The notes below the pieces were generated by a model. That model did no database searches. It had not been told where the DNA came from and saw nothing but the letters and a program-made list of their open reading frames with translations. Made by a program: the position numbers and the translations under genes. A stretch of 64,000 nt of DNA from Heterodontus francisci (lineage: Eukaryota): contig NC_090399.1 in NCBI RefSeq assembly GCF_036365525.1, positions 54,530,430 to 54,594,429 on the forward strand, in the 5' to 3' direction. Positions 1 through 64,000 of this stretch are shown piece by piece. Numbering within the stretch: position 1 is the stretch's first letter; the number at the start of each line of letters is the position of its first letter.

Positions 1-3000
1 GGGAGGGGGTCAGTGTCCTGGGGAGAGGGGTGGGGAGAGGGTCAGTGTCCCGCAGAGAGGGTCAGTGTCCCGGGGGGAGGGTCAGTGTCCCGGGAAGAGG
101 GTCAGTGTCCTGGGGAGATGGGTTGGGGGGGGGTGGGGGTCAGTATCCCGGGGAGAGGGGTTGGGGAGAGTCTGTGTCCCGGAGAGAGGAGTGTGAGTGT
201 CCCAGGGAGTGGGGTCAGTGGCCCCAGGAGAGGGGTTGGGGGGAGGGTCAGAGTCCCGGGAGAGGGTCAGTGTCCTGGGGAGATGGGTTGGGGGGAGGGT
301 CAGAGTCCCGGGGAGAGCGGTTGGGGAGAGTCTGTGTCCCTGAGAGAGGGGCTGGGGGGAAAGTCTGTGTCCCGGGGAGAGGGGCTGGGGAGAGGGGTTG
401 GAGAGAGGGTCAGTGTCCTGGGGAGAGGGTCAGTGTCCCAGGGAGAGGGGTTGGGGGAAGGGTCAGTGTCTCGTGGAGAGGAGTTGGGGAGGGGGTCACT
501 GTCCTGGGGAGAGGGTCAGTGACCCAGGGAGAGGGGCTGGGGGGAAAGTCTGTGTCCCGGGGAGAGGGGTTGGGGAGAGGGGTTGGAGAGAGGGTCAGTG
601 TCCCGGGGAGAGGGTCAGTGTCGCGGGAAGAGGGTCAGTGTCCCAGGGAGAGGGGTTGGGGGAAGGGTCAGTGTCTCGGGGAGAGGGGTTAGGGAGAGGG
701 TCAATTTCCCGGGGAGAGGGTTTGGGGAGAGGGTCAGTGTCCCGGGGAGAGGGGTTGGGGAGAGGGTCAGTGTCCCGGGGAGAGGAGTTGCGGAGGGGGT
801 CACTGTCCTGGGGAGAGGGTCAGTGAACCGGGGAGGGGGTCAGTGTCCTGGGGAGAGGGGTGGGGAGAGGGTCAGTGTCCCGCGGAGAGGGTCAGTGTCC
901 CGGGGAGAGGGTCAGTGTCCCGGGGAGAGGGTCAGTGTCCCGGGGAGAGGATCAGTGTCCCGGGAAGAGGATCAGTGTCCTGGGGAGATGGGTTGGGGGG
1001 AGGGTCAGTGTCCCAGGGAGAGGGGTTGGGGAGAGTATGTGTCCCGGAGAGAGGAGTGTGAGTGTCCCAGGGAGTGGGGTCAGTGGCCCCAGGAGAGGGG
1101 TTGGGGGGAGGGTCAGTGTCCCGGGAAGAGGGACAGTGTCCCGGGAAGAGGGGTTGGGGGGAGAGGGGCAGCATCCCGGGGAGAGGGGTTGGGGGGAGGG
1201 TCAGTGTCCAGGGGAGAAGGATGGGGAGAGGGGTTGGGGAGAGGGGCAGAGTCCCGGGGAGAGGGGTTGGGGAGAGGGGTTGGGGAGAGGGGCAGTGTCC
1301 CGGGGAGAGGGGTTTGGGGGAGGGTCAGTGTCCCGGGGAGAAGGGTTGGGGAGAGGGTCAGTATCCCGGGGAGAAGGGTTGGGGGGAGGGTCAGTGTCCC
1401 GGGGTGAGGGGTTGGGGGGAAGGATCAGTGTCGTGGGGAGAGGGGTTGGGGAGAGGGTCAGTGTCCCGGGGAGAGGGGTTGGGGGGCAGGTCAGTGTCCC
1501 GGGGAGAGGGGTTGGGGAGAGGGTCAGTGTCCCGGGGAGAGGGGTTGGGGAGAGTCGGTGTCCCGGAGAAAGGGGTTGGGGAGAGGGTCAGTGTCCCGGG
1601 AGAGGGGTTGGGGAGAGGGGTTGGGGAGAGGGTTTGGGGAGAGGGTTTGGGGAGAGGGTCAGTGCCCCGGGGAGTGGGGTTGGGGGGAGGGTCAGTGTCC
1701 TGGGGAGAGGGGTTGGGGAGAGGTTCAGTGTCCCGGGAAGAGGGTCAGTATCCCGGGGAGAGGGTTTGGGAGAGGGTCAGTGTCCCGGGGAGAGGGGTTG
1801 GGGAGAGGTTCAGTGTCGCGGGGAGAGGAGTAGGGGGGAGGGTCAGTGTCCCGGGAAGAGGGTCCGTGTCCCAGGGAGAGGGTCAGTATCCAGCAGAGAG
1901 GGTCAGTGTCCTGGGGAGAAGGTCAGTGTCCCGGGAAGAGGGTCAGTGTCCCGGGAAGAGGGGTTGGGGGGAGAGGGGCAGCATCCCGGGGAGAGGGGTT
2001 GGGGGGAGGGTCAGTGTCCAGGGGAGAGGGGTAGGGGAGAGGGGTTGGGGAGAGGGACAGTGTCCCGGGAATAGGGGTTGGGGAGAGGGGCAGTGTCCCG
2101 GGGAGAGGGGTTGGGGGGAGGGTCAGTGTCCCGGGGAGAAGGGTTGGGGAGAGGGTCAGTATCCCGGGGAGAGCTGTTGGGGGGAAGGTCAGTGTCCCGG
2201 TGAGAGGGGTTGGGGAGAGGTTCAGTGTCCCGGGGAGAGGGGTTGGGGGGAGGGTCAGTGTCCTGGGGAGAGGGGTTGGGGGGAAGGTCAGTGTCCAGGG
2301 GAGAGGGGTTGGGGAGAGGGGTTGGGGAGAGGGGTTGGGGAGAGGGGCAGTGTCCCGGGGAGAGGGGTTGGGGGGCAGGTCAGTGTCCCGGGGAGAGGGG
2401 TTGGGGAGAGGGTCAGTGTTCCGCAGAGAGGGTCAGTGTCCCGGGGAGAGGGTCAGTGTCCCGGGGAGAGGGTCAGTGTCCCGGGGAGATGGGTTGGGGG
2501 GGGGGGGGTCAGTGTCCCGGGGAGAGGGGTTGGGGAGAGTCTGTGTCCCGGAGAGAGGAGTGTGAGTGTCCCAGGGAGTGGGGTCATGGCCCCAGGAGAG
2601 GGGTTGGGGGGAGGGTCAGTGTCCCGGGAGAGGGTCAGTGTCCTGGGGAGATGGGTTGGGGGGAGGGTCAGTGTCCCGGGGAGAGCGGTTGGGGAGAGTC
2701 TGTGTCCCTGAGAGAGGGGCTGGGGGGAACGTCTGTGTCCCGGGGAGAGGGGCTGGGGAGAGGGGTTGGAGAGAGGGTCAGTGTCCCGGGGAGAGGGTCA
2801 GTCCCAGGGAGAGGGGTTGGGGGAAGGGTCAGTGTCTCGTGGAGAGGAGTTGGGGAGGGGGTCACTGTCCTGGGGAGAGGGTCAGTGACCCAGGGAGAGG
2901 GGTTGGAGAGAGCGTCAGTGTCCCGGGGAAAGGGTCAGTGTCCCGGGAAGAGGGTCAGTGTCCCGGGAAGAGGGTCAGTGTCCCGGGAAGAGGGGTTGGG

Positions 3001-6000
3001 GGAAGGGTCAGTGTCTCGGGGAGAGGGGTTGGGGAGAGGGTCAGTTTCCCGGGGAGAGGGTTTGGGGAGAGGGTCAGTGTCCCGGGGAGAGGGGTTGGGG
3101 AGAGGGTCAGTGTCCCAGGGAGAGGGGTTGGGGGAAGGGTCAGTGTCTCGGGGAGAGGGGTTGGGGAGAGGGTCAGTGTCCCGGGGAGAGGGGTTGGGGA
3201 GGGGGTCACTGTCCTGGGGAGAGGGTCAGTGACCCGGGGAGGGGGTCAGTGTCCTGGGGAGAGGGTCAGTGACCCGGGGAGGGGGTCAGTGTCCTGGGGA
3301 GAGGGGTGGGGAGAGGGTCAGTGTCCCGCGGAGAGGGTCAGTGTGCCGGGGAGAGGGTCAGTGTGCCGGGAAGAGGGTCAGTGTCCTGGGGAGATGGGTG
3401 GGGAGAGGGTCAGTGTCCCGGGGAGAGGGGTTGGGAAGAGTATGTGTCCCGGAGAGAGGAGTGTGAGTGTCCCAGGGAGTGGGGTCAGTGGCCCCAGGAG
3501 AGGGGTTGGGGGGGGTGGGGTCAGTGTCCCGGGGAGAGGGTCAGTGTCCCGGGAAGAGGGGTTGGGGGGAGAGGGGCAGCATCCCGGGGAGAGGGGTTGG
3601 GGGGAGGGTCAGTGTCCAGGGGAGAGGGATGGGGATAGGGGTTGGGGAGAGGGGCAGTGTCCCGGGGAGAGGGGTTGGGGGGAGGGTCAGTGTCCTGGGG
3701 AGAGGGGTTGGGGGGGAAGGTCAGTGTCCAGGGGAGAGGGTTTGGGGAGAGGGGTTGGGGAGAGGGGTTGGGGAGAGGGGTTGGGGAGAGGGGTTGGGGA
3801 GAGGGGCAGTGTCCCGGGGAGAAGGGTTGGGGAGAGGGTCAGTATCCCGTGGAGAAGGGTTGGGGGGAAGGATCAGTGCCTCGGGGAGAGGGGTTGGGGA
3901 GAGGGTCAGTGTTCCCAGGGAGAGGGGTTGGGGGGAGGGTCAGTGTCCCGGGAGAGGGACAGTGTCCTGGGGAGATGGGTTGGGGGGAGGGTCAGTGTCC
4001 CGGGGAGAGCGGTTGTGGAGAGTCTGTGTCCCTGAGAGAGGGGCTGGGGGGAAAGTCTGTGTCCCGGGGAGAGGGGCTGGGGAGAGGGGTTGGAGAGAGG
4101 GTCAGTGTCCCGGGGAGAGGGTCAGTGTCCCGGGAAGAGGGTCAGTGTCCCGGGAAGAGGGGTTGGGGGAAGGGTCAGTGTCTCGGGGAGAGGGGTTGGG
4201 GAGAGGGTCAGTGTCCCGGGGAGAGGGTTTGGGGAGAGGGTCAGTGTCCCGGGGAGAGGGGTTGGGGAGAGGGTCAGTGTCCCGGTGAGAGGAGTTGGGG
4301 AGGGGGTCACTGTCCTGGGGAGAGAGTCAGTGACCCGGGGAGGGTGTCAGTGTCCTGGGGAGGGGGGTTGGGGGGCAGGTCAGTGTCCCGGTGAGAGGGG
4401 TTGGGGAGAGGGTCAGTGTTCCGCAGAGAGGGTCAGTGTCCCGGGGAGAGGGTCAGTGTCCCGGGGAGAGGGTCAGTGTCCTGGGGAGATGGGTTGGGGG
4501 GGGGGGGGGGTCAGTGTCCCGGGGAGAGGGGTTGGGGAGAGTCTGTGTCCCGGAGAGAGGAGTGTGAGTCTCCCAGGGAGTGGGGTCATGGCCCCAGGAG
4601 AGGGTTTGGGGGGAGGGTCAGTGTCCCGGGAGAGGGTCAGTGTCCTGGGGAGATGGGTTGGGGGGAGGGTCAGTGTCCCGGGGAGAGCGGTTGGGGAGAG
4701 TCTGTGTCCCTGAGAGAGGGGCTGGGGGGAAAGTCTGTGTCCTGGGGAGATGGGTTGGAGAGAGGGTCAGTGTCCCGGGGAGAGGGTCAGTGTCCCAGGG
4801 AGAGGGGTTGGCTGAAGGGTCAGTGTCTCGTGGAGAGGAGTTGGGGAGGGGGTCACTGTCCTGGGGAGAGGGTCAGTGACGCAGGGAGATGGGCTGGGGG
4901 GAAAGTCTGTGTCCCGGGGAGAGGGGTTGGGGAGAGGGGTTGGAGAGAGGGTCAGTGTCCCGGGGAAAGGGTCAGTGTCCCGGGAAGAGGGTCAGTGTCC
5001 CAGGGAGAGCGGTTGGGGGAAGGGTCAGTGTCTCGGGGAGAGGGGTTGGGGAGAGGGTCAGTGTCCCGGGGAGAGGGTTTGGGGAGAGGGTCAGTGTCCC
5101 GGGGAGAGGGGTTGGGGAGAGGGTCAGTGTCCCAGGGAGAGGGGTTGGGGAGAGGGTCAGTGTCTCGGGGAGAGGGGTTGGGGAGAGGGTCAGTGTCCCG
5201 GGGAGAGGGTTTGGGGAGGGGGTCACTGTCCTGGGGAGAGGGTCAGTGACCCGGGGAGGGGGTCAGTGTCCTGGGGAGAGGGGTGGGGAGAGGGTCAGTG
5301 TCCCGCGGAGAGGGTCAGTGTCCCGGGGAGAGGGTCAGTGTCCTGGGGAGATGGGTTGGGGGGAGGGTCAGTGTCCCGGGGAGAGGGGTTGGGAAGAGTA
5401 TGTGTCCCGGAGAGAGGAGTGTGAGTGTCCCAGGGAGTGGGGTCAGTGGCCCCAGGAGAGGGGTTGGGGGGGGGGGGGGGTCAGTGTCCCGGGAAGAGGG
5501 TCAGTGTCCCGGGAAGAGGGTCAGTGTCCCGGGAAGAGGGGTTGGGGGGAGAGGGGCAGCATCCCGGGGAGAGGGGTTGGGGGGAGGGTCAGTGTCCAGG
5601 GGAGAGGGATGGGGAGAGGGGTTGGGGAGAGGGGCAGTGTCCCGGGGAGAGGGGTTGGGGGGAGGGTCAGTGTCCTGGGGAGAGGGGTTGGGGGGAAGGT
5701 CAGTGTCCAGGGGAGAGGGGTTGGGGAGAGGGGTTGGGGAGAGGGGCAGTGTCCCGGGGAGAAGGGTTGGGGAGAGGGTCAGTATCCCGTGGAGAAGGGT
5801 TGGGGGGAAGGATCAGTGTCTCGGGGAGAGGGGTTGGGGAGAGGGTCCGTGTTCCCAGGGAGAGGGGTTGGGGGGAGGGTCAGTGTCCCGGGGAGAGGGG
5901 TTGGGGGGAGGGTCAGTGTCCCGGGGAGAGGGGTTGGGGAGAGGGTCAGTGTCCCGGGGAGAGGGGTTGGGGAGAGGGTCAGTGTCCCGGAGAAAGGGGT

Positions 6001-9000
6001 TGGGGAGAGGGTCAGTGTCCCGGGAGAGGGGTTGGGGAGAGGGGTTAGGGAGAGGGTTTGGGGAGAGGGTCAGTGCCCCGGGGAGTGGGGTTGGGGGGAG
6101 GGTCAGTGTCCTGGGGAGAGGGGTTGGGGAGAGGTTCAGTGTCCCGGGAAGAGGGTCAGTATCCCGGGGAGAGGGGTTGGGAGAGGGTCAGTGTCCCGGG
6201 GAGAGGGGTTGGGGAGAGGTTCAGTGTCGCGGGGAGAGGAGTAGGGGGGAGGGTCAGTGTCCCGGGGAGAGGAGTAGGGGGGAGGGTCAGTGTCCCGGGG
6301 AGAGGGTCAGTATCCAGCAGAGAGGGTCAGTGAACTGGGGAGAAGGTCAGTGTCCCGGGAAGAGGGTCAGTGTCCCGGGAAGAGGGGTTGGGGGGTGAGG
6401 GGCAGCATCCCGGGGAGAGGGGCTGGGGGGAAGGTCAGTGTCCAGGGGAGAGGGGTTGGGGAGAGGGGCAGTGTCCCGGGGAGAGGGGTTGGGGGGAGGG
6501 TCAGCGTCCCGGGGAGAAGGGTTGGGGAGAGGGTCAGTATCCCGGGGAGAGCTGTTGGGGGGAAGGTCAGTGTCCTGGTGAGAGGGGTTGGGGAGAGGTT
6601 CAGTGTCCCGGGGAGAGGGGTTGTGGGGAGGGTCAGTGTCCTGGGGAGAGGGGTTGGGGGGGAAGGTCAGTGTCCAGGGGAGAGGGGTTGGGGAGAGGGG
6701 TTGGGGAGAGGGGCAGTGTCCCGGGGAGAAGGGTTGGGGAGAGGGTCAGTATCCCGTGGAGAAGGGTTGGGGGGAAGGATCAGTGTCTCGGGGAGAGGGG
6801 TTGGGGAGAGGGTCAGTGTTCCCAGGGAGAGGGGTTGGGGGGAGGGTCAGTGTCCCGGGGAGAGGGGTTGGGGGGAGGGTCAGTGTCCCGGGGAGAGGGG
6901 TTGGGGAGAGGGTCAGTGTCCCGGGGAGAGGGGTTGGGGAGAGGGTCAGTGTCCCGGAGAAAGGGGTTGGGGAGAGGGTCAGTGTCCCGGGAGAGGGGTT
7001 GGGGAGAGGGGTTAGGGAGAGGGTTTGGGGAGAGGGTCAGTGCCCCGGGGAGTGGGGTTGGGGGGAGGGTCAGTGTCCTGGGGAGAGGGGTTGGGGAGAG
7101 GTTCAGTGTCCCGGGAAGAGGGTCAGTATCCCGGGGAGAGGGGTTGGGAGAGGGTCAGTGTCCCGGGGAGAGGGGTTGGGGAGAGGTTCAGTGTCGCGGG
7201 GAGAGGAGTAGGGGGGAGGGTCAGTGTCCCGGGGAGAGGGTCAGTGTCCCGGGGAGAGGGTCATTATCCAGCAGAGAGGGTCAGTGAACTGGGGAGAAGG
7301 TCAGTGTCCCGGGAAGAGGGTCAGTGTCCCGGGAAGAGGGGTTGGGGGGAGAGGGGCAGCATCCCGGGGAGAGGGGCTGGGGGGAAGGTCAGTGTCCAGG
7401 GGAGAGGGGTTGGGGAGAGGGGCAGTGTCCCAGGGAGAGGGGTTGGGGGGAGGGTCAGCGTCCCGGGGAGAAGGGTTGGGGAGAGGGTCAGTATCCCGGG
7501 GAGAGCTGTTGGGGGGAAGGTCAGTGTCCTGGTGAGAGGGGTTGGGGAGAGGTTCAGTGTCCCGGGGAGAGGGGTTGGGGGGAGGGTCAGTGTCCTGGGG
7601 AGAGGGGTTGGGGGGGAAGGTCAGTGTCCAGGGGAGAGGGGTTGGGGAGATGGGTTGGGGAGAGGGGCAGTGTCCTGGGGTGAGGGGTTGGGGGGAAGGA
7701 TCAGTGTCTCGGGGAGAGGGGTTGGGGAGAGGGTCAGTGTTCCCAGGGAGAGGGGTTGGGGGGAGGGTCAGTGTCCCGGGGAGAGGGGTTGGGGGGCAGG
7801 TCAGTGTCCCGGGGAGAGGGGTTGGGGAGAGGGTCAGTATCCCGGGGAGAGCTGTTGGGGGGAAGGTCAGTGTCCTGGTGAGAGGGGTTGGGGAGAGGTT
7901 CAGTGTCCCGGGGGGAGAGGTTCAGTGTCCCGGGGAGAGGGGTTGGGGGGAGGGTCAGTGTCCTGGGGAGAGGGGTTGGGGGGAAGGTCAGTGTCCAGGG
8001 GAGAGGAGCTGGGGAGATGGGTTAGGGAGAGGGGCAGTGTCCTGGGGTGAGGGGTTGGGGGGAAGGATCAGTGTCTCGGGGAGAGGGGTTGGGGAGAGGG
8101 TCAGTGTTCCCAGGGAGAGGGGTTGGGGGGAGGGTCAGTGTCCCGGGGAGAGGGGTTGGGGGGCAGGTCAGTGTCCCGGGGAGAGGGGTTGGGGAGAGGG
8201 TCAGTGTCCCGCAGAGAGGGTCAGTGTCCCGGGGAGAGGGTCAGTGTCCCGGGAAGTGGGGTCAGTGGCCCCAGGAGAGGGGTCAGTGGCCCCAGGAGAG
8301 GGGTTGGGGGGAGGGTCAGTGTCCCGGGAGAGGGACAGTGTCCTGGGGAGATGGGTTGGGGGGAGGGTCAGTGTCCCGGGGAGAGCGGTTGGGGAGAGTC
8401 TGTGTCCCTGAGAGAGGGGCTGGGGGGAAAGTCTGTGTCCCGGGGAGAGGGGCTGGGGAGAGGGGTTGGAGAGAGGGTCAGTGTCCCGGGGAGAGGGTCA
8501 GTGTCCCGGGAAGAGGGTCAGTGTCCCGGGAAGAGGGTCAGTGTCCCGGGAAGAGGGGTTGGGGGAAGGGTCAGTGTCTCGGGGAGAGGGGTTGGGGAGA
8601 GGGTCAGTGTCCCGGGGAGAGGGTTTGGGGAGAGGGTCAGTGTCCCGGGGAGAGGGGCTGGGGAGAGGGTCAGTGTCCCGGTGAGAGGAGTTGGGGAGGG
8701 GGTCACTGTCCTGGGGAGAGAGTCAGTGACCCGGGGAGGGGGTCAGTGTCCTGGGGAGAGGGGTGGGGAGAGGGTCAGTGTCCTGCGGAGAGGGTCAGTG
8801 TCCCGGGGAGAGGGTCAGTGTCCCGGGGAGAGGGTCAGTGTCCTGGGGAGATGGGTTGGGGGGAGGGTCAGTGTCCCGGGGAGAGGGGTTGGGGAGAGTA
8901 TGTGTCCCGGAGAGAGGAGTGTGAGTGTCCCGGGAAGAGGGTCAGTGTCCCGGGAAGAGGGGTTGGGGGGAGAGGGGCAGCATCCCGGGGAGAGGGATTG

Positions 9001-12000
9001 GGGGGAGGGTCAGTGTCCAGGGGAGAGGGATGGGGAGAGGGGTTGGGGAGAGGGGCAGTGTCCCGGGGAGAGGGGTTGGGGGGAGGGTCAGTGTCCTGGG
9101 GAGAGGGGTTGGGGGGAAGGTCAGTGTCCAGGGGAGAGGGGTTGGGGAGAGGGGTTGGGGAGAGGGGCAGTGTCCCAGGGAGAGGGGTTTGGAGGAGGAT
9201 CAGTGTCCCGGGGAGAATGGTTGGGGAGAGGGTCAGTATCCCGGGGAGAAGGTTTGGGGGGAAGGATCAGTGTCTCGGGGAGAGGGGTTGGGGAGAGGGT
9301 CAGTGTTCCCAGGGAGAGGGGTTGGGGGGAGGGTCAGTGTCCCGGGGAGAGGGGTTGGGGGGAGGGTCAGTGTCCCGGGGAGAGGGGTTGGGGGGAGGGT
9401 CAGTGTCCCGGGGAGAGGCGTTGGGGGGCAGGTCAGTGTCCCGGTGAGAGGAGTTGGGGAGGGGGTCACTGTCCTGGGGAGAGAGTCAGTGACCCGGGGA
9501 GGGGGTCAGTGTCCTGGGGAGAGGGGTGGGGAGAGGGTCAGTGTCCTGCGGAGAGGGTCAGTGTCCCGGGGAGAGGGTCAGTGTCCCGGGGAGAGGGTCA
9601 GTGTCCTGGGGAGATGGGTTGGGGGGAGGGTCAGTGTCCCGGGGAGAGGGGTTGGGGAGAGTATGTGTCCCGGAGAGAGGAGTGTGAGTGTCCCAGGGAG
9701 TGGGGTCAGTGGCCCCAGGAGAGGGGTTGGGGGGAGGGTCAGTGTCCCGGGAAGAGGGTCAGTGTCCCGGGAAGAGGGGTTGGGGGGAGAGGGGCAGCAT
9801 CCCGGGGAGAGGGATTGGGGGGAGGGTCAGTGTCCAGGGGAGAGGGATGGGGAGAGGGGTTGGGGAGAGGGGCAGTGTCCCGGGGAGAGGGGTTGGGGGG
9901 AGGGTCAGTGTCCTGGGGAGAGGGGTTGGGGGGAAGGTCAGTGTCCAGGGGAGAGGGGTTGGGGAGAGGGGTTGGGGAGAGGGGCAGTGTCCCAGGGAGA
10001 GGGGTTTGGAGGAGGATCAGTGTCCCGGGGAGAATGGTTGGGGAGAGGGTCAGTATCCCGGGGAGAAGGTTTGGGGGGAAGGATCAGTGTCTCGGGGAGA
10101 GGGGTTGGGGAGAGGGTCAGTGTTCCCAGGGAGAGGGGTTGGGGGGAGGGTCAGTGTCCCGGGGAGAGGGGTTGGGGGGAGGGTCAGTGTCCCGGGGAGA
10201 GTGGTTGGGGGGAGGGTCAGTGTCCCGGGGAGAGGCGTTGGGGGGCAGGTCAGTGTCCCGGGGAGAGGGGTTGGGGAGAGGGTCAGTGTCCCGGGGAGAG
10301 GGGTTGGGGAGAGTCGGTGTCCCGGAGAAAGGGGTTGGGGAGAGGGTCAGTGTCCCGGAGAAAGGGGTTGGGGAGAGGGTCAGTGTCCCGGGAGAGGGGT
10401 TGGGGAGAGGGGTTAGGGAGAGGGTTTGGGGAGAGGGTTTGGGGAGAGGGTCAGTGCCCCGAGGAGTGGGGTTGGGGGGAGGGTCAGTGTCCTGGGGAGA
10501 GGGGTTGGGGAGAGGTTCAGTGTCCCGGGAAGAGGGTCAGTATCCCGGGGAGAGGGGTTGGGAGAGGGTCAGTGTCCCGGGGAGAGGGGTTGGGGAGAGG
10601 TTCAGTGTCGCGGGGAGAGGAGTAGGGGGGAGGGTCAGTGTCCCGGGGAGAGGGTCAGTGTCCCGGGGAGAGGGTCAGTATCCAGCAGAGAGGGTCAGTG
10701 TCCTGGGGAGAAGGTCAGTGTCCCGGGAAGAGGGTCAGTGTCCCGGGAAGAGGGTCAGTGTCCCGGGAAGAGGGCTTGGGGGGAGAGGGGCAGCATCCCG
10801 GGGAGAGGGGTTGGGGGGAGGGTCAGTGTCCAGGGGAGAGGGGTAGGGGAGAGGGGTTGGGGAGAGGGGCAGTGTCCCGGGGAGAGGGGTTGGGGGGAGG
10901 GTCAGTGTCCCGGGGAGAAGGGATGGGGAGAGGGTCAGTATCCTGGGGAGAGCTGTTGGGGGGAGGGTCAGTGTCCCGGTGAGCGGGGTTGGGGAGAGGT
11001 TCAGTGTCCCGGGGAGAGGGGTTGGGGGGAGGGTCAGTGTCCTGGGGAGAGGGGTTGGGGGGAAGGTCAGTGTCCAGCGGAGAGGGGTTGGGGAGAGGGG
11101 TTGGGGAGAGGGGCAGTGTCCTGGGGTGAGGGGTTGGGGGGAAGGAACAGTGTCTCGGGGAGAGGGGTTGGGGAGAGGCTCAGTGGTCCCAGGGAGAGGG
11201 GTTGGGGGGAGGGTCAGTGTCCTGGGGAGATGGGTTGGGGAGAGTGTCAGTATCCCGGGGAGAGGGGTTGGGGGGAGGGTCAGTGTCCTGGGGTGAGGGG
11301 TTGGGGGGAAGGATCAGTGTCTCGGGGAGAGGGGTTGGGGAGAGGGTCAGTGTTCCCAAGGAGAGGGGTTGGGGGGCAGGTCAGTGTCCCGGGGAGAGGG
11401 GTTGGGGAGAGGGTCAGTGTCCCGGGGAGAGGGGTTGGGGGGCAGGTCAGTGTCCCGGGGAGAGGGGTTGGGGGGCAGGTCAGTGTCCCGGGGAGAGGGG
11501 TTGGGGGGCAGGTCAGTGTCCCGGGGAGAGGGGTTGGGGAGAGTATGTGTCCCGGAGAGAGGAGTGTGAGTGTCCCAGGGAGTGGGGTCAGTGGCCCCAG
11601 GAGAGGGGTGGGGGGGGGGTGGGGTCAGTGTCCCGGGAAGAGGGTCAGTGTCCCGGGAAGAGGGGTTGGGGGGAGAGGGGCAGCATCCCGGGGAGAGGGG
11701 TTGGGGGGAGGGTCAGTGTCCAGGGGAGAGGGATGGGGTGAGGGGTTGGGGAGAGGGGCAGTGTCTCGGGGAGAGGGGTTGGGGGTAGGGTCAGTGTCCT
11801 GGGGAGAGGGGTTGGGGGGAAGGTCAGTGTCCAGGGGAGAGGGGTTGGGGAGAGGGGTTGGGGAGAGGGGCAGTGTCCCGGGGAGAAGGGTTGGGGAGAG
11901 GGTCAGTATCCCGTGGAGAAGGGTTGGGGGGAAGGATCAGTGTCTCGGGGAGAGGGGTTGTGGAGAGGGTCAGTGTTCCCAGGGAGAGGGGTTGGGGGGA

Positions 12001-15000
12001 GGGTCAGTGTCCCTGGGAGAGGGGTTGGGGGGAGGGTCAGTGTCCCGGGGAGAGGGGTTGGGGAGAGTCGGTGTCCCGGAGAAAGGGGTTGGGGAGAGGG
12101 TCAGTGTCCCGGGAGAGGGGTTGGGGAGAGGGGTTAGGGAGAGGGTTTGGGGAGAGGGTGAGTGCCCCGGGGAGTGGGGTTGGGGGGAGGGTCAGTGTCC
12201 TGGGGAGAGGGGTTGGGGAGAGGTTCAGTGTCCCGGGAAGAGGGGTTGGGGAGAGGTTCAGTGTCGCGGGGAGAGGAGTAGGGGGGAGGGTCAGTGTCCC
12301 GGGGAGAGGGTCAGTGTCCCCGGGAGAGGGTCAGTATCCAGCAGAGAGGGTCAGTGAACTGGGGAGAAGGTCAGTGTCCCGGGAAGAGGGTCAGTGTCCC
12401 GGGAAGAGGGGTTGGGGGGAGAGGGGCAGCATCCCGGGGAGAGGGGCTGGGGGGAAGGTCAGTGTCCAGGGGAGAGGGGTTGGGGAGAGGGGCAGTGTCC
12501 CGGGGAGAGGGGTTGGGGGGAGGGTCGGTGTCCCGGGGAGAAGGGTTGGGGAGAGGGTCAGTATCCCGGGGAGAGCTGTTGGGGGGAAGGTCAGTGTCCT
12601 GGTGAGAGGGGTTGGGGAGAGGTTCAGTGTCCCGGGGAGAGGGGTTGGGGGGAGGGTCAGTGTCCTGGGGAGAGGGGTTGGGGGGAAGGTCAGTGTCCAG
12701 GGGAGAGGGGTTGGGGTGATGGGTTGGGGAGAGGGGCAGTGTCCTGGGGTGAGGGGTTGGGGGGAAGGATCAGTGTCTCGGGGTGAGGGGTTGGGGAGAG
12801 GGTCAGTGTTCCCAGGGAGAGGGGTTGGGGGGAGGGTCAGTGTCCCGGGGAGAGGGGTTGGGGGGCAGGTCAGTGTCCCGGGGAGAGGGGTTGGGGAGAG
12901 GGTCAGTGTCCCGCAGAGAGGGTCAGTGTCCCGGGGAGAGGTTCAGTGTCCCGGGGAGTGGGGTCAGTGGCCCCAGGAGAGGGGTTGGGGGGAGGGTCAG
13001 TGTCCCGGGGGAGGGACAGTGTCCTGGGGAGATGGGTTGGGGGGAGGGTCAGTGTCCCGGGGAGAGCGGTTGGGGAGAGTCTGTGTCCCTGAGAGAGGGG
13101 CTGGGGGGAAAGTCTGTGTCCCGGGGAGAGGGGCTGGGGAGAGGGGTTGGAGAGAGGGTCAGTGTCCCGGGGAGAGGGTCAGTGTCCCGGGAAGAGGGTC
13201 AGTGTCCCGGGAAGAGGGTCAGTGTCCCGGGAAGAGGGGTTGGGGGAAGGGTCAGTGTCTCGGGGAGAGGGGTTGGGGAGAGGGTCAGTGTCCCGGGGAG
13301 AGGGGTTGGGGAGAGGGTCAGTGTCCCGGGGAGAGGGTTTGGGGAGAGGGTCAGTGTCCCGGTGAGAGGAGTTGGGGAGGGGGTCACTGTCCTGGGGAGA
13401 GAGTCAGTGACCCGGGGAGGGGGTCAGTGTCCTGGGGAGAGGGGTGTGGAGAGGGTCAGTGTCCTGCGGAGAGGGTCAGTGTCCCGGGGAGAGGGTCAGT
13501 GTCCCGGGGAGAGGGTCAGTGTCCTGGGGAGATGGGTTGGGGGGAGGGTCAGTGTCCCGGGGAGAGGGGTTGGGGAGAGTATGTGTCCCGGAGAGAGGAG
13601 TGTGAGTGTCCCAGGGAGTGGGGTCAGTGGCCCCAGGAGAGGGGTTGGGGGGAGGGTCAGTGTCCCGGGAAGAGGGTCAGTGTCCCGGGAAGAGGGGTTG
13701 GGGGGAGAGGGGCAGCATCCCGGGGAGAGGGGTTGGGGGGAGGGTCAGTGTCCAGGGGAGAGGGATGGGGAGAGGGGTTGGGGAGAGGGGCAGTGTCCCG
13801 GGGAGAGGGGTTGGGGGGAGGGTCAGTGTCCTGGGGAGAGGGGTTTGGGGGAAGGTCAGTGTCCAGGGGAGAGGGGTTGGGGAGAGGGGTTGGGGAGAGG
13901 GGTTGGGGAGAGGGGTTGGGGAGAGGGGCAGTGTCCCAGGGAGAGGGGTTTGGGGGAGGATCAGTGTCCCGGGGAGAATGGTTGGGGAGAGGGTCAGTAT
14001 CCCGGGGAGAAAGTTTGGGGGGAAGGATCAGTGTCCCGGGGAGAGGGGTTGGGGAGAGGGTCAGTGTTCCCAGGGCGAGGGGTTGGGGGGAGGGTCAGTG
14101 TCCCGGGGAGAGGCGTTGGGGGGCAGGTCAGTGTCCCGGGGAGAGGGGTTGGGGAGAGGGTCAGTGTCCCGGGGAGAGGGGTTGGGGAGAGTCGGTGTCC
14201 CGGAGAAAGGGGTTGGGGAGAGGGTCAGTGTCCCGGGAGAGGGGTTGGGGAGAGGGGTTAGGGAGAGGGTTTGGGGAGAGGGTTTGGGGAGAGGGTCAGT
14301 GCCCCGAGGAGTGGGGTTGGGGGGAGGGTCAGTGTCCTGGGGAGAGTGGTTGGGGAGAGGTTCAGTGTCCCGGGAAGAGGGTCAGTGTCCTGGGGAGAAG
14401 GGTTGGGGAGAGTGTCAGTATCCCGGGGAGAGGGGTTGGGGGGAGGGTCAGTGTCCCGGGGAGAAGGGATGGGGAGAGGTTCAGTGTCCCGGGGAGAGGG
14501 GTTGGGGGGAGGGTCAGTGTCCTGGGGAGAGGGGTTGGGGGGAAGGTCAGTGTCCAGCGTAGAGGGGTTGGGGAGAGGGGTTGGGGAGAGGAGCAGTGTC
14601 CTGGGGTGAGGGGTTGGGGGGAAGGATCAGTGTCTCGGGGAGAGGGGTTGGGGAGAGGGTCAGTGTTCCCAGGGCGAGGGGTTGGGGGGAGGGTCAGTGT
14701 CCCGGGGAGAGGCGTTGGGGGGCAGGTCAGTGTCCCGGGGAGAGGGGTTGGGGAGAGGGTCAGTGTCCCGGGGAGAGGGGTTGGGGAGAGTCGGTGTCCC
14801 GGAGAAAGGGGTTGGGGAGAGGGTCAGTGTCCCGGGAGAGGGGTTGGGGAGAGGGGTTAGGGAGAGGGTTTGGGGAGAGGGTTTGGGGAGAGGGTCAGTG
14901 CCCCGAGGAGTGGGGTTGGGGGGAGGGTCAGTGTCCTGGGGAGAGTGGTTGGGGAGAGGTTCAGTGTCCCGGAAGAGGGTCAGTGTCCTGGGGAGAAGGG

Positions 15001-18000
15001 TTGGGGAGAGTGTCAGTATCCCGGGGAGAGGGGTTGGGGGGAGGGTCAGTGTCCCGGGGAGAAGGGATGGGGAGAGGTTCAGTGTCCCGGGGAGAGGGGT
15101 TGGGGGGGAGGGTCAGTGTCCTGGGGAGAGGGGTTGGGGGGAAGGTCAGTGTCCAGCGTAGAGGGGTTGGGGAGAGGGGTTGGGGAGAGGAGCAGTGTCC
15201 TGGGGTGAGGGGTTGGGGGGAAGGATCAGTGTCTCGGGGAGAGGGGTTGGGGAGAGGGTCAGTGTTCCCAGGGAGACGGGTTGGGGGGAGGGTCAGTGGC
15301 CCGGGGAGAGGGGTTGGGGGGCAGGTCAGTGTCCCGGGGAGAGGGGTTTGGGGGAGGGTCAGTGTCCTGGGGAGAAGGGTTGGGGAGAGTGTCAGTATCC
15401 CGGGGAGAGGGGTTGGGGGGAGGGTCAGTGTCCTGGGGTGAGGGGTTGGGGGGAAGGATCAGTGTCTCGGGGAGAGGGGTTGGGGAGAGGGTCAGTGTTC
15501 CCAAGGAGAGGGGTTGGGGGGCAGGTCAGTGTCCCGGGGAGAGGGGTTGGGGAGAGGGTCAGTGTCCCGGGGAGAGGGGTTGGGGGGCAGGTCAGTGTCC
15601 CGGGGAGAGGGGTTGGGGGGCAGGTCAGTGTCCCGGGGAGAGGGGTTGGGGAGAGGGTCAGTGTCCCGGGGAGAGGGGTTGGGGGGCAGGTCAGTGTCCC
15701 GGGGAGAGGGGTTGGGGGGCAGGTCAGTGTCCCGGGGAGAGGGGTTGGGGAGAGGGTCAGTGTCCCTGGGAGAGGGGTTGGGGAGAGTCGGTGTCCCGGA
15801 GAAAGGGGTTGGGGAGAGGGTCAGTGTCCCGGGAGAGGGGTTGGGGAGAGGGGTTAGGGAGAGGGTTTGGGGAGAGGGTCAGTGCCCCGGGGAGTGGGGT
15901 TGGGGGGAGGGTCAGTGTCCTGGGGAGAGGGTCAGTGTCCCGGTGAGAGAGGTTGGGGGAAGGGTCAGTGTGCCGGGGAGAGGGTTTGGGGAGATGGTCA
16001 GTGTCCCGGGATAGGGGTTGGGGAGAGGGTCAGTATCCCGGGAGAGGGGTTGGGGGGAGGGTCAGTGTCCCTGGGAGAGGGGTCGGGGGAAGGTTCAGTG
16101 TCCCGGGGAGAGGGTCAGTGTCCCGGGGAGATGGGTTGGCGAGAGGGATTGGGGAGAGGGTCAGTGTCCCGGGGAGAGGGGTTGGGGGGGTGGGTCAGTG
16201 TCCCGGGGAGAGGGGTTGGGGAGAGGGTCAGCGTCCCGGGGACAGGGGTTGGGGAGAGTCTGGGTCCCGGAGAGAGGGGTTTGGGGGAGGGTCAGTGTCC
16301 TGGGGAGAAGGGTTGGGGAGAGTGTCAGTGTCCCGGGGGGAGGGGTTGGGGGGAGGGTCAGTGTCCTGGGGTGAGGGGTTGGGGGGAAGGATCAGTGTCC
16401 CGGGGAGAGGGGTTGGGGGGCAGGTCAGTATCCCGGGGAGAGGGGTTGGGGAGAGAGTCAGTGTCCCGGGGAGAGGGGTTGGGGAGAGGGTCAGTGTCCT
16501 GGGGAGAGGGGTTGGGGAGAGGGGTTAGGGAGAGGGTTTTGTGAGAGGGTTTGGGGAGAGGGTCAGTGCCCCGGGGAGTGGGGTTCGGGGGAGGGTCAGT
16601 GTCCTGGGGAGAGGGGTTGGGGAGAGGGTCAGTGTGCCGGGGAGAGGGGTTGGGGAGAGGGTCAGTGTGCCGGGGAGAGGGGCTGGGGAGATGGTCAGTG
16701 TCCCGGGGAGAGGGGTTGGGGGCAGGTCAGTGTCCCGGGGAGAGGGGTAGGGGAGAGGGTCAGTGTCCCGCAGAGAGGGTCAGTGTCCCGGGGAGTGGGG
16801 TCAGTGGCCCCAGGAGAGGGGTTGGGGGGAGGGTCAGTGTCCCGGGGAGAGCGGTTGGGGAGAGTCTGTGTCCCTGAGAGAGGGGCTGGGGGGAAAGTCT
16901 GTGTCCCGGGGAGAGGGGCTGGGGAGAGGGGTTGGAGAGAGGGTCAGTGTCCCGGGGAGAGGGTCAGTGTCCCAGGGAGAGGGGTTGGGGGAAGGGTCAG
17001 TGTCTCGTGGAGAGGAGTTGGGGAGGGGGTCACTGTCCTGGGGAGAGGGTCAGTGACCCAGGGAGAGGGGCTGGGGGGAAAGTCTGTGTCCCGGGGAGAG
17101 GGGATGGGGAGAGGGGTTGGAGAGAGGGTCAGTGTCCCGGGGAGAGGGTCAGTGTCCCAGGGAGAGGGGTTGGGGGAAGGGTCAGTGTCTCGGGGAGAGG
17201 GGTTGGGGAGAGTATGTGTCCCGGAGAGAGGAGTGTGAGTGTCCCAGGGAGTGGGGTCAGTGGCCCCAGGAGAGGGGTTGGGGGGAGGGTCAGTGTCCCG
17301 GGAAGAGGGTCAGTGTCCCGGGAAGAGGGGTTGGGGGGAGAGGGGCAGCATCCCGGGGAGAGGGGTTGGGGGGAGGGTCAGTGTCCAGGGGAGAGGGATG
17401 GGGAGAGGGGTTGGGGAGAGGGGCAGTGTCCCGGGGAGAGGGGTTGGGGGGAGGGTCAGTGTCCTGGGGAGAGGGGTTTGGGGGAAGGTCAGTGTCCAGG
17501 GGAGAGGGGTTGGGGAGAGGGGTTGGGGAGAGGGGTTGGGGAGAGGGGTTGGGGAGAGGGGTTGGGGAGAGGGGCAGTGTCCCAGGGAGAGGGGTTTGGG
17601 GGAGGATCAGTGTCCCGGGGAGAATGGTTGGGGAGAGGGTCAGTATCCCGGGGAGAAAGTTTGGGGGGAAGGATCAGTGTCTCGGGGAGAGGGGTTGGGG
17701 AGAGGGTCAGTGTTCCCAGGGCGAGGGGTTGGGGGGAGGGTCAGTGTCCCGGGGAGAGGCGTTGGGGGGCAGGTCAGTGTCCCGGGGAGAGGGGTTGGGG
17801 AGAGGGTCAGTGTCCCGGGGAGAGGGGTTGGGGAGAGTCGGTGTCCCGGAGAAAGGGGTTGGGGAGAGGGTCAGTGTCCCGGGAGAGGGGTTGGGGAGAG
17901 GGGTTAGGGAGAGGGTTTGGGGAGAGGGTTTGGGGAGAGGGTCAGTGCCCCGAGGAGTGGGGTTGGGGGGAGGGTCAGTGTCCTGGGGAGAGGGGTTGGG

Positions 18001-21000
18001 GAGAGGTTCAGTGTCCCGGGAAGAGGGTCAGTGTCCTGGGGAGAAGGGTTGGGGAGAGTGTCAGTATCCCGGGGAGAGGGGTTGTGGGGAGGGTCAGTGT
18101 CCCGGGGAGAAGGGATGGGGAGAGGGTCAGTATCCCGGGGAGAGCTGTTGGGGGGAGGGTCAGTGTCCCGGTGAGCGGGGTTGGGGAGAGGTTCAGTGTC
18201 CCGGGGAGAGGGGTTGGGGGGAGGGTCAGTGTCCTGGGGAGAGGGGTTGGGGGGAAGGTCAGTGTCCAGCGTAGAGGGGTTGGGGAGAGGGGTTGGGGAG
18301 AGGAGCAGTGTCCTGGGGTGAGGGGTTGGGGGGAAGGATCAGTGTCTCGGGGAGAGGGGTTGGGGAGAGGGTCAGTGTTCCCAGGGAGACGGGTTGGGGG
18401 GAGGGTCAGTGTCCCGGGGAGAGGGGTTGGGGGGCAGGTCAGTGTCCCGGGGAGAGGGGTTTGGGGGAGGGTCAGTGTCCTGGGGAGAAGGGTTGGGGAG
18501 AGTGTCAGTATCCCGGGGAGAGGGGTTGGGGGGAGGGTCAGTGTCCTGGGGTGAGGGGTTGGGGGGAAGGATCAGTGTCTCGGGGAGAGGGGTTGGGGAG
18601 AGGGTCAGTGTTCCCAAGGAGAGGGGTTGGGGGGCAGGTCAGTGTCCCGGGGAGAGGGGTTGGGGAGAGGGTCAGTGTCCCGGGGAGAGGGGTTGGGGGG
18701 CAGGTCAGTGTCCCGGGGAGAGGGGTTGGGGGGCAGGTCAGTGTCCCGGGGAGAGGGGTTGGGGAGAGGGTCAGTGTCCCGGGGAGAGGGGTTGGGGGGC
18801 AGGTCAGTGTCCCGGGGAAAGGGGTTGGGGGGCAGGTCAGTGTCCCGGGGAGAGGGGTTGGGGAGAGGGTCAGTGTCCCTGGGAGAGGGGTTGGGGAGAG
18901 TCGGTGTCCCGGAGAAAGGGGTTGGGGAGAGGGTCAGTGTCCCGGGAGAGGGGTTGGGGAGAGGGGTTAGGGAGAGGGTTTGGGGAGAGGGTCAGTGCCC
19001 CGGGGAGTGGGGTTGGGGGGAGGGTCAGTGTCCTGGGGAGAGGGTCAGTGTCCCGGTGAGAGAGGTTGGGGGAAGGGTCAGTGTGCCGGGGAGAGGGTTT
19101 GGGGAGATGGTCAGTGTCCCGGGATAGGGGTTGGGGAGAGGGTCAGTATCCCGGGAGAGGGGTTGGGGGGAGGGTCAGTGTCCCTGGGAGAGGGGTCGGG
19201 GGAAGGTTCAGTGTCCCGGGGAGAGGGTCAGTGTCCCGGGGAGATGGGTTGGCGAGAGGGATTGGGGAGAGGGTCAGTGTCCCGGGGAGAGGGGTTGGGG
19301 GGGTGGGTCAGTGTCCCGGGGAGAGGGGTTGGGGAGAGGGTCAGCGTCCCGGGGACAGGGGTTGGGGAGAGTCTGGGTCCCGGAGAGAGGGGTTTGGGGG
19401 AGGGTCAGTGTCCTGGGGAGAAGGGTTGGGGAGAGTGTCAGTGTCCCGGGGGGAGGGGTTGGGGGGAGGGTCAGTGTCCTGGGGTGAGGGGTTGGGGGGA
19501 AGGATCAGTGTCCCGGGGAGAGGGGTTGGGGGGCAGGTCAGTATCCCGGGGAGAGGGGTTGGGGAGAGGGTCAGTGTCCCGGGGAGAGGGGTTGGGGAGA
19601 GGGTCAGTGTCCTGGGGAGAGGGGTTGGGGAGAGGGGTTAGGGAGAGGGTTTGGGGAGAGGGTTTTGTGAGAGGGTTTGGGGAGAGGGTCAGTGCCCCGG
19701 GGAGTGGGGTTCGGGGGAGGGTCAGTGTCCTGGGGAGAGGGGTTGGGGAGAGGGTCAGTGTGCCGGGGAGAGGGGTTGGGGAGAGGGTCAGTGTGCCGGG
19801 GAGAGGGGCTGGGGAGATGGTCAGTGTCCCGGGGAGAGGGGTTGGGGGCAGGTCAGTGTCCCGGGGAGAGGGGTAGGGGAGAGGGTCAGTGTCCCGCAGA
19901 GAGGGTCAGTGTCCCGGGGAGTGGGGTCAGTGGCCCCAGGAGAGGGGTTGGGGGGAGGGTCAGTGTCCCGGGGAGAGCGGTTGGGGAGAGTCTGTGTCCC
20001 TGAGAGAGGGGCTGGGGGGAAAGTCTGTGTCCCGGGGAGAGGGGCTGGGGAGAGGGGTTGGAGAGAGGGTCAGTGTCCCGGGGAGAGGGTCAGTGTCCCA
20101 GGGAGAGGGGTTGGGGGAAGGGTCAGTGTCTCGTGGAGAGGAGTTGGGGAGGGGGTCACTGTCCTGGGGAGAGGGTCAGTGACCCAGGGAGAGGGGCTGG
20201 GGGGAAAGTCTGTGTCCCGGGGAGAGGGGATGGGGAGAGGGGTTGGAGAGAGGGTCAGTGTCCCGGGGAGAGGGTCAGTGTCCCAGGGAGAGGGGTTGGG
20301 GGAAGGGTCAGTGTCTCGGGGAGAGGGGTTGGGGAGAGGGTCAGTGTCCCGGGGAGAGGGTTTGGGGAGAGGGTCAGTGTCCCGGGGAGAGGGGTTGGGG
20401 AGAGGGTCAGTGTCCCGGGGAGAGGAGTTGGGGAGGGGGTCACTGTCCTGGGGAGAGAGTCAGTGACCCGGGGAGGGGGTCAGTGTCCTGGGGAGAGGGG
20501 TGGGGAGAGGGTCAGTGTCCCGGGGAGAGGGTCAGTGTCCCGGGAAGAGGGTCAGTGTCCTGGGGAGATGGGTTGCGGGGAGGGTCAGTGTCCCGGGGAG
20601 AGGGGTTGGGGAGAGTATGTGTCCCGGAGAGAGGAGTGTGAGTGTCCCAGGGAGTGGGGTCAGTGGCCCCAGGAGAGGGGTTGGGGGGAGGGTCAGTGTC
20701 CCGGGAACAGGGTCAGTGTCCCAGGAAGAGGGGTTGGGGGGAGAGGGGCAGCATCCCGGGGAGAGGGGTTGGGGGGAGGGTCAGTGTCCAGGGGAGAGGG
20801 ATGGGGAGAGGGGTTGGGGAGAGGGGCAGTGTCCCGGGGAGAGGGGTTGGGGGGAGGGTCAGTGTCCTGGGGAGAGGGGTTGGGGGGAAGGTCAGTGTCC
20901 AGGGGAGAGGGGTTGGGGAGAGGGGTTGGGGAGAGGGGCAGTGTCCCAGGGAGAGGGGTTTGGGGGAGGATCAGTGTCCCGGGGAGATGGGTTGGGGAGA

Positions 21001-23379
21001 GGGTCAGTATCCCGGGGAGAAGGGTTGGGGGGAAGGGTCAGTGTCTCGGGGAGAGGGGTTGGGGAGAGGGTCAGTGTCCTGGGGTGAGGGGTTGGGGGGA
21101 AGGATCAGTGTCCCGGGGAGAGGGGTTGGGGGGCAGGTCAGTATCCCGGGGAGAGGGGTTGGGGAGAGGGTCAGTGTCCCGGGGAGAGGGGTTGGGGTGA
21201 GGGTCAGTGTCCTGGGGAGAGGGGTTGGGGAGAGGGGTTAGGGAGAGGGTTTGGGGAGAGGGTTTTGTGAGAGGGTTTGGGGAGAGGGTCAGTGCCCCGG
21301 GGAGTGGGGTTCGGGGGAGGGTCAGTGTCCTGGGGAGAGGGGTTGGGGAGAGGGTCAGTGTGCCGGGGAGAGGGGTTGGGGAGAGGGTCAGTGTGCCGGG
21401 GAGAGGGGCTGGGGAGATGGTCAGTGTCCCGGGGAGAGGGGTTGGGGGCAGGTCAGTGTCCCGGGGAGAGGGGTAGGGGAGAGGGTCAGTGTCCCGCAGA
21501 GAGGGTCAGTGTCCCGGGGAGTGGGGTCAGTGGCCCCAGGAGAGGGGTTGGGGGGAGGGTCAGTGTCCCGGGGAGAGCGGTTGGGGAGAGTCTGTGTCCC
21601 TGAGAGAGGGGCTGGGGGGAAAGTCTGTGTCCCGGGGAGAGGGGCTGGGGAGAGGGGTTGGAGAGAGGGTCAGTGTCCCGGGGAGAGGGTCAGTGTCCCA
21701 GGGAGAGGGGTTGGGGGAAGGGTCAGTGTCTCGTGGAGAGGAGTTGGGGAGGGGGTCACTGTCCTGGGGAGAGGGTCTGTGTCCCGGGGAGAGGGGATGG
21801 GGAGAGGGGTTGGAGAGAGGGTCAGTGTCCCGGGGAGAGGGTCAGTGTCCCAGGGAGAGGGGTTGGGGGAAGGGTCAGTGTCTCGGGGAGAGGGGTTGGG
21901 GAGAGGGTCAGTGTCCCGGGGAGAGGGTTTGGGGAGAGGGTCAGTGTCCCGGGGAGAGGGGTTGGGGAGAGGGTCAGTGTCCCGGGGAGAGGAGTTGGGG
22001 AGGGGGTCACTGTCCTGGGGAGAGAGTCAGTGACCCGGGGAGGGGGTCAGTGTCCTGGGGAGAGGGGTGGGGAGAGGGTCAGTGTCCCGGGGAGAGGGTC
22101 AGTGTCCCGGGAAGAGGGTCAGTGTCCTGGGGAGATGGGTTGCGGGGAGGGTCAGTGTCCCGGGGAGAGGGGTTGGGGAGAGTATGTGTCCCGGAGAGAG
22201 GAGTGTGAGTGTCCCAGGGAGTGGGGTCAGTGGCCCCAGGAGAGGGGTTGGGGGGAGGGTCAGTGTCCCGGGAACAGGGTCAGTGTCCCAGGAGGAGGGG
22301 TTGGGGGGAGAGGGGCAGCATCCCGGGGAGAGGGGTTGGGGGGAGGGTCAGTGTCCAGGGGAGAGGGATGGGGAGAGGGGTTGGGGAGAGGGGCAGTGTC
22401 CCGGGGAGAGGGGTTGGGGGGAGGGTCAGTGTCCTGGGGAGAGGGGTTGGGGGGAAGGTCAGTGTCCAGGGGAGAGGGGTTGGGGAGAGGGGTTGGGGAG
22501 AGGGGCAGTGTCCCAGGGAGAGGGGTTTGGGGGAGGATCAGTGTCCCGGGGAGATGGGTTGGGGAGAGGGTCAGTATCCCGGGGAGAAGGGTTGGGGGGA
22601 AGGGTCAGTGTCTCGGGAGAGGGGTTGGGGAGAGGGTCAGTGTTCCCAGGGAGAGGGGTTGGGGGGAGGGTCAGTGTCCCGGGGAGAGAGGGTTGGGGGG
22701 ACGGTCAGTGTCCCGGGGAGAGGGGTTGGGGGGCAGGTCAGTGTCCCGGGGAGAGGGGTTGGGGAGAGGGTCAGTGTCCCGGGGAGAGGGGTTGGGGAGA
22801 GTCGGTGTCCCGGGGAGAGGGGTTGGGGAGAGGGTCAGTGTCCCGGGAGAGGGGTTGGGGAGAGGGGTTAGGGAGAGGGTTTGGGGAGAGGGTTTGGGGA
22901 GAGGGTCAGTGCCCCGGGGAGTGGGGTTGGGGGGAGGGTCAGTGTCCTGGGGAGAGGGGTTGGGGAGAGGTTCAGTGTCCCAGGAAGAGGGTCAGTATCC
23001 CGGGGAGAGGGGTTGGGAGAGGGTCAGTGTCCCGGGGAGATTGGTTGGGGAGAGGTTCAGTGTCGCGGGGAGAGGTGTAGGGGGGAGGGTCAGTGTCCCG
23101 GGGAGAGGGTCAGTGTCCCGGGGAGAGGGTCAGTATCCAGCAGAGAGGGTCAGTGTCCTGGGGAGAAGGTCAGTGTCCCAGGAAGAGGGTCAGTGTCCCG
23201 GGAAGAGGGGTTGGGGGGAGAGGGGCAGCATCCCGGGGAGAGGGGTTGGGGGGAGGGTCAGTGTCCAGGGGAGAGGGGTAGGGGAGAGGGGTTGGGGAGA
23301 GGGGCAGTGTGCCGGGGAGAGGGGCTGGGGAGATGGTCAGTGTCCCGGGGAGAGGGGTTGGGGAGAGGGTCAGTATCCC
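1..23379 (+). repeat. Giant G-rich minisatellite array 1, built from a 20-bp module GGGGAGAGGGTCAGTGTCCC and a 13-bp module GGGGAGAGGGGTT (usual 33-bp unit), with higher-order duplications; open at the window's left edge
   Basis: Read directly over more than 23 kb. Extreme G skew on +. Rare marker variants recur at kb-scale periods. Confidence 0.98.
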
Positions 23380-23475
23380 GGGACACTGACCCTCTCCCCA
23401 ACCCCTCTCCCCGGGACACTGACCCTCTCCCCAACCCCTCTCCCCAGGACACTGACCCTCCCCCCAACCCTCTCC
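23380..23475 (-). repeat. About 3 inverted units of array 1 forming a fold-back end
   Basis: GGGACACTGACCCTCTCCCCAACCCCTCTCCCC is the reverse complement of the unit. Symmetry centre is TCCC|GGGA at 23379/23380. Confidence 0.95.
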
Positions 23476-23679
23476 TCCTTATTCCCCCCTCCCTATTCTC
23501 CCCCTCCCCATTCTCCCCCTCCCCCCATTCCCTCCCCTTGACTTCTTCCTATTCTCCCCACCCTGCGGCCGGCTCTGGTTTCTCCCTATTTCACCTCGTC
23601 CCACCCCCTGCCCATGTATTTGACAGTGGGGTTTCGTGTAATCTCTGAGGATCTGGATCTGATTAACTGTGTGTATTTC

Positions 23680-23918
23680 ACTGAGAGGTGACATACGGCT
23701 GTGATCTGTGGGATGATGGGGGAAACTAGTGGATACTTCCAATATGGCTGGGATAGGAAGGATTTCATGACCTTCGACAAGGAGAACCTGGTGTGGATCA
23801 CCCCCGAACCCTGGGGAGTAATCTTGACGAATAAGGAAATGAACCTGTACCTATGGAAAGAAGACTGGGATGGAACCTGCATCGAGCTGCTGAAAAAATA
23901 CCTGAAGGCTGAGACCTG
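23680..23918 (+). pseudogene. MHC class I-like heavy chain, alpha2 exon (disrupted)
   Basis: VTYGCDLWDDG (23688-23720), then a +1 shift in a G5 run into ETSGYFQYGWDRKDFMTFDKENLVWITPEPWGVILTNK..WKEDWDGTCIELLKKYLK. Both alpha2 cysteines are present. Ends AGACCTG|GTGAGT (R-P plus phase-1 donor, out of frame with the body). No clean acceptor is visible. Confidence 0.9.
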
Positions 23919-26900
23919 GTGAGTGAGTGGGGACTGAGAGTCAGTGAAGGGGGCTAAGAGACGGTGAGGGGGGACTGAGTGTCAGTGAGGGGGGACTGAG
24001 TGTCAGTGAGAGGGAACTGAGAGTCAGTGAGGGAGAGGGGGACTGAGAGTCAGTGTGAGGGGGACTGAGAGTCAGTGTGGGGGGGACTGAGAGATGGTGA
24101 GGGGGGACTGAGAGACGGTGAGTGAGGGGGGGACTGAGAGACGGTGAGGGGGGACTGAGAGATGGTGAGTGAGGGGGGACTGAGAGTCAGTTAGGGGGGA
24201 CTGCGAGTCAGTGAGTGAGAGCGGGACTGAGAGTCAGTGAATGAGAGGGGGACTGAGAGTCAGTGAGGGGGGGACTGAGAGACGGTGAGGGGGGGACTGA
24301 GAGATGGTGAGTGAGGGGGTACAGAGGGTCAGTGAGGGGGGACTGAGAGACGGTGAGGGGGGACTGAGAGTCAGTGAGGGGGGACTGAGAGACGGTGAGG
24401 GGGGACTGAGAGACGGTGAGGGGGGACTGAGAGACGGTGAGGGGGGACTGAGAGACGGTGAGGGGGGACAGAGATGGTGAGGGGGGACAGAGATGGTGAG
24501 GGGGGACTGAGAGACGGTGAGGGGGGACTGAGAGACGGTGAGGGGGGACTGAGAGACGGTGAGTGAGTGGGGACTGAGAGTCAGTGAGGGGGACTGAGAG
24601 ACGGTGAAGGGGGACTGAGAGTCGGTGAAGGGGGACTGAGAGTCGGTGAGGGGGGACTGAGAGTCGGTGAGGGGGGACTGAGAGTCGGTGAGGGGGGACT
24701 GAGAGTCGGTGAGGGGGGACTGAGAGTCGGTGAGGGGGGACTGATAGACGGTGAGGGGGGACTGATAGACGGTGAGGGGGGACTGAGAGTCGGTGAGGGG
24801 GGACTGAGAGTCAGTGAGGGGGGACTGAGAGTCAGTGAGGGGGGACTGAGAGTCAGTGAGGGGGGACTGAGAGTCAGTGAGGGGGGACTGAGTCAGTGAG
24901 TGAGAGCGGGACTGAGAGTCAGTGAATGAGAGGGGGACTGAGAGATGGTGAGTGAGGGGGGACTGAGAGTCAGTGAGTGAGAGGGGGACTGAGAGTCAGT
25001 GAGGGGGGGACTGAGAGACGGTGAGGGGCGACTGAGAGTCAGTTAGGAGGGACTGAGAGTCAGTGAGTGAGAGGGGGACTGCGAGTCAGTTAGTGAGAGG
25101 GGGACTGAGAGTCAGTGAGTGAGAGCGGGACTGAGAGTCAGTGAATGAGAGGGGGCTGAGAGTCAGTGAGTGAGAGCGGGACTGCGAGTCAGTTAGTGAG
25201 AGGGGGACTGAGAGTCAGTGAGTGAGAGGGGGCTGAGAGTCAGTGAATGAGAGGGCGACTGAGAGTCAGTGAATGACAGGGGGCTGAGAGTCAGTGAGTG
25301 AGAGCGGGACTGCGAGTCAGTGAATGAGAGGGGGCTGAGAGACGGTGAGGGGGGACTGAGAGTCGGTGAGTGAGAGGGGGACTGAGAGTCAGTGAATGAG
25401 AGGGGGCTGAGAGTCAGTGAGTGAGAGGGGGCTGAGAGTCAGTGAGTGAGAGGGGGACTGAGAATCAGTGAATGAGAGGGGGCTGAGAGACGGTGAGGGG
25501 GGACTGAGAGTCGGTGAGTGAGAGGGGGACTGAGAGTCAGTGAATGAGAGGGGGCTGAGAGACGGTGAGGGGGGACTGAGAGTCGGTGAGTGAGAGGGGG
25601 ACTGAGAGTCAGTGAATGAGAGGGGGCTGAGAGACGGTGAGGGGGGACTGAGAGTCGGTGAGTGAGGGGGGACTGAGAAACGGTGAGTGAGAGGGGACTG
25701 AGAGACGGTGAATGAGAGGGGGCTGAGAGACGGTGAGTGAGGGGGGACTGAGAGACGGTGAGTGAGGGGGGACTGAGAGACGGTGAGGGGGGACTGAGAG
25801 TCGGTGAGTGAGAGCGGGACTGAGAGTTGGTGAGTGAGGGAGGACTGAGAGTCAGTGAGTGAGAGCGGGACTGAGAATCAGTGAGTGAGGGGGTTCTGAT
25901 AGTTGGTGAGTGAGGGAGGACTGAGAGTCAGTGAGTGAGAGGCGGACTGAGAGTCAGTGAGTGAGAGGCGGACTGAGAGTCAGTGAGTGAGAGGCGGACT
26001 GAGAGTCAGTGAGTGAGAGGCGGACTGAGAGTCAGTGAGTGAGAGGCGGACTGAGAGTCAGTGAGTGAGAGGCGGACTGAGAGTCAGTGAGTGAGAGGCG
26101 GACTGAGAGTCAGTGAGTGAGAGGGGGACTGAGAGTCAGTGAGTGAGAGGGGGACTGAGAGTCAGTGAGTGAGAGGGGGACTGAGAATCAGTGAGTGAGA
26201 GGGGGACTGAGAGTCAGTGAGTGAGAGGGGGACTGAGAATCAGTGAGTGAGAGGGGGACTGAGAGTCAGTGAGTGAGAGGGGGACTGAGAGTCAGTGAGT
26301 GAGAGGGGGACTGAGAGTCAGTGAGTGAGAGGGGGACTGAGAATCAGTGAGTGAGAGGGGGACTGAGAGTCAGTGAGTGAGAGGCGGACTGAGAGTCAGT
26401 GAGTGAGAGCGGGACTGAGAGTCAGTGAGTGAGGGGGTTCTGATAGTTGGTGAGTGAGGGGGGGACTGAGAGTCGGTGAGTGAGAGCGGGACTGAGAGTC
26501 AGTGAGTGAGGGGGTTCTGATAGTTGGTGAGTGAGGGGGGGACTGAGAGTCGGTGAGTGAGAGCGGGACTGAGAGTCAGTGAGTGAGGGGGTTCTGATAG
26601 TTGGTGAGTGAGGGAGGACTGAGAGTCAGTGAGTGAGAGGCGGACTGAGAATCAGTGAGTGAGGGGGTTCTGATAGTTGGTGAGTGAGGGAGGACTGAGA
26701 GTCAGTGAGCGAGGGAGGATTGAGAGTCAGTGAGTGAGGGGGTTCTGAGAGTTGGTGAGTGAGGGGGGACTGAGAGTCAGTGAGTGAGAGGGGGACTGAG
26801 AGTCGGTGAGTGAGGGGGTTCTGATAGTTGGTGAGTGAGGGAGGACTGAGAGTCAGTGAGTGAGGGAGGACTGAGAGTCAGTGAGTGAGGGAGGACTGAG

Positions 26901-26960
26901 AGTCAGTGAGTGAGGGAGGACTGAGAGTCAGTGAGTGAAGGGAATCCACTGAGAGTAAAT
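23919..26960 (+). repeat. G-rich minisatellite array 2 (about 22-28 bp unit GGGGGACTGAGAGTCAGTGAGTGAGA) filling the alpha2-alpha3 intron
   Basis: Read directly; begins at the exon's splice donor. Confidence 0.97.
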
Positions 26961-27110
26961 GGTGGGCGATTGATGTCCAGTAGTCTAATCCACAGTTTAA
27001 AGGAATATTTACCATTCCCTGGGGTCAGGGTTTCTAATGTCCAGTTTAAAGGGATATTTACCATTCCCTGTCTCTCTCACTGCCTTGCCTGTGATCTGTT
27101 TTACTCTCAG

Positions 27111-27336
27111 TTGCTCCTCAAGTGTTTCTTTCCGTGGACAAATGTCAGCTGCTAAACCGGCCAAACTCTCCTGCCTCATCACAGGATTTTACCCTCGTAA
27201 TATCAAAGTTATCCTCCTGAGAAATGGCAAGTCAATTGAGAAAAAAATATACCACTGGCATCCTGCCCAACCAAAATGGCACCTACCAGTTTTGGAGATG
27301 GGTTCAGATCGAGTCTGAGGATGGAGTCACCTATTC
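27111..27336 (+). pseudogene. MHC class I-like alpha3 (Ig C1) exon, 5' part
   Basis: Acceptor TTTTACTCTCAG| with phase 1 gives (V)APQVFLS. A frameshift leads to AKPAKLSCLITGFYPRNIKVILLRNGKSIEK, and a second shift in an A7 run to YTTGILPNQNGTYQFWRWVQIESEDGVTYS. The exon is then cut by a CR1. Confidence 0.9.
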
Positions 27337-29161
27337 ACAAGAACATAAGAACACAACAAGACAAGAAATGGGAACAGGAGTAGACCATATGGCCCATCGA
27401 GCCTGCTCTGCCATTCAATACCATTATGGCTGATCTTGGGCTTCAATTCCAATTTCCTGCCCGCTCCCTATATCCCTTGATTCCCTGCGAGTCCAAAAAT
27501 CTATCTATCCCAGCCTTAAATGTATCCAATATTGGAGCATTTGCAATCCTCTGGGGTGGAGAATTCCAAAGATTCACAACCCTTTGAGTGAAGTAATTTC
27601 TCCTCATCTCAGTCCTGAATGATTGGCTCCTTATCCTGACACTGTGTCCCCATGTTCTAGATTCCCCGAACAGTGGGAACAATCTCTCAGCTTCTATCAT
27701 ATCAAGCTCTTTCAGAATCTTGTATGTCTCAATTAGATCACCTCTCACTCTTCTAAACTCCAGAGAATATAGGCCCAATTTACACAGCCTCTCGTCATCG
27801 GACAACACCCTCATCCCAGGGACCAACTCGGCAAATCTTCGCTGCACTGCCTCCAGTGCAAGTATATCCTTTCTTAAATGTGGAGACCAAAACTGCACAC
27901 AGTATTCCAGGTGCAGTCTCACCAAAGCCCTGTACAGTTTCAATAAGACTTCCTTATTCCTGTATTCCAATCAACTTGCAATAAAGGATAACATGCAATT
28001 TGCCTTCCTAACAGCCTGCGACACCTGCTCTCGGTGCGTTCCTTGTACAAGTACCCCCAAGCCTCGCTGAACATCAACACTTACCAGTTTCATACCTTTT
28101 AAAAAATATTCTGCTTTTCTATTTTTATGACCAAAGTGAACAACTTCACACTTCCCTACATTATACTCCATCTGCCATCTTGTTGCCCACTTGCTTAACC
28201 TGTTCTATATCTCTTTGCAGCCTCTCTACATCCTCTCTGCAGCTTACCTTTCCATCGAGCTTTGTATCATCAGCAAACTTAGATATATTACTCTCTGTCT
28301 CTTCATCCCAGTCATTAATATTGAGTGTAAATAGCTGAGGCCCCAGCACTGATCCTTGTGGCACCCCAATATTCTCTGCCAGACAACTTGAAAATGCCCC
28401 ATTCATGCTCACTCTCTGTTTCCTATCTGTTAACCAACCCTCTATCCACGCTAATATATTACCCCAAACACCATGAGCCATTATCTTGCTTATTAATCTT
28501 TTATGTGGCACCTTATCGAATGCCTTTTGAAAATCCAAGTATACAACCTCTACTGGTCACCCTTTATCTACCCTACTAGTTTCATCCTCAAAAAACTCTA
28601 ATAAAATTGTCAAACAGGATCTCCCTTTAGTAAAACCTTGCTGACTTGTTCTAATCATGCTATGCTTTTCCAAGTGTAATGTTAAGACTTCTTTAACAAT
28701 AGTTTCCAGCATCTTCCCAATGATTGATGTTCGGCTAATTGGCCTGCAGTTGCCTGTTTTCTCTCTACCTCCATCTTGCAAAGCAGTGTAACATTTGCCA
28801 ACTTACAATCTGATGGGACCATTCCTGAATCTAAGGCATTCTGGAAAATCATAGCCATCCACTATCTCTGCAGCTATCTCTTTTAGAACCCTAAGATGCA
28901 GGCCATCTGGTCCTGGGGACTTGTCAGATTTTAGTCCCTCAAGTTTCTCCAATACTTCTGCTTGGCTGTTATCAATATCCTTAATTTCCGCATGCTTTTA
29001 GCCCCCAGGTTACTGCCTATTTCTGGTATGGAACTGTGTCTTCTACTGTGAAGACAGACACAAAATATTTGTTGAATGCCTCTGCAATTACCTCATTTCC
29101 CATGATGATTTCTCCTGTCTCTGCCTCTAAGGGGCCAACATCTACTTTCGCTACTCTCTTC
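27337..29161 (-). mobile_element. 5'-truncated CR1 LINE inserted antisense in the alpha3 exon
   Basis: Minus-strand ORFs [48 protein letters not shown]. Simple-repeat tail at 27337-27365. TTC shared at both junctions. Confidence 0.93.
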
Positions 29162-29211
29162 CTGTCAGTATGAGCAGAGCAGAAACGGAGGAGTGGAGAG
29201 CCGAGACTGGG
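29162..29211 (+). pseudogene. MHC class I-like alpha3 exon, 3' remainder
   Basis: Removing the CR1 restores TAT TCC TGT CAG TAT GAG CAG AGC.. = YSCQYEQSRNGGVESRDW, followed by G|ATAAGA (donor GT mutated to AT). Confidence 0.82.
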
Positions 29212-29351
29212 ATAAGAGGAACAGTGACTGCAAGGGTACTGTCTGTCAGTGATGTTTAAAGATGGTTATAATTACCTCTACTCATTCTGCCTTCCAAAAT
29301 CAATCACTTCACACTTCTCTGCATGAAATTGCATCTGCTGTGTGTCGGTCC

Positions 29352-31022
29352 ACAACTTCTCCTTCAACTCCACGCACTTCAAGTAAAAGGTGTTGCTATG
29401 GATACCCGCATGGGTCCTAGTTATGCCTGTCTTTTTGTGGGATATGTCGAGCATTCTTTGTTCCAGTCCTACTCAGGCCCCCTCCCCCAACTCTTTTTCC
29501 GGTACATTGATGACTGTATCGGTGCCGTTTCCTGCTCCCGCCCCGAACTAGAAAACTTTATCAACTTTGCTTCCAATTTCCACCCTTCTCTCACCTTTAC
29601 ATGGTCCATCTCTGACACTTCCCTTCCCTTCCTCGACTTCTCTGTCTCCATCTCTGGGGATAGGTTGTCTACCAACATCCATTATAAGCCCACTGACTCC
29701 CACAGCTACCTCGACTACACTTCTTCACACCCTACCTCCTGTAAGGACTCCATTCCATTCTCCCAGTTTCTCTGTCTCCGACGCATCTGCTCTGATGATG
29801 CTACCTTCCATGACGGTGCTTCTGATATGACCTCCTTTTTCCTCAACCGAGGATTTCCCCCCACTGTGGTTGACAGGGCCCTCAACCGTGTCCGACCCAT
29901 TCCCCACACCTCTACCCTCACCCCTTCCCCTCCCTCCCAGAACCGTGACAGGGTTCCCCTTGTCCTCACTTTTCATCCCACCAGCCTCCATATCCAAAGG
30001 ATCATCCTCCGCCATTTTCGCCACCTCCAGCGTGATGCCACTACCAGTCGCATCTTCCCCTCCCTTCCCCTGTCAGCATTCCGAAGGGATCGTTCCCTCC
30101 GCGACACCCTGGTCCACTCCTCCATTACCCCCACCACCTCGTCCCCGTCCCAGGGCACCTTCCCCTGCAATCGCAGGAGGTGTAATACCTGCCCATTTAC
30201 CTCCTCACTCCTCACTATCCCAGGCCCCAAACACTCCTTTCAGGTGAAGCAGCGATTTACTTGTACTTCTTTCAATGTAGTATACTGTATTCGCTGCTCA
30301 CAGTGTGGTCTCCTCTACATTGGGGAAACCAAGCACAGACTGGGTGACCGCTTTGCGGAACATCTCCGCTCAGTCCGCAAGCAGGACCCTGAGCTTCTGG
30401 TTGCTTGCCATTTCAACACTCCCCCCTGCTCTCATGCTCACATCTCTGTCCTGGGATTGCTGCAGTGTTCCAGTGAACATCAACGCAAGCTCGAGGAACA
30501 GCATCTCATCTACCGATTAGGCACACTACAGCCTGCTGGACTGAACATTGAGTTCAATAATTTCAGAGCATGACAGCCCCCCATTTTACTTTCATTTTTA
30601 GTTATTTTTTCTTCCTTGTTTTTACATTCTTTTTTACAATCTTTTTTTTGCATTTATTTCATTTTATCTTAGTTTGTTCAGTTTGCTTACCCACTGTTTT
30701 TTTTCAGGTTTGCACTTGCTGCTGTTCAATATTCAGTGTATTTACACCTAATCTGTACTAATGCTTTGTCTTTCAACACACCATTAACATATTGTTTGCC
30801 TTTGCTCCGTGACCTTTTGGTCAGCTATGTGGCCTGGTCCAATCTACACCTTCTCCTTTGTTATCTCTTGCCCCACCCCTACCTCACTTGCTTATAATCT
30901 GTGACTTTTCTAATATTTGTCAGTTCTGAAGAAGGGTCACTGACCCAAAACGTTAACTCTGCTTCTCTTTCCACAGATGCTGCCAGATCTGCTGAGTGAT
31001 TCCAGCATTACTTGTTTTTATT
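29352..31022 (+). mobile_element. Penelope-like element (Neptune-type), 5'-truncated, with 3' pLTR
   Basis: RT plus GIY-YIG ORF followed by a T-rich 3' region and a hammerhead-like motif at 30922-30958. Confidence 0.93.
29383..30573 (+). CDS. PLE reverse transcriptase C-half, Cys-rich linker and GIY-YIG endonuclease (partial)
   Basis: KGVAM..MGPSYACLF, FFRYIDD, LPFLD, YKPTD..YL..TSSHP, PCNRRRCNTC, NVVYCIRC..CGLLYIGET..LGDRFAEH. Uninterrupted for about 395 codons. Confidence 0.9.
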   Translation, partial: VKGVAMDTRMGPSYACLFVGYVEHSLFQSYSGPLPQLFFRYIDDCIGAVSCSRPELENFINFASNFHPSLTFTWSISDTSLPFLDFSVSISGDRLSTNIHYKPTDSHSYLDYTSSHPTSCKDSIPFSQFLCLRRICSDDATFHDGASDMTSFFLNRGFPPTVVDRALNRVRPIPHTSTLTPSPPSQNRDRVPLVLTFHPTSLHIQRIILRHFRHLQRDATTSRIFPSLPLSAFRRDRSLRDTLVHSSITPTTSSPSQGTFPCNRRRCNTCPFTSSLLTIPGPKHSFQVKQRFTCTSFNVVYCIRCSQCGLLYIGETKHRLGDRFAEHLRSVRKQDPELLVACHFNTPPCSHAHISVLGLLQCSSEHQRKLEEQHLIYRLGTLQPAGLNIEFNNFRA

Positions 31023-31024
31023 CC

Positions 31025-31510
31025 GTAGTCTGTCTATGTGCTGCTGAAGTCTGATCAAGTCCTCCTCCTTGTTTAATGCATTTCTGAGTTTTGGGTTTAG
31101 CTTTGAATTTACACCCTCTATACTCAAATCCAGGACATTAACATATATCAAAAAGAACAGTGATCCTAATGCAACCCCCTGGGGAACTCCACTGTATACG
31201 TCCCTCCACTCTGAAATACATAAATTCATGAGTCTCTCAGACTCATTGTAAATGCCGTCTCCACGTACCCACTGCCCCACTAATTCCATAGACTTCAATT
31301 TTACTCACAAGTCTATAATTTGGCCCTTTGTCAAGTACCTTTTGAAAGTTCAAATACACAACATCAACAACACTATTCTCATCAATCCTTTCCATTACTT
31401 GATCAAAGAACTCAAATCAAAACTGTCAGACACGATTTGCCTTTAGCAGTTGCCTGTTGGCTGTGGATTTATTAACTCATGTTTTTTAAAGTGATAATTA
31501 ATTTTGTTCT
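31025..31510 (-). mobile_element. Old CR1 RT fragment
   Basis: SEWRDVYSGVPQGVALGSLFFLIYVN in ORF 31008-31298. Confidence 0.8.
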
Positions 31511-31519
31511 GGATTATTT

Positions 31520-31715
31520 CAACATTAATGAGAGGATATAGTAATGGAAAGCAATCAACGGAGACTCCGGTTAGAATTAGGAAATAAGAAAAGACTTAAA
31601 ACTCTAATGGGATTTGTCTACAGGTGTCCTTATAACAGCTATGAAGTGATACAGAGTTTATTAATTCAGAGATTGGAGAGGCTTGTAGCAAATGAAGAGT
31701 TAGCTTAATGGGAGT
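31520..31715 (+). mobile_element. Degenerate CR1 AP-endonuclease fragment
   Basis: Translates as ELGNKKRLKTLMGFVYRCP, similar to CR1 ELRNKKG..TL.GVVYRPP. Confidence 0.55.
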
Positions 31716-31719
31716 AGCT

Positions 31720-32075
31720 CATTTGATCAGCACCCTATCCATCACCTGCAACATTCACTCCTTCTACTACCACCGGTGCACCGTGGCAGCAGTTTGTACC
31801 ATCTACAAGATGCACTGCAGCAACTCACCAAGACTCCTTCGACAGCACCTTCCAAACCCGCGACCTCTACCACCTAGAAAAACAAAGACAGTAGACGCAT
31901 GGGAACACTACCGCATGCAAGTTCCCCTCCAAGCCACACACCATCCTGACTTGGAACTATATCACCGTTCCTTCACTGGGTCAAAGATCTGGAACTCCCT
32001 AACAGCATTGCAGGTGTAGTTACACCAGAAGGATTGCTGTGATTCAAGAAAGCAGCTCACCACCAGCTCCTGAAG
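31720..32075 (+). mobile_element. LINE 3' fragment (CR1/L2-group)
   Basis: HRCTVAAVCTIYKMHCSNSPRLLRQHLPNP...WNSL, typical LINE ORF2 C-terminus. Confidence 0.75.
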
Positions 32076-32080
32076 GAAAA

Positions 32081-33112
32081 GGGAGAGACAGTGGCATACA
32101 GGTAATGTCACTGAACTAGTAATGCAGAGGATTACTGTCCTGGGATTGCTGCAGTGTTCCAGTGAACATCAATGCAAGCTCGAGGAACAGCATCTCATTT
32201 ACTGATTCGGCACTCTACAGCCTGCCGGACAGAACACTGAGTTCAATAATTTCAGAGCATGACAGGCCCCCCATTTTACTTTTATTTTTAGTCATTTTTT
32301 CTTTTTTCTTTTTTACATTTTTTTTGCGTTTATTTTATTTTATTTCATCTTAATTTGTTCAGTTTGCTTACCCACTGTTTTTTTTTCATGTTTATACTTG
32401 CGGCTGTTCAATTTTCAGTCCATTAACACCCTATCTGTACTAATGCTTTGTCTTTCAACACACCATGAACATATTGTTTGCCTTTGCTCCACGACCTTCT
32501 GGTCAGCTATTCTGTGACCTTGTCCTATCTACACCTTCTCCTTTGTTATCCCTTGCCCCACCCCCGCATTACTTGCTTATAACCTTTGACATTTCTAATA
32601 TTTGCCAGTTCTGAAGAAGGGTTCTGAAACGTTACCTCTGCTTCTCTCTCCACAGATGCTGCCAGACCTGCTGAGTATTTCCAGCATTTCTTGTTTTTAT
32701 TTCTGATTTCCATCATCCACAGTATTTTGCTTTTATTGTAGTAATCCAGGGGCCTGGGCTAATGGCAAGGGGTCACAGGTTCAAATCCCCTCATGGCAGT
32801 TGGTGGATTTAAATTCAATTAATTCATAAAGTTCAAGTCATTAATAAAAATCTGGAATTGAAAGCTAGTCTCAGTCATGGTGTCATGAAATTATCATCAT
32901 TTGTGATAAAACCCCATCTGGTTTAGGGAAGGAAATCTGCCTTTCTGATCTGGCCTGCATGTGACTCCAGACCCACAGCAATGTGGTTAACTCTTAACTG
33001 CTCTCTGAAATGGCCTGGCAAGCCATTTAGTTGCCAAGGGCAATTAGCGATGGGCAACAAATGCTGGTCTTGCCAGCAATGCTCATATCCCATGAATGAA
33101 TAATACAAAAAA
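32081..33112 (+). mobile_element. tRNA-derived SINE interrupted by a Penelope fragment
   Basis: A-box-like GTGGCATACAGG, B-box GGTTCAAATCC (about 32778), tail ATGAATGAATAATACAAAAAA. Confidence 0.75.
32131..32738 (+). mobile_element. Penelope-like 3' fragment (EN end plus pLTR) with 14-bp TSD
   Basis: Similar to 30445-31020. Flanked by TAGTAATGCAGAGG / TAGTAATCCAGGGG. Confidence 0.88.
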
Positions 33113-33129
33113 ATCCACGCCATTATTAA

Positions 33130-33585
33130 GCCTACCTATTTTCACCTCCATAACATCCCACGACTCTGCCTTTGCTACCTCGAGACTCAATTATTCCAGT
33201 GCACTCCTGGCTGGCCCCTCACATTCAATCCTCGATAAACCTGAGGCCATCCAAACTCTGCTACCTGTGTCCCATTCACCGATCACCCCAGTGCTCGCTG
33301 ACTTACATTGCCTTCTAGTCAAGCACAAACTCAGTTTTAAAATTTTCATGTTTGTTTTCAAATGCCTCCATGGCCTGGCCCCTCCCCATTTCTGTAATCT
33401 CCAGCCCCACAACCCTCCGAGATATCTGCGCTTATCTAATTCTGGCCATTTAATCATCCCTGATTTTAATTTGTGGCGGTGCCTTCAGCTGCCGAGGCCC
33501 TAAGCTCTGGAATTCCCTCCCTAAACTGCTCTATGTCTCTTGTTCCTTGTAACCTACCTCTTTGACTAAGCTTTTTGGCCATCTG
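33130..33585 (+). mobile_element. L2-clade LINE 3' fragment
   Basis: SRLNYSSALLAG..ITPVLADLHCL..FKI..VFKCLHGLAP, the L2 ORF2 C-terminal signature. Confidence 0.82.
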
Positions 33586-33898
33586 TGTGTTTGGATGCTT
33601 CCTTTCCTCGTTCTGGGTAGCCTTTGCATGTGAACAAATGGAGTTCTGGCATGTGCTCAAGGTTAACACAGCATGGGAGCAGGGGAGTGAAAAACACATG
33701 GGTGGCCCTCCCTAAGTTAGAATGTTTAAATATCCTTTCAGAGGAGGCTGTGGCTTAAGAGATTTTCCCGAGATAAAGCGATCCGAAACATCCCAATGAT
33801 CCAATTCACATTGCCGCCCATCAATGTTTTAGACCAGATGTTTCATCCAATCACAGCTGGATCAATACCTAAATTCCAAACCAGAGCTCAGCACGGTC

Positions 33899-34070
33899 TA
33901 AAGGAATGGGATCAGGTCCCATAGAATTAAGAGAATGGAACCATATCCCAGTGAATTAAAGGAACGGGATCAGATCTCAGTGAATAAACAGAATGTGATC
34001 AGATCCCAGTGAATTAAAGGAATGGGAACAAATCCCAGTAAATTTAGAGAATGAGGTCAGCTCCCAGCTA
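33899..34070 (+). repeat. Degenerate about 30-bp tandem repeat (AAAGGAATGGGATCAGATCCCAGTGAATT), about 6 copies
   Basis: Read directly. Confidence 0.75.
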
Positions 34071-34207
34071 TAGCACTGAGCGTGATCATAGATTACATCA
34101 TTAACTGAGTGGAAAGTCGAGTTTGATGAGTAGTAGGTGAGTAGGTCAGACCAAAATTTAGTCTGAACATTTAGAAATTAGCTTCAAACTTTGAAATCTG
34201 CATATTG

Positions 34208-34562
34208 GGTTAACAGTGTTAGTCAGGTTAATGTGGAACAGTGCTAGTTATGTTAACAGTGTAATTTAAGTTAACAGTGTAATTTAAGTTAACAGTGTAA
34301 TTTAAGTTAACAGTGCAAGCCAGGATAACAGAGAACAGTAAAATAAAAGCAAAATACTGCAGATGCTGGAAATCTGAAACAAAAACAAGAAATGCTGGAA
34401 TCACTCAGCAGGAGTTCCGAAGAAGGGTCACTGACCCGAAACGTTAACTCTGCTTCTCTTTCCACAGATGCTGCCAGACCTGCTGAGTGATTCCAGCATT
34501 TCTTGTTTTTGTAACAGAGAACAGTGTTCGGTTAACAGTGTAAGTCAGGTTAACAGTGAACA
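34208..34562 (+). repeat. About 18-bp tandem repeat (GTTAACAGTGTAATTTAA) interrupted by a Penelope mini-insertion
   Basis: Read directly. Confidence 0.75.
34340..34511. mobile_element. Penelope pLTR-only mini element with inverted termini and 14-bp TSD
   Basis: TSD TAACAGAGAACAGT at 34326-34339 and 34512-34525. Perfect 34-bp inverted repeat at 34379-34412 / 34479-34512. Confidence 0.88.
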
Positions 34563-37500
34563 GTCGATCAGCTGTCAGAGCAGTTGTAACTTGTGTGTGA
34601 CTCAGAGGGATATGATAGTAAAAGATTTCTGCCGGGTGTAACCACAGATTGCAATGAGTGGGAAGGTTAGAATTTAGTGAGAGTGGCAATTCGGTGTAGA
34701 GGGGGAAAGAGGTGCTTTTGTCTTTAACACTTGTAGTGGGATGTATAAATGTGAGGCAGTATTTAAAATTTTGTTCAGTCTTTTAATGCTCAATGCAAGT
34801 TAGTATGTATAATTTAAAAAACTTAAAACAGACAAAAAAGTAATGTCTGATGAATAAATATAGACTCAGATCAGATAAAGAGCTAAGGTAAGTAAAGCAG
34901 AGATTTTCCAGTAGTGTCCATTTGGTTAAAGTCAACAGGCTTCTGATAAACTACCCCCCCCCACGGCCAATCCCATCTATAAAATTCCACACACATCCCT
35001 TTAACACAAGTAATTTGCCTGTATAAAATAAATTCTACAATTAAATATATTGCTGTTTTATTTATTTAATGTGAAACTTGTTACTGGTGCGAAGAAACAA
35101 TTGTCTGATGATATGGAGATCTGAACTCCTAGATCTGCAGTAAAATGATTCCCTCTGATCCATAAACAATTTATAAGGGCGATTTCAAACAAAAAGGGAA
35201 CTCATTTGAAGGAGGGAAGACTCTGGGTGAAAACAAACTGCGATCGGGTAACCGGGAGGGAGAATCAATCCCAGGGTAAGGATATCGCTGTTAAAGCCCC
35301 TGACATCGGGCCATGCATTTCCCATGTTGCAGTTGGAGGTGAGTCAGCCTGGTCAATGGGCACTGGATTTAAACATTGAGAACATCAAGAGGGCTGACAT
35401 CCTGCCCTCGGCCCCATGTAACCTCACCCACCTCACTGAAGGCACTTTCCTCATCTTATAGCGAAAGGGGAAACTCAAACTTGGGAGGCCAGCTGCTCGA
35501 GACATTACCTGGAGACTGAACCATCTCAGAGACAGAGTGAGAGAGGAGCACAGCGGGAGATGAGGTTTAAAAAGCACGGCAAAAACCCTGAGTCGGAGAC
35601 CGGAGACAGACAGAGTGAGAAAGGAGCACAGCGGAAGTTTAAAAATGTGCGCCAAAAGAGCAATTGAACACGTGGCTGGAGAACTGGTGTAGGAGGGAGT
35701 GCAGCAGATTTTGAAGACATTGGGACCGGTTCTGGGGCAGGTGGGGCTGGTTGCACCTTAGCAGGACTGGTACAAATATCCTCATAGGGAGATTTGCTAG
35801 TGCTGTTGGGGAGGGTTTAAACTGAATTGTCAGGGGGATGAGAAACGTAAGAGGGAGCTCAGATTGGAGGGAAGCAAAACTGGTAACTAGTCAGGGGTGT
35901 GGGAACCAGGAGCAAGTATCAGAGAGAAATACTAAGGTGCGCAGAATACTGGAGAAGATAGATAGCACGAGAGTAGGGAATATTATGTTATTAGGTGGGG
36001 TCAGAGTAAGGGATAAAGTAATAAAGTCTGAATCAGGGTTATTGTGCATATATGTGAATGCACAGAGTGTGGTTAATAAGACTGGTGAGGTACAGGCGCA
36101 GATTGCCATGTGGAAATATAATGTTGTGACTATAACAGAGACCTGGCTCACTGAAGGGCATGACTAGGTGTTAAATATTCCTGGATACAAGGTGTTCAGG
36201 AAAGACAGGAACAAGAAAAAAGGGGGAGGGGTGGCGGTATTGATTAAGGAGAGCATTGCAGTGCTGGAGAAAAAGGATGTCCCAGAGGGGTTGAAGATAG
36301 AATCAATTAGGCTAGAGCCAAAAAGGTGCAGTTACATTGCTCGGTGTTGTCTATAGGCTACCAGCTAGTGGGAAGGATGTGGAGGAACAAATTTGCAAGG
36401 AAGTTACAGAGAGGAGCAAAAATAATAGGGTAGTTTTAATGGGGAACTTTAATTATCCAAACATAGACTGGGATAGTAGTAGTGTAAAGGGCAGTGAGGG
36501 GAAAGAGTTCCTAGAGTGTGTTCAGGAAAATTTTCTATAACAGTATGTTGCTAGTCCAACAAGAAAGGAGGCACTGCTAGACCTGGTTCTTGGGAATGAG
36601 GTGGGCCAAGTGGATCAAGTATCAGTAGGAGAGCATTTAGGGGTTAGTGATCATTGTATCTCGGCTGACTATGGAAAAGGACAAAGAGCAATCCAGAATA
36701 ATTAACTGGGGAAGGACAACTTCAATGGGGTAAGAATGGAGCTGGGGCGAATAAATTGGTGTCAAAAGCTGGCAGGAAAACCGGTATATGAACAATGGGT
36801 TACTTTCAAAGAACAGATAGTTCAGGCACAGTCGAGGTATGTTCCCTCGAAGGTAAGACAAACAAATCCAGAGCTCCCTGGATGATAAAAGAGGTACAGA
36901 TTAAGATAAAGAAGAAAAAGTGTGCTTATGACAGATGCCAGGTAGGAAATACTATTGAGAACCAGGCTGAATATAGAAGGTCCAGAGGGGAAGTGAAAAA
37001 GCAAATAAGAGAAGCAAAGAGAGAGCATGAGAAAAGACTGGCAGCTAGCATTAAAGGAAATCCCAAAGTTTTCTATATGCATATAAACAGTAAAAGGGTG
37101 GTAAAAGGAGGAGTGGGGCTGATTAGAGACCAGAAACAAGATTTACACAGGGAAGCAGAGGGCATTGCTGAGATATTAAATGAATACTTTGCATTTGTCT
37201 TTACCAAGGAAAGAAGACGCACCCCAGACAATTATGAAAGAGGAGATAAGTCAGACACCTAGAGGGGGTTAAAATTTGGTAAAGAGGAAGTATTAGATAG
37301 GCCGCCTGAACCTAAAGTGGATAAAGCACCAGGGCCGGATGAGATGCATCCAAGGATAGTGAGGGAAGTGAGAGTGGAAATCGGAGAGGTGCTGGCCATA
37401 ATTTTTCAGTCTTCCTTAGATTCAGGGGTGGTGCCAGAGGACTGGAGAATTGCAAACGTTACACGCTTGTTCAAAAAAGGCTGTAAAGATAAGCCCAGCA

Positions 37501-37827
37501 ACTACAGGCCAGTCAGTTTAACTTGGGTGGTGGGAAAACTTCTAGAAAAAATAATCTGGGACAAAATCAATAGTCACATGGACAAATGCAAGTTAATTAA
37601 GGAAAGCCAGCATGGATTCCATAAGGGATAATCATGTTTACCTAACTTGCTGAAGTTTTTTGAGCAGGTAACAGAGAGGGTTGATGAGGGCAATGCTGTT
37701 GATGTGGTGTATTTGGACTTTCAAAAGGCATTTGATACAATGCCACACAACAGACCTGAGAGCAAACTTGTAGCTGATGGAATAAAGGGGACAGTAGCAA
37801 CATGGATATGGAATTGGCTGAGTGACA

Positions 37828-38172
37828 GGCGGCACAGTGGTGCAGTGGTTAGCACTGCAGCCTTACAGCTCCAGCGACCCGGGTTCAGTTCTGGGTACTG
37901 CCTGTGTGGAGTTTGCAAGTTCTCCCTGTGACTGCGTGGGTTTCCGCTGGGTGCTCTGGTTTCCTCCCACAGCCAAAGACTTGCAGGTTGATAGGTAAAT
38001 TGGCCATTGTAAATTGCCCCTAGTGTAGGTAGGTGGTAGGAGAATGGTGGGGATGTGATAGGGAATATGGGATTAATGTAGGATTAGTATAAATGGGTGG
38101 TTGTTGGTCAGCACAGACTCGGTGGGCCGCAGGGCCTGTTTCAGTGCTGTATCTCTAAATAAAATAAATAAA
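37828..38172 (+). mobile_element. V-SINE (HE1-like) with CR1-type 3' tail
   Basis: tRNA head GGCGGCACAGTGGTGCAGTGGTTAGCA, V-domain GTGTGGAGTTTGCAAGTTCTCCCTGTG..GGTTTCCTCCCACAG, tail GGGCCTGTTTCAGTGCTGTATCTCTAAATAAA. Confidence 0.9.
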
Positions 38173-39226
38173 GAATGGTGATTAATGGATGTTTTCTGGC
38201 TGGAGGAAGGTTTGTGATGGAGTTCCCCAGGGATCAGTGTTGGGACCCTTGCTTTTCCTGATATATATTAATGACCTAGACCTTGGTGTACAGGGCACAA
38301 TTTCAAAGTTTGCAGATAATCCAAAACTTGGAAGAATTGTGAACTGTGAGGAGGATGGTGTAGAACTTCAAAAAGACATAGACAAGTTGGTGGTATGGGC
38401 AGACAGGTGGGAGATGAAGTTCAATGCAGGGAAATGTGAGGTGATTCATTTTGGTAAGAAGAACATGGAGAGACAATATAGAATAAAGGATACAATTCTA
38501 AAGGGGGTGCAGGAACAGAGGGACCAAGGTGTGTATGTGCATAAGTTATTAAAGAACATAATAAGAACATAAGAACTAGGAGCAGGAGTAGGCAATTCAG
38601 CCCCTTGAGCCTGCTCCGCCATTCAATACAATTATGGCTGATCTCATCTCGGCCTCAACTCCAGTTTTCTGCCCATTCTTCATAACCCTTCCACCCATTA
38701 CTAATTAAAAATCTGTGTATCTCCTCCTTAAATTTACTCAATGTCCCGGCATCCACCGCACTCTGAGGTCGTGAATTCCACAGACTCACGACCCTTTGAG
38801 AGAAGTAATTTCTCCTCATCTGTTTTAAATTTGCTACCCCTTATCCTAAAACTATGACCTTTTGTTCTAGATTGCCCCACAAGAGGAAACATCCTCTCTA
38901 CGTCTACTTTGTCAATCCCCTTAATCATCTTATAATACCTCAATTAGATCTCATCTCATTCTTCTAAACTCTAGAGAGTAAAGGCCTAAACTGCTCAATC
39001 TCTCTTCACAAGACAAACCCCTCATCACTGGAATCAATCTATTGAACCTCCTCTGAACTGCCTCCAATGCAACTACATCCCTCCTCAAGTAAGGGGACTG
39101 CAACTGTACGCAATACTCCAGGTGCAGTCTCACTAATGCCTTGTACAGTTGCAGAAACACTTCCTTACTTTCATACTCTATTCCTTTAGCAATAAATGCC
39201 AAAATTCTATTTGCCTTCCTTATTAT

Positions 39227-39290
39227 TTCGGCGCAGGCTTGGAGGGCCGAAGGGCCTGTTTCCTGTGCTGTAATTTTCTTTGTTCTTTGT
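39227..39290 (+). mobile_element. About 65-bp CR1 3'-tail-only insertion
   Basis: GGGCCGAAGGGCCTGTTTCCTGTGCTGTAA plus (TTCTTTG)n, flanked by TSD TTATTA. Confidence 0.8.
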
Positions 39291-41260
39291 TTATTACCTG
39301 CTGTACCTGCATACTAATTTTCAGTGAATCATGCACAAGGACACCCAGATCCCTCTGCACCGAAGCACTCTGAAGTTTCTCTCCATTTAGATAATAATTT
39401 GCCTTTCTATTCTTCTAACCAAAATGGATAACCTCACACTTATCCACGTTAAACTCCATCTGCCAACTTTTGTCCCATTCACCTAACCTATCCATATCCA
39501 TTTGTAAATTTCATTTTTTTTTTTTGCAACTCCCACCGATTTTAGTGTCATCTGCAAATTTGGCTATAGTACCTTCTATCCCTGCATCCAACTCATTAAG
39601 ATAGATTGTAAATAGTTGGGGCCCGAGGACCGAACCCTGTGGCACCCCACTAGTTCCATCTTGCCAACCAGAAAAAGATCCATTTATCCTGACTCTGTTT
39701 TCTGTTGGTTAGTCAATCCTCTATCCAAACTAATAAATTGCCCCTAACCCCATGTGATCTTACCTTGTGTATTAACCTTTTGTGCGGCACCTTATCAAAT
39801 GTAGTCTGGAAGTCCAGATATACTACATCGACAGGATCCCCATTCTCCACTTTGCTCGTTACAGCTTCGAAGAACTCGAGCAAATTAATCAAATATGATT
39901 TACCCTTCATAAAACCATGCTGATTCTGATGGATCGCGTTTTGACTTTCTAAATGTCCTATTATTACTTCCTTAATAATGGATTCTAACAATTTCCCAAC
40001 GATAGATGTTAAACTAACTGGTCTGTAGTTTCCTACTTTCTGCCTCCTCCCTTTTTGAATAAGGGCATTATATTAGCTTTTTTCTAATCCACTGGAACCT
40101 TTCCCGCATCCAGGGAATTTTGGAGTATTATAATCAATGGATCCACTATCTCCGCTGCTGCTTCCTTTAAGATCCTAGGATGTAGGCCATCAGGCCCTGG
40201 GGACTTGTCTGCCTTCAATCTCAATAGTTTGCTCAGTATTTTATCTCTCGTGATGATGATTGTTCTAAGTTCCTCTCTTTCTGTAATCTCTGCATTACCT
40301 GTTACTATTGGGATGGTACTAGTATCCTCCACCGTGAAAACTGAGGCAAAATACTGATTTAGTGACTCCGCCATTTCTGTGCTCCCCTCTATTAACTCCC
40401 CAGTCATGTCCTCCAAAGGACCAACATTCACTTTAGCTACTCTCTTCCCTTTAATATACTTATAGAAGCATTTGTTGTCTGTTTTTATATTTTGTGCTAG
40501 TTTTCTTTCATAATTTACCTTTCTCTTTTTATTACTTTTTTTGTAACCCTTTGTAATTTTTAAAAATGTCCCAATCTTCCAGCCTGCCACTGGCCTTTGT
40601 AATATGGTATGCCTTAGTTTTTGTCTTTATGATATCCTTAACTTCCTTGCTTAGCCATGGATGTTTTTTTCCCCCTCTTAGAATCTTTCTTCCTCTCTGG
40701 AATATATTTTAGTTGGGAGGATTTGAATATCTCCTTAAACATCTGCCACTGCTCATCAACTGTCCTACCTTTTAGTCTTGCTGCCCAGTCCACTCGGGCC
40801 AAATCTGTCCTCATGCTTATGTAATTACCTTTGTTTAACTCCAGAACACTAGTGTGGGACTCCAGCTTCTCGCCCTCAAACTGAATTTGAAATTCTATGC
40901 TATGATCATTCAGAAAGAGCGAGACCAAGGCGGACCTCTGAGGAAACAGGCACCAGTGAGCAGGAGTTCCAGCAGTTTAAAAGCGACATCCTCACACACA
41001 CTCTCACAGGGACAGTGAGAGAGTTCCACGACTGACGTCACAGTTCAGAAAGTGATGCATTGTAAGGGGAGGCAGCTGATTGGCAAATAGGAACGGGTGG
41101 GTATTTCTACCCTTTTTTACTACTTTCAAAAGCTGAAGTAAAATTAAAGGTAGGGAATTTAGATTGTAGTAGGTAGTGTTTGGAGTAGAATAAGGTTCCT
41201 ATCGTAATTAGTATTCTAAATTAAAGGGAGTAACTAAGGAGCTTAATCTAAAGCTAAGTC

Positions 41261-42190
41261 ATGGCAGGAGAGCTCAGCCCTGTGGCAAGCTCCTCCTGCG
41301 CTCTGTGGGAAATCAGGGACACTGGAAGTGTCCCTGGTGACCATGTGTGCAGGAAGTGTGTCCAGCTGCAGCTACTAGCTGACCACATTGGAGCTGCGGG
41401 TGGATTCACTGTGGAGCATCCGTGATGCTGAGGATGTCGTGGATAGCATGTTTAGCGAGGTGGTCACACCGCAGGTAATGGCTGCAGAGGCATAAAAGAG
41501 ATGGGTGACCACCAGGATGAGTAGTAGACGCAAGCAGGTAATGCAAGGTTTCCCTGTGGCCATCCCTCTCTCAAACAGATATACCGCTTTGGATACTGTT
41601 GGGGGGGATGGCCTCCCAGGGGAAAGCAGCAACAGCCAAGTTGGTGGCACCACGGAGGGCTCTGCTGCACAGGAGGGAGTGAAAAATAGTGGGAGAGCCA
41701 TACTGATAGGGGATTCAATCGTAAAGGGAACAGACAGGCGTTTCTGTGGCCACAAACATGACTCCAGGATGGTATGTTGCCTCCCTGGTGCTAGGGTCAA
41801 GGATGTCTCAGAGCGGCTGCAGGACATTCTGAAGGGACAGGATGAACAATCAGAGGTCGTGGTACACATTAGTACCAACGACATAGGTAGAAAGAGGGAT
41901 GGGGTCCTGCAACAAGAATTTAGGGAGCTAGGTAGCAGTTTGAAAAGCAGCACCTCAAAGGTTGTAATCTCTGGATTACTCCCAGTGCCATGTGCTAGTG
42001 AGTATAGGAATAGGAGGATAGAGCAGATGAATGCGTGGCTGAGGAGGTGGCGCAAGAGGGAGGGCTTTAGTTTCCTGGATCACTGGGTCTGTTTCTGGCC
42101 ATGATGGGACCTGTACAAGTTGGACGGGTTGCACCTGAACCAGAACAGGATAAACATCCTTGCTGGGAGGTTTGTTAGTGCTGTTGGTGG
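41261..42190 (+). pseudogene. CR1 ORF1p (Zn-finger/coiled coil plus SGNH esterase), disrupted
   Basis: LIGDSIVKG, CLPGARVKDV, VVHISTNDIG, VISGLLPVP. Contains stops and frameshifts. Confidence 0.85.
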
Positions 42191-43740
42191 GGGGGTGGGG
42201 GGATGGGATCCGGAGTGGAGGTACAGTAGGGGGTGATGCACAGTCAAATATAGAAGAGAAACTGAGTCAGTCAGGAAGGCAGAGCAAGTATAGACCTGTT
42301 AAGGCACAAGTGAAAAATGCAAGGCTGGATTGCATCTATTTTAATGCAAGGAGTCTTACTAGTAAGGCAGATGAATTGAGGGCATTGATTAGCACATGGC
42401 ATTATGATATTATTGCTATCACAGAGACATGGTTGAGGGAAGGGCTGGACTGGCAGCTCAATATTCCAGGGTATAGAATCTTCAGTCATGACAGGGGAGG
42501 GAGTAAAAGAGGAGGTGGCATTGCATTGTTGATCAAGGAATCAGTTACTGCAGTAAGGAAGGATGATATCTTAGAAGGTTCCTCAAATGAGGCCATATGG
42601 GTAGAACTTAAAAAAAGGGGGCAATTACTTTGCTGGGAGTGTACTACAGGCCTCCAAACAGTCAGGGAGAGATAGAGGAGCAGATATGTAGGCAAATCTC
42701 AGAGAGGTGTAAAAATAATAGTGTAATAATAGTAGGAGATTTCAACTTCCCCAATATTAACTGGGATAGTCTTAGTGCAAAAGGCTTAAAGGGGGCAGAA
42801 TTCCTAAAATGCATACAGGAGAGCTTTTTGAGCCAGTACGGAGATAGTCCTACAAGAGAAGGGAATGAAGCCGGACAAGTGGTAGAAGTGTCAGTGGGGG
42901 AACATTTCGGGGATAGTGACCATAACTCTAAGATTTAAGGTAGTTATGGAAAAGGATAAAGATGGATCGGAAATTAAGATACTGAATTGGGGGAAGGCCG
43001 ATTTTAAGATAATAAAACAGGATCTGGCCAAAGTGAACTGGGAGCAGTTACTTGTAGGAAAGTCTACATTAGACCAGTGGGAGTCATTCAAACAGGAAAT
43101 AGTGAGAGTTCAGAGCCAACCTGTACCCGTTAAGGTGAAGGGTAGGACCCTGGATGTCAAGGGATATAGAGGATTGGATAAAAAAAAAAAGGCTTATGAC
43201 AGATTCAGTATGCTGAAAACAGTGGAGGCACGAGAGGAGGATAGAAAGCATTGGGGGGAGGGGATGTGGGGTACTTAAAAAGGTAATTAGGAGAGCGAAG
43301 AGGAGACACGAAGAAACACTGGCGGGCGAGATAAAGGAAAATCCTAAGGCATTTTATAAGTATATTAAGGGCAAGAGAATAACCAGGGAAAGAGTAGGGT
43401 CCATTAGGGACCAAAGTAGCAATGTGTGTGTGGAGCTGGAGGACATAGGTGAGCTTTTAAATGATTACTTTTCATCTGTGTTCACTATGGAGAAGGACGA
43501 TGTTGATGTCGAGAGCAGAGAGGGGGATTGTGAAATACTTGAACATATTAGCATTGAAAGGGAGGAAGCATTAGATGTTTTAGTGGCCCAGATGAGATGT
43601 ATCCCAGGCTGTTATGTGAGGCAAGGGAGGAGATTGCAGGGGCTCTGACACAAATTGTCAAATCCTCTCTGGCCACAGGAGAGGTACCAGAGGATTGGAA
43701 GACAGCGAATGTGGTACCATTATTTAAGAAGGGTAGCAGG

Positions 43741-45155
43741 GAGGTTGAGAGAAAGCAAGGAATTATAGACCAGTCAGCCCGACGTCTGTAGTGGGGAAAA
43801 TTCTAGAGTTCTTTATCAAAGATTTTATAGCACAGCACTTGGAGAACAGTGGTAGAATCGGACAGAGTCAGCATGGATTTACGAAAGGGAAATCATGCTT
43901 GTCAAATATACTAGAATTCTTCAAGGATGTAACTCGTTGAGTTGATGAGGGGGAGCCAGTGGATGTGGTTTATTTGGACTTTCAGAAGGCTTTCGACAAA
44001 ATCCCACATAAGAGATTAGCGTGTAAAATTAAAGCGCATGGGATTGGGGGTAGTGTATTGTGATGGATAGAAAATTGGTTGGCAGACAGGAAATGAAGAG
44101 TAGGGTTAAATGGGCCTTTTTCCGAATGGCAGGCAGTGACTAGTGGGGTACCGCAGGGATCGGTGCTAGGACCCCAGCTATTCACAATATATATTAATGA
44201 TTTAGATGAGGGAACTAAATGTAATATTTCCAAATTTGCAGATGACACAAAACTAGGTGGGAGGGTGAGTTGTGAGGAGGATGCAGAGAGGCTTCAGGGT
44301 GACTTGGACAAGTTGAGTGAGTGGGCTAATGCATAGCAGATGCAGTATAATGTGGATAAATGTGAGGTTATCCACTTTGGTAGCAAAAACAGGAAGGCAG
44401 ATTATCTGAACGGTGATAAACTGAGAGAGGGGAATATGCAGCGAGACCTGGGTGTTCTCGTACACCAACCGCTGAAGGTAAGCATGCAGGTGCAACAGGC
44501 GGTAAAAAGAAAAATGGTATGTTGACCTTCATAGCGAGACGATTCGAGTACAGGAGCAGGGATGTCTTGCTGCAATTATACAGGGCCTTGGTGAGGCCAC
44601 AGCTGGAATAGTGTGTGCAGTTTTGGTCTCCTTATCTGAGGAAGGATGTTTTTGCTATAGAGGGAGTGCAGCGAAGGTTTATCAGACTGATTGCTGGGAT
44701 GGTGGGACTGACGTATGAGGAGAGATTGAGTCGGTTAGGATTATATTCGCTGGAGTTCAGAAGAGTGAGGGGGGATCTCATAGAAACCTATAAAATTCTA
44801 ACAGGACTTGACAGGGTAGATGCAGGAAGGATGTTCCTGATGGTGGGGGAGTCCAGAACCAGGGGTCATAATCTAAGGATACGAAGTAAACCTTTCAGGA
44901 CTGAGATGAGGAGAAATTTCTTCATCCAGAGTGGTGAGCCTGTGGAATTCGCTACCATAGAAAGCAGGTGAGGCCAAAACATTATTTGTTTTCAAGAAGG
45001 AGTTAGATATAACTCTTGGGTCTAAAGGGATAAAAGGGTATGGGGCGAAAGCGGGAACAGGTTACTGAGTTGGATGATCAGCCATGATCATAATGAATGG
45101 CGGAGCAGGCCCGAAGGGCCGAATGGCCTACTCCTGCTCCTATCTTCTCTGTTTG
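43741..45155 (+). mobile_element. CR1 LINE 'I', 5'-truncated, nested in H
   Basis: Second RT copy with its own tail GGCCGAATGGCCTACTCCTGCTCCTATCTTCTCTGTTTG. Host FKKGSR|DKPGNYRPV rejoins when it is removed. Confidence 0.88.
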
Positions 45156-48100
45156 TAAACCAGGTAATTACAGGCCGGTGAGTCTAACATCAGTGGTTGG
45201 GAAACTATTGGAAAAATTCTGAGGGACAGGATTAATCTCCACTTGGAAAGGCAGGGATTAATCAGGGATAGTCAGCATGGCTTTGTCAGGGGAGATTGTG
45301 TCTAACTAACTTGATTGAATTTTTTGAGGCAGTGACTAGAGGTGTAGATGAGGGTAAAGCAGTTAATGTAGTCTACATTGACTTCAGTAAGGCTTTTGAT
45401 AAGGTCCCGCATGGGACATTGGTTAAAAAGGTAAGAGCCCTTGGGATCCAGGGCAATTTGGCAAATTGGATCCAAAATTGGCTTAGTGGCAGGAGGCAGA
45501 GGGTAATGGTCGAGGGTTGTTTTTGTGAGTGGAAGCCTGTGACCAGTGGCGTACCTCAGGGACCAGTGCTGGAACACTTACTGTTTGTAGTGTACATGAA
45601 TGATTCAGACGTTAATATAGAAGGTATGATCAGTAAGTTCGCAGATGACAGAAAATTGGTGGTGTCGTAAATAGTGAGGAGGAAAGCCTTCGATTACAGG
45701 ATGATATAGATGGGGCTGTTAAGATGCGCAGAGCTGTGGCAAATGGAATTTAATCCTGAGAAGTGTGAGGTGATGCATTTTGGGAGGACTAACAAGGCAA
45801 GGGAATATACAATGGATGGTAGAACTATAGGAAGTACAGAGGGTCAGAGGGACCTTGGTGTACTTGTCCATAGATCATTGAAGGTAGCAGCACAGGTAGA
45901 TAAGGTGGTTAGGAAGGCATATGGGATACTTGCCTTTATTAGCCGAGGCATAGAATATAAGAGCGGGGAAGTTATGATGGAGCTGTATAAAACGCTAGTT
46001 CGGCCACAGCTGGAGTACTGTGTACAGTTCTGGGCACCACACTATAGGAAGGATGTGATTGCACTGGAGAGGGTGCAGAGGAGATTCACCAGGATATTGC
46101 CTGGGCTGGAGCATTTCAGCTATGAAGAGAGACTAAAAAGGCTAGCATTGTTTTCCTTAGAGCAGAGAAGGCTAAGGGGAGATATGATTGAGGTATACAA
46201 AATTATGAGGGGCATTGATAGGTTAGATAGGAAGAAACATTTTCCCTTAACAAAGGGGTCAATAACCAGGGGGCATAGATTTAAGGTAAGGGGCAGGAGG
46301 TTTAGAGGGGAGTTGAGGAAATAATTTTCACCCAGAGGATAGTTGGAATCTGGAATGCACTGCCTGCAGAGGTGGTAGAGACAGGAACCTTCACAACATT
46401 TAAGAAGAATTTAGATGAACACTTGAAACGCCATAGCATACAAGGCTACGGGCCAAGTGCTGGAAAATGGGTTTAGAATAGTTAGGTGCTTGATGGCCAG
46501 CACAGATATGATGAGTCGAAGGGCCTGTTTCTGTGCTGTATCACTCTATGACTCTTACCTGGAGGATCCTTAACTATGAGATTAATTAATCCCACCTCAT
46601 TACACAATACCAAATCTAGAATAGCCTGCTCCTTGGTTGGTTCCACAATATATTGCTCCAAAAAACAAATATATTCAATGAACTCTCCCTCGAGGCTACC
46701 CTTGTCAATTTGATTAATCCAGTCTATATGCATATTAAAATCACCCATGATTATTGCTGTACCTTTCTTACAAGCCTCCAGTATTTCCTGGTTTATACTG
46801 TGCCCCACTGTGGAACTACTGTTTGGGGATCTATAGATTACTCCCACCAGGGACTTCTTTCCCTTGCTATTTCTTATTTCTACTCAGACTGATTCTACGC
46901 CTTGATCTCCAGTACCTATATCGTTTCTCACTACAGCACTGATCTCTTCCTTCACTAACAAAGCTACACCACCTCCTTTTCCTTCCTGCCTATCCTTTTG
47001 AAATACTGAGTACCCTTGAATATTCAATTACCAAACCTGGTTTCCCTGCATCCACATCTCAGTAATCGCCACCGAATCATACCCATTCGTTTCTATTTGC
47101 ACTGTTAACTCATTTATTTTATTCCGAATGCTTCGTGCATTCTGATACAAAGTTTGTTCTATTCTCAAATTTCCCTACTTTTGTACGATTCCTTGGTGCA
47201 ATATGACGTTCACACGTTCTATCCCTTCCTTTTATTTTCTGGTAACAATGAGCCTCATCATTAACCTGCACTCCTACCTTCTCCTTTAACTTTGACTTCC
47301 TGTTTTTCCATGCAACTGAACCCTCCCCCCAACTATTTAGTTTAAAGCCCTATCTACAGCCCTAGTTATGCAATTCGTCAGGACTCTGGTCCCAGCATGA
47401 TTCAGGTGGAGCCCGTCCCATCGGAACAGCTCCCTCCTTCCCCAGTACTGGTGCCAATGTCCCACGAATTCAAACCCATTTCTCCCACACCAATCTTTGA
47501 GCCACACATTTACCTCTTTAATCTTACTGACCCTGTGTCAATTTGCTCGTGGCTCAGGTAGTAATCCGGAGATTATTACCTTTTTGGTTCTGCTTTTTAA
47601 TTTAGCCCCTAGCTACTCATATTCCCTCAGCAGAACCTCTATCCTTGTTCTACCTATATCCTTGGTACCTACGTGGACCATGACAACTGGATCTTTCCCC
47701 TCCCACTCCAAGTTCCTCTGCAGCTCAGATGAGATATCCTGAACCCTGGCACCAGGTAGGCAACACAGCCTTCGGGACTCTCGATCCTAGCCGCAGAGAA
47801 CAGTGTCTATGCCCCTAACTATACTATCCCCGATTACGACTACATTTCTCTTTTCTCCCCCCACTTGAATGGCTCCCTGTACCATGGTGCTGCGGTCAGT
47901 TTGCTCACCCTCCCTGCAGTCCCTGCTCTCGTCCACACAGGGAGCAAGAGTCTCGAACCCGTTGGACAAGGACAAGGGTTGAGGCTCCTGCAACACTACC
48001 TCCTGGATCCCTCTACCTGTCTCACGCATAGTCACACCCTCCTGTCCCTGACCACTGGCCAAATTCAAGGTACTTAATCTAAGGGGTGTGACTGTCTCCT

Positions 48101-49864
48101 GAAACACAGCATCCAGGTATCTCTCCCTCTCCCCCTCAGACTCCAGCTCATCAACTCTGAGCCGGAGTTCCTCGAGCAGCCAACACTTGCTACAGATGTG
48201 GTCACCAGGAACCACAATGGGGTCCACCAGCTCCCACATCATGCAGGAACAACACATCGCCTGGCCCTGCATCTCTATTTTATATAATTAGATTTTAATG
48301 TTTTTTTTAAATTTCCCACTGGGCTTTAGTTCTTTAATCCACTTTAGTTTTTATACTAATAAATTGATATTAGATTTCAATTTAAATTAAAAGCTTACCT
48401 GAATACTCACCCCTAGCTGCTCTCTGTTTCCCTGCCCTCACTGTTGAATGCGACGTCACTCTGATGCCACTTTTCCATTTTTTCTCAGCTCCGCTCCCAC
48501 TCCTCGGGCTGTGCTCTCTGTCTCTCTGACTGTAGTTTGGTGTGCTTTTTGAACCCTCCGCTCCTCCCTCTGTCCCTCCGATTGTGGTTTGGTGCGCTTT
48601 TTGAACCCTCTGCTCCTCGGGCTGTTCTCCTCTCTCTAAAGGTGGCAGGACAAGTTGAGAGAGCAGTTCATAAAGCATACAGTATCCTGGGCTTTATTTA
48701 TAGGGACAGAGAGTACAAGAGCAAGGAAGTTATGTTGAATTTGTATAAGACACAAGTTCAGCCTCAGCTGGAATATTGCATCCAATTCTGGGCATTATAC
48801 TTGAGGAAAGACGTGAGGGCATTGGAGAGAGCACAGAAGAGATACACAAGAATGGTTCCAGAGATGAGGAATTTCAGCTATGAAGATAGATTGGAGAAGT
48901 TAGGACTGTTTTCCTCGAAGAGAAGGCTGAGAGGTGATTTGATAGAGGTATTCAAAATCATGAGGGGTCTGGCCAAAGTAGATACAGACACACTGTTCTC
49001 ACTCGTAAAAGGAAGAAGAACGAGAGGGCACAGATTTAAAGTATTTGGTAAGAGAAGCAAAAGTGACATGAGGAAAAAATTTTTCACGTAGCGAGTGGTT
49101 AAGGTCTGGAATTCGCTGCCTGAGAATGTGGTGGAGGCAGGTTCAATTGAAGCATTCAAAAGGGAACTAGACAGTTATATAAAAAGGAAGAATGTTCAGG
49201 GTTATGGAGAGAAGGCAGGGGAATGGAACTGAGGGAATTTCTCTTCCAGGGAGCCAGTGCGGACACGATGGGCCGAATGGCCTCCTTCTGCACTAGGAAA
49301 TGGTCCTGGTGGGACAGATACTTGGACATGTTTAAGGGTCTGTAAGCCCTGGTTCTTTCAACATGCACTCAAACTCACTAGAGTCAGGTCAATAGGGTCT
49401 GTCTGTCAGGGATACAGTTTGGAATCTATACCTGGATCCTGTGTTTGCTTCTTGACCCTGATTTACTGGAACCATTGATCTCAATTTCCCCTTTCCCATT
49501 CTGCTCTGACACTGCAGTGTCAGCTCTAAATGACTATGTTAGTGTCTTTAATTGTTACAGTTCCTAGAAGGATGTTAGGTGTTTAAATTCTTGCCTTACG
49601 CTCTCTCTCAACATGTTCCTTTTCTTTATATCCAAAGTATTGCATTATATTTAATATTGATTCAAAGGAGTCATGGGGCAAGCAAGCCCTTGTTCTGCTT
49701 TTCCTCGAGATTCAGGAGGTTGAACAGTTTTGTGAAAGAGATTTTCATCACCCTGTGACAGTTAATCCTGATGTTTTATTGCAGACATTTTGCAGTAGAG
49801 GGAGAAAGTATCGGGTGTGACCACACCCACTGCACTGAATGTAGACTCTCCATTTTATAGCTAA

Positions 49865-50100
49865 ACAATATACTTTATTTATACAAATTGTAACAGTTCA
49901 AATATAACATTGCATAAAATGCAGAACTGTTCAATTTCTTTCAGTACAGTACATGACACTCTGAGGTGCCTCCATGCATCTTTTCAAAACCTCTCCGGCC
50001 ACCAGCTTTTACCGCGGTTACAGCCCCTCCATATACTGTGGCAGTTACGTCTAGACTGGTCATTTCCCATTGAGCCTTTCAGACAGCTGTCCCATGCAGC
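49865..50100 (-). mobile_element. Probable Tx1/L1-like LINE 3' fragment
   Basis: Minus strand reads ..KAQW.MT.. like Tx1 ORF2 ends, followed by AATAAA (49874-49879). Degenerate. Confidence 0.45.
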
Positions 50101-50179
50101 ATTCACCATCAGTAGTTTTATTTGATCAATCTCTGCAGCCTATTATTACCTCCATAACATCAGCGACTGTCAATTATTC

Positions 50180-50312
50180 AAAAGAAAATACTGCAGATGC
50201 TAGAAATCTGAAAAAGAAAACAGAAAATGCTGGAAATACTCAGCAGCTCTGGCAGCATCTGTGGGAAGAGAAATAACAGTTCCTGTTTCAGTTCTGAGAC
50301 CTTTCATCAGAG
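50180..50312 (-). mobile_element. Penelope pLTR fragment with decayed hammerhead
   Basis: Reverse complement of the CAGATGCTGCCAGA..CTGAGTATTTCCAGCATTT terminus. CTGATGA..GAAAC present. Confidence 0.8.
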
Positions 50313-50534
50313 CAGGGTTATTCACTTCACCGCTGCAGCTCGTGTCTTTGACAGACTGTCATGAAATTCAGCATTCACTGAATGAGAAATCTATACAAAC
50401 GTCAAGTGAAAAAGGAGCGAGCCAATGATAAAACTCAGTACAGTCCTTCCCGATACCCTGAGCCCAGTTACTGCTGTTTATAAACTGGTTTGGTGCTAGT
50501 TCAGCTGCTTTTAAACTCGTGAGCTACTTCAACT

Positions 50535-50581
50535 TCAAGCCAAGAATGCCAAGTTCAAAGATGATTCTCCTCTTTCAGCAG
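50535..50581 (-). CDS. Terminal cytoplasmic-tail exon of MHC class I-like gene
   Basis: TCTTTTCTTTTCACAG| phase 1 gives xAERGESSLNLAFLA*. Resembles the ..ESSSNSSATA* end recalled for shark class I chains. Lies downstream of the - strand TM exon. Confidence 0.65.
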
Positions 50582-50679
50582 CTGTGAAAAGAAAAGATTT
50601 CGGTCAAACAGCCATTTTACGACAGGGTGAATGTTTTCTGTACAGACACAGAGGCAGAGCACATGCGAGACGGACAGAC

Positions 50680-53600
50680 AGAATTATTACAGCGCAGGAG
50701 GCCGTTCAGCTCATCGTGTCTGCATTGGCTTTCCGAATGAGCAATTCACTTAGTGCCATTCCCCCGCCTTCTCCCCATAACCCTGCACATTCTTCCTTTT
50801 CATAGAACAGTCTAATTCCCTTTGAATGCTTCAGTTGAACCTGCCTCCACCGCATTCTCAGGCAGCGCATTCCAGACCTTAACCACTCGCTGTGTGAAAA
50901 AGTTTTCCTCATGTCACTTTTGCTTCTTTAGCCAATTACTTTAAATCTGTGCCCTCTCGTTCTCGATCCTGTCACGAGCGGGAACAGTTTCTCTCTATCT
51001 ACTCTGTCCAGATCCATGATTTTGAATACCTCTATCAAATCACCTCTCAGCCTTCTCTTCTACAAGGAAAACAGTCCTAACTTCTCCACTCTATCATCAT
51101 AACTGATGTTCCTCATCCCTGGAACCATTCTTGTGAATCTTTTCTGTACTCTCTCCAATGCCTTCACATACTTCCTAAAGTGCAGCACCCAGAACTGGAT
51201 ACAATACTCCAGCTGAGTCCGAACTGGAGTCTTATACAAGTACAACACAACCTCCTTGCTCTTGTACTCTATGTCCCTATTAATAAAGCCCAGGATACTG
51301 TATGCTTCATTAACCGCTCTCTCAACCTGTCTTGCCACCTTCAATGACTGAGCACATGTACACACACAGGTCCCCCTGCTCCTGTACCCCCTTTAGAATT
51401 GTACCCTTTATTTTATATTGTCTCTTCATGTTCTTTCCATCAAAATGAATCACTTCACACTTCTCTGGATTAAACTTCATCTGCCACCTGTCCATCTATT
51501 CCACTAACTTGTCTATGTCCTTTTGAAGTTCTACACTATCCTCCTCCTCAGTTCACAATGCTTCTAAGTTTTGTATCATCTGCAAACTTTGAAATTGTGC
51601 CCTATACACCAAGGTCTAGGTCATTAGTATATATCAGAAAGAGCAAGGGTCCCAACACTGACCCCTGGGGAACTCCACTACAAATCTTCCTCCAGCCTGA
51701 AAAACATCCATTAACCACTATTCTTTGTTTCTTGACACTCAGCCAATTCTGTATCCATGTTGCTACCATCCCTTTTATTCCATGAGCTATAAATCTTTGC
51801 TCCCAAGTCTGTTGTGTGGCACTGTAGCAAATGCCTTTTCGAAGTCCATGTATACTACAGCAACTGCATTGCCCTCATTAAACCTCTCTGTTACATACGA
51901 CCATATGAATTAGGAGCAGAAGTAGACCATTTGGCCCCTCTAACCTGCTCCTCCATTCAATAAGATCATGACTGAACTGTTTGTGTGTCGAGTTTCACAC
52001 TCCCATCTGGCACCGATAAACTTTGATTCCCTTGCCCAACAAGAATCTATCTACCTCCGCCTTAAAAATATTCAATGACCCTGCCTCCACCTTCTGAGGC
52101 AGAGTTCCAAAGTCTCACAACCCTAGGAGAAAAAAGTTCTCTTCATCTCTAGCCTAAAAGGGCATCCCCTAATTTTAAAACAGTGCCCCCTAGTTCTGGA
52201 CTCACCCACAAGAGGAAACATCCTTTCCACATCCACCTTGTCAAGGCCGTTCAGGATCTTATAAACTTCAATCAAGTCTCCCCTCACTCTTCTAAACTCC
52301 AGTGAAAACAAGCCCAGTCTGTCCAATCTTCCCTCATAAGACAACCCACTCATTCCGGGTATCAATCTAGTAAACCTCCTCTGAATGGTCTCCAACACAT
52401 TTACATCCGTCCTTAAATAAGGAGACCAAAACTGCACACAGTATTCGAGATGTGGTCTCACCAATGCCCTGTATAAATGAAGCATAACATTTTCAATTCC
52501 TCTCATAATAAAGGATAGCATTCCATTAGCCTTCTTCATTACTTGCTGTACCTATATACTAACTTTTTGTGATTCATGCACTAGAACATCTAGATCCCTC
52601 TGCACCTCGGAATTCTGCAGTCGCTCTCTGTTTAAGTAATACCTCGTCAAAAAACTCTTGCAAGTTAGTTAAACATGATTTTTCATTAAGAAATCCATGC
52701 TGGCTTTCGTTAATTAACCCAAATTTGTCCACGTGAGTATTAATTTTGTCCCGAATTATTCTTTCTAGAAGTTTCCCCACCACTGAAGTTAAAGTGACTG
52801 CCCTGTAGTTGCTCGGCTTATCTTTATACCCTTTTCTGAACAAGGGTACAAACATTTGCAAATCTGCAGTCCTCTGGCACCACCCCTGACTCTGAGGAAG
52901 ACTGCAAAATTGTAGCCAGTGCCTCCACAATTTCCACTCTCACTTTCCTTGGATGCATCTCATCCGGCCATGGTGCTTTATCCACATTAAGTGCAGACAG
53001 CCAATCGAATACTTCCTCTTTATCAATTTTAAATCCATCTAGTGTCGGACTTACCTCCTCTTTCAACATTACCTGGGTTGAATCTTTTTCTTGGTAAAAA
53101 CAGATGCAAAGTATTCATTTAATACCTAAGCTACGCCCTCTGCCTCCATGTGTAAATCTGCTTTCTGGTCCCTAATCGGCTCCACTCCTCCTTTTATCAC
53201 ACTTTTAATATTTATATGCTGATAGAAAACTTTGGTATTTCCTTTAATGCTAGCTGCCAGTCTCTTTTCATGCTCTCTCTTAGTTTCTTCACTTCCCCTC
53301 TGGACCTTCTATATTCAGCCTGGTTCTCAATAGTACTTTCTACCTGGCATCAGTCATAAACACACTTTTTCTTCTTTATCTTAATCTCTACCTCTTTTGT
53401 CATCCAGGGAACTCTAGCTCTGTTCACCCTAACTTTCCCCTTTGAGGGAACATATCTTGACTGTGCCCGAGCAATCTCTTCTTTCAATGTAGCTCATTGC
53501 TCAGCTACTGTTTTTCCTGCCAACTTGTGACTCCAACTTATTCACCTTGCTCCATTCTTACCCCATTGAAGTTGGCCTTCCCCCAGTTAATTATTCTTAC

Positions 53601-53872
53601 CCTGGATTGCGCTTTATCCTTTTCCAAAGACAGCCTAAACCTTATGATATAATGTTCACTATCCCCGAAATGCTGTCCTGCAGATACTCGATCCACTTGG
53701 CACACCTCATTCCCAAGAACCAGGTCGAGCAATGCCTCCATTCTCGTAGGACTGCTGAAGAAGAATTTCCTAAACAGACTCTAGGAACTCTTGCCCCTCA
53801 CCACCCTTTACATTACGACAATCCAAGACTATGGTAGGATAATTAAAGTCCCCCATTATGATTACCATTATA
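50680..53872 (-). mobile_element. CR1 LINE 'J' (same subfamily as F), 5'-truncated in APE
   Basis: IMGDFNYP at about 53840-53860, RT ORFs, tail at 50680-50720. Long near-identical stretches with F. Confidence 0.9.
51895..52639 (-). mobile_element. CR1 3' fragment 'K' nested in J
   Basis: Own tail at 51895. LYRALVRPHLEYCVQFWSP. Host CTCTGTTAC|CTCGTC rejoins with TAC shared. Confidence 0.87.
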
Positions 53873-53880
53873 ACTAAATA

Positions 53881-53885
53881 GAGAC

Positions 53886-53920
<35 letters not shown>

Positions 53921-53932
53921 CAGAGACACACA
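53881..53932 (+). repeat. (GA)n/(GACA) microsatellite
   Basis: Read directly. Confidence 0.9.
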
Positions 53933-53964
53933 CTTGTACTATTTCAACACTTAGGTTTTGTTGC

Positions 53965-56900
53965 CTCCCCTCATTCCCCATAATCAGTCCCTGTAATCAT
54001 CGCTCCCCTCATTCCCCATAATCAGTCCCTGCAATCGCCACCCCCAGTCCCCCCACTCCCTGCAATCGCCACCCCCAGTCCCCCCACTCCCTGCAATCGC
54101 CACCCCCAGTCCCCCCACTCCCTGCAATCGCCACCCCCAGTCCCCCCACTCCCTGCAATCGCCACCCCCAGTCCCCCCACTCCCTGCAATCGCCACCCCC
54201 AGTCCCCCCACTCCCTGCACTCAACCCCCCCAGTCCTCCCACTCCCGGTAATCGCCCACACCCCCCAGTCCCCCCACTCCCTGCAATCGCCACCCCCCCA
54301 GTCCCCCCACTCCCTGCAATCGCCACCCCCCCAGTCCCCCCACTCCCTGCAATCGCCACCCCCCCAGTCCCCCCACTCCCTGCAATCGCCACCCCCAGTC
54401 CCCCCACTCCCTGCAATCGCCACCCCCAGTCCCCCCACTCCCTGCAATCGCCACCCCCAGTCCCCCCACTCCCTGCAATCGCCACCCCCAGTCCCCCCAC
54501 TCCCTGCAATCGCCACCCCCAGTCCCCCCACTCCCTGCAATCGCCACCCCCAGTCCCCCCACTCCCTGCAATCGCCACGGCCAGTCCCCTCACTCCCTGC
54601 AATCGCACCCCCCCAGTCCCCCCACTCCCGGTAATCGCCCCCCCCCTCCACAGTCCCCCCACTCCCGGTAATCGCCACCCCCCCCAGTCCCCCCACTCCC
54701 GGTAATCGCCACCCGCCCCAGTCCCCCCACTCCCTGTAATCGACACACCCCACCCCCGCAGTCACCCCACTCCCTGTAATCGACACACCCCACACCCCCA
54801 GTCCCCCCACTCCCTGCACTCAACCCCGCCAGTCCCCACTCCCTGCGCTCATCCCCGCCAGTACCCCCACCCCCTGTAATCGCCGCCCCCAGCCCCCCCA
54901 CCTCCTGTAATCGCCGCCCCCAGTCCCCCCACCCCCTGTAATCGCCGCCCCCAGTCCCCCCCACTCCCTGCGCTCAACCCCGCCAGTCCCCCCACTCCCT
55001 GCGCTCAACACCGCCAGTCCCCCCACTCCCTGCGCTCAACCCCGCCAGTCCCCCCACTCCCTGCGCTCAACCCCGCCAGTCCCCCCACTCCCTGCGCTCA
55101 ACCCCGCCAGTCCCCCCACCCCCTGTAATCGCCGCCCCCAGTCCCCCCACCCCCTGTAATCGCCGCCCCCAGTCCCCCCACTCCCTGCGCTCAACCCCGC
55201 CAGTCCCCCCACTCCCTGCGCTCAACCCCGCCAGTCCCCCCACTACCTGCGCTCAACCCCGCCAGTCCCCCCACTACCTGCGCTCTACCCCGCCAGTCCC
55301 CCCACTCCCTGCGCTCAACCCCGCCAGTCCCCCCACTCCCTGCGCTCAACCCCGCCAGTCCCCCCACTCCCTGCGCTCAACCCCGCCAGTCCCCCCACTC
55401 CCTGCGCTCAACCCCGCCAGTCCCCCCACTCCCTGCGCTCAACCCCGCCAGTCCCCCCACTCCCTGCGCTCAACCCCGCCAGTCCCCCCACTCCCTGCGC
55501 TCAACCCCGCCAGTCCCCCCACTCCCTGCGCTCTACCCCGCCAGTCCCCCCACTCCCTGCGCTCTACCCCTCCAGTCCCCCCACTCCCTGCGCTCTACCC
55601 CGCCAGTCCCCCCACTCCCTGCGCTCTACCCCGCCAGTCCCCCCACTCCCTGCGCTCTACCCCGCCAGTCCCCCCACTCCCTGCGCTCTACCCCGCCAGT
55701 CCCCCCACTCCCTGCGCTCTACCCCGCCAGTCCCCCCACTCCCTGCGCTCTACCCCGCCAGTCCCCCCACTCCCTGCGCTCTACCCCGCCAGTCCCCCCA
55801 CTCCCTGCGCTCTACCCCGCCAGTCCCCCCACTCCCTGCGCTCTACCCCGCCAGTCCCCCCACTCCCTGCGCTCTACCCCGCCAGTCCCCCCACTCCCTG
55901 CGCTCTACCCCGCCAGTCCCCCCACTCCCTGCGCTCTACCCCGCCAGTCCCCCCACTCCCTGCGCTCTACCCCGCCAGTCCCCCCACTCCCTGCGCTCTA
56001 CCCCGCCAGTCCCCCCACTCCCTGCGCTCTACCCCGCCAGTCCCCCCACTCCCTGCGCTCTACCCCGCCAGTCCCCCCACTCCCTGCGCTCTACCCCGCC
56101 AGTCCCCCCACTCCCTGCGCTCTACCCCGCCAGTCCCCCCACTCCCTGCGCTCTACCCCGCCAGTCCCCCCACTCCCTGCGCTCTACCCCGCCAGTCCCC
56201 CCACTCCCTGCGCTCTACCCCGCCAGTCCCCCCACTCCCTGCGCTCTACCCCGCCAGTCCCCCCACTCCCTGCGCTCTACCCCGCCAGTCCCCCCACTCC
56301 CTGCGCTCTACCCCGCCAGTCCCCCCACTCCCTGCGCTCTACCCCGCCAGTCCCCCCACTCCCTGCGCTCTACCCCGCCAGTCCCCCCACTCCCTGCGCT
56401 CTACCCCGCCAGTCCCCCCACTCCCTGCGCTCTACCCCGCCAGTCCCCCCACTCCCTGCGCTCTACCCCGCCAGTCCCCCCACTCCCTGCGCTCTACCCC
56501 GCCAGTCCCCCCACTCCCTGCGCTCTACCCCGCCAGTCCCCCCACTCCCTGCGCTCTACCCCGCCAGTCCCCCCACTCCCTGCGCTCTACCCCGCCAGTC
56601 CCCCCACTCCCTGCGCTCTACCCCGCCAGTCCCCCCACTCCCTGCGCTCTACCCCGCCAGTCCCCCCACTCCCTGCGCTCTACCCCGCCAGTCCCCCCAC
56701 TCCCTGCGCTCTACCCCGCCAGTCCCCCCACTCCCTGCGCTCTACCCCGCCAGTCCCCTCACTCCCTGCGCTCTACCCCGCCAGTCCCCTCACTCCCTGC
56801 GCTCTACCCCGCCAGTCCCCTCACTCCCTGCGCTCTACCCCGCCAGTCCCCTCACTCCCTGCGCTCTACCCCGCCAGTCCCCTCACTCCCTGCGCTCTAC

Positions 56901-57862
56901 CCCGCCAGTCCCCTCACTCCCTGCGCTCTACCCCGCCAGTCCCCTCACTCCCTGCGCTCTACCCCGCCAGTCCCCTCACTCCCTGCGCTCTCCCCCGCCA
57001 GTCCCCTCACTCCCTGCGCTCTCCCCCGCCAGTCCCCTCACTCCCTGCGCTCTCCCCCGCCAGTCCCCTCACTCCCTGCGCTCTCCCCCGCCAGTCCCCT
57101 CACTCCCTGCGCTCTCCCCCGCCAGTCCCCTCACTCCCTGCGCTCTCCCCCGCCAGTCCCCTCACTCCCTGCGCTCTCCCCCGCCAGTCCCCTCACTCCC
57201 TGCGCTCTCCCCCGCCAGTCCCCTCACTCCCTGCGCTCTCCCCCGCCAGTCCCCTCACTCCCTGCGCTCTACCCCGCCAGTCCCCTCACTCCCTGCGCTC
57301 TACCCCGCCAGTCCCCCCACTCCCTGCGCTCTACCCCGCCAGTCCCCCCACTCCCTGCGCTCTACCCCGCCAGTCCCCTCACTCCCTGCGCTCTACCCCG
57401 CCAGTCCCCCCACTCCCTGCGCTCTACCCCGCCAGTCCCCTCACTCCCTGCGCTCTACCCCGCCAGTCCCCTCACTCCCTGCGCTCTACCCCGCCAGTCC
57501 CCTCACTCCCTGCGCTCTACCCCGCCAGTCCCCTCACTCCCTGCGCTCAACCATCCCCCACCCCCAATGTCCCCTCACTCTCTGCGCTGAACCCCGCCAG
57601 TCCCCTCACTCCCTGCGCTCAACCCCGCCAGTCCCCTCAATCCCTGCGCTCAACCCCGCCAGTCCCCTCACTCCCTGCGCTCAACCCCGCCAGTCCCCTC
57701 ACTCCCTGCGCTCAACCATCCCCCACCCCCTATGTCCCCTCACTCCCTGCGCTGAACCCCGCCAGTCCCCTCACTCCCTGCGCTCAACCCCGCCAGTCCC
57801 CTCACTCCCTGTACTCAACCACCCCCCACCCCCAATGTCCCCTCACTCCCTGTAATCACCCC
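53965..57862 (-). repeat. Minisatellite array 3, 31-bp unit (+ strand CCCCGCCAGTCCCCCCACTCCCTGCGCTCTA), G-rich on -
   Basis: Read directly. About 120 units arranged in variant-specific blocks. Confidence 0.98.
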
Positions 57863-58133
57863 CGCCTACAGACGGGCCCCCAGTCCTCTTGCCGCCAGCC
57901 CCCACCTCCCCTTACGGGCACCCGGTCCTCTTGCACCTCCCCTCTCCCCTCCCTAATGACGGGCACCGGTCCCCTCACCCCCCCTTACAGGCCCTCTGCC
58001 ACCTCTCCCTTTGCATCACTGGACTGTATGCAAATTCCCTCATGTGCAGGGGAAGTCTCTAATGTTACAACACATGCAGAACATTCAAAACTGCTCATAC
58101 TCGCGAGTGACAGACCCTGCCCTCATTTCTTAC

Positions 58134-58244
58134 CTCCTCTCTTCCACACAACAGAACAAACGACATGAATAACCAGAGCGATTGCAGCAAAAAGCCCAAC
58201 AATCAATCCGAGTTTTGATCTTGGAGTCGTTCGGACCATCTTGT
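58134..58244 (-). CDS. Connecting-peptide/transmembrane exon of a type I membrane protein, most likely MHC class I-like
   Basis: CTCTTCATTG(C)12ACAG| 111 nt, phase 1-1, (D)KMVRTTPRSKLGLIVGLFAAIALVIHVVCSVVWKRG |GTAAGA. Hydrophobic span followed by a WKR stop-transfer. Confidence 0.85.
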
Positions 58245-58403
58245 CTGTGGGGGGGGGGGGCAATGAAGAGATCATCAAAATATAACCACAGTTGCTGCTT
58301 ATTCAGAAGCATTTGTCCCAAAGCCGTGCTCAAGATTGAATGAGATTCGAGTCTGTGACGCAATGGGCAGTCTCAACAGAGCATGTCGTAGGTTAGAAAG
58401 GTT

Positions 58404-59010
58404 GCTTGCCATTTCAACACTCCCCCCTGCTCACATCTCTATCCTGGGCTTGCTGCAGTGTTCCAGTGAACATCAATGCAAGCTCGGGGAACAGCATCTC
58501 ATTTACCGATTAGGCACACTACAGCCTGCCGGACTGAACATTGAGTTCAGTAATTTCAAAGCATGACAGCCCCCCATTTTACTTTCATTTTTATTTATTT
58601 TTTATTTTTCCTTTTTAAAAATTTTTGTGTGTTTATTTTATTTCATCTTAATTTGTTCAGTTTGCTTACCCACTGTTTTTTTTTCATGTTTGTACTTGCG
58701 ACTGTTCAATTTTCTGTCCATTAACACCCTATCTGTACTAATGCTTTGTCTTTCAACACACCATTAACATATTGTTTGCCTTTGCTCCATGACCTTCTGG
58801 TCAGCTATTGTGTGACCTTGTCCGATTTATACCTTCTCCTTTGTCATCTCTTGCCCCATCCCTGCTTTACTTACTTTTAACCTTTTACATTTCTAATATT
58901 TGCCAGTTCTGAAGAAGGGTCACTGACCTGAAACGTTAACTCTGTTTCTCTCTCCACAGATGCTGCCAGACCTGCTGACTATTTCCAGCATTTCTTATTT
59001 TTATTTTATA
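58404..59010 (+). mobile_element. Penelope-like 3' fragment with 11-bp TSD
   Basis: GLLQCSSEHQCKLGEQHLIYRLGTLQPAGLNIEF. TSD TTAGAAAGGTT at 58393-58403 and 59011-59021. Confidence 0.9.
58905..58941 (+). ncRNA. Minimal type I hammerhead ribozyme motif in Penelope pLTR
   Basis: AGUU-CUGAAGA-A-GGGUC(ACU)GACCU-GAAAC-GUU-AACU: intact core, stem II, palindromic AACGUU stem III and AGUU/AACU stem I. Confidence 0.75.
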
Positions 59011-59477
59011 TTAGAAAGGTTCAGTGTGGCTTGGATTACATTCCTATGAAGCACTGAGAGGTTTATCTACATTAAGGGAGCTAAATAAATGCAGGTTGTT
59101 GCCTGTCTGCAGATATTGGAATTATGTATAATTTAAAATCATTTCCATCACCTACATGGTCATTCATCCCCACATTAGTCTCAGAATAGGCTTGTGGAAG
59201 CACAGTGATGGAGACGGTCTATTAAAAATTGGCTTGCTCCCATTTTCAGACATGGGTTGCAATTCGTGATCTGCCCCCGCCTGGTCTAGGTGAGGCAGGC
59301 AGTACATAAACGTCCCGATTAGAATGATTGTAGCGTTCCCCTAATCGCGACCTACAGGTCTTCCAAATAGCCTGCAGCTCTTAAAGGCATTCTGCCCTTC
59401 TTAAAGAGGAGCTGTCCAGACTGCAAGAAAGCTGCTGCTGACTTCCATGCAGGAACTGCCTGGACATAACAGCACCC

Positions 59478-60435
59478 AAGTGAGAACCAGGCCATATATA
59501 ATAAGTTGAGAGGGGAGATGAAGAGGCAAATTAGACTGGCAAAGACAGACCATGAGAATAGAACGGCAGTCAGCATTAAATGGAGCCCAAAGATCTGCTA
59601 CCGGCATGTAAATAGTAAGAGAGTAGTAAGAGATGGAGTGGGGCCTATTCGGGACAAAGAGTGGGGCCTATTCGGGCGAATATACTTAATCAGTACTTTG
59701 TATAGAGGCAATGGAAAGGGTAAAATTGAGAGGGAAGAAGTACTGGAAAGGCTGGCTATTTTAGGGTAGATAAGTCACTTGCTCTGAATGGTTTGCCATA
59801 ATCTTCCAATCTTCCCTGGATACGGTGCATAGGTGCAAAGACAGCCTGAACAACTACAGGCCAGCTAATTTAACATTAGTGGTGGGTAAGGTTTTAGAAA
59901 CAATAATCAGGGGGGAAAAAAAAAACATTCACAGAGAAGTTTGAGTTGATTAAGGATAGCCAGCACGGACTTGTAAAAGGCAGATCACGCCTGACTAATC
60001 TAACTTAATTTTTTGATGAAGTAACAGGGAAGGTTGAAGGGAATGCAGTGCACCTTGTTTCTATGAATTTTCAGAAAACATTTGATAAGGTACCACATAA
60101 AAGGCTGGTGAACAGAATTGAGGCTCATGGAATAGGAGGGTAAGTGTCCAATTGGATAAAAATATTGGCTCAAGGACAGAAAACAGCGGGTTATAATAAA
60201 TGGTTGCTTTTCAGACTGGAGGATGGTAGACAGTGGTATTCCCTAAGGGTCAGTGCTGGGACCACTGCTTTTTTTGCAATATATAAAAGGATTTGGATCT
60301 TGGAATACAGAGCAGAATCTCAAAATGTGCCACTTACACCAAACTTGGAGGTGTGGCAAACAGTGAGGATGATATAAGTCACCTGCAACAGGGCAGAGAT
60401 AGACTAGTAGAATGGGCAGACAGAATTCAATACTG
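59478..60435 (+). mobile_element. Old, internally deleted CR1 fragment
   Basis: HVNSKRVVRDGVGPIRDK, NYRPA, SQHG.VKGRS, FQKTFDKVPH remnants. Confidence 0.8.
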
Positions 60436-60544
60436 ACAGGTATCAGCCTCACACCCACCTCTCGCAACCTCCATCTATTTAGCCACAGCAAGCACAACAC
60501 TGAAACACAGAGCAACACCACCACTAGCATCCTTCCCTCTGTCC

Positions 60545-61600
60545 TGCACGGCAAGGTGACCCATAACCGCAGGGAGCAGAGCAGAACCGGAGGGAGACAG
60601 ATATGGCTGCATTTCCTGAATCCTCTGGAGAAGATGGTCCTCTGCATCATGGGAACAGCAGCGAGAGAGCCCATTGTATCCAGTGTTGCTGAGAACATTA
60701 AGGATGACTACATGCTTCTGACTTTTGCCCCTTCTCAAATTCCCTCGCACGGTGGGTTCTTTAGATGCTTGTGTAGTCAGGGTCAGCCCTTGGTGACTCA
60801 CCAAGGATGAGTGGAGTGCAACCATGCCGGGGGAAAAAAGGATAGTGTGTGTGTGTGTGTGCGCACCAGCTTAGCAGAGGGTGAGGCTGCAGACAACTTC
60901 TGCCGCAGGGGACTCGAATACTGATTGCAATGGGGTGAACTACAGGAGAATGCCGATGAGCATATGCACCGATATCCTTAGTGAACCAGCAGGTGTGCCA
61001 GACAACCTCTTGTCACTGTCAAGGAGCATGGAGGATTCTGGCTACTAATTGCCACAGGGCATCATGCAAGGTTTGCAGTCCATCCTTTCCAATGTGGAAG
61101 TGGTGGCCAACTGCACGACAGCACTTGGGAGACCCAGCCATGATGCAGCACTTGATGACCGATGCTGTGCAGGCTCAGGCATGGCTACAGATCTCAGTGC
61201 TCAAAGGACATGCAGGTTCTCATGGCAGTCCAACAATCTGTCCTCCGACAGATTACTAAGAATGCTGAGGCGCCACCCCGCCCGTGGAAGTGCCAGTGAC
61301 TCCCAAGATGCATGAAGCTACTGTCCTCTCTCAGAATGACAGCTTTCTTGCTCCAATCACTGCTACTCGGCCAGTGCCCTTGCTGTAGCCTCCCAGCTCA
61401 GATTGCTGCTGCCCATGCTGAGGTGGAACAGTACGAAGCTGGGCCTTCTAGTCCCAGAGCTGCTGCAGGGTATCTTGCAAGGCCATCTGCAGTCTCCCCC
61501 AGTGAAAGTCAGCAGCCTTCCACCATCCATGCTGCAGGAACTGGGGTAGCACTGCATCAGACTACTAAGCCAGCCAAAGACACTAAGGGAATTTATAACC
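60545..61600 (+). pseudogene. Harbinger ORF2 (Myb/SANT-like partner protein) remnant
   Basis: KVTHNRREQSRTGG..LNPLEKMVLCIMG matches the post-SANT 'TGGG..LTPLEE' motif. It converges on a transposase remnant. Confidence 0.6.
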
Positions 61601-61664
61601 ATGAATACTTCATTTTTGACTGGAAAATGGATGTGTTATTGGATAATGTTGTTATGGATATATG

Positions 61665-62935
61665 GTAAATCCTGTTGAACATCAAGGGGAGATGGTTAGA
61701 TTCTCTCTCGTTGCAGATGGTCATTGCCTGGCACTTGTGTGGTGCCACTTATCATCCCAAGCCTGAACGTTGCTGTATATGGACACGGACTGCTTCAGTA
61801 TCTTGAGTTGCAAATGGTACTTGTTACAACCAGGTGAGAAAGGTGTCGAGGGGTCATTCTCAGCCTTCACCTGGTCTCACTGCAAGAGGGTTTAATTTTT
61901 AAAACACACTGTTTTGAACTCCCCTTGGTGAATCCTTATTCACCGCTTTCCAATCATAAGGCAAAGAAATGAGCATAGAGTCAGCGTTACCCAGCACAGA
62001 AACAGGCCCTTCAGCCCAGCCCAAACAGGCTTTCTTAGGGTTAAAGAAGTGAAATTTATTCAAACTTAAAGTTTAATTCGGTTAACGTTTACGGATACAA
62101 GATGTGCCCACTCCAGCATGCATAAGTGATACATACATGCAGATAGGGGCAGAAAAGAGGAGAAAAAATAAAGTGGAGAGGTTTGAGGCAATATCTGGAA
62201 TTTCTTGTTACTGTGCTTCGAGCTCACTGTAGAGTCCTTTTGTAGGTAGTTCTTACTGGTAGGTAATTCTTGCTTTTGATTGGGGCCGAGTATTCTTCTT
62301 AAACCTTGTTCACTTGAAGAGACTTTTCTCTCTTGGGTGTCTTCAATGTACTCCAAAGCTGGTGAGAAAGAGATGGGAGCAGACAGGAGAGAGATGTTCT
62401 TCTTCCAGGAACCAGGAGCTTTCTCACTTCAAATTCCCTGTGGCAAGTTCAAATTCAAAAAACTCCAACAGTCAGTCAGTCATGTGACTAAACTGGTATG
62501 ACTACGTCTGTTTGTGTATTCGGCCATCTTAGCAGTAAACCTGGAATGCTAGCCTCTCCACCTTTAACAGTCTGGTAATCAAAAGTCCACTGTGTATTAA
62601 ATTGGAACATGGAGTGGTCCCTTTGTCTGTTCCAAGTACTGTCTGTTAAAATGCAAATATATTTCCAGCCAGGGGCTCGGCAACCCCTTGTAATAGGCCT
62701 TCTTTTCTTCCACCAACAATTTTAAAATTTAATGTCCATGTGACAAAATATCTGTATCCCATTCTTGGCAGATAGGGGCTGCATGACATACTGAACAAGG
62801 TACAATCATCAGCAAACATCACACTTCTGACCTTATGATGGAGGGAAGGCCAATTATGAAGCAGCTGAATGAAGATGGCTGGGCCCAGGACACTACCCTG
62901 AGGAAATCCTGCAGCAGTGCTCACGGACAGCATGT
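61665..62935 (-). mobile_element. LINE RT fragment interrupted by a solo LTR
   Basis: [26 protein letters not shown]|GAAC rejoins across the LTR. Confidence 0.75.
61822..62788. mobile_element. Solo LTR (967 bp)
   Basis: TGTTAC...ATGACA ends with a 4-bp TSD TACT (61818-61821, 62789-62792). Confidence 0.8.
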
Positions 62936-62989
62936 CCGCAGTGAAGGGGTCCCGGATCCTCCTCCTCAAGTGACCTCCCTATGCTCAGT

Positions 62990-63830
62990 GGCAATGGCTG
63001 TGCCCTCGTAACCTTGTAATAGCAAGGTTGAGGAGGATGCAATAGAGCACAGCAAACCTGATACTCGCTTCAGAGGTGTATTGTAGGATTTCCCATCGAG
63101 TGGTCCAGGCAGTGAGACTCTTGCTTACGAGCATCACTGGTCTGTTCCACAATGGAGGAGGGGAGCCATCAGCCATGTGTACGGGGGTGGAGGAGGATAA
63201 AAGCAAAATACTGCAGATGCTGGAAATCTGAAATAAAAATAGAAAGTGCTGGAAATAATCAGCAGGTCTGGCAGCATTTGTGGAGAAGGAAACAGAGTTA
63301 ACGTTTCAGGTCGATGACCTTTCATCAGAACAGGGAGTATCCTGTGTCTCCAGGTTAATGCCGTTTCTGTAGCTCTCCCCGTTGATCCGTGGGACCCACA
63401 GAGCCAATGGCTCCCTGCACTATTGGGAACCCCACTATCCTAGCAAAGCCATGTGCTTGTTCATCCTGCTTCTCTCAGATTAGAGAGAGATAATGCTGAA
63501 CACTCTATTCCCCGCATACAGGGCCTCCATCACCTCCTGGATGCTGTGATCAACGACCTGGGATATGTTTGCAACATGGCCTGTTCCTGCCTGGAAGGAT
63601 CCAGTTGCGTAGAAGTGTAGAGTGACAATGATAGCCACTGGCAGTGACATCCTCCCCCTGTGTGGGGCTTCAGGTCCTGAAGGTGGTGGCACATTCTGTG
63701 ACCACATCCTTCCTGAATGTGAGTCACACTGTCCCTGGCTGAGGTGAAGGTAGAGAAGTGCTCCCTTAAAGCCCGTGGGTGAGTAAGGTCTTCTCTGGAG
63801 AGTCCTTCTCCTCCTCCCGCACTTAACTTT
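62990..63830 (-). pseudogene. PIF/Harbinger (HARBI1-like) DDE transposase remnant
   Basis: SLPVAIIVTLHFYATGSFQ..ANISQ..EVMEALY and LQYT..RFAVLYCILLNLAI. Frameshifted and interrupted. Confidence 0.8.
63197..63331 (-). mobile_element. Penelope pLTR fragment with canonical CUGAUGA hammerhead (63296-63331)
   Basis: Minus strand GTT-CTGATGA-A-AGGTC(ATC)GACCT-GAAAC-GTT-AACT followed by the pLTR terminus. Confidence 0.82.
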
Positions 63831-63849
63831 CCCCTCTCTGCAGCCTCTT

Positions 63850-64000
63850 CTAGTCGGAAAATGAGGTGCTGTCCCTCGAGCTTGACGTTTACTGGAACAC
63901 TGCAGTAGACCAAGGACCCAAATGTAAGTATGAGAGAAGGGTGGTGAATTAAAATGGCAAGCACCCTGAAGCTCGGGATCATGCTTGCAGACTGAGTGGA
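63850..64000 (-). mobile_element. Penelope endonuclease fragment running off the window
   Basis: Minus strand ..CSVPVNVKLEGQHLIFRL, similar to 30360-30520. Confidence 0.75.

Follow-up and report, generated by a model that had tools for sequence, protein, structure and literature searches.

The three giant G-rich minisatellites described here in class I introns of the shark Heterodontus francisci are best explained as exon-boundary repeats that were inherited with their orientation and expanded in place by neutral growth, a reading to which we assign a probability of about 0.65; they are probably not special recombination platforms. The window, i.e. the whole stretch of 64,000 nucleotides analysed, covers positions 54,530,430-54,594,429 of contig NC_090399.1 in a genome of 6.0 Gb. 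Because proteins named Heterodontus francisci class I are identical to exons of this contig, the window is assigned to the shark MHC class I cluster, and nearly all of the 64 alpha1/alpha2 matches obtained in a profile search with PF00129 fall on NC_090399.1 between 32 and 67 Mb. Exons of alpha1/alpha2 (PF00129), C1-set alpha3, TM and tail were found in class I order. The main features are the following (slashes within motifs mark the exon-intron boundary):

1..23376, + strand: array 1, a G-rich minisatellite with 20/13/33-bp units, in intron 2 of gene B
23380..23470, − strand: fold-back, an inverted copy of array 1 of about 91 bp, followed by C-rich repeats
23688..23918, + strand: alpha2 exon of gene B, broken (PF00129 profile)
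23919..26942, + strand: array 2, 3.0 kb with about 106 units of 21-26 bp, in intron 3 of gene B
Repeat unit of array 2: ACTGAGAGTC[AG]/GTGAGTGAG and then a G run; the family is common to intron 3 of most class I paralogues
27111..27336, + strand: alpha3 exon of gene B, frameshifted and cut by a LINE (C1-set profile)
27337..29265, − strand: decayed LINE truncating alpha3 of gene B (from translations), presumably CR1-like
29272..30570, + strand: ORF fragment with RT-like and GIY-YIG parts (from translations; GIY-YIG E 0.0012, below cut-off), which we take to be a Penelope-like element
50313..50581, − strand: last exon of gene C (AAERGESSLNLAFLA, stop, 3' UTR), in frame (protein P0029)
54044..57866, − strand: array 3, a 31-bp G-rich minisatellite of 3.8 kb, in the gene C intron that follows the TM exon
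58134..58244, − strand: TM exon of gene C, with a GT..AG splice to alpha3

The arrays are distributed over two genes rather than one, gene B on the + strand and gene C on the − strand. The idea of one gene whose 3' half is inverted was ruled out, since the − strand TM exon is joined to an intact alpha3 of its own, located about 0.8-1.1 kb to the right of the window. Gene B is a class I pseudogene with three broken exons: its alpha1, 454-190 bases to the left of the window, contains an in-frame stop, the alpha2 remnant has lost the acceptor together with the first bases and carries a frameshift and an internal deletion (PF00129 E 3.6e-5, below the curated cut-off), and alpha3 has a frameshift in addition to the LINE insertion (C1-set E 1e-7). 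A third class I fragment, also broken, lies on the − strand 30-49 kb to the left of the window. Gene C is likely transcribed. The alpha3-TM join across the GT..AG intron was present in contigs of all four public runs examined (11 listed; 3 studies, 2 organisms), and transcription is called only likely because these runs are presumed to be RNA, none of them being on record as such. One run contig extends 541 letters beyond alpha3, which is approximately the size of alpha1 plus alpha2. These two exons were not found beside alpha3 of gene C, just upstream of which there is a run of 200 N within array-2-like repeat, and the database model of the gene starts with LINE-like sequence in their place. 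Paralogue U59.2 has a related 28-bp array at the place matching that of array 3; its short tail exon was sought in gene C and not found.

According to the earlier note on this DNA, arrays 1 and 2 bracket the + strand alpha2 exon, array 3 separates the − strand TM and last exons, and the sense strand is the G-rich one everywhere. This description was confirmed by G skews of +0.63, +0.71 and +0.67 on the sense strands of arrays 1, 2 and 3, respectively, and the repeated G3-G6 runs mentioned there dominate all three arrays. Their assignment to MHC class I introns also stands, with the amendments that the host of array 1 is a pseudogene and that this array is terminated by the C-rich fold-back, centred on the CCC|GGG palindrome of its unit. 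The cores said to be shared are present (GTCAGTG in 494 copies in array 1 and 62 in array 2; GGGGGACTG in 70 copies in array 2 and 83 in array 3), but for G-rich units such sharing is barely beyond chance, with p 0.09-0.10 for arrays 1/2 and 0.04-0.075 for arrays 2/3. A common origin of the three units, considered on the basis of these cores, is unsupported at this near-chance level.

Genome-wide mapping showed that the units are not spread. All ten matches of an array-1 53-mer and 78 of the 79 exact matches of an array-1 22-mer fall inside the window, the remaining one being a lone non-array site; an array-2 35-mer has 11 matches in the window and five in intron 3 of another class I gene (sense strand); and 100 of the 126 matches of the array-3 pattern are in the window, the other 26 having no listed place. 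A genome-wide dispersed satellite was ruled out for arrays 1 and 2 by this confinement. As to the general background, PMC10620051 associates shorter shark chromosomes with more simple tandem repeat.

Array 1 is private to pseudogene B. It starts about 95 bases to the left of the window and, since the alpha1 exon is situated still further left, it occupies intron 2, which is 23.5 kb long. Recent internal block duplications of 0.5-1.4 kb with 99.3-100% identity were seen in it only with exact 60-mers, and a megablast self-search printed no block longer than 500 bp. A search for its seed in other class I introns gave weak matches only (E 0.04 and 0.006); neither for array 1 nor for array 3 could a seed be identified. 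Among 18 genes with a complete intron 2, gene B alone has an array exceeding 2 kb, while the intron 2 of the classical-like gene A66.35 consists of 117 array-free bp. The suggestion that an intron-2 array acts as a platform for exon shuffling is not sustained by a giant array unique to a pseudogene and a classical-like gene that has none. In salmonids and cyprinids, according to PMC6523485, class I intron-2 recombination is mainly allelic and helped by a long intron 2. Domain exons of differing history occur there as here, but in the shark it is intron 3 that shows the strongest conflict, and intron 2 measures about 120 bp in two classical-like genes.

Array 2 begins at the donor of the gene B alpha2 exon and fills the space between this exon and alpha3. 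Its unit consists of the alpha2 exon end, the splice donor (ACTGAGAGTC[AG]/GTGAGT) and a G run, and 88 copies are within two substitutions of a 20-mer core. With the exon end and the 5' splice site in the unit and the start at the boundary, it is a donor-spanning minisatellite. Such minisatellites are described in PMC1557585 for human F7 intron 7 (37-bp VNTR), CBS IVS13, LMNB2, PDGF intron 4 and IFI 6-16. In F7 the first unit spans the exon-intron boundary and the donor is repeated along the intron; this build recurs in array 2 and in the TAP arrays mentioned below. The human cases differ in having 5-25 copies confined to single genes, whereas the shark has one family across many paralogues, with about 106 units in the window and an array of more than 9.8 kb in classical-like genes (introns of 23 and 85 kb), and in several shark lineages the unit matches the exon end of another lineage. 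No literature on minisatellites in class I introns of sharks or fish was found, most subscription papers on shark class I being beyond the reach of the search.

Behind the donor, 26 of the 37 alpha2 exons of class I carry a G-rich array, a count that is not independent because ten of the 37 are near-identical U copies, compared with only 4 of 57 control exons; for C-rich arrays the numbers are 0/37 and 2/57. An array was scored if a G- or C-rich tandem repeat covered more than 20% of the 700 bases 3' of the exon, and the controls were hand-picked as internal exons out of 164 kinase and proteasome matches. Control donors already lean a little towards G, with a median skew of +0.09 and 32 positive against 20 negative values among 54 (p 0.04). 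By group, the donor-side G-rich array occurs in six of nine class I groups; the labels U, A, D, E, F, G, H and I are our own, given by similarity and position, and are not published lineage names. It is present at ACTGAG../GTGAGT-like exon ends and absent from all eight H/I genes, which have AAAG/GT donors; altogether ten class I genes have no donor-side array. Intron 3 varies from about 0.5 to 85 kb among the paralogues of this one assembly. In group E the exon end matches the 20-mer core of array 2. Arrays of U, D, F and the window carry this core as well, next to exon ends unlike it and with alpha2 exons that are about 0.4-0.6 apart at synonymous sites, while the A arrays and some E arrays have drifted from it. 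Conservation of this core across lineages that differ at about half of their synonymous sites is left unexplained by growth in place.

The orientation anticipated by the earlier note was found as a tendency. Introns of 24 class I genes gave 71 array segments, of which 47 are rich in G on the sense strand, 8 are rich in C and 16 are neutral, in a count that covers the introns in part and may include an intron in two pieces twice; in the seven post-TM arrays, whose units differ, the sense strand is G-rich in every case. The sense-strand bias of class I intron arrays is therefore real, yet it is no rule. Arrays also abut the acceptor sides of introns 1 and 2. Outside class I the MHC control was limited to two gene families. 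In all three TAP-like exons an array starts at the donor and is mildly G-rich (skew +0.22 to +0.38), and a PSMB exon is flanked by arrays of 37 bp repeated at least 197 times (at least 7.3 kb) and 51 bp repeated at least 44 times (at least 2.2 kb), both C-rich on the sense strand (skew −0.26 and −0.60). A search for MHC class II beta as a further control gave no match and was uninformative.

Since these arrays start at donors, one may suppose that splicing keeps their polarity: G runs and donor copies located 3' of the 5' splice site would be useful or at least do no harm, and C/T-rich arrays would mimic acceptors and be removed. The use of any pseudo-donor would indeed meet a stop at the third codon in all four genes checked, and the F7 pseudo-donors are functional yet silent according to PMC1557585. 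Against this stand the C-rich PSMB arrays and the eight C-rich class I segments, the ten class I genes devoid of a donor-side array and the location of the longest array in a pseudogene, while PMC9065059 reports splice sites enriched in G4 for mammals and birds and not for fish. Control by splicing is thus quite improbable.

The main proposal of the earlier note was that of transcription-coupled R-loop/G4 platforms, similar to Ig switch regions and selected to shuffle class I domain exons. Ig switch regions are kilobase G-rich non-template repeats within an intron with dense AGCT hotspots for AID, and switch recombination is somatic and AID-driven. The likeness holds for the G-rich non-template strand of kilobase intronic repeats, and the sense skew of all three arrays, the likely transcription of gene C and the incongruence of exon trees are in line with the proposal. 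Predicted G4 potential is strong in array 1 (14.4 motifs per kb; G4Hunter of at least 1.5 over 43%) and array 3 (3.4 motifs per kb; 72%). However, array 2, which occupies the intron of the observed exchange, has no canonical G4 motif and a G4Hunter cover of 8%, and AGCT occurs at 0.3, 0 and 0 per kb in arrays 1, 2 and 3. Unlike the switch regions, the arrays give no sign of a dedicated somatic pathway, exon shuffling requires germline events, and a matching build is found in TAP and (C-rich) PSMB genes. Together with the restriction of array 1 to a pseudogene, the short intron 2 of the classical-like gene and the equal exchange in an array-free lineage, this makes selected switch-like platforms very improbable.

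Trees of alpha1, alpha2 and alpha3 were constructed for 18 genes, with six near-identical copies and all genes missing any exon left out, and they are incongruent, in agreement with the expectation of the earlier note. In AU tests the alpha3 data rejected the alpha1 tree (p 2e-7) and the alpha2 tree (p 3e-4), the alpha2 data rejected the alpha3 tree (p 5e-41) and, narrowly, the alpha1 tree (p 0.037), and the alpha1 data rejected both others (p 7e-5 and 0.003); AU-type tests easily reject noisy resolved trees, and the alpha3 conflict nevertheless involves nodes with 98-100% bootstrap. The conflict is strongest at intron 3. From alpha2 to alpha3 the mean pS falls from 0.26 to 0.055 in A (3 genes), from 0.25 to 0.076 in E (8 genes) and from 0.22 to 0.087 in F (3 genes). 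In group H (6 genes), with an array-free intron 3 of about 125 bp, it falls just as steeply, from 0.238 to 0.054. The alpha3/alpha2 ratio of group means is 0.21-0.40 with arrays and 0.23 without, so that in this within-group comparison exchange is no higher with an array than without it. In six of six pairs the H intron 3 shows 90-98% identity, against 76% for the last third of H alpha2. As array-free H is homogenised equally, alpha3 exchange within a group needs no arrays, and the claim that they promote shuffling is not borne out by this control. Concerted evolution of alpha3 is documented for mammals (PMC1403747) and newts (PMC12863176), and the shark is like them in that paralogues resemble each other far more in alpha3 than in alpha1/alpha2, synonymous sites included; the shark cluster differs in offering an internal contrast of array-bearing and array-free genes.

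Between groups the picture is less simple. Alpha3 swaps (A with E/F; E with F) were registered only among array-bearing groups: the alpha3 tree joins A to E/F (bootstrap 99) and U to D plus the window genes, whereas in the alpha2 tree A is near U (pN 0.12 versus 0.26 to E), and the E-F pS is 0.44-0.58 in alpha2 versus 0.15-0.21 in alpha3. Two types of alpha3 cassette change directly behind the array, and the other-shark proteins P0019 and P0024 combine alpha1/alpha2 somewhat closer to A (63-76% vs 57-70%) with a U-type alpha3 (70-72% vs 45-48%). These data, as well as the array-2 core common to several lineages, could be accounted for if the array-2 family in intron 3 served as a passive block of homology seeding ectopic exchange of the alpha3-TM cassette between diverged lineages; such exchange would also keep the unit homogeneous and would require neither transcription nor G4. 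Yet most of intron 3 consists of array, with which every breakpoint between alpha2 and alpha3 necessarily coincides, and array-free H homogenises alpha3 equally. The array-free lineages are the most distant ones (alpha2 about 50% identical to the rest), and the lack of swaps in them is therefore confounded with divergence. Because intron 3 is mostly array and H, G and I are too distant, swaps located at arrays do not show promotion, and passive homology remains an unlikely explanation. It is rather unlikely, too, that an ancient alpha2-donor minisatellite common to classical and several non-classical shark lineages supplied the homology for exchanging entire alpha3-TM cassettes between lineages with exons too far apart to recombine.

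Inherited exon-boundary minisatellites grown in place, within a repeat-prone region, thus remain the preferred explanation. Each array was likely started in place by tandem duplication of a short sequence at or near an exon edge, and the G-rich sense strand likely came from those seed sequences, so that orientation would be inherited and not chosen array by array. Gene duplication likely carried the arrays into class I paralogues, and slippage together with unequal exchange within the array would have extended each of them, most freely in the dead gene, where the near-identical blocks of array 1 testify to such internal turnover. Homogenisation of alpha3 is likely ordinary class I gene conversion combined with diversifying selection on alpha1/alpha2, for which arrays are unneeded. 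Several observations speak against this explanation, namely the restriction of cross-lineage alpha3 swaps to array-bearing groups, the excess of G-rich over C-rich segments with uniformly G-rich post-TM arrays, and the persistence of the 20-mer core in U, D, F and window arrays despite the divergence of alpha2. In a fast-evolving repeat, neutral drift should have erased this core, and some exchange between arrays or selection may accordingly have contributed.

If the preferred reading is true, its weight is mainly practical: shark MHC introns would be full of exon-edge minisatellites that likely break assemblies, as at the N run of gene C, and for this reason the numbers and models of class I genes in such genomes should be treated with caution. 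In addition, the cluster supplies a natural contrast between lineages with and without an intron-3 array, which makes repeat-driven exon shuffling in the MHC testable. Were the swaps mediated by the donor minisatellite after all, this would explain at the sequence level how alpha3 could pass between class I lineages of ancient origin.

Intron 3 is about 85 kb long in one classical-like class I gene (G000:C29:66.26–66.35 Mb, on the contig of the window) and 23 kb in another (66.72–66.75 Mb), and at both ends of both introns the parts examined are made up of a 30/60-bp array belonging to the array-2 family, the repeats of alpha2 exon end, splice donor and G run that are found in many class I paralogues. 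Intron 1 of two classical-like genes carries a 137-bp array (~66.347–66.349 and ~66.712–66.721 Mb) with 14.6 and at least 68.7 copies, respectively, which are 95–98% alike. By its sequence the 137-bp unit looks like an alpha1 acceptor fused to a piece of alpha1 helix codons (YWERQTQI-like). Judged by eye, this array might possibly serve as a conversion donor; it is homogeneous, however.

Three near-identical TAP-like exons were registered at G000:C29:65.15, 65.32 and 65.65 Mb. Behind every one of them comes a 27/48-bp array seeded by the donor, and the three exons may represent either a TAP duplication or uncollapsed haplotypes. Ten class I copies, spaced by several hundred kb, are distributed over G000:C29:57.4–62.8 Mb and contigs C815, C1290 and C1655. 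Their identity reaches 99–100% in the exons examined, and either recent amplification or haplotype duplicates may account for it. At G000:C29:42.30–42.34 Mb an alpha1/alpha2 pair lies on the − strand and the nearest alpha3 on the + strand, with a G-rich intron-3 array beside each; this opposition may be due to scaffolds joined in the wrong orientation at the array, or to an inversion.

For gene C, the − strand class I gene with its TM and last exons inside the window, alpha1/alpha2 were not found in the assembly (stretch L270 and the DNA that borders the window on its right side). Its database model P0029, named CD1d2-like, has a LINE-like start in their place. The gene looks expressed. Elsewhere in the window, as assembled, a fold-back inversion occupies 23380–23470, centred on the CCCGGG palindrome of the repeat unit itself, and two small AT-richer tandem repeats were found:

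33899–34067, 29-bp tandem repeat, between the genes
34237–34331, 18-bp tandem repeat, between the genes

A 56-bp array whose + strand is C-rich forms three blocks (L032) about 10.9–15.4 kb to the left of the window. They are similar to intron-2 repeats of paralogues on the − strand and are perhaps what remains of the left-hand gene fragment.

In class I proteins of other sharks (P0019, P0024 and P0032) an alpha3 of the type labelled U is combined with an alpha2 that is roughly equally or more similar to group A, which includes the classical-like gene A66.35. At the level of protein sequence this pairing hints that alpha3 cassette swaps are old or recurrent.

Follow-up and report, generated by a model that had tools for sequence, protein, structure and literature searches.

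Does the class I-like sequence in this part of the Heterodontus francisci genome still form a gene able to encode a heavy chain, and with which shark class I lineage does it belong? The window (the whole 64,000-nucleotide stretch analysed, contig NC_090399.1 of assembly GCF_036365525.1) holds what is, with high confidence, a broken, intron-containing class I heavy-chain gene of a shark type here called long-alpha3, which has lost the capacity to encode a heavy chain; it is likely a spare duplicate that decayed without selection. The following features bear on the question.

1..23379, plus strand: G-rich minisatellite array of 20/33-bp units upstream of alpha2, with no alpha1 or leader exon inside
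23380..23470, minus strand: short inverted copy of the array, folding back at CCCGGG, with 83 of 90 bases mirroring the left flank
23686..23918, plus strand: decayed class I alpha2 exon (profile, structure-match and lesion evidence)
23919..27110, plus strand: alpha2-alpha3 intron, largely G-rich minisatellite, with intact GT donor and AG acceptor, phase 1
27111..27336, plus strand: alpha3 (C1-set) exon, 5' part (C1-set profile, searches, contigs, lesion map)
27337..29161, minus strand: 5'-truncated LINE of CR1 type with a reverse transcriptase (RT) remnant (RVT_1, E 6.6e-15) and a short-repeat 3' tail, itself decayed
29162..29211, plus strand: alpha3 exon, 3' part, beginning just before the second Ig cysteine (profile and pairwise match)
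50535..50581, minus strand: decayed last cytoplasmic exon from a class I gene, with a good acceptor, a stop at the family position and an eroded Ser-Asn-Ser tail
58134..58244, minus strand: open, diverged transmembrane (TM) exon of 111 nt, long-alpha3 class I in type, with intact AG/GT, phase 1-1 (HMM evidence)

The alpha2 exon aligns to Pfam MHC_I at E 4.4e-5 and 23.6 bits, below the cut-off of 28.3 because it is a fragment, and its best solved-structure match is the nurse shark class I molecule 6LUP (E 1.1e-10). The elasmobranch alpha2 motif that the sequence-only reading had pointed to is present as FDK..VW.TP..WG, and the fold motifs and the cysteine pair are those common to nurse shark UAA and UBA; the Cys101-Cys164 pair is retained, with codons at 23700 and 23878. 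The lesions postulated for this exon are also present: the extra G near 23720 lies in a run of five at 23718-22 and creates a TAG stop at 23727, while the frameshift near 23910 corresponds to a 14-nt loss, which leaves 41 nt between Cys164 and the donor compared with 55 in all 12 relatives. No clean acceptor precedes the exon, as had been claimed; only a weak in-phase GAG at 23683-85 is available, and the first five codons are missing. A net 12-nt deletion in the alpha2 helix, overlooked in the sequence-only reading, shortens the distance between the cysteines to 178 nt from 189. Among the anchor residues listed for class Ia in PMC4364491 (T143, K146, W147, Y159, Y171), K146 and Y171 are retained in the alignments, and the other three are gone (T143 replaced by L, W147 lost, Y159 replaced by D), so that the classical UAA anchor set is incomplete; these changes may reflect decay rather than an ancestral state. 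A word-index search with the alpha2 piece gave no match among 22 candidates, and a full HMMER scan found 53. The terminal branch in the alpha2 tree measures 0.97 (median 0.18), and the domain is unplaced. The alpha2 HMM did not pick up a weak alpha2-like tblastn match at 62615-62785 (E 0.006), which was dropped.

From alpha2 the reading frame passes to alpha3 across an intron, the donor GT at 23919 and the acceptor AG ending at 27110 giving the in-phase (phase 1) splice that had been proposed. Removal of 1825 nt (27337-29161) rejoins the alpha3 pieces, as predicted, into a 276-nt exon of 92 codons, the length found in P0093. The middle part of alpha3 matches the C1-set profile above the cut-off of 21 bits (E 3.1e-7, 31.1 bits), so that with alpha2 the reconstruction aligns to both expected profiles, and 29163-29210 has a counterpart in P0093 (11 of 16 residues identical, pairwise E 4e-7); neither of the outcomes named in advance as refuting the reconstruction was observed. 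Both cysteines are present, and the exon borders are in phase 1. The two suspected frameshifts are a one-base loss at about 27140-44, leading to a TGA stop at 27218, and a one-base gain in a run of seven A at 27241-48; in related contigs, the base missing at 27144 is present in runs X1 and X17, and the extra base at 27248 is absent from X17. The alpha3 donor reads AT at 29212, as noted earlier, where related contigs of X1, X5 and X6 carry G, and intact paralogues in three runs without an RNA label have a GT donor. No RNA data set was listed as containing the locus, and X17, guessed to be an RNA run, bears paralogue letters in its listed contigs over alpha3; neither observation is evidence on expression. 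Contig depths of 5.6 and 47 are not taken as copy number.

The element that splits alpha3 does so directly before the second Ig cysteine, as claimed, breaking the Ser codon that precedes the Cys codon TGT at 29163; three letters (TTC) at its edges are assignable to either side. The element shows the features of the CR1 type: an RT-bearing ORF2, 5' truncation, a 3' tail of short repeats, a target duplication that is small or absent, and high copy number; the RT family is presumably CR1 rather than L2. Contig depth over the element is very high in four runs. The element has itself decayed, with two frame changes and at least two stops. It would have entered by target-primed reverse transcription, with 3-5 nt of matching target sequence probably serving to join its 5' end. 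An empty-site joint (27333>29159, skipping 1825 nt) occurs in intact paralogues of all four runs. The expectation of an empty site was thus borne out in paralogues or relatives, but not as an allele of this locus, since the contigs differ at many sites and represent paralogues or genes of other species. With at least eight lesions in the gene, the LINE was probably not the first disabling hit. The available text of PMC1513397 describes CR1-like LINEs with partial RT as abundant in shark genomes and reports such elements near shark MHC genes, in an intron of an LMP7 pseudogene and in the 3'UTR of UAA-NC1; in contrast to those, the Heterodontus element lies inside a coding exon.

The remaining exons of a heavy chain are not where they would be expected. 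On the plus strand between 29.2 and 64 kb, HMM searches recovered no TM or tail exon (best TM E 0.73); such exons, overlooked in the sequence-only reading, are found on the minus strand only. The TM exon scores 18.6 bits (E 6e-5; best reversed control 2.6 bits), its top blastp matches are long-alpha3 genes, and its terminal branch in the TM tree is 0.69 (median 0.22). The cytoplasmic exon, at 6.1 bits (E 0.7; best reversed control 1.3 bits), is weak alone and is backed by its acceptor, phase and order; the tail-motif tally (53/62) is crude and carries no weight. A scan for the middle cytoplasmic micro-exon gave no convincing match on either strand of the window. These exons, at 58.2 and 50.6 kb, may well be the 3' half of this same gene, flipped by an inversion, a reading to which we give about an even chance: they are of the same long-alpha3 type and lie in the order that an inversion would produce. 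A second class I gene, arranged tail to tail with its alpha exons to the right of the window, is also plausible, if somewhat short of even; a deletion would then have removed the 3' exons of the plus-strand gene. That arrangement would fit the intact splice sites of the TM exon and the result of self-BLAST and inverted-repeat scans, which showed only ordinary repeat copies and no inversion breakpoint in the window. Mixed orientation of class I genes also seems common, since the white shark MHC-Ib rows listed in the portion of the source available vary in strand (plus, minus, minus, plus, minus). Conversely, it requires a pair of long-alpha3 genes decayed to a similar degree as well as a deletion, and no minus-strand alpha3 occurs in the 5.7 kb up to the window end. 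Upstream, HMMs for alpha1 and leader found neither across the 64-kb window (best E 21 and 4.3), about 23 kb of satellite preceding alpha2; these exons lie beyond the window or are lost. The fold-back at 23380-23470 is a possible rearrangement junction.

Taken as a broken gene, the locus carries stops in the entry frames of both exons, four frameshifts, a dead alpha3 donor and a LINE between the Ig cysteines. The sequence-only reading was therefore right that it is a true pseudogene rather than a product of homopolymer errors, all the lesions it listed having been found and several being independent, and the kept introns make it an unprocessed one; class I identity and the LINE in alpha3 stand on the profiles, the 6LUP match and the contig joints. 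Every domain (alpha2, alpha3 and TM) has a long terminal branch, that of alpha3 being 0.37, whereas the two intact Heterodontus branches closest to it measure 0.17-0.18. A duplicate class I gene would have become spare and then accumulated lesions without selection, most likely as an ordinary casualty of gene-family turnover. Counted against this are the open TM exon, its intact splice sites and a shortening that is in frame only. An alternative history is that of a divergent nonclassical class I gene, with a shortened TM and alpha2 helix and an altered groove, which worked until recently and was killed by the LINE: the helix loss and the TM shortening both keep the frame, both alpha2 and both Ig cysteines persist, and the TM remains hydrophobic (best 19-residue mean 2.77, within the 2.58-3.29 of 11 relatives). 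We consider this history improbable, because the LINE is itself decayed, the frameshifts and dead donor exist besides it, and the short helix occurs in no relative among the 281 proteins fetched (minimum spacing 61 residues, 59 here); across 246 motif matches the spacing is always 61-67 residues, and it is 63 in 214 of them.

Sequence accuracy was judged from a public contig (X1) and a nearby array. The contig is identical over 27105-27390, with 0 differences and 0 gaps, a span that among the pieces listed covers both alpha3 frameshifts and the left LINE junction, so these are not errors of this assembly; X1 may derive from the assembly's own source sample and thus does not count as an independent individual. 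Local indel error appears low because the homopolymer-rich array at 55-57.6 kb is built of 81 units that all share one length. That the lesions are assembly errors in a gene intact except for a polymorphic insertion is accordingly highly improbable, and for alpha3 largely refuted: two of the four frameshifts do lie in homopolymer runs (G5, A7), and the contig check covers alpha3 up to the left LINE junction, leaving aside alpha2, the junction on the right and the AT donor, but it matches exactly where it applies, the 12- and 14-nt losses and the GT-to-AT change are not homopolymer-type errors, and the array is uniform.

Within shark class I, the alpha3 domain falls in the long-alpha3 clade (P0089-P0098, P0003/P0084 and P0147; 14 of 49 rows, support 100/99, bootstrap not fully settled), which also contains class I of dogfish and nurse shark 'UAA-2'-like genes. 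It resembles the genes of Squalus acanthias (Q8HWH7, P0092), Pristiophorus (P0089/P0093), Heptranchias (P0090/P0095) and Heterodontus (P0003/P0084/P0094) in alpha3 identity (57-66%), the 92 codons, the CQYEQ-type end and the TM exon type; unlike these genes, it is frameshifted and LINE-split, has lost anchors and has its 3' exons off-strand. No 1:1 orthologue was found among the shark class I genes compared. The genes called nurse shark 'UAA-2' are probably the elasmobranch 'MHC-Ia-like' genes of Verissimo et al. 2023 (PMC10751288, supplementary file 10); in the portion of that file available they share the alpha3 type by eye, and the UAA-2-like proteins P0096 and P0097 sit in the same alpha3 clade. 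The alpha2 domains do not group, however, the pseudogene having FQYGWD where UAA-2 has HQEGWD, which sets it apart from that lineage as far as the file shows. The same portion already annotates 'MHC-Ia (partial)' copies in catshark and white shark. Classical nurse shark UAA (PDB 6LUP) and UBA carry the short alpha3 type, and such genes, including UBA-like proteins, fall outside the clade. By-eye comparison with the partial material at hand, which included no UEA-labelled query, did not show alpha2 or alpha3 of UBA, UCA/UEA, UDA, UFA, UGA or UHA type.

Intact shark genes add a comparative result. The long and short alpha3-TM-tail modules are about 42-51% identical. Within a species, the alpha2 domains that accompany the two alpha3 types resemble one another (AU test, p=4e-6), a pairing based on gene models rather than full-length cDNAs. 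Tentatively, sharks might keep two ancient alpha3-TM-tail modules and, through recombination or conversion across the alpha2-alpha3 intron, swap groove exons from one to the other, the reverse of teleosts; the pseudogene would then be a hybrid relic that, like the dogfish gene, joined a UAA-type alpha2 to a long module, and that was afterwards disabled and had its 3' half inverted. A literature search returned nothing that treats this locus or describes a pair of alpha3 types in sharks; lineage papers of 2020 and 2021 (J Immunol) lay outside it, and absence from print is not established.

As another dead class I copy, the pseudogene itself matters little, although it is useful as a datable marker of shark MHC turnover and as a caution for annotation. 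The comparative alpha3 by-product could matter more. If modules have been swapped beneath similar grooves, lineages of shark class I that take their name from a single domain would be mosaics, and, from the known role of alpha3, the long and short types may differ in their contact with CD8 or beta2-microglobulin.

This MHC class I locus was shown to be incapable of making a class I heavy chain. The class I exons and the neighbouring elements are as follows.

Class I exons and known or possible mobile elements in the window
23686-23918, plus strand: alpha2 exon remnant, whose longest open piece matches MHC_I and 6LUP
27337-29161, minus strand: LINE with a reverse transcriptase remnant (RVT_1, E 6.6e-15)
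29272-30573, plus strand: open 433-codon frame 60 bp 3' of alpha3, with a weak GIY-YIG match (E 0.0012)
41496-42104, plus strand: GDSL/OSK esterase-like frame (E 7.6e-10)
50535-50581, minus strand: class I terminal exon (profile 6.1 bits versus 1.3 for the control); its acceptor is good and its stop falls where the family has it
58134-58244, minus strand: class I TM exon (profile 18.6 bits, reversed control 2.6), AG/GT intact, phase 1-1

The sequence-only reading had assigned alpha2 to elasmobranch class I, and the matches of the open piece bear this out: Pfam MHC_I is hit at E 4.4e-5, the nurse shark structure PDB 6LUP heads 48 structure matches (E 1.1e-10), and ray and shark class I proteins lead the 53 matching cluster representatives. 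All the alpha2 lesions it listed are present, namely a +1 G within a G5 run that creates a stop at 23727, a frameshift near the 3' end that corresponds to a 14-nt loss just 5' of the donor, and the absence of a clean acceptor at a 5' end whose first five codons are gone. An addition to that list is a net 12-nt loss in the alpha2 helix, which leaves a Cys-Cys distance of 178 nt versus the typical 189; this spacing is never below 61 residues in 246 motif matches from 281 fetched proteins. The available part of PMC4364491 lists five anchor residues for alpha2; of these, K146 and Y171 are kept and T143, W147 and Y159 are gone.

The alpha2-alpha3 intron consists of 3.2 kb of minisatellite with both GT and AG intact, and alpha3 starts at 27111, its middle giving a C1-set match that exceeds the curated cut-off. 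As proposed earlier, alpha3 is split just before the second Ig cysteine: the cut lies inside the preceding codon, and excising 27337-29161 leaves 276 nt, the normal 92 codons. The 16 residues 3' of the insert (29162-29211) have a counterpart in P0093, a fetched class I protein, at 69% identity. The frame is further broken by a -1 near 27140-44, a stop at 27218 and a +1 near 27241-48, and the donor at 29212 reads AT in place of GT; the frameshifts (near 27140 and 27245) and donor change noted previously are thus all recovered.

The insert, which we take to be a CR1, is 5'-truncated inside ORF2, carries a short-repeat tail at 27337 and is itself decayed, its frame changing twice and being interrupted by no fewer than two stops. 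At the insertion, three letters can be assigned to either side, and because a LINE copy at 40421-40458 carries the same letters at the junction point, this overlap may have arisen by microhomology at the junction instead of by target duplication. G-rich minisatellite fills the first 23.4 kb of the window, and the remainder is mostly repeats. The array ends at 23380-23470, just 5' of alpha2, in a 90-bp inverted self-copy (83/90, centre CCCGGG), possibly a template-switch or inversion junction. The large arrays at 1-23379 and 23935-26940 (by alpha2/alpha3) and 53990-57860 (by TM/tail) are G-rich on whichever strand encodes the adjacent exons, plus for the first two and minus for the third. The 433-codon frame is presumably, by its appearance, a younger Penelope-type element, and the GDSL/OSK frame is probably ORF1 of a longer LINE copy. 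An element of ~1 kb at about 61822-62790 seems to interrupt a LINE and by eye could be a solo LTR. The portion of PMC1513397 available describes CR1-like elements as common in sharks, also near MHC genes, and reports GC-rich simple repeats in the region of a class I gene of the nurse shark.

Contigs from four of 24 listed public sequencing runs (X1, X5, X6 and X17), aligned at 80% likeness, favour a true pseudogene over homopolymer errors, as first argued. One X1 contig equals the window over 27105-27390 with zero differences, taking in both alpha3 frameshifts and the left LINE junction, X1 possibly being the assembly's own sample; in a homopolymer-rich array at 55-57.6 kb used as an indel-error control, 81/81 units are 31 bp long. 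LINE depth is very high in all four runs. An empty insertion site exists as a joint skipping the 1825 bases, likewise in every run, but not as an allele of this locus: given their many differences from the window, the contigs are paralogues or other species' genes. In these relatives the base missing at 27144 is present (X1, X17), the extra base at 27248 is absent (X17) and 29212 is G (X1, X5, X6). Among the contig pieces listed for the four runs, none confirms alpha2, the right LINE junction or the AT donor.

When alpha3 is translated across its breaks, each marked X, it shows 57-66% identity to eleven shark proteins that carry a longer alpha3. Identity is 63% and 50% for two further proteins, both of which align only partly, and does not exceed 49% for the remaining rows shown. 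In a 49-row tree, whose bootstrap is not fully settled, it falls within a 14-row long-alpha3 clade (support 100/99) containing Squalus Q8HWH7 and Pristiophorus, Heptranchias, Heterodontus, Scyliorhinus, Chiloscyllium and Stegostoma genes, with 0/10 ray rows. By eye, alpha3 matches the nurse shark gene 'Gcirratum_UAA-2' in supplementary file 10 of PMC10751288, the available parts of which also refer to 'MHC-Ia-like' genes, unpublished, close to the classical gene, and annotate 'partial' class Ia copies. The locus is assigned neither to UAA-2 nor to the classical type, because its alpha2 does not carry the UAA-2 signature and could not be placed in the alpha2 tree, where its branch is long. Many isoforms of the UAA-2-like Heterodontus gene models P0171-P0184 skip the TM exon, and these could encode soluble class I forms.

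In intact shark class I proteins, the relationships shown by alpha2 and by alpha3 disagree. The Heptranchias pair P0090 and P0105 has 88% in common in alpha2 but 51% in alpha3, the corresponding figures for Heterodontus P0084 and P0099 are 85% and 42%, and long-alpha3 genes across different orders share 64-74% in alpha3, in alignments of ~90 columns whose rows are mostly predicted, possibly chimeric, gene models. In an AU test of 22 selected rows, from which the window's copy was left out, a single alpha2 clade of the nine long-alpha3 genes is rejected (p 3.8e-6); the group was set from alpha3 before the alpha2 tree, and the rows were picked afterwards. Convergent selection, groove conversion or exon swapping may underlie the discordance, and the data do not separate these. 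Teleost alpha3, in contrast, tends towards within-species homogenisation according to the accessible text of PMC4364491, the opposite of the shark pattern here. The accessible sections list UBA, UEA, UDA, UFA and UGA in PMC12562908 and hold nothing further on two alpha3 types in PMC6523485; the literature searched, with incomplete coverage of lineage papers, yielded no description of two shark alpha3 types.

Of the leader, alpha1, TM and tail exons, exon-specific profiles detected none on the window's plus strand, and a search of the window for the middle cytoplasmic exon found none. Both minus-strand exons are of the long-alpha3 type; the top matches of the TM exon are long-alpha3 genes, and its branch is long (0.69), like those of alpha2 and alpha3. 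A single inversion would account for both the plus-strand absence of 3' exons and the minus-strand exon order, and the chances are roughly even that the TM and tail exons are the locus's own 3' half, inverted; repeat scans of the window found no inversion breakpoint. A tail-to-tail second gene, combined with deletion of the plus-strand 3' exons, would explain absence and order likewise, and mixed gene orientations are seen in the white shark cluster; we rate this a little short of an even prospect.

Birth-and-death is the usual fate of MHC genes. The locus would have begun as a redundant duplicate within a multi-copy group (39 member sequences, isoforms included, make up the P0084 cluster from Heterodontus), and would then have lost constraint and collected indels, the LINE and perhaps an inversion. 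The original observation is confirmed and its interpretation supported: the locus is one more of a known sort, a dead class I copy.

What the first reader, a model, noticed from the sequence alone, without database searches (positions are those of the whole stretch)
50535..58244. The missing TM and cytoplasmic exons are present on the opposite strand: an inversion-broken gene or a tail-to-tail paralogue
Seen: I found no TM exon on + after alpha3. On - there is a clean 111-nt phase 1-1 TM exon (58244-58134) and a terminal exon (50581-50535) in the correct order. The + strand alpha3 end (TGG G|) would splice in phase to |AC AAG, giving ..RDW-DKMVRTTP. No alpha3 exon is visible on - up to 64000. 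Inference: either one gene whose 3' half was flipped by an inversion of more than 8 kb, or a second class I-like gene entering from the right. The Penelope at 29352-31022 lacks an evident TSD, unlike three other copies, and is a candidate breakpoint.
Basis: partly seen in the sequence, partly recalled or inferred. Interest (0 to 1): 0.75.

Follow-up and report, generated by a model that had tools for sequence, protein, structure and literature searches.

The report
Two shark MHC genes, tail-to-tail
The membrane-anchor and tail exons on the opposite strand belong to a second, transcribed and already annotated shark MHC class I-like gene that faces a broken fragment of a sister gene, so this is an ordinary gene-cluster arrangement and not one gene flipped by an inversion.

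Summary
A 111-nt phase 1-1 TM exon (58244-58134) and a last exon (50581, stop 50535) lie on the minus strand, facing plus-strand alpha2/alpha3 exons. The inversion reading fails. RNA-like contigs from 3 of 3 such runs laid cover exactly this exon and splice it to the last exon. Upstream they join an alpha3 end that differs from the plus-strand alpha3 at 6 of 30 bases and is absent from the window. A RefSeq horn shark model (XP_067865201.1) ends with this alpha3, TM and tail; its alpha3 matches the window's at only 60 of 90 residues. The plus-strand exons are a dead paralogue: frameshifts, a 1.8-kb CR1 inside alpha3, donor AT instead of GT, and no alpha1 or TM. The Penelope at 29352 sits inside a colinear CR1, so it is no breakpoint. 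Both genes fall in the 'UAA-2'/MHC-Ia-like clade. Still open: the RefSeq model starts with 70 LINE-derived residues instead of leader/alpha1/alpha2, and a satellite fold-back lies at 23380. Ordinary; interest low.

The parts
58134..58244 (-). TM exon (111 nt, phase 1-1) of the transcribed minus-strand class I-like gene; His inside the TM, short stalk
   Evidence: covered exactly in X5, X6, X9; 34 of 34 aligned residues identical to P0095
50535..50581 (-). Coding part of the last (cytoplasmic) exon; TM spliced straight onto it
   Evidence: (loose end equals window 50552-50581)
49860..50534 (-). 3' UTR with AATAAA at 49879; holds a short Penelope 3' piece (50180-50317)
   Evidence: RNA-like runs X5-X7 hold 0.82-0.84 of the words of 49860-50600; the 3' end is inferred from the signal
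50696..53871 (-). 5'-truncated CR1 LINE in the TM-to-last-exon intron (with a nested element about 51895-52640)
53975..57990 (.). GC-rich minisatellite in the TM-to-last-exon intron
23680..23918 (+). Decayed alpha2 exon of the plus-strand paralogue: frameshift in a G run, frameshift near the 3' end, acceptor likely lost; left edge approximate
   Evidence: 6lup shark class I, E 6.4e-11; PF00129 E 3.6e-5
27111..27336 (+). 5' part of decayed alpha3 exon, two compensating frameshifts in A runs
   Evidence: C1-set E 7.7e-7
27337..29158 (-). CR1 LINE inserted in alpha3, 3-base TTC duplication
29159..29211 (+). 3' part of alpha3; the following donor reads AT (29212-29213)
29266..31519 (-). CR1 fragment hosting the Penelope; colinear on both sides of it
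29352..31022 (+). 5'-truncated Penelope (406-aa frame, weak GIY-YIG match); plain insertion, not a breakpoint
35530..49286 (+). One CR1 (to 38554, resuming at 48639) with a 10-kb stack of nested elements; start approximate
23377..23382 (.). Fold-back junction at CCCGGG: the satellite changes strand here; 5' limit of the plus-strand fragment
   Evidence: (431 G-strand cores left, 3 C-strand cores right)
1..23379 (-). 23-kb satellite, reverse complement of the short satellite in front of alpha2; no unique sequence or exon inside

Best explanation
The minus-strand TM and last exons are the 3' end of a second shark class I-like gene that is transcribed and spliced to its own alpha3, which likely lies more than 5.7 kb upstream beyond the right edge of the window; the plus-strand alpha2 and alpha3 are a dead fragment of a sister gene facing it tail-to-tail. 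Shown: RNA joins the TM exon to the last exon and to an alpha3 that is not the plus-strand one, and the plus-strand exons carry inactivating lesions. Inferred: both arose by duplication within the 'UAA-2'/MHC-Ia-like clade. The plus copy likely lost alpha1 at the satellite fold-back (23380), and its own TM, tail and UTR by a deletion whose junction lies in 29212-29265, 31520-35530 or 49287-49860. If full length, the minus gene would work as a beta2-microglobulin-bound class I heavy chain with a short tyrosine-less tail. I put about 60:40 on it being a full gene whose leader/alpha1/alpha2 are missing or misplaced in the public assembly, rather than a natural 5'-truncated transcript.
For:: contigs of X5, X6 (same sample as DNA run X3) and X9 (organism B) lie on 58134-58245 only, with 0, 0 and 2 other letters. 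All three carry the same 5' loose end, and their 3' loose ends read into the last exon (X9 with one changed letter); the 5' loose end has no match within 3 mismatches in the window; its only match within 11 is the plus alpha3 end, 6 of 30 different (GNGGVMILDW against RNGGVESRDW). P0095 = XP_067865201.1 (Heterodontus francisci) has that alpha3 end followed by the window's TM and tail (50 of 51 columns, the miss being the X I put at the junction); its alpha3 matches the plus alpha3 at 60 of 90. One gene cannot be 0% diverged in TM and a third diverged in alpha3; plus alpha3 and P0095 share a 15-row clade, support 100/99; 18 white shark MHC-Ib rows are 10 plus and 8 minus, with plus-then-minus neighbours 6-9 kb apart, so convergent class I pairs are common.
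Against: The partner alpha3 was not seen in DNA next to the window: no genome is held, and the position of the RefSeq model could not be read. An identical second copy of TM and tail elsewhere would collapse in contigs and could be the expressed one. 'RNA' is the tool's guess for X5, X6, X9 (the exact AG/GT-bounded cover argues for spliced RNA); X5, X6 and X3 are one sample; only 4 of 24 listed runs were laid. P0095 has no alpha1/alpha2, so a working heavy chain is not shown. No remnant of a plus-strand TM or UTR was found, so the deletion is inferred. The white shark rows are MHC-Ib genes, not this clade.
Confidence: 0.92

Rival explanations
1. One gene whose 3' half (TM, tail, UTR) was flipped by an inversion of more than 8 kb; the RNA would then come from an intact allele or an identical copy elsewhere.
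For: Both halves are of one clade and would join in phase; each half lacks exactly what the other has inside the window.
Against: The TM is spliced to another alpha3 in two organisms; 6 of 30 bases and 30 of 90 residues differ between the two alpha3 while TM is identical. The Penelope is no breakpoint. No repeat cut at one side was found continuing at the other inside the window, and the intron pieces next to alpha3 and TM show no homology above shuffles.
Confidence: 0.03
2. The plus-strand alpha2-alpha3 block is itself the inverted piece: a template-switch (inverted duplication with deletion) or a mis-join dropped a paralogue fragment, reversed, into a minus-strand array. This still needs two genes, so it is a variant of how the best explanation came about.
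For: Both neighbours of the block (23-kb satellite, minus gene) read in minus sense; fold-back at a CCCGGG palindrome.
Against: A single simple inversion does not give this order; the fold-back arms differ at 12 of 99 bases and the 70-base right arm has no exact copy on the left, so it is not a fresh hairpin read. A deletion between head-to-head paralogues, or an inversion inside the satellite, fits as well.
Confidence: 0.3
3. Assembly artefact: unrelated pieces joined in the wrong orientation across satellites or LINEs, so the tail-to-tail adjacency is not real.
For: Very large satellites and a fold-back in the window; three of the frameshifts sit in homopolymer runs; several horn shark class I models lie on short contigs of 114-275 kb.
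Against: Nested repeats are colinear across 29266-31519 and 35530-49286; the CR1 in alpha3 has a duplication at its ends; the DNA contig agrees at the TM exon. It would not restore the one-gene reading.
Confidence: 0.06

Closest known systems
XP_067865201.1, 'antigen-presenting glycoprotein CD1d2-like' of Heterodontus francisci (P0095, 214 aa)
   Same: TM and tail are letter for letter the window's minus-strand exons; alpha3 end equals the RNA loose end.
   Different: Its alpha3 is not in the window. Its first 70 residues are CR1 ORF2-like (61% to window 36885-37091, E 1e-21). The CD1 name is not borne out: its alpha3 groups with CQYE-type shark class I (no CD1 or UFA row was in that tree).
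Shark 'UAA-2' / MHC-Ia-like genes (Gcirratum_UAA-2 in supplement file 10 of PMC10751288; horn shark XP_067883152.1 and its paralogues; Squalus AAN77874.1; Heptranchias XP_067834115.1)
   Same: Long alpha3 N-terminus and CQYE-type end, LIVG TM, GESS-type last exon; multi-copy (by eye, 63, 65, 68).
   Different: Plus copy is dead; minus gene has a shorter stalk, a His in the TM (1 of 37 TM-bearing rows) and no middle tyrosine-bearing tail exon (18 of 37 rows also lack tail Tyr, several as skipped isoforms).
Elasmobranch class I clusters of mixed orientation (PMC10751288)
   Same: Neighbouring class I genes on opposite strands, partial models, several Ia-like genes near the classical gene.
   Different: The flanking zinc-finger, TAP and PSMB genes that the paper names are not visible in this window.

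Membership tests
MHC class I heavy chain (minus-strand gene) | Ig C1-set alpha3 spliced in phase to a TM exon and cytoplasmic exon | tested here: met
   P0095 C1-set E 3.2e-15
MHC class I heavy chain (minus-strand gene) | Leader and alpha1/alpha2 groove domains | tested here: inconclusive
   Absent from RefSeq model P0095, which starts with a CR1-like stretch. The X5 contig runs 396 nt upstream of TM, about 120 nt past a 276-nt alpha3, but those letters were not shown.
MHC class I heavy chain (minus-strand gene) | Binding of beta2-microglobulin and surface expression | not testable with these tools
   No experiment; no complex prediction run
MHC class I heavy chain (plus-strand fragment) | alpha2 and alpha3 homology | tested here: met
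MHC class I heavy chain (plus-strand fragment) | Intact reading frame, splice sites and full exon set | tested here: not met
   Frameshifts, CR1 in alpha3, AT donor, no alpha1, TM or tail: pseudogene fragment
Shark 'UAA-2' / MHC-Ia-like clade | alpha3 groups with CQYE-type sequences, apart from UAA/UBA-type alpha3 | tested here: met
   15 of 22 rows, support 100/99, midpoint root, long-branch warning for Mobula not re-run; 3 rows (P0060, P0096, P0012) left out as isoforms or partial. Link to the name 'UAA-2' is by eye: the Stegostoma row P0098 shares its alpha3 end with Gcirratum_UAA-2.
Classical class Ia (UAA) | Conserved peptide-end residues, polymorphism, linkage to TAP/PSMB8/9 | not testable with these tools
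   The minus gene's groove is unseen; no flanking genome
CD1-like (UFA/UGA), as the RefSeq name suggests | CD1-type hydrophobic groove and UFA/UGA-type alpha3 | tested here: inconclusive
   No groove to test; alpha3 falls with the CQYE clade and by eye does not resemble the UFA/UGA rows, but these were not in the tree
Inversion breakpoint at the Penelope 29352-31022 | Flanks non-colinear or changing strand | tested here: not met
   Left flank aligns to reference CR1 51413-51510, right flank resumes at 51497-51679, same strand

The most novel reading that the evidence does not exclude
The minus-strand gene is a naturally groove-less class I derivative: a CR1 LINE supplies its first exon, which is spliced to an intact alpha3, a His-bearing TM and a tyrosine-less tail. 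It is well transcribed in two related sharks and makes a membrane Ig-domain protein that acts as a beta2-microglobulin or CD8 decoy.
Probability: 0.06. Interest if true: 0.55.

Novelty: already known. Interest (0 to 1): 0.15.

Why it matters
Little as it stands: convergent paralogues and pseudogene fragments are what birth-and-death evolution leaves in class I clusters, and the expressed gene already has a RefSeq model. Two small uses. The model's CD1d2-like name and LINE-derived start look wrong or at least need checking. The window also shows how MHC-Ia-like copies in a shark decay (satellite fold-back, LINE insertion); PMC10751288 mentions these genes only as unpublished data. It would matter more if the LINE-started, groove-less form were the real transcript.

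Tried and rejected
Whole-genome search: no G000 held, so the alpha3 right of the window was not seen. Word-index protein search with alpha2 found nothing among 5 candidates; the full phmmer search gave 57 hits. Penelope as breakpoint: rejected. Inverted CR1 pair 36422-38554/48639-49286 (+) and 53871-50696 (-), 82-87% alike: rejected as an inversion substrate, since recombination between them would flip only the last exon, which is in order with TM. CR1 (+) at 59481-60423 as the other half of the CR1 (-) ending at 31519: rejected, both cover the same part of the element. Remnant of the middle cytoplasmic exon in the TM-to-last-exon intron: none; 88 of 100 shuffled peptides scored as well. Weak alpha2-like hit at 62764-62627 (-), E 0.097, and a 19-of-20 match of the alpha3 end at 60574 (+): taken as chance. 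Intron homology between the two genes: of 11 pairs, 1 beat all 60 shuffles (a 50-base piece, see Noticed in passing) and 2 were matched by 1 and 2 of 60 shuffles. Contig depths (621, 99, 112) were not used to rank expression. Earlier scan notes: 4 look-ups, nothing. No structure or complex prediction was run. Papers seen: PMC10751288 passages, section 5 and supplement parts 1, 97, 98 and searched rows (30 of 45 'MHC-Ib' places); PMC12562908, PMC1513397, PMC3021195, PMC2532750, PMC4364491 passages only; the UEA paper PMC8454915 is not held, and it or its supplements may describe these genes. Searches for 'Heterodontus + MHC class I + genome + UAA' and for LINE-exonised class I (listing only) showed no paper on this locus; subscription journals are not covered.

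Full report
What was checked. The window is shark-like DNA rich in CR1, Penelope and satellites; no genome is held for it. On the minus strand 58244-58134 is a 111-nt AG/GT-bounded phase 1-1 exon with an open hydrophobic frame. A last exon starts at 50581, stops at 50535 and has AATAAA at 49879. No alpha3 is visible on minus up to 64000, and no TM, tail or UTR copy on plus.

The plus-strand exons. An alpha2 remnant at about 23680-23918 hits shark class I in the PDB (6lup, E 6.4e-11) and PF00129. It has a frameshift in a G run, another near its end, and likely no acceptor. Alpha3 runs 27111-27336 and 29159-29211, split by a 1.8-kb minus-strand CR1 with a 3-base duplication. It has two compensating frameshifts, and its donor reads AT. 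No alpha1 is in the window: 1-23379 is pure satellite. This is a pseudogene fragment.

The deciding test. Runs holding the last exon and UTR include RNA-like runs of the same sample as the best DNA holders (0.82-0.84 of words in X5-X7). Laid on 57995-58400, contigs of X5, X6 and X9 (organism B) cover only 58134-58245, with 0, 0 and 2 other letters. Their 3' loose end is the last exon (window 50552-50581; one letter changed in X9), so TM is spliced straight to it. Their 5' loose end is the same in all three and is an alpha3 end, but not the window's: no match within 3 mismatches, and 6 of 30 differences to 29181-29210. A search with a relative then returned P0095 = XP_067865201.1 of Heterodontus francisci. 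It carries that alpha3 end followed by the window's TM and tail letter for letter, while its alpha3 matches the plus alpha3 at 60 of 90 residues. So the TM exon has its own alpha3 outside the window, and the window is most likely horn shark or a very close relative (inference from the named record). Limits: RNA status is the tool's guess, three of the four runs laid are one sample, and an identical duplicate elsewhere cannot be excluded.

The proposed breakpoint. A second CR1 is colinear across 35530-49286 around a nested stack. Any junction between the two genes must therefore lie in 29212-29265, 31520-35530 or 49287-49860 (inference).

Family. Both alpha3 domains fall in a 15-row clade (support 100/99) apart from UAA/UBA-type alpha3, with horn shark, Heptranchias, Pristiophorus, Scyliorhinus, Chiloscyllium, Stegostoma and Squalus AAN77874.1 sequences (22 rows, 3 isoform or partial rows left out, midpoint root, long-branch warning not re-run). 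By eye this is the 'Gcirratum_UAA-2' type in supplement file 10 of PMC10751288. That paper reports extra MHC-Ia-like genes near the classical gene, varying in number by species (section 5); equating these with UAA-2 is my inference. In its white shark table 18 MHC-Ib rows are 10 plus and 8 minus, with plus-then-minus neighbours 6.2, 6.3 and 9.1 kb apart. The plus alpha3 has an end branch of 0.37 against a median of 0.16, as expected for decay.

How it most likely works. Shown: the minus gene is transcribed and spliced alpha3-TM-last exon. Inferred: if complete, it is a class Ia-like heavy chain that pairs with beta2-microglobulin (established knowledge of the family). It lacks the middle tail exon that carries a tyrosine in many relatives. 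In mouse the exon 6 tyrosine controls endocytic traffic (PMC2532750, passages), so slower internalisation would be predicted. But 18 of 37 TM-bearing rows also lack a tail Tyr, several as skipped isoforms, so this is not special. The TM His is found in 1 of 37 rows, and no change at that codon is listed for organism B; it may mark relaxed selection or a partner site, untested. Against a working heavy chain: the RefSeq model has no leader, alpha1 or alpha2 and begins with 70 residues 61% identical to CR1 ORF2, with no hydrophobic signal by inspection. The X5 contig runs about 120 nt past alpha3, but those letters were not shown. I judge a faulty or incomplete model somewhat likelier (60:40) than a natural truncated transcript.

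The fold-back. At 23379/23380 the satellite in front of alpha2 changes strand across CCCGGG: 431 G-strand cores to the left, 3 C-strand cores to the right. The arms differ at 12 of 99 bases, so it is no exact hairpin. It is the one clear strand-switch junction in the window and bounds the dead fragment on its 5' side. Deletion between head-to-head paralogues, inverted duplication, an inversion inside the satellite, or a mis-join all fit; sequence left of the window decides.

Verdict. Observation confirmed; tail-to-tail paralogue supported (0.92); inversion-broken single gene refuted (0.03). The expressed gene is already annotated and the arrangement is ordinary for a class I cluster. Interest 0.15.

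Noticed in passing
window 23377-23382: Fold-back of a 23-kb satellite at a CCCGGG palindrome just upstream of alpha2; arms differ at 12 of 99 bases; alpha1 is missing. A true strand-switch junction or a mis-join.
   Followed up: partly
P0095 (XP_067865201.1) residues 1-70: The RefSeq model of the minus gene begins with CR1 ORF2-like residues in place of leader/alpha1/alpha2 and is named CD1d2-like although its alpha3 is UAA-2-like.
   Followed up: partly
window 58134-58244 (-): His inside the TM helix and a stalk about 5 residues shorter than in most relatives; no change at the His codon is listed for organism B.
   Followed up: partly
window 35417-35466 vs 49816-49865: 50-base, 74% same-strand match to the stretch just past the minus gene's polyA signal; 0 of 60 shuffles reached it. 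Possibly a remnant of another 3' end or an old repeat.
   Followed up: partly
window about 31520: A minus-strand CR1 RT fragment abuts what reads as a plus-strand CR1 endonuclease fragment head to head (the latter by eye and a 58-aa frame); candidate for the junction between the two genes or a 5'-inverted insertion.
   Followed up: partly
window 1-23379: The satellite has higher-order repeat periods, most often about 3113-3126 and 1567-1600 bases.
   Followed up: no
window 38555-48638: Ten-kilobase stack of several CR1 elements in both orientations nested inside one CR1.
   Followed up: partly
window 53872-53975 (-): A long CT tract ending in AG sits right at the 5' end of the intronic CR1, like an orphan acceptor; no middle cytoplasmic exon remnant was found.
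   Followed up: partly
window 29353-30570: The Penelope keeps a 406-aa open frame, so it is probably a young insertion.
   Followed up: no
P0087 (Squalus AAN77874.1): A dogfish class I with classical-looking peptide-end residues (by eye) has the same CQY-type alpha3, so this alpha3 type is not confined to non-classical genes.
   Followed up: no
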